Assembly: GCF_036971445.1 (NCBI RefSeq)
Contig: NC_091476.1
Coordinates: forward strand, 141,918,001-141,982,000
Reading direction: 5' to 3'
Origin: Narcine bancroftii
Lineage: Eukaryota
DNA length: 64,000 bases
Position 1 is the first letter of the stretch. Each line of letters opens with the position of its first letter. The notes beneath the pieces are model-generated. The model was not told the DNA's origin. It saw only the letters and a list, made by a program, of their open reading frames with translations, and made no database searches. Below, piece by piece: positions 1 to 64,000 of the stretch. A program made the position numbers and the translations under genes.

Positions 1-60
1 CAGCAGGTCGGACAGCATCTATGGGTGGAAATGGCCAGTCAATGCTTTGGGTTGGGACCC
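1..60 (-). mobile_element. Penelope-like element pLTR fragment
   Basis: CAGCAGGTC..CAGCATCTATGG..GTCAATGCTTTGGGTTGGGACCC resembles the reverse-oriented pLTR pieces elsewhere in the window (e.g. 46030-46105). Confidence 0.6.
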
Positions 61-359
61 ACACCCTCTGGATTATCCACCAATATCTCTTGACTTCTCA
101 GACAACAGAATAGTGTGCTTTATGTGAAACAAAATGGATTAGAGGCCAGAGCGATGGGGGTCCTTTATGATGTCGACTGCCTTCTTGCAGCTGCTCACAC
201 AGTTGTCTGCAATGGACTGTGTGACATGTGGAACCAGATGTGAACATCCAAGTGTACATCCCCTTGATTCTTCTGCTGGTGGATCTTCCAACCTCTAATC
301 CCCTCCTTAAATCTCTCTGATTCCCACATAGAGAAAACATTCTCTTTTTCACAAAATAT

Positions 360-635
360 CGGATATAGAGGCAGAAGTAGATCCATTGGTCCATCGAGTC
401 TGCTCTGCTACTTAGCCCCACACCCCAGCTTTCTCCCTGTAACCCTTGATGCCCTGACTAATCAAATACCTGTCAATCTCTGCCTTAAATATATCCAACG
501 ATCTCATTACCATAGACTCTCAACCCCCTGAGAAAAGATTATTTTTCTCATCTCGGTTTTAAATTGATGCCCTTTTTTCCTGAAGTTGTGCCCTCTTGTC
601 TTTGACTCCCCTACCATGGGAAACATCCTTTTTCA
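360..635 (-). mobile_element. CR1/HER1-like LINE 3' fragment
   Basis: Reverse complement is similar to the plus-strand CR1 3' regions at 42010-42350 and 53560-53818. Confidence 0.75.
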
Positions 636-639
636 TCCA

Positions 640-872
640 CTGAAAATGCTGAACCACCAAAGGAATTGCTCACACTAACCATTCAAAACTCTCATATTTA
701 GGAGACAATATTTATTTATTTGTTTGTATAGATTAAATACTTGTCCTGCTGTTTGTTTGTATATGTGTTATTTCAAGGGTGTGTGTCTGTGTGTTTTGCA
801 TTGAGTACCGGAGTAGGTTGTTTTGTCAGATTTGACTTGTGCAATCAGATGATGATAAACTTGAAAACCTGA
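640..872 (+). mobile_element. LINE 3' UTR/tail remnant (Rex1/Babar-like)
   Basis: AT/GT-rich 3' UTR ending GATAAACTTGAAAACCTGAC; related reverse tail at ~31690-31750. Confidence 0.45.
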
Positions 873-2070
873 CTTTTTAGCCCATGATGCTTGAATCTGA
901 ACTTTGCTCGCTTTATATCTTCGTATGACTAAGTGTCAGATTGTGCTGAGATTTGCTCCTGCGGAAACTCTGGAGGCATTTTGCTGCATTAACTGAACTC
1001 TACGCATCCAAGTTGTTGTTGTAGTACAGCACAACCCTTGGGCCGCTGAACAGTTCAGCTTCATTCTCCTTGGCACTATCTCATTTTTCTTTGCTCTTGC
1101 CCTACTTGCTGGCTGGCTTTCTGCAGACAGATTTCCCAGTTGTCACACATTGGTATCAAGTGAAGCACTTGATTGAAAAGTGTTCTTGCCATCTGTTGGA
1201 TGGTTCAGTTAGAATCAGAAAGTGTTTATGAAGAAATGGATTCAGGTTGCAAACAAGTTCATTTCCTTCTACAAGTCACTCTGCCCTGTGAAGTCACTTT
1301 GCATTCTTCAGATGAGTTTGCTAGGTTCCAATGTATTTCATTATGTGGAACCCCCCTGCCCTATAAAAGTATTTGGGGGTCTGTTGTTGTCTATCAAATG
1401 TGCTGAGAACACAGAGCGGTTTGTAAAGACATTGATATTGGGTGTTATTGAATATGGATGAAACATCATAGTGAGATACAGAGTTTTGTAATTATGTGGC
1501 ACAACACAGTGACTAAATGTTGATTAAATTTCAAAGCAGTAAACACTCATCATAAAACTAATGATTTCTTCTTGAGTTAGTGTTCTATGGTTGGTCTTTT
1601 GGTGAGTGTGATTGCATTGAACACCTTCACCTACCCTCGTCTTTTTCATGTTACCCTTTCCTTCATTTAGTGTATTACAGGGTTCCCAGTATCATGAGCT
1701 TGTGTTGGGGGAACCCCAAATGGATGGATTGGAACTTTTGCAATCATTTAGTACCTGGTCAAGAAAGCAAAGTGGTGAGTGTTTCAGTGTGCTGTCACTT
1801 TTCATATCCACTGAAAAAACAATAATGTTCTGCATAGCCCTCCAGCCAGAATTGTTCTGACCACCAAGTGACATTAACCTGGGATTCGGAATATCTCCAT
1901 TCTTGTATCTGAAACATGGAACTTGTGCTCGTTGTCAGAGTCTGGTTTTCTGTTGCAGTTTCAGGGAATGTCCTCTTTATTTAAATGGTCAGATAGTTTC
2001 GGATCAAAGCTGTGTTGAGTTCTGGGTCCACTGAATGGGAGAATGTGAAGCCATCCTAAATATTGAAATA

Positions 2071-2506
2071 CAGTAATAACCCTGGTATCTGGTAATTATG
2101 GCAGTTGATAGATGCCGGATAAGTGTATTTGCCAGTTGTTTGAGATTGTGTGTAGTGCGATTGGTGAACTAACTGGTGGGATGGTGCAATTTTAAACTTT
2201 TCAAAGCCAGAAACGTTGGTTATGTACCATTATCTTTGCTCTATAAAGTACACGGCCCCTGCCCACATTTTGTTCATACCTGGATGAAGGGCTCAAGCCA
2301 GAACGTTGGTCATGCACTTTTATCTTTGCTCTATAAAGTATACTGTTTGGCCTGCTGAGTTTCTCCAGTATTGTGTTTTTACTTTAACCATGGAGTCTAT
2401 GGACTTCCGTGTTTTCCTTCCTTAAACTTTTGTATTTTTTACCTATTTATTTTCCACAATTTTTTTTTGCTGCTTGCTTGTATTCTGGATAATGGAGATT
2501 TTACTA
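2071..2506. mobile_element. Tigger/pogo-like MITE, interrupted by a Penelope insertion
   Basis: TA|CAGTAATAACCCTGGTATCTGG at left and CTGGATAATGGAGATTTTACTA|TA at right: degenerate CAGTA-type TIRs with TA flanks. Confidence 0.65.
2202..2421 (+). mobile_element. Penelope-like partial-tandem pLTR with hammerhead-like motif
   Basis: Direct repeat AAGCCAGAA(A)CGTTGGT..TTATCTTTGCTCTATAAAGTA at ~2204-2252 and ~2296-2343; flanked by 10-bp TSD TTAAACTTTT (2192-2201, 2422-2431). Confidence 0.8.
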
Positions 2507-2779
2507 TAGTCCTTTCTGGAGCTGATGAAGGAGAGGGGTCTTGACCATTGCAATGGTATTACTGTGAAAATGAATTCAGTGATCAGTTTGCTTCAGAGAT
2601 TAAGGGACAGCATGTCTACAAGTGGTTAGATCTCAGCTTATGTTTCTGTCTTCTTCAAGCACAAATTCCTTCCTTTGCTGAGAGGTAATGTTGCTTCTAA
2701 AACTGTGTTTGGGATTGGTTTAGAGCGCCACTCAAACTGAGACCACAAAGTGTGATTCCGGAGACGAAGTGAGCACACT

Positions 2780-3233
2780 CATCACAGGAAAACCCCTCCC
2801 CACCATCGAGAACATCTACAGGGAGCGCTGTCCTCGGAAAGCAGCAGCAATCATCAAGGATCCACACCACCCAGCGCACTCTGTTCTCGCTGCTGTCATC
2901 AGAAAAAAGGTATAGGTGCCACAAGACTCGCACTACCAGGTTCAGGAACAGTCGCTACCCTTCCACCTTCAGACTCAATCAGAGACTTATTTAAAGACAC
3001 TTACTTTGCACATTATTTATTACTGAACATTTTTTTTCTGTATTGCACAGTTGGTTTGTTTACAATTTCTAACTTTGTTTACATTTCGCTCTTTTATATT
3101 TGTACTATATCTTTTTTTTCTTGAGTGTAGTTTACACTATTGACAAGTAGAAATTCTGTCTTGCCTGCAGGAAAAAGAATCTCAGGGTTGTATGTGATGT
3201 CATGTATGTACTCTGACAATAAATGTGAACTTT
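2780..3233 (+). mobile_element. Rex1/Babar-like LINE 3' fragment
   Basis: Encodes LPTIENIYRERCPRKAAAIIKDPHHPA, then a 3' UTR ending GACAATAAATGTGAAC; same family as 33885-34290 and 58162-58350. Confidence 0.75.
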
Positions 3234-3684
3234 GTACACTCTCCTTGTAAACTATGAATTAAATTGTATTGAGAACTTCTTCAAACAGATTTCATAATAT
3301 CACTATCCTCCACCAGCAACATCTTAGAAAAATATTGACTGGATTAAAATTTTCAATGCAATGCTTTATTAATGCCCAGAACATTCAATGAATAGAACAC
3401 ACTTTCACTTTCTGTCACTACTTACATACAAAATACCCAGCTGGGACGACTGCTATTCATCTCCTTACTGTCAGCTTTTAACTTACTAACTGAAGGACAC
3501 CTCATGGCCAGAAACTTCTGAAGAGTAAACAAACTGACTGTGTCACTTTGTTGTTCTTGTTCCTTGGAATTGTAAGGCTACTGATAATTATTCATTCTCC
3601 ATCATACTAAAGGATCACGATCTCACGAAACACAGAATCCAGAATTCTCTGCGAGCTTGCACGAAGAGCAGGCTGCTAGCAGAC

Positions 3685-3900
3685 TCAGAACTTATTGTCA
3701 TGAACATGTCACAAAGTTCATTGTCACAGTGTCACAGGGGCAAATATTGCTATAAATTACATTTTAAAAATAAATAAATTAGTGCAATAATAAGGGAAAA
3801 TGAGGTAGCATATGTAGTTCATTGTCCATTCAGAAATCTGATGGCAGAGGTGAAAAAGCTGCTCTTGTGCTGCTAGTTCCTGTACCTCCTTCCTGAAGGC
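3685..3900 (-). mobile_element. Rex1/Babar-like LINE 3' tail
   Basis: TCAGAACTTATTGTCATGAAC...CCATTCAGAAATCTGATGGCAGAGG, shared with 15640, 40008, 44930 and 63413. Confidence 0.7.
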
Positions 3901-5177
3901 ACCTGAACAAAGCAAGTATCAAGTGTAGTTGGCATTTTTCCAACTCAAATTTTAGGATAAAGAATCTATACAAGTAATAATATAATCCTGAGTAAAATTA
4001 AGTGGACATCATTTTCTTCATATTCCTTGTCTTGAAGAATATAAAGACATTTGGTATTATGCAATAAAATACCACGCTGCCCTCAGTAAAATTGGTTGCC
4101 ATCATAAGTATCCAGCGGGATATCTCTTGACTTGTCGATTTGGAATTAACCTCTTCATTATTGCCAGGTTTATTCCAACAACCTGAGTTTTAAAATCTAA
4201 AAAGTCAGTGAAATCTTCCGTGCAATTTCTGTTTTACCTTTCAAAACTCAACACATTATTACCCCCATACAACTGGAGCACAATAACTTTGGAATCTAAA
4301 ATAGTTATGGGGGGGGGGGGGAGAGGTAGGGGGAGGATGTTAAAGGAAGTAAGATACTTAATTTTAAGTTGCAAGCAACTTCATTCATGAAGTCCACCAT
4401 GGGTGAAAAATCAAAGAATAAAAATACTCGGCAGAGTTCACCAATACAACCCAGCTTTTCCCAGGTTTATGAACTCTGCATTTGTTACAAACAAATGTGG
4501 TTGGCAAATAGATTGAAGAACTACTCCCAAGGCATTGAAGTAGGTGTATTAGCCCACCAAGCTAGTTTTTAAGAAATTAGCTTAAATTTATCAGACCAGC
4601 AGTAATAATGACACATTCTGTCCAGGTCATTAGTTGTTTCTCACACACATTCTGCAGTGTATTCTTCAGACTCTCTGTCCCTTTGTTTACATATTTCATG
4701 GCCATCTCTAGTGCAAGCAAGTCACAGGTCGTACAGCACAGAAACAGGGCCTTTGACACACAACATCCATGGTGACCCTGTTGTTCATCAACACTTCTTT
4801 TATTTGCCCATGTTAAAACTAGCATGTCCAAATCCTTCGTCTTTGAAGTGATTGTATCTGATTCCACCACCACTGCCGGCAGTGAGTTCACAATATCAAC
4901 CACTCTGGGGGGTTAAAAAAAGAACCTTTCCTCACACATTCCCTTAAAACTCTTCCTCTCTCTTTTAAACCTTTGCAAACTTGTTTCTGATACCCTTACC
5001 ATGGGAAAAAGAATTCTGTCGACCTTGACAGTGTCTCAATCCTGCCACCCCTCTGCCTCCTTCCCTCCTGAGAAAACAAATGCCTATCTGATCTCTCCAC
5101 ATCCCAGAGTCCTCTGATTTAGGGAACATCCTGGTGAATCTCCTCCACACCCTCTCCAGTGCAACCATATTTTATAG

Positions 5178-5379
5178 CAGCCATTCTTGTCATATAGTCC
5201 ATCTGGGGGCCACGGACTGAAATCATAATGATTTTCATAATTTTTTTATGTAGTCGGTAGGAGAGAAGTCTGGAAGAATCCAACTAAACTTAACTGACTG
5301 TGCACAGGGAAGGGGGTCCATAAACTTCAAGCAGAGTCCTAACAGGCCCATTGACAAAAAAAAAAGTTGAGAATGGCTG
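5178..5379. mobile_element. hAT (Charlie-like) MITE
   Basis: Terminal inverted repeat CAGCCATTCT...AGAATGGCTG; flanking 8-mers TTTTATAG / CTCTATAA fit a decayed 8-bp TSD with central TA. Confidence 0.65.
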
Positions 5380-5525
5380 CTCTATAATATGGTGACCAGA
5401 ACTGCACTCGTTATTCCAAGTGCAGTCTAACCAGTGTTTTGAAAGTTGCAACAGAGCATCCCAACTTTTATATATTGTGGCTCGACCTATGAGGCAATCA
5501 CATTATATACTTGTTCACCACGCTG

Positions 5526-7722
5526 CTTTTGTTTTGAAAATTTTATTTATTAATCATTATAAATCATACAGTAAAGATACAAACAAATAAAACATGATAC
5601 ATACATGATATTTTACCCCTTACAACTCCCCACCCCCTAACCTAACCCACCCACCCATCCCAACCCCCCTCTAAACCACCCCAAAAAAAAAGAAAGGAAG
5701 GAAAAGGAGGAAAGAAAGAGGAGGAGATCAGATAACATGACACTCTTCAATTAATACCATGGTTCGGAGTAACACCATCAATGCGTGGGAAAAAGATTAG
5801 TAATTCAACCCCATATATTCCAAATGCGGGCTTCAGGTTTTAACAAAAAAGGAATAATTATTACGTAAATTATGTGTTATCTTTTACAACGGAATACAAG
5901 ATCTCACTTCCAAATGTCATCGCTGAATACTGAAATTCGTCTAATTTTTCCAAGTAATTGCCAAACATTTTTGAACCACAGCTAGAACCAATCTCAAAAA
6001 AGCAATTTGAAATTTATTTAATTTTAACTCCAAGCTCAATTTCTTACTATAACCCAATAAAAATATCAAAGGTTCAAGTGAAATTTTCAATTTAAAAATA
6101 ACTTCTAAAAGTTCCTTAAGTCTACTCCAAAAAGGTTTCACCATCTCACGTAACCAAATAGAATGTAAAAAACAACCAACTTCCTTATGACATCTGAAAC
6201 ATAAATAAGAAAAAATAAACTTATATTTCCTTAATTTCTCCAGAGTTAGGTATAACTGATGAAGAAAGTTATAATGAACCAAACTATACCTTACATTTAC
6301 AATTTTAGTCATACTGTCCTCACATAGATTCATCCAATCATCCTGAGAAATAGATATGGACAAATCTTTTTCCCATTTTAATTTAGATTTATAAACATCA
6401 GGCTTAAGCATTTTATTCTGCAATAAAGCATACATCTCAGATATATATCCTTTCTTACCACCATCAGTAAGCAAAATTTCAAATTTAGACCTCCTGGGTA
6501 GCCATAACGTACACCCAAAATTATCAAACAATAATGCTTTAACTTGATAGTTAAAAAAAGAGTATTCGGATATTTCATATTTCTCTTTCATTCTATGAAA
6601 CAAAATAAAATATTCTGTTTCATAACAATCTTCTACGAGTCTCCTTTCTGTTCCCACAACTTCAGAAGTTGATTATTAAGTGTAAAAGGAAAAAGCTTAT
6701 TTTGAAACAAAGCCAAAATTTCATTTTTGAAATTCCATAATTCCACTAAATGTTTCAACACTGGCAAATTATAATTATTTAATAATGGAGAATTCCATCT
6801 ATAAATAAACCGATCCATCCTCTTCTCGCCAGTCTGAGATAATTCAATATTAGCCCATATCAAAGGTTTATCCATTTTAAATACCTTGTTAATAAATTTC
6901 AACTGTGCTGATTCATCATAATTCTGAAAAGTAGGAAGTTGCAAACCTCCTAATGCAAACTTCCAAGTTAATTTATGTAATGACACCCTTCCCATTTTAC
7001 CTTTCCACAAAACCTTCTCACCAAAGCATTCAAAGCTTTAAAAAAATGTTTGAGGAACCTTCCAAGGAATAGATTGAAAAAGATATTGAATTCAAGGAAA
7101 GATATTCATTTTAATACAATTAACATGTCCTGTTAATGTTATAGGTAAATATTTCCACCAATTCAAATCATATTTAATTTTAGACAATGAAGGTAGATAA
7201 TTCAATTCATATAAATGATTATAATTACTATCTATCATAATAGCTAAATACTTAATCTGATCCGACCACTTAAATGTAACAATATGTCTACAAAGCGTAT
7301 AATCCATTTCAGCTATAGGCATAATTTCACTCTTTTCCCAGTTAATTTTATAACCCTATACTTCACCAAACTGCTCCAATCTATCATGCAGACTCCCCAA
7401 AGATATCGAAATATTATCAGCAAACAAATTTGATTTATATTCATCATCTTTCACCTTAATACCTTTAATATTACCATCTTGTCTAATCATCTGAACCAAC
7501 GGTTCAATAATCAATGCAAATAGAGCTGGTGAAAAAGGAAAGCCTTGCCTGGTCGATCTAGATAATATAAAAGGTGAAGATACCTGTCCATTTGTCACAA
7601 CTCTTGCAGTAGGATTGCTATATAAAGCCTTAATCCAACCAATTAAAAAGGCTCAAAATTAAATTTCTTCAAAACTTTAAACAAAAACTCCATTCCACTC
7701 TATCAAAGGCCTTCTCTGCATC
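5526..7722 (-). mobile_element. 5'-truncated L1-clade LINE (ORF2 RT and C-terminus, frameshifted)
   Basis: DAEKAFDRVEW at the 5' break; RQGFPFSPALF and LFADN RT motifs (ORF 7356-7598); CFRC..HSIW zinc-knuckle (ORF 5941-6657); AATAAA/A-rich tail near 5530-5550; degenerate TSD GTTCACCACGCTG (5513-5525) / GTTCGCCACCTTG (7723-7735). Confidence 0.92.
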
Positions 7723-8393
7723 GTTCGCCACCTTGTTGACATGACGCCACTTTCAGGGATCTATGGATTTGAATCCCATGGTTCCTCTGTTCATCAACAT
7801 TCCTGAGCTTCTATTATTTAATTTGCATGTCTTACCCCTGTTGGACTTCCAAAATGGCAATCCATTGTAATTGCTGGAATTAAATTCCCTCTGTCAATCT
7901 CTACCCAACTTTCCATCTAATTGTATCCTGCTGTTGACGTAGCCAACTCTCATTATCCACAACACCATCAATTTTCACATCATCCATGTACTACTTACCT
8001 AATCACACCACCTATAGATGTTCAGTTTATTTCATAAACAGTTGAGGTCTCAGCACCTTTCCTTTTGGAACATCACGAGTCACAAATGTACCAGTTTTTT
8101 TTCTCATCTGATTGTACTTGAGCAATCAGAATATAATAGACTTGACTTGCCTCCAACACCTCCTATCACTAAGCAAATTTGGATCGAATTTCACCAGCTC
8201 ACCAGGAATCCCATATGCCTCAAACATCTGGCCCAGCCTACCATGATAAATGCTTTTCCAAAGTCTGAAGACATTACCACCCTGCGTTCAATCATCTCTT
8301 CTCTTATTTCCTGTAAAAATTCAATCAAATTAGTGAAACAGAATTTCCCTGTTGATGATTCCTGATTAGCTACTGTCTTTCGAAATCTACAGA

Positions 8394-9004
8394 CAGTCCC
8401 TCCATCACGTTTGGGACAAAGATACTATTTTCCTTTATTTGCCCCTGTGATCCACAGTTTTAATTTTATAATGAAACAATTCACATGTAATTTAAGTGCA
8501 CATTCCAGATTTTACGCTAGATTATTTGTATAGAGTTTGGTTTAACCCTGTAGGAATTACAGTGCTTTTTATACATAATTCCCTCATTTCAGGGCATCAT
8601 AATGTTTGGGACATCCAGCTTCACAGATGTTTGTCAGTACTCAGGTATGTTTAATTGCTTCATTGAGGCAGGTGTAGGAGAGCTAGGCTTGCTTCTAAGC
8701 CTTTGATCACCATTGGAGCCTGTAGTTGCCATTTTTCAACATGAGGACCAGAGTTGTGACAATGGAAGTCAAAGAAGCCATTATGAGGCTGAAAAATGAA
8801 AATAAAACAGTAAGAAACATCACCCAAACCTTAGGATACCAAAGTCAGCAGTTTGGAACATCATTAAGAAGAGCGAGCGTACTGGTGACTCAGTAATTGC
8901 AGAAGGATTGGAATTGTTTGATTTCAAATGTAAAACTGTGGAGCACAGGTGCTAAAAAAGGGGGAAAAAAAGTGTTTTTGTCCCAAACATTATGAAGGGC
9001 ACTG
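8394..9004 (+). mobile_element. Internally deleted Tc1-like transposon (same family as 57160-58961)
   Basis: TIR CAGTCCCTCCATCACGTTTGGGACAAA / TTTGTCCCAAACATTATGAAGGGCACTG; retains transposase start ATGAGGACCAGAGTTGTG at 8741, then jumps to the right end near 8910. Confidence 0.88.
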
Positions 9005-9454
9005 TCCATCCGATCCCTGACAATTTTCCTTTCACAGACTTGAAGCTCACTGGCTTTCATTGCAATGCCTGAAGGTTATGGATTCATGTTCTAGGTCAGG
9101 AAACAATGTTTCTGGATTTTCAGCATGGAACTGACAGGATGCTGTACTAGGTGAGATGTTAGCCTGTGTATGAGACATTAAAATATGGTTAGGTTACAAC
9201 TAGAGTAAGGTGCCCAGTTCGGGATGAAGGATGCTGGAGAGGATTGCACAGGTGGGGATTTTCATCTTCAAGGTTAGATTGGGCAAGCTGTGGTTCTGTT
9301 GAAAGAAAGAAAACAGGGGGAGATTTGATGGAGGTGGACAAGATTATAGTAGGTTTTGTTTGTTCAAATAGAGAGTCTAGCATGGGGTTTAAGGAAACAC
9401 GGAATCATAGTGACAGACAAAAGTCATGTGGGTTGTGAGGAAGTTTGATTTAAC

Positions 9455-9715
9455 AGAGGGGTGGAAACTGAGGGGTGGAAACTGAAGGGTGGAAACTGAA
9501 GGGGAGAAACAGGGGTAGAAACAGTGGAGGGGAATCAGTGGAGGGGAATCAGTGGAGGGGAATCAGTGGAGGGGAAACAGTGGTAGGGAAATGGGTGGAA
9601 TCAGAGGGTTGGAAACAGAGGGGTAGAAACAGAGGTGGGAAAAGGTGTGGAAATAGAGAGGAAGAAACAGAGGGGTTGAAACAGAGGCGGGGAAACAGGT
9701 GGGTGGAATCAGAGG
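9455..9715 (+). repeat. Purine-rich minisatellite, ~14-15 bp unit (GGAGGGGAATCAGT / AGGGGTGGAAACTG)
   Basis: Three perfect GGAGGGGAATCAGT units and many degenerate units. Confidence 0.9.
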
Positions 9716-10044
9716 ATGATGAAGTTCCCTCTCTGCATGTCAAGTTCAGAGGAGTTGATCAAAGCTTTCAAACTAGAATTGGATTGGCACTTGAGGAAAA
9801 ATCATTTGCAGGACAATGAATGGAATTGTTTATTGCAACCTGTACCAAAGTAGTGGAAAACTTTATTCTGCAGTTAAGTCAACCTCTACAATAGTACAGC
9901 AAGAAGAGCATTCATTAAAAACAAAATAGAGTAGGATAAGATGTTAAATCAAAAGCACAGGGTTTTGAGTTCAACAGTTACATAAGGTATCATCCATTTA
10001 AGAGTGTGATAACAGCAGGAAAGAAACTGTCCTTGGAACTGGAG

Positions 10045-10615
10045 CTGAGTAAAACACGAGTGTCTGCAGACACCATGATTGAAATAAAAACACAATGCTA
10101 GGGAAACTCAGCAGGTCAAACTGTGTACTTTAAATCCAAGATAAATATACATAACCAATGTTTCGGGCCTGAGCCCTTCTTCAAGGAATGAGCCAGAAGC
10201 AGGAAATCTCAGAAAGTCTCAGAGTTCAGACATTGGTGGCTGGGTGATGAATTCAGACCAATAAAAGGTGGTAATTTGATATGATAGAGGATGAGATAAG
10301 AATTGATCATGTTTGTGCAAAAGGAATTGGAATGGAAAGACTCTGACTTCTTTCAGCTTATTCCTTGAAGGAGGACTCAGGCCCTGAAATGTTGGTAAAT
10401 AAATACTGAAAAGACCGGCATTTCAGTGTGCTTTTATGACAATCACAGTGTCTGCAGCATTTCGTGTTTCACTCAGAGCATAATGTAGACAGGCGCCCTG
10501 TGCCTAGACAGTTTCTGCCTACAATTTGTCCAAAAAGTTGGTTATGTATCTTTATCTTTGCTATATAAGGAACATTGTTTGACCTGTTGAATTTCCCCAG
10601 CATTATGTTTTTACA
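10045..10615. mobile_element. Composite Penelope-like insertion (inverted pLTR pair plus extra pLTR piece) inside a Rex-like LINE remnant
   Basis: GAGTAAAACACG..CTGCAGACAC (10047) is inverted to GTGTCTGCAG..CGTGTTTCACTC (~10473); hammerhead-like motifs at 10150-10190 (-) and 10359-10398 (+); flanking direct repeat TGGAACTGGAG (10034-10044, 10616-10626). Confidence 0.75.
10150..10190 (-). ncRNA. Minimal type-I hammerhead ribozyme-like motif (PLE pLTR)
   Basis: Minus strand reads CATTCC-TTGAAGA-A-GGGCTCAGGCCC-GAAA-CATT-GGTTATG: core YUGANGA, stem II, GAAA, minimal stem III and stem I. Confidence 0.55.
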
Positions 10616-12529
10616 TGGAACTGGAGGTGAGTGTTTCCTAACTTGTATCTGATGCCTAGCAGTGGTGGGGGAAGTGGGTGTGGAGAAGAGAGTGTGAGGG
10701 AGGTGGGATGGGTCTGTTAATGTGCTGGCTGGTTTCCCAGTGCAGCAGGAGGTATCAACAGGGTTGATGGAGGGAGTTTGGTTTGTGACATGTCTTGAGC
10801 CCTGTTCAGAACTCTCTGCGGTTTCTTCAGAGAAAAACCAAGAGAATGAATCCACATATCTGGCTCAGCACAGAGCAGCGTAGACTCATTGTGGCATTTG
10901 TGGAAACTTAGCCCTGTCCACTCTCCTGGAGAATGCAGGAGACAGTGGTGGATTAACTACTACCAGGGCCCAAGCTGAGCTTTAGGAAGGCTCCCTCTGA
11001 CCTTGCCCCACCCTTTGTTGAATAGAATAAAGTGAAATTGTTCCATTTATTAACATTATCATTACATATTACCCTTGGGTGTGATGCTTTCACATATTTT
11101 AAATTTATCCACTGGGTATGTGCTGGGATTACACCAGTTGGTGTTTGGTTGGAGGAGGGCAGGAAAGACTTCAATAAAATGTCTGCTACCCCCCCCCCAA
11201 ACAATTTGAAAAGTTTGTTATTTTCAAAAGGATAAATAAAATCATTTCTTCAAAATAAGTCTTGATACAAAATAATACAGGAGAAGGGAGATTCTTTTTT
11301 AAAAAAGTAAACCTCCTGTGAGCAACGCTGCATAAGCTGAGCTCTGCTACAGGAGGCAGACCTCAGACTTGGACCCGTGCACAAACGTGAGCATTGATTG
11401 ACAGGTTGCATTGGGATCGAGTCCCTACTGCTGATTGACTGTGAAAGTGGTACTTCCCCAACCCTTGATTGATGGGTGGGTCCAGGACTAACACAAGCCC
11501 ATATTGACAAGTGGTTACATTGGTGTACCAGTGGATGCACTCAAGTCTCTAGGGATTTGTAACCGAGAAAGTCCTCTTAGTCTGAAATAAGGTAAAGGAC
11601 GGCATATTTTACAAGATAAACATTTTCATCTCATTCAGCAGATAAATAACGTCTGTTATCAAGTGACCTGATTTAATTACATGATTGATCAGGTCCATGG
11701 ATTGTGTAGTGAAATCCTACACTAACATGTATCTAAGTGCAGTGCACCTGATAGATGATCTATGGAAATCGTTCTTCTGTACACTAAATGCATGTACACA
11801 CACACATGCAATATGGCTTTTTTTTTAAGCAGAGCACTGATACAATACTTTGGAAATTGTTATAGTACTTCCACACTCATTCATAAATTTCCCCACGGCG
11901 GCCCCGTCTCACACAACAATCTTCTCATCTGTATAGAAGGGCTGCTTTGAAATGGCATTATTGCTTTATTCAATCCGCAGGGGACAGACATGGGCCTCGA
12001 GGTTCCTAGTCCCAATTTCTCATAACATGCATTCATGCTGAAAACAAAATCTTGATGCATTTTGCAAGAGCACCTTGATCAGCAACACTGTACACTTATA
12101 TGGTCCACTTTAACATGCCGAGAGCCAATAAATTCTACTCCCACCTCCCACCCCCCCCCCCCTGGAATTATAGTGGATGAAAAGATAAATGAGAAATCAT
12201 AGGAAGTGGTTAGGAGCAAGGGGGAAACAGTAAGTAGACCAATCTTGCAGGAGTGTCCAGGTCTTCCTGTACAGTCTGTCTACAGTCTGAAATGCCGGAG
12301 GGAGGTGAAAATGTGGTGGATGGAGGAAGTCCATGGCAGGTATAGCTCCCACTCTCATCTCCCCCAAATGAGTTCTCAAACCACCCCTCCCACCCCCTGC
12401 TGTTACCCTAATGCCCCTCATTAGATTTCTTCTAATGCTGACGGACCCCCCCTAACTTCCAGGCCCCTAGGCCACCACTCAGCCACCACTGGCAGGAGAG
12501 TCCTTCTGGCCACCTAGCCAATAACAGGT

Positions 12530-12710
12530 TTTAAATTTAACTTTAGATATATACAGCTCAGTATATATCTGGCCCACGAGCCCATGCCACCCAAGTGCAC
12601 CCAGTTAACCTACAACCCCAGTACATTTTTAAAGGGTGGGAGAAAACCGGAGAACCCGGAGGAAACCCATACAAACACAAGGAGAACATACAAACTCCAT
12701 ACAGCCAGCA
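12530..12710 (-). mobile_element. V-SINE/HE1-like tRNA SINE (head truncated)
   Basis: AAACCGGAGAACCCGGAGGAAACCCA..GGAGAACATACAAACTCC is the reverse V-domain core; (TTTAAA)n tail. Confidence 0.8.
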
Positions 12711-13304
12711 GTTTTTGCTTCTTTGTGATTACAATGTTGACAGCACATACTTCTTTTACTGTGAAGTACTTTGGACCACCCTGAAAAAAAGATAAAAGTT
12801 ACATGAAAATGCAGTTTTTAAAAAATGATTTGCATTGTTTCTGTGGATTCCAGTAAAGAAAACCAGCTACCAACTCAAAGTCCCAAACCGATCCCCTGAT
12901 CCTTCCATTACCAACATTCCAAATTAATGTGCTCAGCGATGTAAGGTATTGCCTCTGGACATTGCTTTTCTTTAATATATTTCTGCACTAATTGCCACAT
13001 ACCTTACAAATCTAGAAATGATCATCCCAGATTGTTCCTAATGGGGTGAGGACCTGACTGTCAAAATGAATCCAATCCCGAGGTGGCAGTATCAGGTTTT
13101 GTGAGGCATGACCTTTAATGGATGTCAGTGTGAGGAACCTTGATGTTATTGACAGAAAACTGATTGGGGACTGAAAGAATGTCCCTCAAAAAATTAAAAG
13201 GAGTTTGTATTTTTACTGGATAAAGCAATAAGAATCCAAGGTATAAATTGCATTTGCCTGTTCGCATCTGTTCACTTGCTTGCTGTGTTCCATGTATATT
13301 GCTT

Positions 13305-13475
13305 GAAATGTGAACGTCTGCAGATACTGTAGTAAAAGCACTCCTAAATGCTGGAGGAATTCAACTTATTCCTTGAAGAAGGGGTCAGGCCCGAAACGTC
13401 CTCAATATATATCTTTGTCTCCTATAGAAGCTGAAAGACCAGCTGAGTTCCTCCAGCATTTCAGTACATTGCTTG
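13305..13475. mobile_element. Penelope-like inverted pLTR pair
   Basis: AAATGCTGGAGGAATTCA (13346) is inverted to TGAGTTCCTCCAGCATTT (13444), enclosing a hammerhead-like motif. Confidence 0.75.
13368..13403 (+). ncRNA. Minimal type-I hammerhead ribozyme-like motif (best-preserved core)
   Basis: ATTCC-TTGAAGA-A-GGGGTCAGGCCC-GAAA-CGTC: intact GAAACGUC with palindromic ACGU stem III; the 3' side of stem I is mutated. Confidence 0.55.
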
Positions 13476-14125
13476 CTTTTTTTTCCTGTTGAAGTACTAA
13501 GAAAGTCTGATGTGAAAACACAAGCTTCAGTTTAATTTAGCTTTAACCACAAGAAAATTACAAAAAATAGTATCAGCAGTAATGCCTTGTGGGGATGGGT
13601 GTGGGCTGGGCTGTGGAAACGTGGTGCAAAGTTCAGTAAACACTCTGTACTTGGAAAGAAGCTCAGACTATAGGCAATAAATATTAAAGGGGATTTAGAT
13701 CTGTGTTGTAACAGCTGCATGGTTGGAGTGGCAGTGTATCTCTCCAGTTTTACTGACCTATTTCCATTCGCAATGCCAATAGTATCTTAGCAACTAGAAC
13801 AGTCCCTACAGGGGAAAAAACAGACTAGCTGCTGTTCACATATGAGTGCTGTTCCATGGTTTTATCAAGGTTAATGCTTATTCAGTAGGGATATGCAAAA
13901 GCATTTCTCGAGGAGTATCCTGTACTGCTAATGTTCGGGCATTTCTTAAAGTGGAGTCATTCTCCTCGTGTCCTGTTCATTCCTTTGGACAGAGGCATTG
14001 CTTGGATTTTGTCTCCTGGTTCCGTGCCCCTGCGCGATGCTTCCTCGTGGTGCTGTGGAAATCATTTGGCTGCAGTTCTTCACCCACTCGATGAAAGCTT
14101 ACGGACTGGCAAGTGCAGTTCCTCT

Positions 14126-14203
14126 ATGAGATCACGGCTCAGAGGAAGCTCTCTTCGCAAAATATTAGTCCTTATGCCGAGACTCTGCAAGATGATGCTT
14201 CTG
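14126..14203 (+). CDS. Candidate coding exon segment of an unidentified host gene (MRSRLRGSSLRKILVLMPRLCKMMLL)
   Basis: ATG at 14126, open to a good donor CTG|GTAAGA at 14203/14204, in a TE-free, CpG-retaining island. No homology recognised. Confidence 0.2.
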
Positions 14204-15637
14204 GTAAGATCTTTAAAACAGAATCTGGGGGTGGGGAAAGTGGGTGGAAGGAGCTCGAATGTTGTTGAGTGCTTTGCTAAATCGTCCACGGAAAGTGAAA
14301 CACCGGCAGGTTTTAATCTTCACCCTGAAACCTCTGCGTCCACATGACTTGGCAGCAAACTGCTTCCTCGACCGAAGTGAACATCATTCAGCCGGGTGTT
14401 TGTTTATGTTTCTGCTTAATATTTGAATTCTGACTGGAGGAGCTGATTTCCCTTTGAGCACTTTGACCTATGTTGCCATGGAGAAAAGATCCAAAGCAGA
14501 GCTGTGATGTCAGAGGGATAAAAGCTGCATTTACAGAATATTGATTGAATGGCTGTATACTGTACCTTGGAAATAATAAGCCAAGCGTCTAGACTTGGGG
14601 AAATTGAGTTTGATGCGCCATTATTTAGTGTGACGTACCTGGAGAATTTTCGGTGTAATTTGTCCTTACTTGTCGAGCCTGTGTGTTTTATCTTTCACTC
14701 GGGGTGTGTGTTTGGGGGTGGGGGGGTTGGAGAGAGCTTCTTATATTATGCTGGTTTGTGCATTGATCCTGGCTTCCAGGTTTACTTGATCTTTGGGGGG
14801 TCAAACTCAAGGGTCTGGGCACCTCTTGGTGGATTCTGTATGCTGATGAACATTAGAATCAAATCTCTGCAAGCCCCCTGAAAGCAAAATGATTTTGTTT
14901 AAATCAAAATGGTTTTGCATTCAATGCACACAACCCTGTTTCCTCTTGACAGGAAAATGGGACATATCTCAGAGTAGATAATATACCACGGCGGCAAGGT
15001 ATTTGTCTGCAAGAAAGTATCAGTGTCACCATTTTTCTTCCTGAAACCTCCCAAGTGTGTGGAAACTTTGAACCTGCTAGGAATACAATATTAAGTCAGC
15101 CCACTATTAGAATTGCACAGAAAATGTTCTATTAGTTGGGATTAAGTTGTCTGGGAAAAGAGGGGACTGGATTAAAAGATGGGGAATGATGTTTGTTTTT
15201 CAGAGGATGACCACTATCGGGAAGTCTTCGCACCTCATAAGTAGGCCAAGTTGTGTTGTTATTGCTGCACTACAGTGGAAGATAATCAGTGTCATTGTTT
15301 GAGTCTGCCCTACTTCTTTCAAGTACCTTGAAGCACACAAGGTACCTCATTTCTGCTTCTCTCCCACTTAGTACAGTCCGATTGACAGTCCCCGTGATTC
15401 ATCTTGCAAGATGGCAACTACTCGCTTTCACACGGTGGCATGAATATGGCAAAAGGCATTGAACCAAAGAGTTATCAAGCACAGCTTGTGGCTGACTTAC
15501 TTTTGGGGAAGGAGAGATATTATTCTTCCTTTTGCTATCATCCCTGTCTGGTCTCCCTTTCCCAGGGCTACAAACCTTCAGGATCTCAACACTGCTCAAA
15601 TTCTGTCCACTTGCTCATCCCCAAATGTTCCACTCAG

Positions 15638-15950
15638 CATCAGAATCAGAATTTATTGTCATGAACATGTCATGAAATTGGTTGTTTTGTGGCAGCGTCA
15701 CAAGTGCAGGCATTTCCGTAAAAAGCATTTAAAAACATATATAAATTAATACAAAAAGAAGAGAAAGTGAGGTAGTGTTTACAGTTCATTGACCATTCAG
15801 AAATCTGATGGTGGAGGGGAAGAAACTGTTTTTGTACCATTGGGTGTTCGTCTTCAGGCTCCTCCAGTGTCTCCTTCCAAATGGTAGCAGTGAGAAGACG
15901 GCATGGCCTGGATGGTGAGGGTTCTTGAGGGATAGTCTTATGCTGCATGT
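15638..15950 (-). mobile_element. Rex1/Babar-like LINE 3' fragment
   Basis: (CAGAAT)n tail, TTTATTGTCATGAAC, and a decayed C-terminal coding remnant of the family. Confidence 0.75.
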
Positions 15951-16202
15951 GCCATCTTCTCCTTCAACCTTTCCAAGTCTATTTCCTCGTTGACTATGCT
16001 CTGTCCAAGCCTATGGTCGTCTCTCCAACATGTGACCCGATCTCTAATTTATTCTGAAATGCTCCTCTGAAATGTCCTGAGGGATAGAAATGCAAGTTGG
16101 CATTGTTGCATCTAATGGATGAGGAGGAGTTGAGGAAGTTTGGTCCCAGATAGCTGAGAGAGCAGCTTTAACAGGGGGAATGATTCACATCAGGGGAGAT
16201 TA

Positions 16203-17270
16203 AGAGTGAAACACAAACCTCTGCAGCCACTGTGATTGTAGTCAAAACACAGAAATACTTAAGGACCTCAGCAGGTTTCACAGCGTCCATAGGAGGTAAA
16301 GATATATTACTAATATTTCGGGTTTCGTGGCTTCCCTTTCACCACTATCAACTCAGCCCTCACCCGTATATCCTCCCCCTCTGCCCCCAGATGCAAAAAA
16401 CATAGAATCTCCCTCATGCTCACCTACCAGCCCACCAGCCTCTGCATCTAACACATTATCTACTAGAATTTCCGACACTGACTACAGAATCTCACCACCA
16501 GACATGTTTTATTCTCCTCCCCTCTGCAGGGAAAGCTCCCTCTGTGATTCCCTTGGGCACTCAACCCTCCCCAACCATCGCACCCCCAGAATCTTCCCTT
16601 TGCCCGGAAGATGTGCAACACTTATCCTCCCTCACCATGGTCTGGGGCCCCAAATAGACCTTTCAAGTGAAGCACACTTCACTTGTGCACCCAGATGACT
16701 TGTTTACAGCATCTGGTGCTCCCTTTGTGGCATTCTCTCCATCAGAGAGAGACTGGTTGCAGACTGGGAGATCACTTCACTCAGCACCTCTGCTCTGTTT
16801 GCAACTACAGCGACCTCCCAGTAGCCAACCATTTCAATTCTGGGTCACACTCGCTTACATGTCTGACAATGGCCTTGTGTACTATTCCACCCTGACCACC
16901 CACAGATTGAAGGAACAACACCTTATTTTGTGTCTGAGCACTCTCTAGCCAAATGGCAAGAATATTGACTTGATTGCTTTTCATGAAACTTGCTTGCCTT
17001 TTCTTTCCCCTACTCCTTTCCTGTCTTTCCAGTTCTTCCGCTCACCCAGCCATCCCTCCTCCCCCTCATTGCAGCTGTCCCCTCCCTCCTTTCTCCACCC
17101 TATCATCTCCTGTATTTTCCACCCTCTCTTTCCCTCCACCCCCACTCTTTTATTCAAACTCTTGCTGGCTTTTTCTCGTACCTTGATGAAGGGCTCAAGC
17201 CCAAAACATCAGTTGTGTATCTTAACTGTTGATACATAAAGGATACTGACTTGCTGAGTTGTATTTTTAC
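16203..17270 (+). mobile_element. Penelope-like element 3' part: inverted pLTR (16203-16325), GIY-YIG remnant, pyrimidine tract, pLTR
   Basis: Across frames: HFTC..IWCS.CG..ETGCRLGDHFTQHL..PVANHFNS..HRLKEQHLILCLSTL*PNG, typical of a PLE GIY-YIG C-terminus; hammerhead-like motif at 17177-17217. Confidence 0.85.
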
Positions 17271-17575
17271 AAAAATTTCAGGCCTGAGCCCTTCCTCAAG
17301 GTATGAGTGATAAAAGACAGGTGCCTGAATTAAAGGCTGAGGGAAGAATGGGAGGGGGAGGAGTCCAGACCAACAAACAAAAGGCGTTGATTGGATATGA
17401 TAAGAGAGCAGGAGATAAATGATTTTGGTTCCGTGAAAGGAGAGAGAGGGAAAGGGAGGGGGAGAGAGAGAGTGAGAGAGAATGACAGAACCAAGGAAAG
17501 GGGACCGAAGGTGGGTGGGGAGGTGTTCTAATGGAAACCAGACAAGTCGATGTCAATGCCATCCTGTTTGTGGGT
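17271..17575 (-). mobile_element. Penelope-like 3' fragment in opposite orientation
   Basis: Reverse CATACCTTGAGGAAGGGCTCAGGCCTGAAA, purine tract, and reverse GGATGGCATTGACATCGAC (P.G.NID end of the ORF); homologous to 62400-62955. Confidence 0.8.
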
Positions 17576-18859
17576 GAAGATTAAGAGTGCAGAACTGGGG
17601 GGGAGGGGGGAACAATAGAATCAGCTGAGAGTGGGATATTTGTGGTCAGATACAGAGATCATTGAGTGTTTGGAAAGGTGAGGATGCTCCAGATGTGGAG
17701 CAAATGAAGACAGACAGACCTTGAATTAAACAGGACCAGGTGGTGTTGGGATGCGGCCAGTGGAGTTTGGGATATCCTCGAGTTTAGAGAGAGCTGTTGG
17801 ATCAAAGTGCCTCTGATGCAGGCAGATCCATGTGAGGCAGGTTCAGGTGATTTACAGAGGTGAAGCTCCATAGGCTGAGGATGGGTTGGTGATTGAAAGC
17901 TCATCCTGAGCTGGAGGTGACACTAACGTTGTGAACCATCTGCTACAGTTTCAGTCAGTTGCCAGGGAATTGCACTGAATTTGCAGTTGGATAAAGGGGA
18001 AAGGGGGGAATCTCAAGGCCAGCAAGCTCACCAGTGAGATGGAAAATTACATGCACTGCTTTTTATAGTGTGTTTGCCGCTCCTTCTTTCTGATCAACAG
18101 CCTGATCCGATATCAGAGCACCAGATCACCAGCCTGCCAAAATCCTCCTCCATCCCTGAAATGTTAGATTGATTATTTTCCATGTGGTGTTAGATGAGAA
18201 AAAGTTTCAACTAGCCAAGAAACAGGAAGACGGATTGCCCTGGAAATTTGTTAAGACAACTGCAATAAAAATGAACCCTCTGTTGCTCAGTTGTTAAAGT
18301 GGGTTAACCTGCAGGAGAGTAATTCTACACAGATTTTTGGATGCTTTCACGAAGCAGGAAGTAGAAGTTGCTGCCAGCTATCCTCTTGTCTACAGTTGGG
18401 TGGGTAAGCACAGAGCCAGACGAATAGAATCCAACCCAGCTTGATGTTAGTGGGCAGAGATTTATAGAGAACAGCGTGGCCAATAGGCGCAGGCCACAGG
18501 GAGGCACACAGAATAGCTGTCCCTTTCATATAGTGGATTGACTGATGGCTGTGTTAACACCAGAGCATAGGTTGATCAGTCATAGAGAGCACAAGGTTCA
18601 ACATGGGCTTTGAGAGGATTTTGGGGTGGAAGGGAAGTTGGATGTGGGCTTGCAGTGTGTAAAGACATTGAGGTCAAATGTCCGATCTTTTTAGTGAGAA
18701 GATTTGGAGAGAGGGACTGTACCCCAGGGAGAAGAAGCGGTGGGCATTATCTTTGAAAGAGTAGGGGCAGTTGAGAAACTGGGAATCGAGCCAAGGGAGC
18801 TCGAGATGTTCCATGACCTAGATATTCTCAGAGGGCAAATGAGGAAATGCTGTGGATAG

Positions 18860-19210
18860 AGATTGCCCAGAAACAGCTCTTTGGCCCAACGAGACTGTGC
18901 CAACCATCAACCACCCATTTGCACTAATTCTTCAAGATTCCTTTTTTTAATATACTTTCCACATTATCGTCAAACCCCTCCCTTCACGCAACCCGGATTC
19001 CACCACTCATCTACACACTGGGGGAAATTTACAGTGACCAATCAGTCCACAGACCTGCATGTCTTTGGGATGTGGGAGGAAAGTAGAAGACCCTGAGGAA
19101 ACCCATGAGATCACAGAGAGGACAGGCAACTCCAAAGATTAGGATTGAACCCGGGACTCTTGAGGTTTGAGGTATCACCTCTCCTCATGGTATCACTGTG
19201 CTGTCCCAGT
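18860..19210 (-). mobile_element. Old V-SINE-like element
   Basis: GGGATGTGGGAGGAAA..GAGGAAACCCA..CAACTCC..GGATTGAACCCGGGACTC (reverse V-domain and B box). Confidence 0.6.
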
Positions 19211-19347
19211 GAAATAAAGAGCCTGGAGCTAAAGAGGGGCTCACATACAGGTTGAAAGCAGCAGAGGTAACAGAGGTGAGATGATGAGAGTTTATTGTCA
19301 TATACATGTACAATGTGCTGATGATCTGAAATTCTTACTTGGTGCAT

Positions 19348-20160
19348 AAGATTCAATTTACTGTCATGTAATAAAACAATGTCATATTACACAAAATTGT
19401 CTTTTGCCTGCTGCAAGACAGACATATTTGCCATTGGTAGAAATTACCTGAAGCACCTTTTTACAGTCAGAGAACGAGAAGCAAAAGAGAGACCCCCTAG
19501 AGTCACTGAGTTTCCATGGATTCATTTCCAGCGCTCTTGCAGACTCCATAGCCACACACACAGTCCAGTCCAAACCATCAGCAACCCGCGAACCAGATCC
19601 GAACCTCTGATACCCCTCAGCGCCCTAGGCATCGTCTCGCAGCACGGTTCCAATACCAAAGGTACAGAAGGTACCCCTTCTGCCAGTTTCGATTCAGTCT
19701 CCAGCAGTCCACAGCCTGGTGCGAGTCCTTTGACCGCAGCCTCCAGCAGCCCACAGATGCTGGGGTTCCTCTCCTCAAGTCATACTGCTGCCTGTTTGTT
19801 CCTCAGCTTCAGAGCCCCTCAATGGTCCGCCGCCATGGTCATTGTCTCGTGGGTTGTCTACTCTGCTTAACCTTTTCAGACGCAGTGCGGCCGTGTTCTC
19901 TCCATTTTCTGATGCCCTGCATCAGTCCTCCACTTCCCCGGAGTCTGCAAACCCCGTGGTCGCAGGATTTTAAATAAACCACATTGGCTCCGTTAACAAG
20001 CTGTTCAAAGCCTGTACTGAGCCAACAGCAGTTGAACTGGGGGTTGGACCCCGCGGGAACACTGTATCTCCACTTCCTGTGGGTTCGCAACAGCGGCATT
20101 GCTGCCATTTCAGCTCTGACAGTGCCACCATTTCTTTTGCAACAATGTAAATTAAGTACC
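19348..20160 (-). mobile_element. Non-coding GC-rich retroposon family, copy 1
   Basis: Colinear with 22371-23240 (TGTCATGTAATAAAACA, GAAGCAAAAGAGAG, GGAGTCTGCA, AGCCAACAGCAGT); reverse strand ends in a GAATCTT tail. Confidence 0.7.
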
Positions 20161-20217
20161 ACAATATTGCCATGAGACAGAAAAAGAGAGAATAAATATA
20201 AAAGGATTGATGGATAG

Positions 20218-20468
20218 GGAGGCAGGGTTAGTGTAGTGGTTAGTGCAACGCTGATACAGCACCAGCAATCGGGACCCGGGTTCGAATCTGGCGCTGTCTG
20301 TAAGGAGTCTGCATGTTCTCCCCATGACTGCGTGGGTTTTTTATCAAGGGCTCTGGTTTCCTCCCACCCTTCAAAATATACCTGGGGCTGTAGGTCAATT
20401 GGGTGTAATTGGGTGGCATGGGCTCGTGGGCTGGGAGGGCCTGTTAGCGTGCTGTATGTATGTCTAAG
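20218..20468 (+). mobile_element. Full-length V-SINE/HE1-like tRNA-derived SINE
   Basis: A box TAGTGTAGTGG, B box GGGTTCGAATC, V domain GGAGTCTGCATGTTCTCCCC..TGCGTGGGTT..GGTTTCCTCCCAC, and a CR1-like tail GGGCCTGTT..GTGCTGTA. Confidence 0.9.
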
Positions 20469-20539
20469 TATTCACAGTTGCAGTTAGTTAAAAAAAAAAT
20501 GTGACTTTTCAAAATGCAGACAAATCTTTTGTTGGTCCC

Positions 20540-20980
20540 AGGGAGGTTTATTGTTAGGGTTAGAGTTTTACAGGGAAGTTCAAGATCCTGATTGTTGCTG
20601 GACAAACTGTTCTTGTACCTGGAGATGCTGGTCATCAGGCTTCTGTTCCTTCTGCTTGAAGGTAGCAGTGAAAAGAGGATGCGATCAGGGCAATGGACTC
20701 CTTTGGGATGCTGGCTGCCTGCTTCAGATAGCGCCTCATGTCGGTGTCTTCGACGGATGGGAGGTCGGAGCCCGTGATGGGCTTGGCGTGGTTTACCACT
20801 TTCTGCAGCCTTCTACGTTCCAGGGCATTTGAGTTTCCAAATCAGGCATGACTGCAACCAGTCAGTATACTTTCCATAATGCACCTATAGAAGTTGGATA
20901 GAGTGTTCAACGACGGGTCAAATCTCCTCAGACGTCCTGGAAAGTAGAAGCATTACTGTGTCCTCTTCACAATTACTTCA
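20540..20980 (-). mobile_element. Rex1/Babar-like LINE fragment
   Basis: Reverse-strand remnant of the ILTGC.....GN....RRLQKVV C-terminal region. Confidence 0.65.
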
Positions 20981-22062
20981 ACGAGGGTGCAAAGTTCATT
21001 GAAGGCAATGGATGTGTGGATGAGGTGGTTAGAGGGGAGGATCCGTGGCATTAGCATGGAGCAGTGGAATATCCAAGCATCCCAAGATAGCCATGGAAAA
21101 GTGAGAAATTTGGACAGGTCTGATCAGATGTGAGCAGATAGATTAGGACAGGGAATAAGGAGGTATCCTCTTGGAAACCTCTTTCCCACAACCTGCCCTC
21201 CTCCTTGCTGAAGGACAGCAACTTGGTGGCTTGACTTCAAATGGTGGAGGATTTGCACATGGTGTTGGCAGGGGTACGTGTCAGCTCCTGGCTGGACGTT
21301 CCTGGGATGGAAACCCTTGATACATTTTACACAAGAATCAATTGGATTGCTGCTGGATTGATGAGTCTTTACTCCAGGAGTTAACAGAAGGCTGCCAGGG
21401 TTCATCATTCTTTGGCGACGAAAAGGAATCAGCGAACAAGGTTCATTTCTTAGTCCAGCCTCCACTAATATTTGCTGCATCCCTATTGGCTGGCTTGGAT
21501 ATTTCTGCACTCCTGGGCAGTGAATAGTTTTTATTCATGCAAGGGATGATGCGTGGCTGACTGATAGTGAAGGGGTTGATTGAAGTCCTGTCACTGGGAA
21601 GCTGAAGTGGCAAATAAAATTGTGAGCATTGGATCAGTACAAAGTGTTAGAGTTAAAAGTTTCTATTTAACTTTCGTACGAGAGGGTTAAAAAAAAAACA
21701 GATTTTAAAGTGGCCAACAGAGGGTTTATTGAGATGAACATTTATTCAGAGGATAGGTAGTGGTCGCAAACTCACTACCTGAAAGGATGGGAGAGCCAGG
21801 AGCTCTCCTAACATTTAAAAAGTGCCTGTATGTGCACTTGAAGAACCAAAGGGCTGGCAAGTGGTATTAAGTACAGGCATGATGGCCTAAATGGCTTCCT
21901 TTGGAGTACATTTCTAAACATGCAAAGGGCAGATGGGATGTAAATGGAGGAGGGAATTAATTGGTCACCGATCTGACGCTTGTTTCTCCAGACTGTGTTG
22001 CATTGGGTCATCCATTCAAAGGCTAACTTCAATAAGTAGTTGGCTATGGATTTGTTTATTTC

Positions 22063-22370
22063 ATGGCTGGTTGCATCAGTGCCTGGTATGGAAGCACCAA
22101 CTCTCAGGATAACAATAAGCTCCAGAGGGTTGTTAACTCGGCCTGTGACATCACACACACCAGACTTCACTCCATCGAGGACATCAACATGAGGCGGTGT
22201 CATAAAAAAAGCAGTCTTTATCCTCAGACTCCCACCTCCCAGGCCATGTCCTCTTCACTCTGCTACCATTGGGGAGAAAGATATAGGAGCCTAAAGATGA
22301 GAACTCAACAGCACAAGGGCAGCTTCTTCCCGCTGCCATCAGATTCCTGAAAAATCAATGAACCAAGATT
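22063..22370 (+). mobile_element. Rex1/Babar-like LINE 3' fragment (resumes at ~23241-23275)
   Basis: ORF 22063-22350: GCISAWYG..KLQRVVNSA..RYRSLK..SFFP. Confidence 0.85.
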
Positions 22371-23240
22371 TAAGATTAAATTTATTATCATAGTAATAAA
22401 AACAGTGTCGTATTACATGAAATTTCTTTTCCCTGCTGCAAGGCACAGATTCGCCACCGGCAGGAATTACCTAAGCATCTCTTACAGTCTTACAGTCAGA
22501 CAGAGAGAAGGAAAAGAGAGCTTCCCCACCCGCCCCCCACCCGCCCCAGAGACACTGAGTGTCCGTAGGTTCATCTCTAGCACTCCCGCAGCCTCCACAG
22601 CCAGAGTCTGGTCCAAGCCACTGGCAACCTAATCTCCAGGTCCCAACCTCTGACACGGTCAGGAACCCTTCAACGGCCTTGGTACCTCCTCGCATCCCAG
22701 TTACAATACCTGGTGCCCTTCCAGCCAGTTCGAGCCAGTCTCCAGCAGCCTGCAGCCCGACGCGAGTCTCCCGATAGCAGTGTCCAGCAGCTCACAACTT
22801 CCATGGGATCCTTACCTCGAGTCGCCAGCAGTCCGCCTCATGCACTGGTCCCTCAGCCGCAAAGCCCCCTCACTGGTCCGCCGCTATTGTTGTCACCGTC
22901 CGTGCAGGTCATCTCTTCCACTTCTCCCTCTCGGCGGGGTGGGGGGGGGGGGAGTCATCTTCCCATCCTCTGGTGCCCTGCTCCAGTCCTCCACTTCCCT
23001 GGAGTCTGCAGGCCCTTGTGGCCGCTGCCGATTAATAGGCACCGCCATCTTGTGCGCAGACCCACGGTCGCGAGTTTTCAAATAAAACCACCGTCAGGTC
23101 CCTTAATGGGCCATTTAAAGCCTGTGCAGAGCCAACAGCAGTCAACCGGGCGGTTGAACCCTGTAGGGGCTCTGCATCTCCGCTCCCCAAGGGTCCGCAC
23201 CAGCGGCAGCGCCACCACTACAGCAACTCCGGCAATGCCG
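22371..23240 (-). mobile_element. Non-coding GC-rich retroposon family, copy 2, inserted in a Rex1 3' UTR
   Basis: Host AACCAA(A)GA|CACTG is split with CCAA(A)GA duplicated; contains YY1 motif CAAGATGGCGG (reverse of 23042-23052); homologous to 19348-20160. Confidence 0.75.
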
Positions 23241-23354
23241 CCAAAGACACTGACTTACTTTTCATGCACTGTTGTGTATAAATAATAAAGCAGGTCTAAA
23301 TTGACTATAGGTCCAAGCACGTGCTGGAAGTGACCAATGCAGAACAAGTGGTAA

Positions 23355-23720
23355 AATTAAAAACACAATGTTGGAGAAACTCAGCTGGTCAAACAGTGTA
23401 GCAAAGATAAAGATACATAAGCAACATTTTGGGCTTGACCCCTTCGTCAAGGTATGAACAATGTCGGCAGGCAATTGAACGAAATGGTAAAGGGTGGGGC
23501 AGGGGTAGGAGCGCAGACCCACAGGCAGGAAGTAATAGATGGATGAGGGAGGGAGAGCACAGCAGCAGGCAGGGAGAAGGATGGATGGCTCTTGGAACGG
23601 AGAGTGAAGGGAGTAGAGAGCTGGAGGAAAGGAGGCAGAGGGATAGGGAAGAGAAGGAGAATGGAGAGTGATCGATCAGAAACCGGAAAGGTTGGTAATC
23701 ACATTGGAGGAACTCGAGAA
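23355..23720 (-). mobile_element. Penelope-like pLTR and purine tract
   Basis: Reverse CATACCTTGACGAAGGGGTCAAGCCCAAAATGTTG (23416-23456); homologous to 48800-49100. Confidence 0.8.
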
Positions 23721-24819
23721 CTAAGGTTCGGTCGATGGCCAGTTCTTCACTCTCCCTGCTGGAATCCTGGGAGATAAGTGGGAATGCGGAAGGAGAGCTA
23801 ACGGTATTCCCGCTCCTGATGTTCAGTGATCTGTCCTTGGAGATGGTTGTACTTGTTAGTTTAAGACAGGATCTATCTTTCCGGACAGGCCACCACCACT
23901 TCCCTCCCCCCACCCAACCCACAAGTTCTATTTTTATAGCTGCTACACTCTCTGTGAGGTCACATCTACCGGGATGACAGTTACAGGGGGTGGAGTTGCA
24001 AAGTGATGGTGCCAGAGGGAGGGGTGGGGGTGGTGAAGTGTGGTGGCAGGGCTGATGGAATAACACCCCTTTGCATTAATGAATAATTGGCATCAGAGGG
24101 CAATATTTTGCTAAGATTAATGTCACTTACTAAAAGATGATACATCTTGCACATTATTGCTCCCTAAGCAATGAAAATCTTCTAGGTTAAAATAAATTTA
24201 GCTCTGAGATCTTCCAAAACTAATATTGACTGTTTCTGAGCCTGTGATTGGGATTGTCCCTTGGGTTGCTGGAGGGACTCTAATAAATGTGCACCATTAT
24301 CATTCAGATTCTGAGGCAATTCAATTTTCTACAGTCACTTCTCTCAGCTGAGTATTTTTCTGCTCAGCTGTTTGGGTTCCTGTGAATGGAGATGCAATAA
24401 GAGTTTAGCTAGCTGGTTTATGACCAGCAATTGTGCAGTGCTCTTTCCAAAAGGGCCCCACCTTTTACAATCTCACAGCCACCCACTGTCCCAGTTGCCG
24501 TTGGTTGATCCGCAGGCAACTTCCTGAAGTAAACTTAGAACAGCTCTATTCGTTAACGCCTCCAAAGTTAACACTGTATTTACCTGCATGGTTGAGTTCT
24601 GTACAACTGCCAGCGCAAGCACTGATATCACAATGGTGCCTCAGTTAGGATGAGAACAGTCCAGCACAGAAAAGGCTCTTCAGCCCATCATGCTTGTGCT
24701 GACCATGATGCCAAACTAAATGAATCCCATCTTCCTGCTTATGCTCTGTAGCCCTCTCTTCCTTGCCTATTCATGCATAAGAGCTAACTCTGATTTTCCA
24801 CCCTGCAGACTCCTCCAAG

Positions 24820-24990
24820 GTTAGTACAGTGGTGTAATGATTCGATTACCTGACCTGTAATCCCACTGTGGAAGCAAATCTGGCTCCCTATGGCTCCAGA
24901 TTAACCAGGTATCGTGGTGGGTTATAAAAGACTGCCCTCTGAAATGGCCCAGTATGCCACTTTATTCAGAATAGTCGTGATGTAACCCAT
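24820..24990 (+). mobile_element. Ancient tRNA-SINE remnant
   Basis: A-box-like TAGTACAGTGG and GACTGCCCTCTGAAATGGCC..GCCACT block; strongly decayed. Confidence 0.35.
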
Positions 24991-25109
24991 CATAGCCAGA
25001 TCCTGAGAAGGAAGTCATTTGGTCCATGGATATTTTCTCCCCTCTCCCCTCACCTGTCACCAAGTAATTGCCTTCTCTCTGTACTTTTAGCTCTTTGGCC
25101 AGCAGCTGT

Positions 25110-25735
25110 TATAGAACATTACAGCACAGAAAACAGGCCATTCAGCCCTTCTAGTCTGTGTCAAACTATTATTCTGCTATTCTCCCTAGTTCCATTGAAC
25201 TGCACCCAGCCCATAGCCCTCCATACCTCTCCCATCCATGTTCCCCTCCAAATTTTTCTTAAATGTTAAAGTTGAGCCCGCATTCACCACTTCAGCTGGC
25301 AGCTCATTCCACACTCCCCATCCCCACCCCCACTCTCTGTGTGAAGACATTCCCCCTAATGTTCCTTCTAAACTTCCCTCCTTTCACACTTAGCCCATGT
25401 CCTCTGGTTTGTCAGTAGAAAAATCCTGCCTGCATTTATCTGTACCCGTCATAATTTTGTTTACCTGTATCAAATCTCCCCTTATTCTTCATTCCAGGGA
25501 ATAAAGTCCTAACTTGTTTACCTTGTAACTCAGTTTCTCAAGACCTGGAAAGATCCTAGAAAATCTTCTCTGCACTCCTTCAATTTTATTGATATCTTTC
25601 CTGTAGTTAGGTGACCTCAAAACTGTACACAATTCTCCAAATTTGGTCTCACTGATATCTTATACAACTTTACCATAACATTCCAACTCCTATACTCAAA
25701 ACTTTGATTTATGAAGGCCAATGTGCCAAAAGCTG
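25110..25735 (-). mobile_element. CR1/HER1-like LINE 3' fragment
   Basis: Begins ATAGAACATTACAGCACAGAAAACAGGCCATTCAGCCC (reverse CR1 terminus) and continues into the ORF2 end. Confidence 0.85.
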
Positions 25736-27019
25736 TCCTGCGAAGCATTCAGGCATTTTCTTTAGTTATTTTTGTTTTGGAAGGAAGAAAGTTCAAGTTT
25801 ATCGTCACATCTACCAAGATGCAATGGCAAACGTTGGTTTGTGAGCAGACTAGTAGATGACTCATACCTAGGACAACAAGTGAGACAGAGAAAAAAAGAT
25901 GAAGAGTTACAGAAGATCAGTTGAATGAAACAAAGACAGCATCATTTTACTAGAGCCAGGTTCATTCAGGATCTGATAACGGTGAGAAAGATCTCACACT
26001 CGTGATTCTTCCCAACAGGAGGAGGGGGGGGGGGCGAAGAGAATGTGGCTGGGGTGCAATGGTTCTTTTAATATGTTGGCTGCTTTTTCAAGGAAGATAA
26101 AGTAGTTGGGCAGCAGCCCAGCTCCTAACTCTGCAAGATTTGTAAAGATGGTGGGTGAGGAATTGGGCTGTAACGTGAAGCTTCGTCGAGGGAATACCTG
26201 GGATCCAACAGGGAATGGTGCAGAGAAAATGTAACTAAAACTTGAAGGTGGCAAGGAACTGCACCATGTCAAGCAACAGAAGGAGAGAAGATTGCTCGAC
26301 CTTGATCAGGGTTATTACTTCAGAGGATGAACACTCAGTGATGCACACATGTGACTTTAGATCAATAGAGATCTGGCCAAATCTACAGCAGAATTCACTG
26401 AGATATCACCAAAGATGAGTGATAGTTCCAAGAGTATGGTGATTATTTCATCAATGCTTAGAGGGGTACAGATGATCTAACAGACATTTACAAAGCATGG
26501 TGGAGTAAACAAATTGGGTTTATTACTATTTCAAGTGTCCTGTGTAACTGCAATGTTACCTTTGCAACGTTGACTTAATTTACCACTCAATCTTTCTCGA
26601 GCAAAACCTTCGATCCAACAAAGGGCTGCTGCAATTTTAGAATCTCACTGCACAGGGATTCTACCTCACATAGAGCAATGTAAGAATACACAATGGAAAA
26701 TGTGAACCTTCACTTTAATGTTTTTGGTTAAAATACACAATCCATGGAAAAACATAGCTTGTCTATGCTTCACATACCAAATTCCACAAGTGGTTTGATC
26801 CATCCAGCCTTTTTGTAGAAGGATGCAGTGGACACTCACTGTCTCCTCGTCAAACACCCTCCCTCGCACTCACTCTCACCACCTTCGTTGGCTTCCATTT
26901 TTGATGTTAAATTCCATAAAGAACGCGGTCTTCTCCAGCATGTTTACATATCAGAGCTATTATAGCAAAGGGGAGGTCTTTGACCATCACACCTGCCTGC
27001 AATTTTGATGAAAGTAAAT

Positions 27020-27760
27020 CAGTCAGTCCATTCTCCACTTTCAATGCCACAGATTTTTAAAAGAAATTTACATTCAGGTATTCATCCAATTTCTTCCTGA
27101 AAGCCACAAATGAATCTGCATCATACCTTCAACCCTTGGAGAACCATGTGGTCTGAAAAAGCCTATTGATATCTTTCCTGTAGTGAGGTGACCAAAATTG
27201 GCCTCATCAATGTCTTAACATCCCAACTCTTTCCATAACATCCCAACTCTTGTATTCAATACTTTGATTTATGAAGGCTAAGATGCCAAAAGTTCCCTTT
27301 ACAACCCTATCTACCTGTGTTGCCACTTTAAGGGAACACAGATCCCAGATCCCTCTGTCCTATCACACTCCTCAGTGCCCCCACCATTTACCAAATAGGT
27401 CCTTTCTTGGTTTGTCCTTCCAAATGCAAAAAACACTTAACACTTATCTGCATTAAATTCCATCTGCCATTTCTCAGCCCATTTTTCCTACTGGTCCAGA
27501 TCCCTCTGCAAGCTTTGAAGACCTTCCTCACTGTCCACAACACCTGAGACCTTCATGTCCTCTGCAAACCTATAACCCAATTTACCACAGTATCATCCAG
27601 ATCATTGATATAGACGACAAACAACAATGGTCCCAGCACCGATCCCTGAAGCGCGCCACCATCCACCATCGCTCTCTCTCTTCTCCCATCTAGCCAATGT
27701 CAAATCCAGTGTGCTACCTCACCATGAATACCTAGTGTCTGATGCTTCCTGACTATGAGG
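27020..27760 (-). mobile_element. CR1-like LINE fragments (RT region)
   Basis: GGTCCCAGCACCGATCCCTG is the reverse of QGSVLGP; overlaps in homology with 25580-25735. Confidence 0.8.
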
Positions 27761-28479
27761 TTGTTATCTCCTCTTCACCCTTAGTCTTGAAAAAGAGTCC
27801 TGAGCCGAAACGTTGGTGGACTATTTCAGTTCCTGGATGCTTCCTGCTTGGCTAAGTCCCTGCAGCTTCTCATTATATGCTGAGCGGCTGTGGATCAAGC
27901 TGATAGTCTCTGCACTTCTGGTTATGAGTCTGTGCCTTTCAACCCTTTCTCAGGACCCGTGGATTTACTCCCGTAAAACCATGGCAATATCGAAAAGAGC
28001 TTTTACCAATTAACTAAATGGCAGCAGGCGGTAAATAGAGAAAGGAAAAAAAAAACAGAAATGTGAGAATGTCTCGCACACGAGGACTCCAGGACTGCAG
28101 CATTCATAGTTTAATGTAATCAAATGGATACCTGAATAATTACAGGATGTGTGAGTGTGTAAGTAATATGTACCACAAGGGCAGTCAGAAGAATCTAGAG
28201 TGCTCAGTGGAAAACACGAGCTGCTGGTCACAGCTGCACGAGGGCTGCAGTCAGGAGGAGAAGGATAATGTAGGATAGGAAAAATACAGTCTGACAGGGG
28301 AGATAGATGGAGGCATGGTGTAGAGGCAGGCAGAGACAAAAGATTAAAACGAGAGGTGGTGGGGAGAATGAATAGCACTTTAAACGAATCACACAAAGGC
28401 AGTGAGCATAGCAAAATGAATCAAGGAGAACAGGAGATAATTTGTGTAGGATTTCGTTCCTTATCAGTTTCCATTTCAG

Positions 28480-28617
28480 TACAGCGTTCAGGATGGTTGG
28501 AAGAGAATGGCTCTGTTCTGCCAAGAAACAAACTGCAGATGAGGCAGCTTCTGTGGAGGCCAAGAGATGGTTGAAGATTGAGGGAAGGGGTGGATGTGCT
28601 GTCTGTCTGGCCCCCAG
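28480..28617 (+). CDS. Candidate 138-nt internal exon (phase 2-2), unidentified
   Basis: TTTCCATTTCAG acceptor and CAG|GTGAGG donor; one open frame TAFRMVGREWLCSAKKQTADEAASVEAKRWLKIEGRGGCAVCLAP; no homology recognised. Confidence 0.2.
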
Positions 28618-30004
28618 GTGAGGATGAACTGCTCTCTCTGAGCTTCGCAAGATGGGGAGAGCATTAGTGGTCTCATGGTACAATTTGACACTTCATGAAA
28701 CTTGATTACATTTAATGTGCTCTGCTTGAGATCCTGAAGTTGGGAATAAAAAGACCAGTGACAGTGACCCCAATTCTGCTCTGCTCCCCCAATATAATTA
28801 CACTTAGAACTTTTGGCCACTGTCATTGAACCAGCATCCTGGCGCAAGGCAGAACCATAAGGAGCATCACCCAACTCATCAGCTGGTGAATGCACTCATT
28901 TTGAGCATTATTCCACCCCTCGTGTTTCTTGCTTGTTTCTCACTGTGTGTGTAACACTCATTAATCCCAATGACTCACAAAGCCGTACTATCTGTCCTTA
29001 ATTGAACCATGCCTTTCCAAATATGCTGTTATTGAGTAGGCCAGAGTGTGCTGGAGGAAGAGGCCAGAGCATGGTGCATTTCTTCCCTTCTTTGCAGGGC
29101 TGCATATGCTGTCTTCTCAGCATGTCAAGGCCAGGAGCCCTTGTAGTTGAGATCAACATCGATCATGTGCCCCCTTTATCCATGTGTACTGTTTCTCAGC
29201 ATGCCAAGACCAAGGGCCTTTGCAGTTGAGATCAACGTCAACCATGCGCCCCCTCCACTCCGTTTCTACCCTTGCATTTTCATGCACCAGTGAGAGGCGG
29301 GCATTTCATGATCCCTTATTGACTAAACCAAGGATAAAACTTATTGTCATAAGAGGGAATCAATTTATAACTGTTCAGTGAGTGAAAGCAAGGCTGGCTT
29401 TATTCAATTCCATTCTCAACGAGTCTGAATCAGTCCTTCGATGCAAAACAATCTCTCCCTCCATAATTAAAAATCTAACAGTTGGAGTAAAAGAACATTT
29501 TGTAGGATTTTTCTTACAGCAGCTAATTACGTTTTTTTTAAAAAGGACAAAGACTTTTTCAACTTTTCCTACCACAATAAAATACAGATTGATAACACGA
29601 GGATTTGAGATTTGAGCTGTGGCTTTTGTGTACATTAGTTCTCAAGATATTTGCTTAAAGTATGGAGAATTAGATGGTGTAAATGCTGGCTGCATTTCTG
29701 CTCCATTTTGAGTGCATTTGGAGGCAGTTTTAAACTTCTTGACAAGAATACACGAGGTGGAGTCTTGAATAGGATGGCAGACAATTAAAGGCCTCATGGG
29801 ACTGTTACATCAGTTGAGGGGAACAAACCAAAGAGGTCTGAAATTAAAAACAGATGGGTGCCAAGAATGTTCAGCAGGTCAGTCAGTAGCAGTGGAGAAA
29901 AAAACAGGCCCTAAAATATCAACTCTGATTTCACCTGCCAAAAATATATATTTTTTGTTTTTTTTATGGATTTCCATCATCAGTGGCATTTTTGTTGTTG
30001 ACAT

Positions 30005-30345
30005 GCAGGCAGCACAGTGATGAAGCTGGTAAATCTCCCGCCTCTCAGCTCCGGAGATGTAGGTTCAATCCTGACCTCCGCTGCTGTTGTGCGGAGTTCT
30101 CTTTGTGGCCGCTTGGGTTTCCTCCAGGTGTTCCGGTTTCTTCCTGTATCCAAAAGACGCAGAAGTTGACAGGTGAATTGGCAGCTCTAAATAGCAGCTG
30201 GTGTGTTGACAAGGGGCAAGATCCAGGGCGAGATGGTCAGAATGTGAAGGGAATTAATGAGGATGAGGTGTCGATGGGTATTTGATCATCAGTGTTGACT
30301 CAGTGGGGCAAAGGGCCTCTTCCCTTCCTATGCTCCTCTAAGACT
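30005..30345 (+). mobile_element. Old V-SINE
   Basis: B box AGGTTCAATCC, V-domain TTGGGTTTCCTCCAGGTGTTCCGGTTTCTTCC, CR1-like tail GGGGCAAAGGGCCT. Confidence 0.75.
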
Positions 30346-30959
30346 AGGAATGAACTCCTTCATTTATTAACGGCTTTAAACTTTAAAGCAAAGCGTTAAC
30401 AGCACTGCAGCAGCCTAGTGTTCTTTATTCTGTACAAAAATACACCTACTCTGTCATCAAGAAAAAGCAAAGTTCAAGTTTACTGTCACATGAACTTGAT
30501 GAAGTGAGGGAGATCATTTTGCAAGCAGACCAATTAGACATCTCGTACAAAGTACAGCAAGGAAGAAGCAGAACAACATTACAGAAGGACACCAGTTGGT
30601 TCAGAGCAAAGGCAGTATAATTTCACTGACCACACTCTGCTGGAAGAACTCAGCAGGTCGAGCAGCATCAGTGGGAGAAAAAGAATGGTCAACCTTTTGC
30701 CCTGCAATGGCAACCATTCCTTATCCCCCCTGATGCTGAGTTCCTCCAGAGGATTGTCTTCAGTCTCAGATTCTAGCATTTGCAGTGTCCTGTGCATCTC
30801 CCACATAATGTTACTAGATTAAGGTCCTTTTAGTAGTCTGACAAGGCTGGAAAGAAACTGCCATTAACGTAGGGAAGGGTGATGTGATGTAGTGAACATG
30901 CAGTGGACCTTGAAAACACGTAGTGCTACACTTGGCTGCAGCAGCAAAGGACTTACTTC

Positions 30960-31520
30960 AAGAACATAGAACACTATAATAGCACAGTACAGGCCCTTCA
31001 GCCCTGGATATTGTGCCAACCTATCTATTCCTACCAAAAAAAACCAACAAAACCCTTTCTACCTCGTGAGCCTATATTATTCTTTCATTTATGTGCCTGT
31101 CTAAGAGTCTCTGAAATGCTGCTAATTTTCAAGCCTTTACTACCATGCCTGGGAATGTATTTCAGGCCTCTGTTAAAAAAACGTACCCTGATGTCTCCCC
31201 TAAACTTCCCTCCCTTCACTTTGTACATATGTCCTCTGGTGTTTGCTACTCCCACCCTGGGAAAAAGGTGTTGGTTGTCTACCTTATCTCTGCCTCTCAG
31301 AATCTTTTAGACCTCTATTAAGTTTCCTTTCATCCTTCTTTGCTCCAGAGAGAAAAGATCCAGCTCTGCTAACCTTGCCTCATAAGACTTAGTTTCCAAT
31401 CCCGGTAACATCCTGGTAAATCTCCTCTGCACCCTCTCCATAGCTTCCACATCATTTAATGAGGTGACCAGAACTCTACACAATATTCTAAGTGTGGTCT
31501 TGCCAGAGATTTGTAGATCT
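30960..31520 (-). mobile_element. CR1-like LINE 3' fragment
   Basis: AGAACATAGAACA..AGCACAGTACAGGCCCTTCAGCCC terminus; same subfamily at 37130-37275 and 61460-61730. Confidence 0.85.
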
Positions 31521-32949
31521 GCAATGGGAATTTCCCCCTATCACTTATGTGCTCTTTCATCTCAGTCTTCATGTTAAGCACTTCATTTGGATTCTGAACA
31601 CTCTATCAAGACAAGTTCTCTGCGATATGTGCTCAAAGTTTGATCTCTGGAGCCTGCACAATATGCAAAACAAATTTCTTTCCACTTTTCAAGTTTATTG
31701 CCATCTAACTGTACATGTACAACCAGACGAGACAATGTTGTTCCGGACCATCTAGGTACATGTGTCAATGAATAATTGAAGTTGTACAAAGGATGAATTA
31801 TGTCCAATTCACAGGTCATAGAATTGTACACCTCAGAAGCAGACTGTTCAGCCCAACATGTCCATGCTAACCCTTCCATATTCACTGCCCTCTATATCCA
31901 TGTGATTCCACTGCTCATCCAGGCACTTCTTCAGTGCTGTCGGTGACTGTCTCAGGCAATATGTTTCAGGTTCTCTCACTCCTCAGTGAAGAAGCCCTGA
32001 ACCTCCAAATCTCTTCCCCTGATCCCACATCTCTGTCAGTGTTGGATTCTGCTGAAACTGATGTGACGAATCTGCAGATATCAGGTTTTTCTTTCTCTCT
32101 ACTTAACCCATTGCAGGATCTAAATAACTGAATCTAATGTTATTCCTGAATCTAAATAACAGTGAAGTATTTGATTGACTTGCCTGTAATTTCCTCACTG
32201 ACTAATTATTCTGTAGGAAACCATCAGTTTTCTGATAATTGTCTATCTTAATTCATATTCATTTCTCCATTACCAATCTTTAATATCTTAAATTCATTAA
32301 AAATCAATCCATGTTAAGGTTTGTGGACCTTTGGTATGTCACAATCTGCCTTCACTTTGAAAAAGAGTCTAGAGTGTTCAAGACAACATTTCCTTCCGAT
32401 ACTGCTCTTCCATTAATGGAATGAATTCCTCTTTTCTCAGTGAATTTATGAAAATACTTTTTTTCTAATTTCTCTGCAAGGTTTTCTTTGGAGCTTATGT
32501 TTGGTTTCCTCCCACCTCTTGCTGCCTTTGTTGCTGTTTGTAGCTTATGTACTCTGGATGTTCTCCCTTCAGTCATCCACCATGCTCTTCCTTCTGAACC
32601 CTTGTGATGGGTGGGGATGTCCTTCAGGTGTTTGTGTTTGGATCATTCCCACCCAGAGACTTGATCCAGCAACAATTCAACCCAGTTTATTCGTTGAAGT
32701 CTGCCTTATTTAAATTCAAAACTTTTAGTCATATTGCAGCTGTTAGATATAAATGTTAACTATTTCTCTTTATTTACTCATGAATAAATCTACTTTGGTC
32801 CATTGTCCATTGGTAAACCTATTGTCCTGCAATAATCTTGAGCTGAACTGAAGTAGAAAATGTTGGAAATGTGCAATAAGTCAGGTAGGGTTAATGGAGA
32901 GGGAAACAGTTAATGTGTCAGGGCAATCAGAATTTATCTCAGATTTTCA

Positions 32950-33385
32950 GCATTTGCAGGTTGAACTTAAGGTCGAGGTTCCTTTTTATTGTAATATAAT
33001 AATATATAAAAATGTAACATACATGATATACTTCAACTTTTTCCTTCCATAAGACAAACAAAAAGTTGCCATGAGCATTGTCCGGCCACCCATTAAGAGA
33101 ATCAGAAGCAAGAGAGGGTCCCTCCAGAGTCACTAAGTGTCTGTGGATTCAACTCCAGTGCCCAGCAGCCTCTGCAGCTGATCAATCTGAGCTCCAGATT
33201 CAAACCTCCAATACAATCAGGAAACCTTCAGCACCCAAGATCCTTTGGGAGCCCTCCTTACCCTCAGCACTCTCTCAAATCAAATCTCTGATACCTGATT
33301 ACCATAAGCCAATTTCCATTAGCTCACAACCCATGAGTCCTTCAAACACAAGTCACCAGCAGCCCATAGCCTGGTGTGAGTCCTT
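32950..33385 (-). mobile_element. Non-coding retroposon family, copy 3 (5'-truncated)
   Basis: GGTTCCTTTTTATTGTAATATAATAA..AGAAGCAAGAGAGGGTCCCTCCAGAGTCACTAAGTGTCTGTGGATTC, homologous to 19348-19740. Confidence 0.65.
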
Positions 33386-33884
33386 TGATTTTTTTTTTGT
33401 TTTGTTTTTTTTTTGTTAACTGATTGAACTGGTCTGTTTTTCCCAGTGTTTGTGAAAATTGTTTATTTTAATAATTCTCACATCAATATAATTTATTTGT
33501 ATACCAACCAACCAGGGGAAAATAGTGGTTCGCATAGTAGTTCTCAGTTCTCTCTTTGCAACCTATGAAAATTTTGTTTTGACTCTCCTCGACATTTTAT
33601 ATTTTATGGAATGAAGCGTTAACTCCAAATATTTCACATGAATAATCCTGGTGATGCCATTTGTCATTATAATGTCAATACACCCTTTGGAGGTGATTTT
33701 GTATTCTGTATTCATCGGTGGCATACTCAGTTTGGATTTGAGTATTGGAAACACATGAAGTAGGTCCAGAGCCCACTTGCTCTGTTAGCAAACTTTCCAG
33801 AAGTCTGTGAAGCTACTGAAGATAGCTTCAAAAGTTTTCTTCTGCAAGAAATATTAAGTTTTTACTTATTAAAGGGCAATTCAG

Positions 33885-34290
33885 ATTTCAGATTTATTGT
33901 CAGAGTACATACATGGCATCAGATACAACCCTGAGATTATTTTTCTGCAGGCAAGGCAGAATTGCCACTTATTGATAGTGCAAGAAAAACTGTACACAGC
34001 ATATACATATAAACAAATAAAGAACTGTAAACAGATAACTGCACAGTACAGAGAGAATTTTTAAAAGTAAGAGCCCTTAAATGAGTCCCTGATTGAGTTT
34101 GTTGTTGAGGAGTCTGATGGTGGAGGGGTAGCAGTTGTTCCTGAACCTGGTGGTGCGATTCTTGTGGACCTAGACCTCTTTCCTGATGGCAGCAGTGAGA
34201 ACAGAGCATGTACTGGGTGGTGTGGATCCTTGATGATTGCTGCTGCTCTCCGACGGCAGTTCTCGATAATGGCGAGGGTTTGACCCTCAA
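33885..34290 (-). mobile_element. Rex1/Babar-like LINE 3' fragment
   Basis: ORF 34061-34363 RRRAAAIIKDPHHPVHALFSLLPSGKR; tail TTCAGATTTCAGATTTATTGTC. Confidence 0.85.
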
Positions 34291-34699
34291 ACGCCTGTTG
34301 TCTAAATGTGATAGTGGGATTTTTATTTTTTCCCCCATTGTAGATAAGTGGACACAAGCACAAACATTGCGAGTGTTATCAAATCTCTTAATAGCTGCAA
34401 AGAAGCTATTTTCCCTGTGTTATAATATAATACAATGACTTTTTTTAAAAAAGAAAATGACTATATCTTCAGTTCAACACATCGTGCATTCATGAAGCTG
34501 TTTTTTATCACCTGCAGTTTTAGAATTGAATTACAAGAGTTTTATAAATTAATTATATGAGCAAGCATGATGGATGATCATTTAAAAAACAGATGTTGCA
34601 ATGCCCTTCTTAACAGTTTTAATTCTCTAAAAGTGGCAGCTACTTTTGCAGTTGCAATTAAATATTTTTGGAAAATTGAACTTTTTTTTCTTTAACATC

Positions 34700-36575
34700 A
34701 AACAGTATAGCACATAATGTCCAAATTAAACTAAAACCCTGTTGCTTGCACCTGATAGATATCCCTCTATCCCCTTCATATTTATGTGTCTATCTGGAAA
34801 CCTCATAAATTGTATCTACTTCCACCACTACACCTGACAGCATGTTCCACCCTCCTATTAATTTCTGCATAAAGTATTTGCCCTGAACATCTCCTTAAAC
34901 TTTCTCGCCCTAGTCCTAAACACCTGTCCTCTACCATGGGATGGTTTACCCTGGGGAAAAATTCTGGCTGTCTATCCTATTGTTGCCTCTCAATATCTTA
35001 TTACCTTTTCATCAGGTCTTCCCTCAACCTATTACGCTCCTGAGAAAAAAGTTTGTCCAATCTCTCCCCATAACTCATATACTCCAAGCCAGGCAACACC
35101 CGGGTAAATTTCTTCTCTACTCTTTCTAAGCCCTCCACATCCTGTAATGGGGTGGCCAGAATTTCACACAAATCAAAGTATAGTCTAACCAAAATTTTAT
35201 ATCACTGCAACATGACTTCCTCATTTTGGCCAAATGTAGCCAAGCATTTCATACTGCTCTTTACCATTGGATCACTTGTGTCACTTTCAATGTGTTATGG
35301 ACCCAGACCCCCAGATCCCTTTGCACATCGATCCTTTTTAAGAGCCTGCTATTCAACTGTATATGTTCCCCTTACATTTGATCTCTCAAAGTGCATCACC
35401 TCACAGTTTTCCAGATTAAATTCTATCCGCCATTTCTCTGCCCATATCTGTAACTGATTTACATCCTCTTGTACTCATTGAGAACCCTCTACACTGTCCA
35501 CAACTCCACCAATCTTGTGTCATCTGCAAAGTTACTAATCCACCCACCAACATTGTCATCAAAGTCATATACTCAAACAGCAGGGATGCCAACCCTGATC
35601 CTCGTGGAACTCCACTGGATCACAGGCCTTCACCACTACCCTCTGTCTTCTTTACACCAGCCAATTTTGTTACCAATCTCCCTCCTCCCTGTAGAGCCCA
35701 TGCACCTGCATGTTCTGAATCAGACTGCCATGAGGGACCTTATTAAATACCTTTCAGACCTCTAGGACCTCTCCTGTCACTAGTGAGGATGCAAAGATGT
35801 TTGTCAAATCTCCAACAATTACTTTACTTGCCTTGAAATTACATCCCATCTGGCTTAGGGGACTTGTGGACCTTAAATCTCCTTAAAAGACCCAACACCA
35901 CCTTTTTCTTAATCTGACAATGCTCTAATACATGAGCATCATGTCCGTATCACTGACCCTTGGTAAATACCAATGTAATTTATTCATATATTATCTCACT
36001 CACTTCTTCCGACTCTAAACATAAATTCCCTCCTTTGTCCTTCGGTGGTCCTGTCCTCTCCTCAGATACCATCGTGTTTCTAATGTAAGTACAAAATGCT
36101 TTGTGATTTTCTTTAAACCTGCTTGCCCAGGAAATTTCATGACCCCATTTGGTTTTTCTAATGCCCTGTATGAGCTCTTTCCTCCAAGTTTCTGTGTGAT
36201 TGTGGCTCCTGAACTTTAGACATGCTACCTTTTTCACCATGACTAAGTTCATCACCTCTCCTGTTCTCCAAAGCTCTCTGACCTTGCCAACCTTGTCCTT
36301 CCTTCATACTAGAACATGCCAGCCACGCACTCTAACTAGTTGGCCCTTAACCAATTCATATGTGGGCTCCTGGTCCATTCCCCCAGCTCCTGTCTCGTCC
36401 CTTCATCTTTTGCCCTCCTCCAATTTAGTACTTGTCTACAAGGCCCGAGCTTATCCTCATCCACAATATCCTGAAAGTTAAGGAAGAGACTTCCCTATTC
36501 CCAAAATGTTCCCCCACTGAAACTCCAATCACCTGGCTGGAGTCATTTGACAATATAAGGTTGATTTTAACCCCT
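34700..36575 (-). mobile_element. Long decayed CR1-like LINE with internal deletions
   Basis: QDVEGLERVEKKFTRVLPGLEYMSYGERL (35001-35192); TGTCATCTGCAAA (FADD); KENHKAFCTYIRN..KDKGGNLCLESEEVSE (35980-36255). Confidence 0.88.
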
Positions 36576-36579
36576 TCCT

Positions 36580-36820
36580 GACATAGACACACAGCATGGT
36601 AGCAGGCTCTTCTGGCCGACAAGCCCATGCTGCCCAAATATCCCAATTAATTTACAACCCGCAACCCCTGGTACTGGAAGGGTGGGAGCAAACCGGAGAA
36701 CTCGGAGGAAATCCACACAGACATTAGGGGAATGTACAAACACCTTGCAAACAGTGCCGGATTCGAACCCGGGTCACTAATGCTGTAGCAGCACCGCGCG
36801 CTACACTAACCGTGATGCCC
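36580..36820 (-). mobile_element. V-SINE, near full length
   Basis: GGATTCGAACCCGGGTC (B box) and GCTACACTAACC (A box) in reverse; V domain. Confidence 0.85.
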
Positions 36821-38469
36821 TGGAAGCACTTAAGTTCTCATGAACGCACTTAAAAAAATTTGCCCTTGGCACTAAGGACGTCTGATTCAATATTGGGGAA
36901 ATAAAGTCTTCCACTACTGACATCTACATTGCTTTTACAACTTTCCATAATCGCATATCTGCTCCTCCTCCAGTTATTAGTGTAGTCAGAATGACATGTG
37001 ACCACTGCTCCCTGGACTGTAAACCCTGGTGACCTCTATTTCCCACCCACACCAAACCATCGATGGAAATTGCTGAAAAGCTCAATATTTGCTTCAACAA
37101 AATTCTAAATGCCATCAACTCCTGTGAATAGAACGTAGAATGCTACAGCATAGTACAGGCCCTTTGGCCCTCAGTGTTGTGCCAATCTATATATTCCTAC
37201 CAAAAAAAAATACTAAACCCTCCCTACCTTATAATCCTTGGTGTTTTTCTTTCATCCATGTGCCTGTCTAAGAAATAAAAGAATAATCCATGCTTCACAT
37301 AAATCTCAAATTAAGCAGTTAATTCCACAAAAATAAGTAACCATGTAATGTCTAATTCACTGCAGCAGTTCCAGGTTTTAATCATATGAACACAGTGAGA
37401 TCTAAGTTTGGACATGAGGTCAGTAAAGTCTGTACTGCCTTTGAATTAATCTTTAAGAATGGTGGGTTTATTTATTTGCTGTCATTCCACACAAAATATG
37501 TTTACACTGAAGACTTAAATATGTGGTCACTACAAATGTTTGGTTGGAGACCTTGTGATCTGAGGCCAGACTTTTGAGTGTTTGGGGATCTGGGACTGAT
37601 GAAGACTGTCAGCCTCTGTACATTCTTGATTTGTGCAGATTCTCAGCAACTCCCTGCAAATGACCATGTTAGGATGCCATGTTAATACTTCAAGTGAGTT
37701 ATGCCGATTGCTTTGAGCTGTTTCCAGTTTTGAGTGGACCATTGCTGACCCGTGAATCATTGTGTTGGACCCAGATAGAGATCACAGGAATGAGGCTCAT
37801 GTGCTCTGTGCATTCTGAGGAGCAGTGGGTGGCCACTGCTCACTGTACTTTCCACGGCTGTGACTGCCCTGTGGAAAAAGGCAGGCATTTCAGGTTAACT
37901 TCTTCCAGTATCATCATCAGTAGCTACAGCTGAGAAATGAAAAGGTCTACGAGTGACGAGCTCATGATTTTCCCTTTGGTGACGTGATTGGATCCATTGA
38001 AGTGCACAGGGTAATGGTGTCATTGGTAAACCTCGAAACAGCTGCAGTGTTCCATATAAGACCTGGGAACAAGCTCCAAGGTCCAAAGGTGTCAACGACT
38101 GGTGTTTTGGGGAGAAGGGCATCAGAGTTAATGAAATGTTATTACAGCATCAGCAACATGGGTTCAAATCCACCGCTGTTGGTAATAGTAAAAACACAAA
38201 AATTGCTGGAGGGATTCAACAGGTCTTGCAGCATCTCTAGGAGGTAAAGATATATTACTGACATTTGAGGCCTGAGAAATTGATAGGTTTGCTCCTGTGG
38301 AATCTGTCTCGGGCCAAATGGCCTTATTTTGTGTTGATCAAAGTCCCAAAATGAGCTGCAGGTACATTGTCAAACAAAATTTACCACCAACTGAGAAAGA
38401 CCTGGATCTTCTGTTGAGTGGCGACTGCTCACTCGCCTTTGGACAATGGTATTTATATTACTGTTATAT

Positions 38470-38680
38470 ATTTTTTAAAAATTAGACATACAGCATTGTA
38501 ACATGCCCTTTCGGCCAATGAGCCCATGCCATCCAATTAACCTACACCTCCGCTATGTTTTGAAGGGTTGGAGGAAACCCACATTGTCAGAGGGAGACCG
38601 TGCAAGCTGCTTACAAATGACGCGGGCCATGAACCTGGGTCGCTGGACAGCGTTGCACTAACTGCTGCGCTAACTGTGCT
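38470..38680 (-). mobile_element. V-SINE
   Basis: TTAGACATACAGCA..GGAGGAAACCCAC..GAACCTGGGTCGCTGG..CACTAACTGCTGCGCTAAC. Confidence 0.8.
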
Positions 38681-39349
38681 ACCCTTTCTTCCACAGGACT
38701 CTTGTCAGCTGACGAGAAACCAGCTCCCAGTGTAAGTTACCAGGGATCTCACCAAATGTCCTGGACATCTGAACAGAGGTTGAGCAGGGCTTGCGAGCAC
38801 AACACCCAGTCCAGGCTGTTGGAGTGACTGACCAGCAGGCGACTGTGGATGTATTTATTTTACATCTGTCACTCATACATCTAAACAATCAACTTCTGAG
38901 AATAAGCCATGCTTCACATAAAACTCATATTAAGCAGTTAATGTCACAAAGACAAGTAACCTTGTAATGTTTCATGCCTTACTGACACTGCAGCCATTTG
39001 TCATTTAGAAATTACGCCATTACACTTTAAATAGCAATTAATTATAAACTAAAATAACACAAAATATAATTACTATTTTTAAATTAAACCACCAATAAAT
39101 CCTAACTTTTAAAATAATTAGTTAAAATAAGTAAATTGAATCATATTAAAAGATCTGCCCACATTTTTTTAGAAGACCCAAAGGCTGGGAAGTCTGTGCA
39201 TGTTGGTTCGGAGCTGTGTTCCCCCCCCCACCCCCCCCAACCCGCAGCTCCGTACTCAGAGACCAGAGTTGCATTGGGGTGAAAGTTACAAGCATCTCCT
39301 TGGCTGAATGGTCATGCACCAGCAATTAGTTTCATGGAATTTTATAATT

Positions 39350-39600
39350 TAAAAAATTGAGGGACACAGCAAGGAAACAGACCCTTCCAACCCACATTCC
39401 TTCAGCACCCAAATACACCCATGTGACTAATCAACCTACCCATTCTGTACATCATTGGAATGTGGGTGGAAACCGGCACACACGGAGTAAACCCACGCAG
39501 ACATAGTGAAGAACATATAAACTCCTTCCAGACAGCAGCGGATTCAAACTTGGGTCGCTGGCACTGTAACAGAGTTGTGTGAACTTTGCCACCTGAGGTT
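39350..39600 (-). mobile_element. V-SINE
   Basis: GGAAACCGGCA..AAACCCACGCAGAC..AACTCCTTCCAGACAGC..GGATTCAAAC. Confidence 0.8.
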
Positions 39601-39699
39601 CCATGTCCTGCATTCCCAGTCATTCCAAATCTAATTTAATATAATTTGTTTTGTTCAATAAGACAACATTTATTTGGCATTTCCCGCTCATCATAACCA

Positions 39700-42350
39700 C
39701 CAAGTTGTCCATTTGAATGCTGGGATCTATTTCAAGAGGAATAGAATATGAGTTAGGGATGTGATGTTGAGGCTTTATAAGGCACTAGTGAGACCTCACT
39801 TGGAGCCTTGAAAGCAGTTTTGGGCTCTTCATTTAAGAAAGGCTGTGCTGACATTGGAAAGGGTTTCGAGTAAGTTCATTAGGATGATTCCAGGAAAGAA
39901 AGGATTATCAAATGAGAAATGTATAATGGCTCTTGTACTCATTGGAATTTAGGAGAATGAGAGTGGATCTCATTGAAACATTTAAAATGTTGAAAAGCTT
40001 CAGCAGAGAATCAGGATTTATTGTCATGAACAAGTCATGAAATTCAGTGTTTTGCAGAAGCATCACAGAGCAAACGTTCATATTATAACCATCTTAAAAC
40101 ATTACTATGATTTTAAAAATAAAGCACGAAAAGTAAGGCAGTATCTTTGGTTCATTGATCATTCAGGAATCTGATGGCAGTGGGGAAGAAGCTGTCCTTA
40201 TGCAGCTGAGTGCTCGTCTTCAGGCCTCTGCACCTTTTTTCCCAAAGGTAGCGGAATGAAGAGGGTGGTAGGGTCTTTGAAGATAAGGGATTTTTTAAAA
40301 GTCATCACCCCATGTGGATGTCCACGATTGAGTGATGTCGCAGGCCAAGTGAATAACCCTCTGGAATTTATTCTTGTCCTGAGAGTTGAGGCCTCCATAT
40401 CAGGCACTGATGCAACCAGCCAGAATGCTCTCCGTGGTACACATGTAGATGCTTCCGAGAGTTTTCGGTGACATACCAAATCTCTTCAGACACCTCACGA
40501 AGTATAGCCATTGGCGAGCCTTCTTTGTGCTTGCATCAACATGGAGGCTCCATGACAGCTCCTTGGAGATGTTGACACCCAGAAATTTGAAGTTCTTGCT
40601 CTCTCCTCTACTGATTCCTCGATGAGGGCTGGTCCATGTTCCCCTGACTTTCTTCTGAAGTCCACAATCATCGCTTTGGTTTTGCTAACATTGACTGCAA
40701 GGTTATTGTCGTTACACCATTCAGCGAACTGATCCATCTCCTTCCTGGACCCTTCCTCAGTGCTGTTTGTGATTCTGCCGACAACTGTGGTGTCATCAAC
40801 AAACTTGTAGATAGCATTGGAATTGTGCTTGGCCACACAGAAATGGGTGTATAATGAGTAGAGCAGTGGGCTAAGCACACATCCATTGGGATGTTGTTTC
40901 CAATATGGGCTGAGTGTGGCATAGACTGATCCATGCAGGTCTTGATGAAGTCGGTGACACCTGTTGCATATTCATTCAAGTCTATGGATGAGTTCTTGAG
41001 TATGTTCTAGCCCACCGATTAAAAGCAGACCTGCAGATGCTCCTCTGCCTCCCTTGACCATACTTTCGCCATCTTTTTGCTGTAGTCCTCAGTGAGTAGA
41101 AGTACAGCCAGGTGATCAGATTTGCCGAAGTGCGGTTGTGGTATGGCTCAGTATGCGTTCTTCATGGTGGTCGAGTGTGTTGGTTCCCCTGGTCTCGTAG
41201 CTGACGTGTTGGTGGCAGTTTGTCAGAGACTTCTTCAGGTTGGCCTGATTGAAGTCTCCCACGATAATCGGGAAAGCATCAGGATGTGCTGTCTCATGGC
41301 TGTTAATCACAGACCCTCCAGTGCCAGCCTGATGTTAGCCTGGGGTGGAATATATACTGCGACCAAGGTAGTTGTGGTGAACTCCCTCAGCAGTAGAATG
41401 GGCGGCACTTGAACGCCAGATGTTCCAGGAGCAGGACTGGGACATGACTGTCATGTCTGTGCACCACAATGATTTGATGATGACACAAATGCCGCCTCCC
41501 CTAGTTTTTCCAGACACTAGTGTTCGGTCAGCATAATGGAGGGTGTAGCCCTTGGGCTGCAGCACCATGGCCAGAATGTCCACGTTTAGCTACGTTTCCA
41601 TAAAGCACATCACGCAGTACACCCTGATGCCTCTCTGATGTTGAATTCTGGCTTGGAGCTTATCAAGTTTGTTCGCCAAGGTTTGTACTTTGGCCAGGAG
41701 GATAGTAGGGAGCAGAAGCCTCAGGGGCTGTAGTCTCAATTTGACCTGAACCACTCCCCACCCAAATCTGTGTCCAAGTGGTCGGGTCTTGTTTACCTGG
41801 CCCATCAGTCCATTGCTGGTAGTTCCTGGGTGTTTAAATGGCCCGTGTGCTTTAAATCACACATGATGTTTAAACGTACTGAACATCTGCTGTTTGCAAC
41901 TCCTTTCAAGTTCCAATGCCCCGATCGCTGACTGTTTAAAGCTCCCGCGGAGGTGTACTTGCCTGAGCGCTGAATGTTTAAAGGTCCCACAGCCTGACGG
42001 AGACTGCCTGAATAGATGAAAAAAGGTCATTTCCAATGGTGGGAGAGTCCAGGACAAGAGGGAACAACTTCAGGATTGAAGGGTGTCGCTTAGCACTTGT
42101 TCAAGAATTTCTTCAACCATAGAGAGACAAATCTGGAATCTGGAATCAGGCAGGTATGGAGGTCAGGTCATTGGGTGTATTAAGTCAGAGATTAATAGTT
42201 TCTTGATTAGCCAAGACATCAAAGGATAGGGGGAGAAGGCCAGGCAGTGGGGGTGAATGGAAAAGTGGATCAGCCCATGATTAAATGTTGAGGCAAACTT
42301 GATGGGCTGAATAGCCTCTTTCTGCTCTTATGTCTTATGGTCTTATAGTC
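39700..42350 (+). mobile_element. CR1-like LINE 3' part (39700-40007, 42010-42350) split by a Rex1/Babar insertion
   Basis: LVRPHLE-type segment GTGAGACCTCACTTGGAG; resumes after 42010 and ends in a TCTTATG repeat tail. Confidence 0.8.
40008..42005 (-). mobile_element. Rex1/Babar-clade LINE, both ends largely present, internally deleted and frameshifted
   Basis: APE: ILLAKVQTLANKLD..CFMET, KTRGGGIC, IVGDFNQ..TRGTNTLDH; RT: LSPLLYSLYT..KFVDDTTVVG..NVSKTKAMIVDFR; GATTCT tail. Confidence 0.9.
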
Positions 42351-42379
42351 TTAAAAAGAATGGTTTAAGAATACACAGG

Positions 42380-42817
42380 TGTCAGTCTGTTGGTGACTCA
42401 AGGCGAGGAACCCACGCAGGTTGAGGGCAGCTGGTGGCTACAGCCAAGGGACTCTCACCAAGCTGCAGACTGCTGGAGTTGAGTTTCAGACTGGCTGAAA
42501 GGGTACCAGGTATCGGAACTGAGATGTGAGAGAGCACTGATGGCTTGCTGATCGGGACGGAGGTTTCGATGTAGAGCTCGGATTGCCAGTGGTTTGGACT
42601 AAAGTCTGTTGGGCTGCGGAGGCCATGGAGCACTGGAGGCGAATCCACAGACACTCGATGACTCTGAGGGGACTCTCTTATGCTTCCCTTTATAAGGGGT
42701 TCTGGGCAATTTTTGCTGAAAGCGAATCTTTGTCTGCCTTATGGTAGAGTAAAGGAAATTTCATGTAATATCACATTTTCTGTTTTTTTACCTGACAATA
42801 AAAGAATCTTGAATCTT
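42380..42817 (+). mobile_element. Non-coding retroposon family, copy 4 (5'-truncated)
   Basis: GAATCCACAGACACTCGATGACTCTGAGGGGACTCTC..TGACAATAAAAGAATCTTGAATCTTG; reverse complement matches copies 1-3. Confidence 0.7.
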
Positions 42818-43655
42818 GTAATACATTTATATAATTCTGACTAAGATTTACGTTGTTCATTCAAGGAGTTCCTTTCTTCTGGAATGTGAACAAGTAGGGA
42901 AGGATTCAGCATCACTGGTTGCCACAGACTCCCTCCCTGCCCCCTTCCCTCTCACACATTAGTCAGCATGGTGCACCAGCAGTGGCCACTCAGTGGGACT
43001 GCTGGTGTAGGATTGGAATGTGGAAAGGGCATCGATAAAGTGGGCTGCTTGGCCTCAGACATCTCCAACTCATTGAATGTGGTCAGTGAGGCCATCTTCT
43101 CTCTGATCCACATGATTCTCCATTATAAAAATTATCCATCATTATTTCATATTAAATGTATCTGAACATCACGCTCTTCAGTAAAATAAGTGACCTCTTT
43201 AGGAGGGTTATCTCCATTTTTGCAGCGTTGCTGGGGTAGGTAATGAGTACTAGATTTCAGAATTGCCCATTAAACACTTAGTTATGGATGTTTGTCTCTG
43301 TTAATGGAAGTCCATGACTTATTCCCTCTTCGCTGTTGGGGGCCTCCCAACTTGAATGTTAACGAACTTCACTTTACAGTGGTAACTCACTCAGGTACAC
43401 GGAGAAAACCAAAGCAAAAACATTTGTTGAATCTTTCACACTGAGCTGCAGCCACTGGTTCGGTCTTGTGCATTTTTCTCTGAAATCACTTGAAATTGTC
43501 AGAGAGGCCCAAATAACACCTGTTTTCAATGATAATGGGTTGCAGCACGAGGGAGTTTTCGGGCAGGCTCTCTTCCTGGAACAGCGAGCTCCAAAAACTC
43601 TGTTGGCTGCTGGGGTTAGCTCACGCTGTTGCAGATGGATTTTTTTTTTCTCCAG

Positions 43656-43917
43656 CAGCACAAATCTTCACGACGTGTGCTGTTTTTACAAGGTGCCTCG
43701 TACGTTTAAAATCAGTGTCGGGGACCTTGTTCGATAGCATACTTGGGATAATAGCAACACAAGCACGTTGGATCCAAGTGCAGCCAAGGCTTCGCGACCC
43801 TCAACAGGCAGCAATACTATCTGCCACCTCTCCGGAAGGAGGCAGCGATGTCCAAATGTTCCAGTCAAAGCAAGCTCCTTGCACAGACTGCTGAACCTGA
43901 GGATTGGTCTGAATGCT
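43656..43917 (+). other. Candidate exon: 5' UTR plus ATG at 43848 (MSKCSSQSKLLAQTAEPEDWSEC, phase 1)
   Basis: Polypyrimidine T10-CTCCAG(CAG) acceptor and GCT|GTGAGT donor in a TE-free, CpG-retaining island; product not recognised. Confidence 0.25.
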
Positions 43918-44927
43918 GTGAGTTCCCTTGCACCATTGGCAGCCAAGGACCAAATGAAATGGTCAGTATTCCCACTCACTGTGGAAAGAAATGTGGTTAG
44001 ATTTGCTGTACCTTCACTTTAAGAAAGAAACAGTTAAATAACTTATTAAATCGTTATTTAACTTTAGCATGCTTCAGTGAAATCATCTGGGGATATGATG
44101 ATTGCATTTTGAACAAGAATCCTCAGATTTGCTGAAGGTTTCATATTTTATTTTCTGTGAAGGGCTGGCTTTGTGAAGGACAAACATTTTCTGAACAAAA
44201 TATATTAACAAAGCAATCTGTTGTGTCCCTGTGATGGATAAAGTGACAACATATTTGCTTGTTCTTGGTCACGGAAGGCTAAATTAATACAGAGGCATTG
44301 AAATAATTGTCCTCTTTCATTTGCTGTAAAGCACAGCGACCTATATTGAAAACTGAAATGTTCGATCCAGTGAGTTTTGTACCCTGGTGTTTGTCTGCTT
44401 TAAGCTCTTTTGTTGTTGATCTATTCTGTTGAAAAAAAGACTAGCTTTTTGAAATGTTTAATTATAACGTATATTTTAAAAGAAAAGAATTATAAGCAGT
44501 AAGAACTGTATTCCGATGATTTACAGCAATGGATTTCATCTGTTATTATATGAAAGGATCTTTGCAAATGCAGACTTATTCTGTGTGCACTTTGCCCCAC
44601 CTTTCAACACAACAAAAAGTAAATTGGAAAAGGTGCTTTCAGCACGGAAGGTATTTGGATTGATTCTCAAGCCACATAAATAGAAGGTTTGGTGACGTAT
44701 AAAATATAGACAATTTCTAAGTCTGATCAAAGATCAGGTGATCTTCCAGCTCCCCTTCCAATCCTCACTGGAATCACAGACCCAGATTCCAAAATGGATT
44801 AAAGTACTGCAGATGCAGGAAATCCGAAACAGTCTGGCAGCGATTGTGGAGAGAGAAACACAGTCTGTGGTTCAGTTCTCACCTGAGGTGCTGACTTGGT
44901 GTCTTTTTCCAATGTGCAGCCTGACTT

Positions 44928-45122
44928 TCAGAATCAGGCTCATTGTCATGAACATGTGTCACAAAATTTGTTGTTTTGTGGCAGCGGTACTGTGCAGAAC
45001 AAGGTGCCAAATTGCTGTGTTACAATTCTGTAAATACATGAGACAAAAACAATAAATAGTTGGTGCAAAAAGAGAGAAAAAGTGTAGTGTCCACGGGTTC
45101 ATTGTCTATTGAGAAATCTGAG
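44928..45122 (-). mobile_element. Rex1/Babar-like LINE tail
   Basis: TCAGAATCAGGCTCATTGTCATGAAC..GTTTTGTGGCAGC..GTTCATTG. Confidence 0.7.
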
Positions 45123-45323
45123 TGTTTCCAGCATATTCTGCATTTATACCAGAGATACTGTTCCAATGTTATTTGTTTGATGAGTAGAAGATTGCTGTTG
45201 AGGAAAGTCTGAAATAATTGAGGGTGCAAAAATACTTAGTTGTTTGGGAAGCAGCCATGGAGAGAAAACAATGTTAACATTAGAGTTTGAAGAATCTTCA
45301 TTGGAACTAGTCAGCACTGGGAG

Positions 45324-45545
45324 GAGTAAAACTCAAAAGTCTGCAGACAGCGCGACTGAAGTAAAAACACAAGCTGCAGAAAATAAACAGTGCAGTTTAT
45401 AGAGCAAAGATAAAGATGCATAACCAAAGTTTCAGGCTTGAGCCCTTCATCAAGGTTCCTTGATGAAGCCTGAAATATTGGTTATGTATCTTTATCTTTG
45501 CTCTATAAACTACACTGTTATACCTCCAGCATTGTGTTTTTACAA
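45324..45545. mobile_element. Palindromic Penelope pLTR pair nested in an older minus-strand PLE (~45235-45900)
   Basis: Arms 45386-45455 and 45458-45519 are reverse complements around TTCATCAAGG-TT-CCTTGATGAA; the flanking 45550-45900 reads as a reverse GIY-YIG remnant. Confidence 0.8.
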
Positions 45546-46071
45546 AATGGAAAGGCTGGTTATCTGAATTCCTGAATTACACGTTGAAGGCTGTGACATG
45601 CCCAGTGAGAAGATGAGGTGATGTGATTTAAATGAATATTGGGACAGTATAAGGGATTAGACTGGATGTGGGCTGTAGAATTAAAGTGGCATGCAATTTG
45701 AAGTTCAGGGTCATTCCTGTGAACTGAAAGAAGGTGCTATGCTACGTGGGCAGTCAAATGGCACTTAGTTACTCTAGCTTAGATAAAAGCATGCCCTGGC
45801 CATGCAGTCAACGGAATTTTGGAAGAGGTGCACATGAATCACCACTTCACCTGTAGCAAGAAGGGAAGTGGTAAGAGGGCAAGCGGTTGAACAGGAAGGT
45901 CAGAGAACCAACCTTTTGAGTTTGTGTCAGAGCTAATCAGTTCTGGTTATCATTCTGTGATGTTAGCTCCAAATTCTCTCTCTACAGATGTTATTTGACT
46001 TGCTGAGTCTTTAAAGAACAATATATGAAAGGCTGGAGGAACTCACCAGATCAGACAGTTAACAAAAGACT

Positions 46072-46105
46072 GTCAACATTTCAGGCCAAAGCCCTTCGTC
46101 AGGAA
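46072..46105 (-). ncRNA. Hammerhead-like motif with canonical C3 core (second PLE family)
   Basis: Minus strand TTC-CTGACGA-AGGGCTTTGGCCT-GAAA-TGTTGAC. Confidence 0.45.
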
Positions 46106-46574
46106 ATGTTTACCTGTTGAGAATGCCCATCTTTCTGATGCCTTATTGAGATTTCTACTTACTGCGGAGTTTGTTTACACCACACCTTCATTAACCCCTT
46201 TCTGTTCATACCTCCATCAGTCAGAGCAGCTGCAGGAAGGAGCCTCCCTCAGCTGGCAGTGCTGCCATCAGGCAATCAGTCACTCGTATTACTCACAGTC
46301 CCTCTATTCTCTCCTCACCTCATTCTTCCACTGCAACTTAAGACATGTTTGATTCCTAACTTTCCCTCATTAAGTTTGAGGGGCCATTCACCTGAAACGT
46401 TAGCTCTTAGTCCCTCTGTGTGGATATTGCCCGACCCATTGAGTATCTCCAGCATTTACTATTCATATTACAATCTTACCTATCTTTTCTGTTTGCTTTA
46501 TGTGATGAACATTTTCTCCCCTTTTTATAAGCCAGGGCTTTAGCTTGACTTGAAAGTAGGTAGACATTTTTAAT

Positions 46575-47110
46575 AGGGACAGATCAAAGAATGCTGGAGG
46601 AACTCAGCAGATCACACAACATATTTTATATAGTGAAGGTACATAAATTATGTTTTGGCCCTGAGACTTTCATCAAGGTAATGGGGTGAGAGGCAGTGAA
46701 GAGCACAGGCCCAGAAACACTAGGTCATAGGTGGATATGGGTGGGAGGGCATGAAGGAGAGTGATGGGGGAATGGGGGAGGGGGAAGGAAGTAAGGGGTT
46801 GGAGAAGACAGAGAGAGGGAGGGGAGGGATGTTGCAGGCTGGGGAGGCTGGAGGGAGACAGAGGCAGGCAAGAGAGGTCAGAGGGTGGAGGTGGCAGGCA
46901 GGAGAGGTCAGGGAGAGTTGGGGGGGCAGAGATGAGAGAGTCTGAGGGCCAGTGGGAAGAAAGGGGGTGCTCAGAGGAGTAGATGGGTGGTGAGCAAGGA
47001 GAGAGGTAAGGGGATGGGGAAGGGTAAGGTAGATATTGTAATTCTAGATTAGCTGTGATCAAGTTATGGATACTTGATGTCTGTATTCTACCTATTTGCA
47101 ATTGAATTAG
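46575..47110 (-). mobile_element. Penelope-like pLTR with expanded purine/G-rich tract
   Basis: ATGCTGGAGGAACTCAGCAG; reverse ACCTTGATGAAAGTCTCAGGGCCAAAAC; GGAG-rich repeats at 46740-47030. Confidence 0.7.
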
Positions 47111-47513
47111 GGTATAGGTCAATACAACCAGTGCTGACGGGAGAAATGTTGACCCCCCCCCCCCCCCCCCGCCCCCTGTCTTAATCTTACCAGATGGATG
47201 CTTTGAATACCTGAATTATTATTTCACCCTTTGATATCTGTTCTGGTCAGCTATTGAAATATTTAAAATCTCTGGTGTTTTCAATATTAAAGTTAACATT
47301 GGAATTTTAATTAAGCCTGTCGTGGAGTAGTTCAAAAAGTTTCTGTCTACTTCTAGGCAGACTAACAATCGATGTAATTTTAAAATCCATTTAATCGCTC
47401 CACTTAGTTTTTTAAAAGCACTTAATGCTCAATATTAGATGGAACAGCAGTAACCAGCGTCCTGGTCTTTGGCAGATCTATAACACCAGGGTCAAGGTTG
47501 GGTCTGCAACCCT

Positions 47514-47532
47514 GGAAGTTCACGTGACTTCC
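47514..47532. promoter_or_regulatory. Near-palindromic ETS / E-box (CLEAR-like) / ETS motif
   Basis: GGAAGTTCACGTGACTTCC in unique sequence; function unverified. Confidence 0.3.
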
Positions 47533-48339
47533 TGCTTATTGTCGGAGTAAAGTACCCCTCTGTGGTCTGACTGCAGGACAATGGAAGCTGATTTGAAAAG
47601 AGAGCATGGCTTCATCAAAAATGGAAAGGTTTCTCACACGCCTTCACCTTTTTCTGGCACAGAGCAATCGTTCATTGCTATGTGAATGCTGAGGTGAAGC
47701 AGGTTGAACCAAGAAGATTGAGAGGGGACATACGTGATAAGAGTAAAGTGTGTCCCACCAGTGGATGGTTCAAGATCTCGGGGAAACCACCGATTTAAAA
47801 CATGGAGTAAGAAATAAAAGGATGACGTGAGGAAAAAATTTATTCAGTAAGTGTGGGACTCGCTGGTACCAGTCGGGACCTTTAAAAGAAAATCAGATAA
47901 ACACATGAGACTAATGTGTTAGGGGCTAACCAGAAACAATATGGAGACTCTTCCAGGGGAAAAAGATCCACGAGAAGATGGCATAACTTCAATGGGCCAT
48001 ATGGCCTCTAAGCTTGATTCTAGAGCATTGATCCCAAAGTCAACAAAGACAGAGATATTTCTAATATCACGCCTTTCAGAAATGAATGTTCTACATCAAT
48101 AGAGCTAATTCAGTTCATCGTGTGATTTTTTTTCATGTTTTGAATTTCCTTTGACATTCTTACAAGTCTTAAATTTTTACTGAACTGATGAATGTTCCAA
48201 TGTATTCCGTGTAAGAATAGGGGCAGAACACTCTGTGCTTTGATCGTCTCCATCTGAGCAAAATACAGGTTTTAAAGTTTATTATTACCATTAATAGGAA
48301 CATGGTTTAAATCATATCCTTAGAATGTTGCCAAGAAAT

Positions 48340-49955
48340 GGGCACAGGGTCCAGGTGTGCAGGAGATTGCTGCGCTCTGGGTTCTCCATGGGATCTGAAC
48401 ACACTTCCATTATTCCAGTGCAACCATTCGCCCCCTTGGTACCTTCCCCTGTGGCCGCAGGGAGTGCCACTCGTGTGCCCATACCTCTTCCCTCACTACT
48501 ATTCGGAGCCACAAACTGCTCTTCACTTGTGTATTCGTGGGAGTTATCTACTGCATCTGGTGCTCCTACTGTGGCCTTCTCTAAATTGAAGAGACAGTAC
48601 GTAGACTGGGCGATCGCTTGGCTGAGCACCTTTTCTCTGGCCGCATCAGTGGCAGGGACCTTCCAGTGGCCAACCATTTCAACTCAGTGCCCCACTCCAA
48701 TCCTGACATGTCTAACCATGGTCTCATGTACTGTCCAACCAAGACCACTCATAAATTAGAGTAGCCACACATTGTTTCATCTGGGGATTCTCCAACTAGA
48801 TGGCATTAACGTCGATTTCCGGTTTCTGCTCGCCCACTCCCTATTCTCCCTTTCTTCCCCATCCCTATGTCTACTTTCCTCCAGCTCTCCACCTCCTTCC
48901 ATCTCCATTCACAGAGCCATCCCTCTCCCCTATTTGCTGATGTGCCCTCCCTCCCTTATCTACCTATTACCTCCCGTCTTTGCAACTGTGCTCCCCACCA
49001 CTATTGTGTTTGTGTACCTGCCTACATGTTGCTTATACCTTGATGAGGGGCTCAAGCCCAAAAAGTTAGTTATGTATCTTAATTTTTGCTGTACAAAATA
49101 CAGAATAACTCCAATTATCCAAAATGGTTGGGACCAGGACTCTGTCAGATAAACTTTTTTTTCAGAGAACTGGTCGTTTTTTAAAAACAGCCCAGTAGCA
49201 ACAGCTAATTATCTATCAATGTTTAAATAACAACAAACAACAAGGGAAGGCTTTTTTAAACATTAAAATAATGTTTAATTCTCACCAAAATAAACGATGG
49301 CTGCCACCAATCACCGAGCCGAACCCAACATGGCCGCTGATCACCGAGACCACCCACCCACTGCTGCCAATCCCCGACATGAACCCACCACTGCTGGTAA
49401 ACCCGGGGAGGCTTCCAGGGTTGTGGAACACACACTAGCGAGTCGGCAGTCTCCTGTCTACCCAGTCACCGGACCACCCGATGCCAGAGTCCTGCGCTGA
49501 AGTCCCGCATCTGAATCCTCCCCTAACCCTACTGCACATGCACACCAGAGAAGTAGACTGAGGGGAGTCAGCATCGGCGCCTGGTGTGCCGAGGATACGA
49601 GGGAAAGGGAAGGAAATGCCACTGAGCCAGAGGTACTGCTTCTGTCCAGTAGGCCACTCTCCATGATGACACTAGGACAAGGGATTCTTCCAACCACTTG
49701 CAGCTGGGAGACAGTTGCACGCAGTTTGAGAGGGAGAGTTGGAGAGAAAAATCAATAGGGGAAGGTAAAGGAGAAATGGAAATAAAGAGGGGCGGGAGTT
49801 ACCTGAAACAAGGACAAATTCAGATAAATGAGGATTTTAGAGAATCTGATTTCGGATAATTAGAGTTGTCCTGTACACTGTTTGACCTTTTGAGTTTCTC
49901 CAGCATTGTGTTTTCACTTCAACCACTGTGTCTGCAGACTTGTATGTTTTACCTC
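48340..49955 (+). mobile_element. Penelope-like 3' part (GIY-YIG remnant and pLTR) interrupted by a MITE
   Basis: FTCVFVGVIYCIWC..RRLGDRLAEHL..LPVANHFNS..LFHLGILQLDGINVD; hammerhead-like motif at 49034-49074; pLTR resumes at 49874-49955. Confidence 0.87.
49101..49873. mobile_element. Tigger/pogo-like non-autonomous DNA transposon
   Basis: TA|CAGAATAACTCCAATTATCCAAAAT ... ATTTCGGATAATTAGAGTTGTCCTG|TA; internal imperfect ~30-bp GC-rich repeats at 49295-49400. Confidence 0.8.
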
Positions 49956-52679
49956 ACAGTTCCATTGCTATCAAGAAGTCTCAAAATGCTTCAGGGGTTT
50001 TATTGGTTCTTCAGGACAGAGCTACTCAAATTTGCAGTTTCGTCCAATGTATTGGTTGGTGCAGAAAGTGGACAGGTTCACTTGTGCCCTTCTCTGAAGG
50101 GAGGTATGTTATCCTTGCCAAGTTGGCCAACATGTGGCTCCAGACCCCAACAATGCAATTGCTTCCACTCTCTGATATTACCCATAGTTGAAAGTCGGTC
50201 ATCCAACAATGTCCAACCTGGAGAAAGAATACTAAAATTGTGAACCGATTATATTAGTACAGTGTGAAGCACAAAAGTTTGTAGACGCTGTGCTTGTAGT
50301 AAAAACACAAAAATGCTGGAGGAATTCAGCTGGTCTCGCAGCATACATGGAAGAAAGGGCACGGGCTCGAAACCCCCTTTAGTCACCGTGGGACCTGCTG
50401 AGCTTCTTCAGCAATTCTGGGTTTTTACAACATTAGCATGATTGCCAGTTAAAATTAAACCATAACACAAAAAAAAACAAACTGCTAGAAGAACTCAGCG
50501 GGTCAGCAGCATCTGTGGAAACAGAGACATAGTTGATGTTTCGAGCTGAGATCATGAACCAGGACCCAAATATCAGGAGTAACAAAAGTATCAGGAGTAA
50601 CAAAGCCATATCACCCTGGTCTGTCTGAAGATCCAGCATCACCACATTGAAAAAGGAGCAACGTCCCTACCTCAGATGTCCCAGAATCAATATTTACATC
50701 CCTTGCACCATCACCAAAATTCAGTTGTGAAAGCTCACTGTGTTCATTTTCCCTAGTCCAAAAGTATTTGATTGGTTCCTGCGAGGGATATGAAAGGTGA
50801 TGCAGAAATGCAAACTTTTGTTATCCCTGTAATCCAATGACTGTATTACCAGTATATTTAGCTCTTGAGGTAAGCCACGTTACATTGGGATTTTAAAAAC
50901 CATTTTGTCTCTTATGTAAGTCAAGTGTCTGCTGTGAGCTCTGTCATCAAAGGGCCACCAGCATTCTTCTTTGCTAGCACAGAACATGGTGTGTTGGTGT
51001 ATACAGATTAGTGCACTGTAACTCATTGTCTCACATAAACACATGCATTGGTCACTAGAAGAGAGAGTGCGCAGAATTGAGGGAGAGGGCACTCAGCACG
51101 TGTCTTGCTGAAATGGCTTGTTTTTGGGGACGTGCTGGGCAGGTTGCAGTAATTCAGCGCGCGGCTCAGAGTCTCTGGGCTCAGAGCGAAAAAGCAAAAA
51201 AAAAACCTGTGCTGCTTTTGGTATGCATTACAACACTTCTGCAGCAATCGACTGTAGGCAGACATCACGTTTGGCAGAGCAAGCTGAATTATTTATTCAT
51301 GTTGGGCTGTGTTTTGTTGTGGACTGCATGGAGAGGGATGAGAGAGAGGTTGCTTCAGTCCACTTACAGCTGAAGTCTTAATAGAATACAGATGTCAGCT
51401 ATGCTCAATGCAGTTTCTTTGCTGTGGAACAGAAGGTTTACAACTAAAAATATTATCAAAAGAGCTGTGCTGTTCAATTTATAATAATCATTCATTCCAG
51501 ATTAATTTAATAGAGGTTAATCTATTATGAAATATTATCAGTTCAACCCCTCTGCATTTACAAAAAAAGCACAATTAGAAATACATGGGTTGATTTGGAA
51601 GAATTGCATATTTGTCAATCACAGTTTCCAACTCCCCCGCCTCACTCCACCCCATCCTCTTTCCATTGTAATGTTCAGAAGTGTACCTCTGATGAGCTGA
51701 AGCCACTGCAGATTGTCATGGTTACAGGAACCTCTACTTGGGACTGCTGGAGCTGGTGACTGCAGACATGCACGGAGGTTGCTGCCTTTTGATCTTAAAT
51801 TGAGGTTTCTCAAACATCATAATAACTGCACACAGGAAGGCTTGAAGTAGAGCCAGGCTCTTTGGTATGGCACTCAATGCAACCAGAGTAGAAAGGTCTG
51901 GGCGGGCCACAGGGAGTAGAGCGGTGCAGCATTTCACCAAGCCCAGCCTGGGAATGGGAAGGAAACGATGTCCCATTCCTTTCCAAAGATTTACCTCTGG
52001 GGAAATAGGCAGGGTTAAGATTAGCTGTTCCACTTCATGCCGCCAGGTTTTCTGCTCCTGATGTTTTCACAAAGGCATCCAGTGAAGAATCCCATCACAC
52101 AGACTTTAGTCCTGTGTCATTAGTCATTGCCTTCGGGGAGTATGGAGGAGGAAGTCTCTTCAAAGTTTATTAATGATCAGTTATTCTTACATGAGCACAA
52201 GAACTTTTATCTGCTAACTCTGCATTTTAGTGGGTTGAAATAACGTCACTTTGCAGAACGGGGTGTGTGCAGAGTCACACAGCTCAGAAATGCCCACTAT
52301 ATCCACTCTGACCATCAATTATAACGTTGCATTAATCCCATTTACCTGCACTTGGTCCAGACCCTTCTTTGTCTTGGCTAGACACTTGGGTATCCTGACA
52401 GATTCTGCTTCTACCTACCACTCAGCAATTGTGTTCCTGATTCTAACCATACTCGAGTTCAAAAACATCTTGCTCTGATCTCTGTAAAACTTTCTCCCCC
52501 CCCCCCCCCATTCCCCTCCCCACCCCATCCCCCATCCTAAGCCAAAGCCTTCTAGTTTTTGATACCTCTTTGTTGGGGAAATGTTTCCTGCTATCTGCTT
52601 AGTCAATGACACTAGGCATAAGCTGTCTGTGATTTAACCATGAATGTATTTGTTAAGTATTTAGTTGTTTGGCCACTTT

Positions 52680-54450
52680 GGCCACTTCCATTGACATTTT
52701 CTTGGTAAAAGTAGGCTGTCTAAGCGAATGGCTTTCAAAACGTTCTATGAAGGTATGATGAGTGGGGCAGATAGAGGGGAACAGGTGGATGTTGTGTACT
52801 GGATTTCCAGAAGGTACCACATAAAAGACTTGTCCATTAAATAAAGGATGCATCGAGTAGGGGGGGGGGGGGGTAATGTATTAGCATGGATAGAGGATTG
52901 GTTAAGCAAGAGAGTTGGGATGGCAAAGAGAGTTGGCAATCAGTGCAAAGAGGAGTTCCACAGGGGTCAGTATTTGGTCTACAACTCTTCACAATGTACA
53001 TTAAAGATTTGGAAGAAGTGCAGAGTAAGTTTGCCGATGATGTTAAATTGTGCAGAGGATGCTAAGAGTCTGCAGAGAAATATAGAAATGTTAAGTGAGT
53101 GGGCAGGGGTCAGGCAGAGGGAATACAATGTTGGTAAATGTGAGGCCATACACTTTGGAAGGAAACTAAAAGATCAGATTATTATTTAATTAGCATCATT
53201 CCACTGCACAGGGGGACAGAGGAGTGAATCCTGAAAGATCGGGGTTTGCAGATGCAACAGGTTATCAACAGGGCAAATGAAATGTTATCCTTAATTGCTG
53301 GAGACAATTAATTTAAGAGCGGGGAGGATCTGATACAACTGATGAGGCTACACTTGGAGAACTGCGTGAAGTGATCTGCTAGCTTTGGAGGCGCTGCAGA
53401 GGAGATTCACCAGGCCAGTTCTGGAGAGGAGGGGGTTAGCCTATGAGGAGATGTTAAGTTGAGTTGCCTGGGACTGTACTCACTGCAATTCAGAAGAATG
53501 AGAGGGGATCTTACAGAAATATATTAAATTACGAAAGGGATAGATAAGACAGAGAAAGAAAAATGGTCTCCTCTGGTAGGTGAGACCAGAACTCAGGCAC
53601 ATCGCGTCAAAGTGCTGGAAAGTAGGTTTAGGATGGAGATGAGGCAGAACTGCTTTTCTCAGAGAGTGGTGAATCTGTGGAATTTTCTGCCCAAGGAAGC
53701 AGTAAAGGCTGCCTCATTGAATGTTTTTAAGACACAGGTAGAAAGAGTTTTTGCATGGTTGGGAAATTTGGGGTTATGGGAAAAAGCAAGTAGGTGGAGC
53801 TGAGTCAACAACCAGATCATAAGAGAGAGGAGCAGAATTAGGCTGTTGAGGCCATCAAGCCTGTTCAGCCATTAAAATCATAACTGATGTATTCTTCCTT
53901 TCAATCCCATTTTCTTATTAATCAAGAAACTATCAGCCTCTGCTTTAAATCTATCCACTATCTTGGCCTCTACAGCCTTCCATGGCAATGAATTCCACAG
54001 ATTCATTGCCCTCTGGCTTAAGAAATTTTAAATTTAAATTTGAATTTTACATTTAATTTTAAATTTAGACATACAACACGATAACACACCATTTTGACCC
54101 AAGAGCCCGTGCCACCCAGATAACCTACACAACTGGTATGTTTCGAACAACTGGGTAGAAACTGGAGCCCCAGGGGAGGAGCCCATGCAAACACTGGGAG
54201 AACATACAAACTCCTTACAAACAGCATGGGATTCAAATCCTGGTCGTGATAGCTTGTGCTGTAACAGCATTGTGCTAACCTGTATGCTAACTGTACTGTA
54301 CGCTAATTCCTCATCTCTGTTCTGAAGAGATGACCTTTTGCTTTGAGGCTGTGCCTTCTGGTCCCAGACTCTCCTACGGTCATGACCTTATTGAATAGCG
54401 GAGCAGGCACTGTGGGACGTATTCCTGCTCTGAATTCTTATGCTCTTATC
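52680..54450 (+). mobile_element. CR1-like LINE (RT to 3' end), with an antisense CR1 piece (~53820-54375) and a V-SINE nested inside
   Basis: GGAGTTCCACAGGGGTCAGTA (GVPQGS), AAGTTTGCCGATGAT (KFADD), FSQRVVNLWN.LP; terminus resumes at 54378-54450 with a TCTTATG tail. Confidence 0.87.
54022..54295 (-). mobile_element. V-SINE with (TTTAAA)n tail
   Basis: GGGAGAACATACAAACTCCTTACA..GGGATTCAAATCC..GCTAAC. Confidence 0.85.
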
Positions 54451-55059
54451 CAGGAGTATGCCAAGTGTACACCAAGTCCTGTTCAAACCCGTTTCAAAAA
54501 AAAGCCATGGCATGTAACGTGATATGAAGTGATTGTGATGCACTGGTTTCCAGTGCAAGTCATATGGCTAATACATTTTCCACCTGTCTCTGAGTTTACA
54601 TCAGACATATATTGGCCCCCTTTCATTTTATGTATTGAAAGCATGCTGTTTTCCATACTCCAAGTCTTGGTTTTGCTTTCTCTCTGTGCTGTTTTCCTTT
54701 TACTTCCTCATTTTTTTTGTATCGTTTTTCCTCTAATCGTCTCTTCCTTGAATATTCCATCCCCCACTCATTCCCCAGCACCCCCCCCCCCCCCCAAATC
54801 ATGTGCCTTAATTTTCTCTTCTTTCTGATATGGGCTTCTTCATATTTTGGGGTATTGTGATTCCAATATTTAACGAAACAGTAGCATTAGACTTTGCTCA
54901 GTTAGGTTGGAATTGACCTCGAGAGTGGAAGCCATGAGCAATAAGGGGCAGTTCAGGAAGAAAGTGGTCATCATTCTAAGTATTTGAGACACCCCAAGCC
55001 TAACATTCTCACCTTGCATTGTCACTGAACTGATTGTCTGCCTTCATTAATGATTACGA

Positions 55060-56100
55060 TTATGGAGTCATGGAATGTGGAAACAGGCCCTTTGGCCCAA
55101 CTTCCCCATGCTGACCTAAATGGCCTACTCACACTGTGATTAATCCAACCTGCCTGCATTTGGCCCACATCCCTCTAAAACACATCGTATCCACGTATCT
55201 GTCCAATTTTTTCTTAAACATTGCAATAGTACCTGCCTCCACTACCTTCTCCACACACCCACCACCCTCTGTGTAAGAAAAAGTGACCCCTCAGGTTACT
55301 GTTAAATATATCCACCCCCACTTTAAACCAATGATCTCTGGTTACCGATTCGGCTAGTCTGGGGGGAAAAAAAACTCACCCTATTTATTCTTCTCATGAT
55401 TTTCGATCCCTTCATCCTTTTGCCCTCCATAAATGAAGCACCAGCCTGCTCAACTTCTCCCGATAGGCTCTGAGTCCTGGCAACATCCTTGAAAATCTTC
55501 TTTGCTGCTTGACAACATTTTTCCTATATCACATATCACCGTGATGAAAATTGAACAAACGGGACGTCACCAACATCTTATATACTGCAATATTCAGTAC
55601 TCTGATGAGGGTGAAGGAGCCAAAAGCCTTTTTGACACCCCCTCTCTACCTGTAACTCCACTTTGACAGTTCTATGTACCTGTATTCCTAGATCCATCTG
55701 CTCTGCAACACTCCGCAGTTCCCCACTATTTACTGCGTAGGTCCAACCATGCTAGATTTTCCAAACTGCAACACCTCACGTTTCTTTGTATTAAATTCCA
55801 TCAACCATTCCTCTGTCCACCCATGTAACCAATTAAAATCCTTCTGAAATCTTTAACAACCATCTTCACTGTCTATGATACCAAACATTTTAATTTCATC
55901 TGCAAATTTGCTAATCATCCCTCACCCTGAATTATTGATATAGATGACTGACAGCAATGGCATCAGCATCAAACCCTTAGGCACACCACTAGTCACAGGT
56001 CTCCAGTCCAAAAACCACCTTTCACCATCACTCACTACTTTCTACCATGAAGCCAATGTTCTATCCAATCTGCAGTCTCACCTTGACACCATGTGAACAT
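55060..56100 (-). mobile_element. CR1-like LINE fragment
   Basis: GGAAACAGGCCCTTTGGCCCAAC terminus; TCATCTGCAAATTTG (KFAD); CCCTTAGGCACACC (GVP.G). Confidence 0.85.
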
Positions 56101-57373
56101 TTCACACAAGTAGCTGCTGTAAAATTACCAGTCTCTCTCTTCTGTCTGGTCTTGGAAGGGGGTTGGGAGCTCAGCGTGGCGGCCAAGCAGGACTTGGATT
56201 GTCAATGGATCTTAGCAGGAAATCTGCTCCCTGCTTCCTTCCCACACCCACCGTGCTTGTACATGATCCAGCTTTGGATGCCACTTGCTAGAAAGTCTCT
56301 GCCACACCATGTGCCTGACTGCCATTCTCACAGGCAGTCCTACAGTGCGTTGTCAAGTGATCAAGGAGCTGTAAATGTGAACCTTAACTCATTTAATTAA
56401 CTGAACCAAAGTTTCACAGTCATAGAAAAGGCTGCGGGAGAGCAACATCCTGAACTGGTGGAAATGTGTTTCAGTATCTGATGAGAACAGGTGCATAATC
56501 TTTGGGGGTGCCTTGGAGGATAATGGTTCTTCTTTCTCCAGGCTACCTTGTGAACTTGGCTCTACACTCATTCTTTGACTTCCACTTTCATCTGGCCTGG
56601 ATGCCTCGATGCAAGGCTGAGAGGGGTTAGCACCTGGAGTGAAGACCCTCCTTCGCAGCACCATGCCAATGGAAGCTCCCTGGTGTGGGAGATTTGGAAG
56701 GAGCTGTGGGTCCATTCGCCAAACATGCTGGTGATATGAAGATAGGTGCGAAAGCAAGTTGTGAGGAGCACACTGAAAAACAGCAATAGAATGTGGGTTG
56801 ATCAAGCAAGTGGGAAAATGGTAGACGATTCACTAGTCTGAAAAGTAGAAAGTCAAATTGCTATTAAAATGGAGACGGGCAACAAAATGCTGTGATAAAG
56901 AATGTCTGGGGTTCCATGCACATGGAACAGAAAGGTAGCATGCAGCAGGCAGGTAAATGAAGTGTTGAATTTATTGCAAAGGGAATGGAACACAAATGCA
57001 GAGAGATGTTGCTACAACTGAACAATGTGGTGAAGAGACCACACCTGATAAATCACGTACAGTTTTGCTCGTCTTATGGAAGTTGTTGATGGTTGTGCTT
57101 TAGGGATTGTTTACAGAAGCTCCACTACATTGGTCTCTGGAATGAAATGGGTGTATAGAAGTTATGTTTGGGACAAAGATATATTTTTTCTCTTTTATTG
57201 CTCCTGTGCTTCACAGTTTTAAAATTGTAATCAAACCATTCATGTGGGATTAAAATGCACATTCCAGATTTTATTTAAGCTAATTTGCATAGATTTTGGT
57301 TTGACCATGTAGAAATTACAGCACTTTTTATGCACAATCCCCTCATTTCAGGGCACCTTAATGTTTGGGACAT

Positions 57374-57473
57374 TTGGCATCACAGGTGTTTTTAAGTACT
57401 GAGGTATGTTTAATTACTTCATTGGCATCACAGGTGTTTTTAAGTACTGAGGTATGTTTAATTACTTCATTGG
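57374..57473 (+). repeat. Perfect 48-bp tandem duplication inside the Tc1 left end
   Basis: TTGGCATCACAGGTGTTTTTAAGTACTGAGGTATGTTTAATTACTTCA x2; single copy in the 8394-9004 element. Confidence 0.95.
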
Positions 57474-58161
57474 GGCAGGTATAAGAGAGCTAGGCTTGCT
57501 TCTAAGCTTTTGATCACCTTTGAAGTCTATAATTGCCATTTTTCAACATGAGGACCAGAGTTGTGCCAATGAAAGTCAAAAAGGCCTATAATGAGGCTGA
57601 AAAACAAGAATAAACTTGTAAGAAACATCGTCCTAGCCTTTGAATTACCAAAATCAACTATTTGGAACACCTGTAAGAAGAAAGAGCGTACTGCTGAGCT
57701 CAGCAATTGTGAAGGGGCTGATTGGCCAAGACAGACCTTCACTGCTGATGGCAGAAGAATTCTCATCATAATGAAGAAAAATCTCCAAATGTATGTCCAA
57801 CAGATTAGAAACATTGTTCAGGAGGCAGATGTAGATGAGTCAACGACTACTGTCCGCAGAAGGCTTAATGAACAGAAATACAGAGGCTATTAGCAAGATA
57901 TAAGATGTAACATCTGCAAGATGCAAACCACTATTAGCCACAGAAACAGGATGGCCAGATTACAGTTTGCCAAGAAGTTTTTAAAAGAACCTGCAGTATT
58001 CTGGAAAAAGGCGTAAATGAACTTCCCAAGATCCGAAGCATACCACCTCGTTTATGTGGTGTTATGGCCTGGGCGTGTATGGCTGCCACAGGTACTGGCG
58101 CACTTATCTTTACTGCTGCTGGCAGTAGCAAAATGAATTCTAAGGTGTATAGAAACATCTT

Positions 58162-58350
58162 TTATTTCAAATTTCAGATTTATTGTCAGAGAATATACAT
58201 AACATCACATACAACCGTGAGATTCTTTCCTGCGGACCAGGCAGAATTACTACTTATTGGTAGTGCAATAAAAAAAAACTGTACACATGTAAATAAGTAA
58301 AGAAATGTAAACAGCTGAATGTGCAATACAGAGATAAAATAAACAATCAA
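58162..58350 (-). mobile_element. Rex1/Babar-like tail inserted in the Tc1 transposase
   Basis: TTTCAGATTTATTGTCAGAG..CATACAACC.TGAGATT matches 33885-34050; the transposase resumes after it. Confidence 0.85.
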
Positions 58351-59149
58351 TGTAGTGCTCAAGTTCGAGCAAATGCCTCCAAACTCACCGGACGATGCTT
58401 CATCCTACAGCAAAACAATAATACCAAACATACTGTTAAAGCAATAAAGGAGTTTTTCAAAACTAAAAATTGGTAACTTCTTGAGAGACCAAATCAGTCA
58501 TCCAATCTAAATCCAATTGATCACACCTTCCATATGCTGAAGCGAAAACTGAAGGGGACAAGTCCCCAAAACAAACAGGAGCTGAAAATGGCTACAGTAG
58601 AGGCCCGGCAGAGCATCACCAGAGAAGATACTCAGTACTTGGTGATGTCAATGAATCACAGACTTCAAGCAGTCATTGTATGCAAGGGATATGCCACAAA
58701 GTACTAAACAAGACTACTTTAATATATATACCACTGAGATGCCCCAAACCGTATGGTGCCCTGAAATTGGGGAACTATATATAACAAATGCTATAATTTC
58801 TACATGGTCAAACCAAAATGCACACAAATACCCTTTAATAAAATCTACAATGTGCACTTTAATCACATATGAATTTGTTTGTCTACAAATTTAAAATGTG
58901 AAGCACAGGTGCAAATAAAGGAAAAAAAATGCCTTTATCCCAATCATTATGGAGGGCACTGTACCTGGTTGGGCAGATACTCATTGGACTTAGTATGTGA
59001 AGAATTAGTGGATATCATAATAAAATTTAAAGAATTCTAATAGGTTTTGACAGGGTCCATGCCAAGAAAATGTTTCTCCTGTTTCGGAAATCTTGAACCA
59101 AGGGACTTCGTTTCATTGAACTTAAGAGATTAAATAGAAATCTAGTAAA

Positions 59150-59725
59150 AAAAAAATCCTTGAAAGTGGCTCCACATGTTGACAAAGTGGTGAGAAAGAC
59201 AGAAGGCACACTAGCCTTCATTGGATGGTCATTGAGTACAAATGTCGGGACATCATGTTACAGGATATTGGTGAGACGGTGCCTGGAATGCAGTTCTGGT
59301 CTCTGTACTATAAGAACCATGTGATGAAGCTGGACAAAGTGCAGAAAAATTTCCCAAGGATGTTGCCATGTTTGGAAGGCTTGAGGACATACTGGAGCAA
59401 AGCAGGCTGAGGGTGACCTTAAAGGGATCATGAAGGGCATCAATAGGTGCATGGTTTCGTATTTTTTCTTGGGTAGTGGAGTTTAAAACTCGAAGCCAGA
59501 GGTTTATGGTGAGCGTGGAAAGATTGAAAATGGATCAAGGGGCAACTATTTTCCACAGAGGGTGATGGGTATGTGGAACTAGCTGCCAGGGAATGTGGTA
59601 GGAGTGGGGGTATTTAAATGATATTTGGGCAGCTTCGTGGATAAGAAGGGGTTAGAGGGATATAGGCCAAATGCAGATATATTGGATTAGGTCAGGTAGG
59701 CAGATGGGTCAGCATGGGGCTGAAG
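59150..59725 (+). mobile_element. CR1-like LINE 3' fragment
   Basis: QFWSLYYKNHVMKLDKVQKNFPRMLP (ORF 59225-59410) followed by a CR1 3' UTR. Confidence 0.85.
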
Positions 59726-59939
59726 TACTGTCTACATCCAGTTTAAAGCCACCTCTGACACATTTGGAAACAGAAGATCCTTGAGCCTGATCTACCATTC
59801 AATGCACATCGTGGTTGCACTCCTGGCTGGCTGTAAACCTGAGGCCATCCTTGCTTCATGGTGTCATGTCCTAACATCAGCCTGGATCTCAGTGATCACT
59901 CACCCTTGCTAGCTCCCCACCCTAAACACATCAAGCTCC

Positions 59940-60440
59940 ATTCTTATTCCCTCCCACATCTTCCATCCTGTACCCACCGTTCTGCTCCCTCCCCCACCCT
60001 AAACCCACCATTCTTCTCCCTTTTCACCCTGCACCCATGTTCCTCTCTCTCCCACTATCTCCCACCCTGTGCCCACTGTTACTCCCCTCTTCCACCCTGC
60101 ACCCACTGTTCCTCCCCCTCCCACCCTAAACTCACCATTCCTCCCCCTCTCCTCACCCACCTTAAATCCATTGTTCTTCTCTCTCTCCTCTCTCATCCTG
60201 TACCCACCGTTCCTCACCCCCTCCCATCCTGCACCCACCATTCTTCCACCTCTCCTCACCCACCCTAAATCCGCTGCTCTTCTCCCTCTCCTCTTCCACT
60301 GCACCCACTGTTCCTCTCCCTCTCCCACTACACCCATCATTCCTCTCCCTTTCCCACTAAGATTTCTCCTTTTTCCAATCCTGGTGTCATCAGCTAGTTC
60401 ATTTGGTTGAATAACCTCCCTCACCCTTCCCACACCGCCC
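59940..60440 (+). repeat. C/T-rich degenerate minisatellite
   Basis: Recurring CCTGCACCCAC.GTTCCTC and CCCACCCTAAA modules. Confidence 0.85.
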
Positions 60441-60655
60441 ACCTCGGCGAGACCCTGACAACTTCTCTGTGCCTCAAATTTATAGACACTTGTCTTAAAG
60501 TCTCTTCAAGTGGCTTGGCATCTTTGGGCATTTATACCACATTAAAGGTGCCACATAAACACATATTGTTGTTGTCGTAATCCTCTTTTTGGAACATTTG
60601 TAGAAATTTGAATCGGATTTTTTGGAGTGATGTATTCAGTAAAGTTCACTGGAAA

Positions 60656-61155
60656 GAAAAAAGGAATGGAGGTGGTGAAGAGGCAGAAAAGAAGTGAAAA
60701 TAAAGATAGAAGATGGCCACGTTGGACTAAATGACTATAAACATTAATGGAATATATAACCAAGTTTAAGTGTATCCCATTGGGGAAAAAAAATCACATA
60801 TAATTTAAAAGACAAAGTTATAATGATTGGGGAAACCTGGAAACCCTATATGGAACATGGCAGAAAGAGCAGGCCTAGGACTCCACCACCTAAAATGATA
60901 AGAAGATAAACACGATCAGATTTAATGTGAATAAGTAGATGATGCATTTTTTTTGTTTGTATTCCTTTTGTATAAAGATATTGTTCTATTGTATTTTATA
61001 TGTCCAATATTTACTGTTTTTGGAGGGGGGTGGGAAGGGGGAAAGGATAGATGGGGGAAAAAAGAGAAAATGTCACTGTGAATATTTAAAGAGATGCACC
61101 TGTAAATATATTGGTTGATATGGTTCATAGTGCGATAAATAAAGAATTACAAAAA
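60656..61155 (+). mobile_element. L1-clade copy with ORF2 start fused to ORF2 end and 3' UTR
   Basis: TSD AAA(G/T)TTCACTGGAAA (60641-60655, 61156-61170); MATLD*MTININGIYN (endonuclease start) then CIPL..KITYNL, G-rich tract, AATAAA and poly(A). Confidence 0.75.
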
Positions 61156-61459
61156 AAATTTCACTGGAAAACATATCATGTCCTGAATTATACAATTATT
61201 TTGGAGGTCTTCCTTACTGGGAAGCAGACATGGTAGCAAAATGGCCTCCTTCTCTATCTGATGTACAGTGAATATTTAGGGCTTGCTGTCAGCTCTCTCA
61301 CCTACCCTGAACATTCTCTTTTTCAATTTTTGCATAGTCATCGTGTTATTTACTGCTACTGCTGTCCTGTCGTATTAAGATCACTACTTTCAACCTGGAG
61401 AGGGTTGTGATCAAGAGCTAACCATCATATGGTCTCCATTGATGGCTTACATGTCCTTC

Positions 61460-61730
61460 CATTGAACATAGAACATTACAGCACAGTGCAGGCCCATCAG
61501 TCCTCGAGGTAGTGCTGACCCATATATTGCTTTTAAAAAAAGTACTCAATCCTCCCTACCCTGTAATCTTCTATTTTTCTTCCATCCAGGTGCCTAAGAG
61601 TCTCGTAAATCCCCCTAATGTTCCAGCCTCCACCACCATCTCCGGCAAGGCATTCCAGGCTCCCACAACTCTGGGTAAAAAAAACGTACCCTTGAATTTC
61701 CCTCCCTTAACTTTGACCAGATGTCCTCAG
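61460..61730 (-). mobile_element. CR1-like LINE 3' fragment
   Basis: GAACATAGAACATTACAGCACAGTGCAGGCCC; homologous to 30960-31230. Confidence 0.85.
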
Positions 61731-62399
61731 CTGTTGCTTTCTGCTTTTATTTCTTTATGCAATGTTTAAAACAAAATGACCTTCTTTTCCAATCAACTAG
61801 TGGCTAGCCACATGATGGTTAAAGGATTCATTATTTTGTTTTATTTGCACGTTAAGTCCGAATCTGTGACAGTTAAGTTACCACTGCATAAGTTTGTTTA
61901 AAATATCCTAAATAGCTTATATATTATTCAACAACCCCACCCCACCCTCACATCTGGTGTGAACTAAAAGCTGTAACCCAATCTTATAGATATTGTTCGC
62001 AAACTGCTGGACCTTCACTGTCCTGTTTCTTGACATTTAATGAGTGTCTCATTTGGGTAACAGACTCCTCATTGCTCCTGGGGATCTGTAAATCTTTGTG
62101 TTATCATGACAACATTGGCTTTATGGCAGGTGATGCCTTAAGGATATACCCAGCTGTGCTAAACCATACCACAGAAATCTGCATTCACCAAATGGTTTTA
62201 AAAATCACTCGGAGTTAAAACAAATGAATGTATGTTAATAATTTTGTGTGATTATTGGATTTTGTTGCACAGAATTGCTGGAAATGGCTCTGATCCTCCC
62301 TGCTCTGCAAAGATTATGGTGTACGGATCGACTATCATGTTACTGAGAGCTCCTTCCCATCTGCTCGGCTTGCTGCTGTAACAAAGAACACAGCATCGA

Positions 62400-62955
62400 G
62401 CTCACCCTCCATTGTCACCGATTGCTTCAGAACAGCTCCTACAATGGATCCCCCTACTCATATCAATTCACCGCTCCGCTCCCTTGCTGATGTGCCTGTC
62501 CATGGTCCCATGCACTGTCAGACTGAGACTGCTTGCAAATTGGAGGAACAACACTTCATATTCCATCCTGGGACCCTCCAAATGGATGGTATTAATGTTG
62601 ACCTCTCTGGTTTCTGTTAAACCCCTCTCCCCATCTTTCCCTATGTCTCCTTTCTTATCTCTCTTCTCTTTGTCTCCTTTCACAGAGCCAAAAACTGCTC
62701 CTCTTCCCCAATCAATTCTCACCTTTCCTCTCTCCTGTACTTTTACCATATCTAATTAACGGCTTTTATCTGTTAGTCTGTACTCCTCCCTCTCCCATTC
62801 TTCTCTTTTCACCAGGCTTTTTAAACCTGCCTTTCCCTCTCCCACGTGCCTGCATTTTACTCATACCTCGAGGAAGGGTTCAGGCCTAAAACATTGGTTA
62901 TATGGACACTGCAAGGCTGGGTGAGTTCCTCCAGTATTTTGTTGTGCTTTTACTC
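62400..62955 (+). mobile_element. Penelope-like 3' fragment
   Basis: KLEEQHFIFHPGTLQMDGINVD end of GIY-YIG; pyrimidine tract; hammerhead-like motif at 62862-62902. Confidence 0.82.
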
Positions 62956-63412
62956 TCCATCAGAAAAGTAAATAATGTGGCAATTGTGAAATTTTGAGTT
63001 GGGTTAACTTTAAACCGAGGCTTCTCTGAAATTGACCGTCAAATAACAGAGGTTAATGCTACAGTTGGAATTCTGTGCTGAGTACGATGACTCTGGGAAC
63101 AAAAAACCAACAGAACATTGAAGCTGCTTCATCGGTCAGACCAGCAAGGCAGCCCCCTTCCACCCTAATGTACACCAGGCACTGCTGCCACATGGTACTT
63201 CTGCAGCTGCTAATGCAGGCTTTCTCATGCAGACCTTCATATGGCCATACATTAGGGGTATACTTCCTCCATACATTCTCTGTTTCTTTAGGACACACTT
63301 CATGACCACCTTCGTCAGCCCCATCTCTTTGTGAAATATTCAGGTCTTTTAAGCACAGACGTGAGACATAAATTGGAGGCTCCTGCAATTATATAGGATT
63401 ATGTGGGATATA

Positions 63413-63855
63413 TCAGAATCAGGTTTATTGTCCTGAAAACGTGTCATGGAATTTGTTGTTTTGTGGCAGCAATGTGGTACAGAACAAGGTGAAAAAATGC
63501 TAAAACTTACAATTTCATATGGTGGTATCCATATGGCAGAGGGGAAGAAGGTGTCCTTGTGCTGCTGGGTGTTTGTCTTTAGGCTCCTGTACCTCCTTCC
63601 TGATGGTAGGAGTGTGAAGAGGGCATGGCTGGGTGGTGGGAGTCCTTGAGGATAGAGGCTGCTTTCTTGGAGACACTGCCTCTTATAGATGTCTTCAATT
63701 AAATGAAGACTGCTGCCCACTGCTCCCTGTGGTCTTTTCCTGTCCTGTGTGTTGGCACTTCCATACCAGACAGTGATGCAACCAGTCAGAAGGCTCTCCA
63801 TGGTATACATGTACAAATTTTCAATAGTCTTTGGTGACATACCAAATCTCCTAGA
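63413..63855 (-). mobile_element. Rex1/Babar-like LINE 3' fragment
   Basis: ORF 63349-63861: ESLLTGCITVWYGS..LFTLLPSGRRYRSLK..FFPSAI; GATTCT tail. Confidence 0.88.
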
Positions 63856-64000
63856 TGGCATTCAGCCCAGCTTGTCTATGCTAGCACTCTCCCATTTTCT
63901 CCCACATCTGAGTCCACCTTCATGGCAGAGTTTTACAGCATGGGAAAAAAGCAACCAAGTTGTCTAACTGAGCTCCTTCTCCCCATCATTTGCTTCAAAT

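What the first reader, a model, noticed from the sequence alone, without database searches (positions are those of the whole stretch)
2275..62902. About a dozen minimal hammerhead-ribozyme motifs in Penelope pLTRs, mostly a U3 / extra-A variant
Seen: a recurring motif, consensus CATACC-TTGATGA-A-GGGCTCAAGCCC-GAAA-CGTT-GGTTATG, at ~2275(+), 10150(-), 10359(+), 13368(+), 17177(+), 17276(-), 23416(-), 27785(+), 45418(-), 46072(-), 46642(-), 49034(+) and 62862(+). It folds as a type-I hammerhead: stem I CAUACC/GGUUAUG, core YUGANGA, stem II, GAAA, a palindromic ACGU mini-stem III and a UH site. Established: Penelope-like elements carry minimal hammerheads in their pLTRs, proposed to act as dimers. 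Inference: the dominant family here has U at core position 3 and an extra A after A9, while the 46072 copy has canonical CUGACGA. At roughly one motif per 5 kb, this is a large ribozyme load that a host pre-mRNA would carry. Most copies have core mutations (often CpG decay) and are probably inactive.
Basis: partly seen in the sequence, partly recalled or inferred. Interest (0 to 1): 0.7.

Follow-up and report, generated by a model that had tools for sequence, protein, structure and literature searches.

The report
Decayed Penelope hammerheads with wobble core
These thirteen repeats are damaged tail ends of an abundant Penelope-type jumping gene, each carrying a small RNA motif of a known self-cutting type; the family's unusual core letter was inherited and likely kept under selection, but none of the copies here is predicted to cut.

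Summary
All 13 sites are real. They are 3' ends (pLTRs) of old Penelope-like elements, probably Neptune-type, in a probable cartilaginous-fish genome; RT and GIY-YIG remnants lie upstream of two of them. The minimal type-I hammerhead parse holds. U3 opposite G8 is a lineage trait: 2,161 intact U3·G8 cores genome-wide against 205 C3-G8 and 186 with A8, while homologues in metagenome contigs are 125 C3 to 2 U3. Across six U3 subfamily majorities, 0 of 22 constrained positions change, against 48 of 84 flank columns, and stem I shows two compensatory swaps. The motif was therefore likely under selection after U3 fixed. Neither variant is new: the extra nucleotide after A9 is standard, and a U3·G8 PLE hammerhead is listed for Saccoglossus in Cervera and De la Peña 2014 (Fig. 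S3). The 'ribozyme load' idea is not supported: 0 of 13 window copies and 0 of 58 sampled copies are intact, about 0.5% are intact genome-wide, and no coding exon was found. Cleavage by U3·G8 is untested. This scan noted the same family and C3U variant before, on other DNA of this genome.

The parts
2204..2255 (+). 5'-truncated pLTR copy starting inside stem II; forms a 90-nt partial tandem with the next copy; lacks the 5' half of the core
   Evidence: (D5)
2281..2307 (+). hammerhead positions 3-17, U3; U4G and a 1-nt deletion at the stem II/GAAA junction; pLTR runs to about 2400
10157..10184 (-). hammerhead, U3, A7; G16.2A; best-preserved copy in the window (one core mismatch, stems intact)
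10365..10393 (+). hammerhead, U3; A9G, C15.2U, 1-nt insertion in stem II
10530..10616 (+). 5'-truncated pLTR copy lacking the 5' half of the core
13373..13400 (+). hammerhead, U3, A7; complete core but stem I 3' strand lost and one stem II mismatch
16204..16325 (-). inverted 5'-truncated pLTR at the 5' end of the PLE fragment that follows
16296..16988 (+). broken PLE ORF remnant (RT thumb to GIY-YIG region, stops and frameshifts)
   Evidence: tblastn, E down to 2e-21
17183..17210 (+). hammerhead of that element, U3; G12A, G16.2A
17272..17299 (-). hammerhead, U3, G7; C11.1U, C15.2U, G16.2U; separate insertion facing the previous one
23423..23450 (-). hammerhead, U3, C7; G12A, C15.2U; element remnant 23351-23664
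27787..27814 (+). old, diverged hammerhead, U3; G8A, stem II broken (weak hit, 16.9 bits)
38188..38276 (-). 5'-truncated pLTR copy starting in stem II
45426..45453 (-). hammerhead, U3; C11.1U, G16.2U; left arm of an inverted pLTR pair
   Evidence: (I19)
45455..45529 (+). right arm of the inverted pair; stem II largely deleted
46075..46102 (-). hammerhead of an older group with C3 (CUGACGA) plus the extra A; C11.1U, C15.2U
46649..46676 (-). hammerhead, U3; G10.1A, G12A, G16.2A, stem I lost
48438..48776 (+). broken PLE ORF remnant: Cys-rich linker (CxxxxCxxC) and GIY-YIG-like region
49040..49067 (+). hammerhead of that element, U3; extra base G, G12A, C15.2A; pLTR tail resumes at 49873-49938
62868..62895 (+). 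hammerhead, U3, G7; U4C, C11.1U, G12A, G16.2A; element remnant 62459-62943

Best explanation
The motifs are decayed minimal hammerheads at the 3' ends of 5'-truncated Penelope-like retrotransposon copies, and the inherited U3·G8 core likely stayed under selection as a weak, dimer-dependent and probably protein-assisted ribozyme in the active elements, while the copies in this window are predicted to be dead. Shown: identity as PLE ends, U3 dominance, family-level conservation limited to hammerhead-constrained positions, stem I compensation, core damage in every window copy. Inferred: insertion by target-primed reverse transcription from the RNA 3' end, which explains why most copies keep only the pLTR end; pairing of two ACGU palindromes into a shared stem III; cleavage after H17 in tandem precursor RNA; neutral CpG decay after insertion. 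Also inferred: U3 arose by insertion of one U that moved the old C3 into stem I, and it is predicted to keep stem I in register.
For: 17 of 20 top RT loci have a same-strand pLTR hit downstream, and 15 of the 16 that include core positions have U3. Homologues of a locus ORF carry RVT_1 and, in 6 of 37, GIY-YIG; the best named hits are shark proteins. Genome counts: U3·G8 2,161, C3-G8 205, Y3-A8 186, controls 0. Among six U3 subfamily majorities only N7, one loop base and H17 vary: 0 of 22 constrained vs 3 of 6 free positions (Fisher p=0.006) and vs 48 of 84 flank columns (p=2e-7). Stem I pairs 2.3-1.4 and 2.6-1.7 swap A-U/U-A and C-G/U-A between subfamilies defined by distal flank; on 54 distinct natural copies each has 12 double changes, with 4 of 500 shuffles reaching the paired fraction and 10 of 500 the covariation score. 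Swapping U3 to C in silico lowers the predicted stem I closing-pair probability in all 7 U3 majorities, e.g. 0.91 to 0.21. PMC11167929 reports a protein-assisted PLE hammerhead.
Against: No cleavage data. In a pairwise mutagenesis of a type III hammerhead, all single and double mutants in the CUGA region other than the C-G swap had low activity (PMC9901934), so U3·G8 should be weak. In the anole PLE, catalytic mutants did not affect insertion in vitro and no reads ended at the cut site. Only 1 of 295 tail-bearing copies starts at the predicted cut site. Many loci were chosen by exact core patterns, which inflates core conservation within those copies. The shuffle control ignores relatedness; one slid control (-3) scored a higher covariation (0.127 vs 0.108), and RNAalifold predicted stem II only. 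Stem II inner pairs show no family-level covariation (28 and 42 scattered double changes).
Confidence: 0.6

Rival explanations
1. U3 abolished useful catalysis; the fold was kept for a non-catalytic role (binding site for the PLE protein, RNA folding or a promoter overlap), and these families spread without cutting.
For: Low activity of CUGA-region mutants; hammerhead cleavage dispensable for insertion in vitro; hammerhead-less Naiad PLEs proliferate (10.1101/2021.04.23.441226); no pile-up of copy ends at the cut site; no compensating U3-A8 family arose.
Against: Variation among U3 subfamilies falls only on N7, a loop base and H17 (always U or C), the pattern that catalysis predicts. A protein or promoter site has no obvious reason to follow it.
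Confidence: 0.3
2. C3-G8 is retained and the core has a one-base U insertion after C3, with stem I shifted by one base, so that there is no wobble at all.
For: Relative to an upstream anchor, U3 majorities carry one more base than the C3 majority F5; natural core insertions exist (PMC3088659).
Against: All U3 majorities fix GG after H17 and pair CC/GG directly; the shifted register gives mismatches at the second or third pair in F3, F9 and F10, and the compensatory swaps fit the unshifted register.
Confidence: 0.06
3. The copies form an active ribozyme load that cuts or regulates a host pre-mRNA.
For: High local density (14 per 64 kb); one run shows spliced minus-strand contigs at about 49.3-54.3 kb.
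Against: 0 of 13 window copies and 0 of 58 flank and random copies are intact; monomers need a partner and cleave poorly; orientation is mixed (8 plus, 6 minus); no Pfam hit except one transposase fragment among 300 of 334 non-repeat ORFs.
Confidence: 0.04

Closest known systems
Minimal type-I hammerheads (min-HHR) in pLTRs of metazoan Penelope-like elements (Cervera and De la Peña 2014, PMC4209133; main text parts 1-2 of 4 and supplement parts 1-2 of 3 read)
   Same: Core spacing, unpaired base between 9 and 10.1, G10.1-C11.1, palindromic 15.2/16.2 with no loop 3, position downstream of the RT-EN ORF, mostly solitary truncated copies. Fig. S3 lists a PLE-linked Saccoglossus kowalevskii (1) motif with U3, G8 and the extra A, and an Acropora Neptune motif of the same build.
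   Different: Here U3·G8 is the majority state of a whole vertebrate PLE lineage (about 10:1 over C3). The text of the paper discusses only U3-A8 (Schistosoma), and no cartilaginous fish is among the Fig. S3 rows that I read.
Neptune-type EN+ Penelope-like elements (10.1101/2021.04.23.441226, passages read)
   Same: RT followed by a CX2-5CxxC linker and a GIY-YIG-like domain, 5' truncation, inverted 5'-truncated pLTR copies.
   Different: No intact ORF and no full unit between two direct pLTRs among 20 long loci; clade not placed by a tree.
Poseidon PLE hammerhead of Anolis (PMC11167929, passages read)
   Same: PLE hammerhead whose 3-8 pair matters; model for protein-assisted cleavage.
   Different: Canonical C3-G8; different clade.
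Non-LTR retrozymes (10.64898/2026.07.22.740005, abstract and most of Results read)
   Same: Non-coding hammerhead repeats related to PLE pLTRs.
   Different: These copies are dispersed PLE ends with ORF remnants, not tandem arrays; only one 90-nt partial tandem with one incomplete core.

Membership tests
min-HHR of metazoan PLEs | Core U4 G5 A6 N7 G8 A9 ... G12 A13 A14 A15.1 ... U16.1 H17 | tested here: met
   Met in all subfamily majorities and in 2,366 exact genomic copies; complete in only 1 of 13 window copies
min-HHR of metazoan PLEs | Watson-Crick pair 3-8 (C3-G8 or U3-A8) | tested here: not met
   U3·G8 in 2,161 vs C3-G8 in 205 and A8 in 186; the same wobble is listed for one published family
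min-HHR of metazoan PLEs | Unpaired base between 9 and 10.1, and G10.1-C11.1 pair | tested here: met
   A at that site in 66 of 70 unbiased copies; G10.1 in 65 of 70, C11.1 in 41 of 70 with 26 decayed to T
min-HHR of metazoan PLEs | Palindromic 15.2/16.2 without loop 3 | tested here: met
   ACGU in all majorities; covariation at this pair not tested
min-HHR of metazoan PLEs | Stems I and II supported by covariation | tested here: inconclusive
   Two compensatory swaps in stem I; stem II invariant among U3 families and so uninformative
min-HHR of metazoan PLEs | Self-cleavage as a dimer | not testable with these tools
   Needs an in vitro assay
Penelope-like element (EN+) | RT plus C-terminal GIY-YIG ORF upstream of the repeat | tested here: met
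   ORF remnants at 16296-16988 and 48438-48776; homologues with PF00078 and PF01541; direct Pfam hits weak, RVT_1 E=0.003 at best
Penelope-like element (EN+) | Direct pLTR pair flanking a full ORF | tested here: inconclusive
   0 of 20 long loci; 14 of 20 have the 3' pLTR and 4 of 20 an inverted upstream copy
Neptune clade | CX2-5CxxC linker between RT and EN | tested here: met
   Found at window 48438 and in 3 of 20 loci; shared with Nematis
Neptune clade | RT phylogeny | not tested
   No reference PLE set at hand
Non-LTR retrozyme | Tandem arrays of hammerhead-bearing units | tested here: not met
   Dispersed copies; one 90-nt partial tandem at 2204/2294

The most novel reading that the evidence does not exclude
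A vertebrate Penelope lineage fixed a U3·G8 wobble core through a one-base insertion that turned the old C3 into the closing pair of stem I, and then kept a working ribozyme through several subfamilies and a very large expansion. U3 trades chemistry for correct folding and needs the element's protein, which makes it a natural test of whether Penelope elements need their hammerhead to cut.
Probability: 0.3. Interest if true: 0.55.

Novelty: new member of a known kind. Interest (0 to 1): 0.3.

Why it matters
The role of hammerheads in endonuclease-bearing Penelope elements is still unclear. A lineage that amplified to roughly 180,000 recognisable copies with a core predicted to be weak offers a ready comparison: if U3·G8 dimers cut, the tolerated core is wider than mutagenesis suggests; if not, catalysis is dispensable while the fold is kept. 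C3-only descriptors would also miss about 90% of the intact motifs in this genome. The window copies themselves are ordinary dead repeats.

Tried and rejected
Rfam scan: no hammerhead family; weak miRNA hits come from inverted pLTR pairs. Search for a U3-A8 family: 186 matches, many in C7 (CpG) context, read as decay. Search for stem II covariation at 10.2/11.2 and 10.3/11.3: 28 and 42 scattered matches, no family. Copy 5' ends at the predicted cut site: 1 of 295; the pile-up at +59 marks a motif shared with other families. Excess of 5' ends just upstream of the core: 54 of 250 within 7 nt, about twice the rate further upstream, but the method cannot separate truncation from divergence and 46 of 70 short copies lie near an inverted or tandem partner, so inconclusive. 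Host gene: 300 of 334 non-repeat ORFs of 45 aa or more scanned with Pfam, only a DDE transposase fragment hit; flanks were not scanned for genes. RNA: no RNA holder listed for 24100-30000; three same-species contig sets were laid on 40 of 64 kb and cannot show ends or strand. Full-length element: none among 20 loci. Papers not held, so not read: Lünse et al. on PLE hammerhead dimers, Przybilski and Hammann 2007 on the 3-8 pair, Martick and Scott 2006; these may hold U3·G8 data. Searches for U3·G8 activity found no direct measurement in the held library. One supplementary file of PMC4209133 (an index page) was unreadable and part 3 of the PDF was not read.
Full report
Observation. All 13 sites carry the motif on the stated strand. 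A profile trained on 60 genomic copies from outside the window gives 14 core-covering hits in 64 kb and none in the reversed window; shuffles scored at most 5.2 bits with the first profile. Twelve of 13 have U3. The copy at 46102-46075(-) has C3 and also the extra A. About ten more partial copies exist. Rfam has no matching hammerhead model.

What it is. An exact 26-base motif occurs 897 times in the 3.33 Gb genome, with 0 for the reversed control. Open frames upstream of such copies contain RT and GIY-YIG-like sequence. Of 20 top RT loci, 17 have a same-strand pLTR hit downstream, and 15 of the 16 that include core positions have U3. A search with one locus ORF returned 37 longer homologues, most with RVT_1 and 6 with GIY-YIG; the best named ones are shark proteins. 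Direct Pfam hits on the broken ORFs were weak. In the window, broken ORF remnants lie at 16296-16988 and 48438-48776, directly upstream of two hammerheads; the second has the Cys-rich linker typical of Neptune and Nematis PLEs. Inverted pLTR copies at 16204-16325 and 45340-45529 match the known PLE insertion pattern. No intact ORF or direct pLTR pair was found in 20 long loci, so the families look old. The host is probably a cartilaginous fish (inferred).

The U3 core. With the rest of the motif intact, the genome holds 2,161 U3·G8, 205 C3-G8 and 186 A8 copies. In 70 copies not chosen by pattern, position 3 is T in 55, A in 8, C in 6 and G in 1. Clustering gave ten groups; the U3 groups separate from three older C3 or mixed groups (support 0.99, unrooted; median divergence 0.07-0.26 vs 0.25-0.40). 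Among six U3 majorities (a seventh, of 3'-truncated copies, was dropped) only N7, one loop base and H17 vary: 0 of 22 constrained positions vs 3 of 6 free ones and 48 of 84 flank columns. Stem I is two C-G pairs, a one-base bulge and up to four more pairs; two of these swap in compensatory fashion between subfamilies. On 54 distinct natural copies the structure reached 79.8% paired (4 of 500 shuffles as high) and a covariation score of 0.108 (10 of 500), but one slid control scored higher, the shuffles ignore relatedness and RNAalifold kept only stem II. Stem II is invariant among U3 families and uninformative. Many loci were picked by exact core patterns, which favours core conservation. In silico, C in place of U3 lowers the probability of the stem I closing pair in all seven U3 majorities. 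U3 majorities carry one more base than the C3 majority F5 relative to an upstream anchor, which suggests origin by a U insertion (inference, F5 is heterogeneous).

Activity and load. None of 13 window copies and none of 58 flank and random copies has both an intact core and intact stems. G12 survives in 32 of 70 and G16.2 in 27 of 70 unbiased copies, as CpG decay predicts. Density is 14 per 64 kb in the window, 35 per 200 kb in the flanks and 33 per 600 kb in 60 spread samples, about 180,000 recognisable copies by extrapolation. Only 918 match a fully intact pattern, about 0.5% or one per 3.6 Mb; this is a lower bound limited to these families. No host coding exon was found. One of three guessed-RNA contig sets shows three spliced joints on the minus strand at 50.2-54.3 kb without a long ORF. 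The load idea is therefore not supported.

Mechanism. Most likely, active elements made tandem precursor RNA in which two minimal hammerheads paired through ACGU and cut slowly after H17, helped by the element's protein; reverse transcription from the 3' end left mostly short ends, which then decayed. The dimer model and low in vitro activity come from PMC4209133, protein assistance from PMC11167929. Against catalysis: CUGA-region mutants are weak in a type III hammerhead (PMC9901934), cleavage was dispensable for insertion in vitro, hammerhead-less PLEs thrive, and copy ends do not pile up at the cut site (1 of 295).

Comparison with the known. The extra base after A9, G10.1-C11.1 and the palindrome are published consensus features. 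U3-A8 is published. U3·G8 with the extra A appears for a PLE-linked Saccoglossus family in Fig. S3 of PMC4209133, without comment in the text that I read. Searches found no activity measurement for U3·G8; three relevant papers were not held. Earlier notes of this scan describe the same family and C3U variant elsewhere in this genome and related 3-8 variants in other genomes; these are unchecked and are not counted as support.

Verdict. Real, and a new member of a known kind. The window copies are ordinary dead repeats; the remaining interest is the lineage-wide wobble core with signs of continued selection. Interest 0.3.

Noticed in passing
window 49274-54600 (-): Contigs of one guessed-RNA run show GT-AG type joints 50215/51685, 51996/54280 and 52157/54280 on the minus strand; the exons have no long ORF, so possibly a spliced non-coding transcript.
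   Followed up: partly
window 17139-17343 and 45386-45519: Oppositely oriented pLTR copies form long predicted hairpins that give weak Rfam miRNA hits, far below gathering scores.
   Followed up: partly
window 40495-40971 (-): RVT_1 fragment (E 1.8e-10) of another retrotransposon, with related repeats at 15638-15929, 22064-22365 and 63533-63852.
   Followed up: no
window 5941-7037 (-): Two open frames of 243 and 134 aa that look like the end of a LINE ORF2 (recalled resemblance; no Pfam hit).
   Followed up: no
window 57938-58704 (+): Decayed DDE transposase fragment (DDE_3, E 8.6e-4).
   Followed up: no
window 9438-9727 and 59970-60354: A 14-bp G-rich minisatellite and a C-rich tandem repeat of about 100 bp period.
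   Followed up: no
pLTR about 60-90 bases downstream of position 3, e.g. window 2345-2370: A short motif near the pLTR 3' end is conserved across U3 and C3 families and may form a small hairpin; 40 tail-only hits start there.
   Followed up: no
L299-L419 (metagenome contigs): Many canonical C3 minimal hammerheads with the same spacing and well-paired stem I, in several families.
   Followed up: partly
window and 200 kb of flanks: Local pLTR density is 3- to 4-fold above the genome sample.
   Followed up: partly
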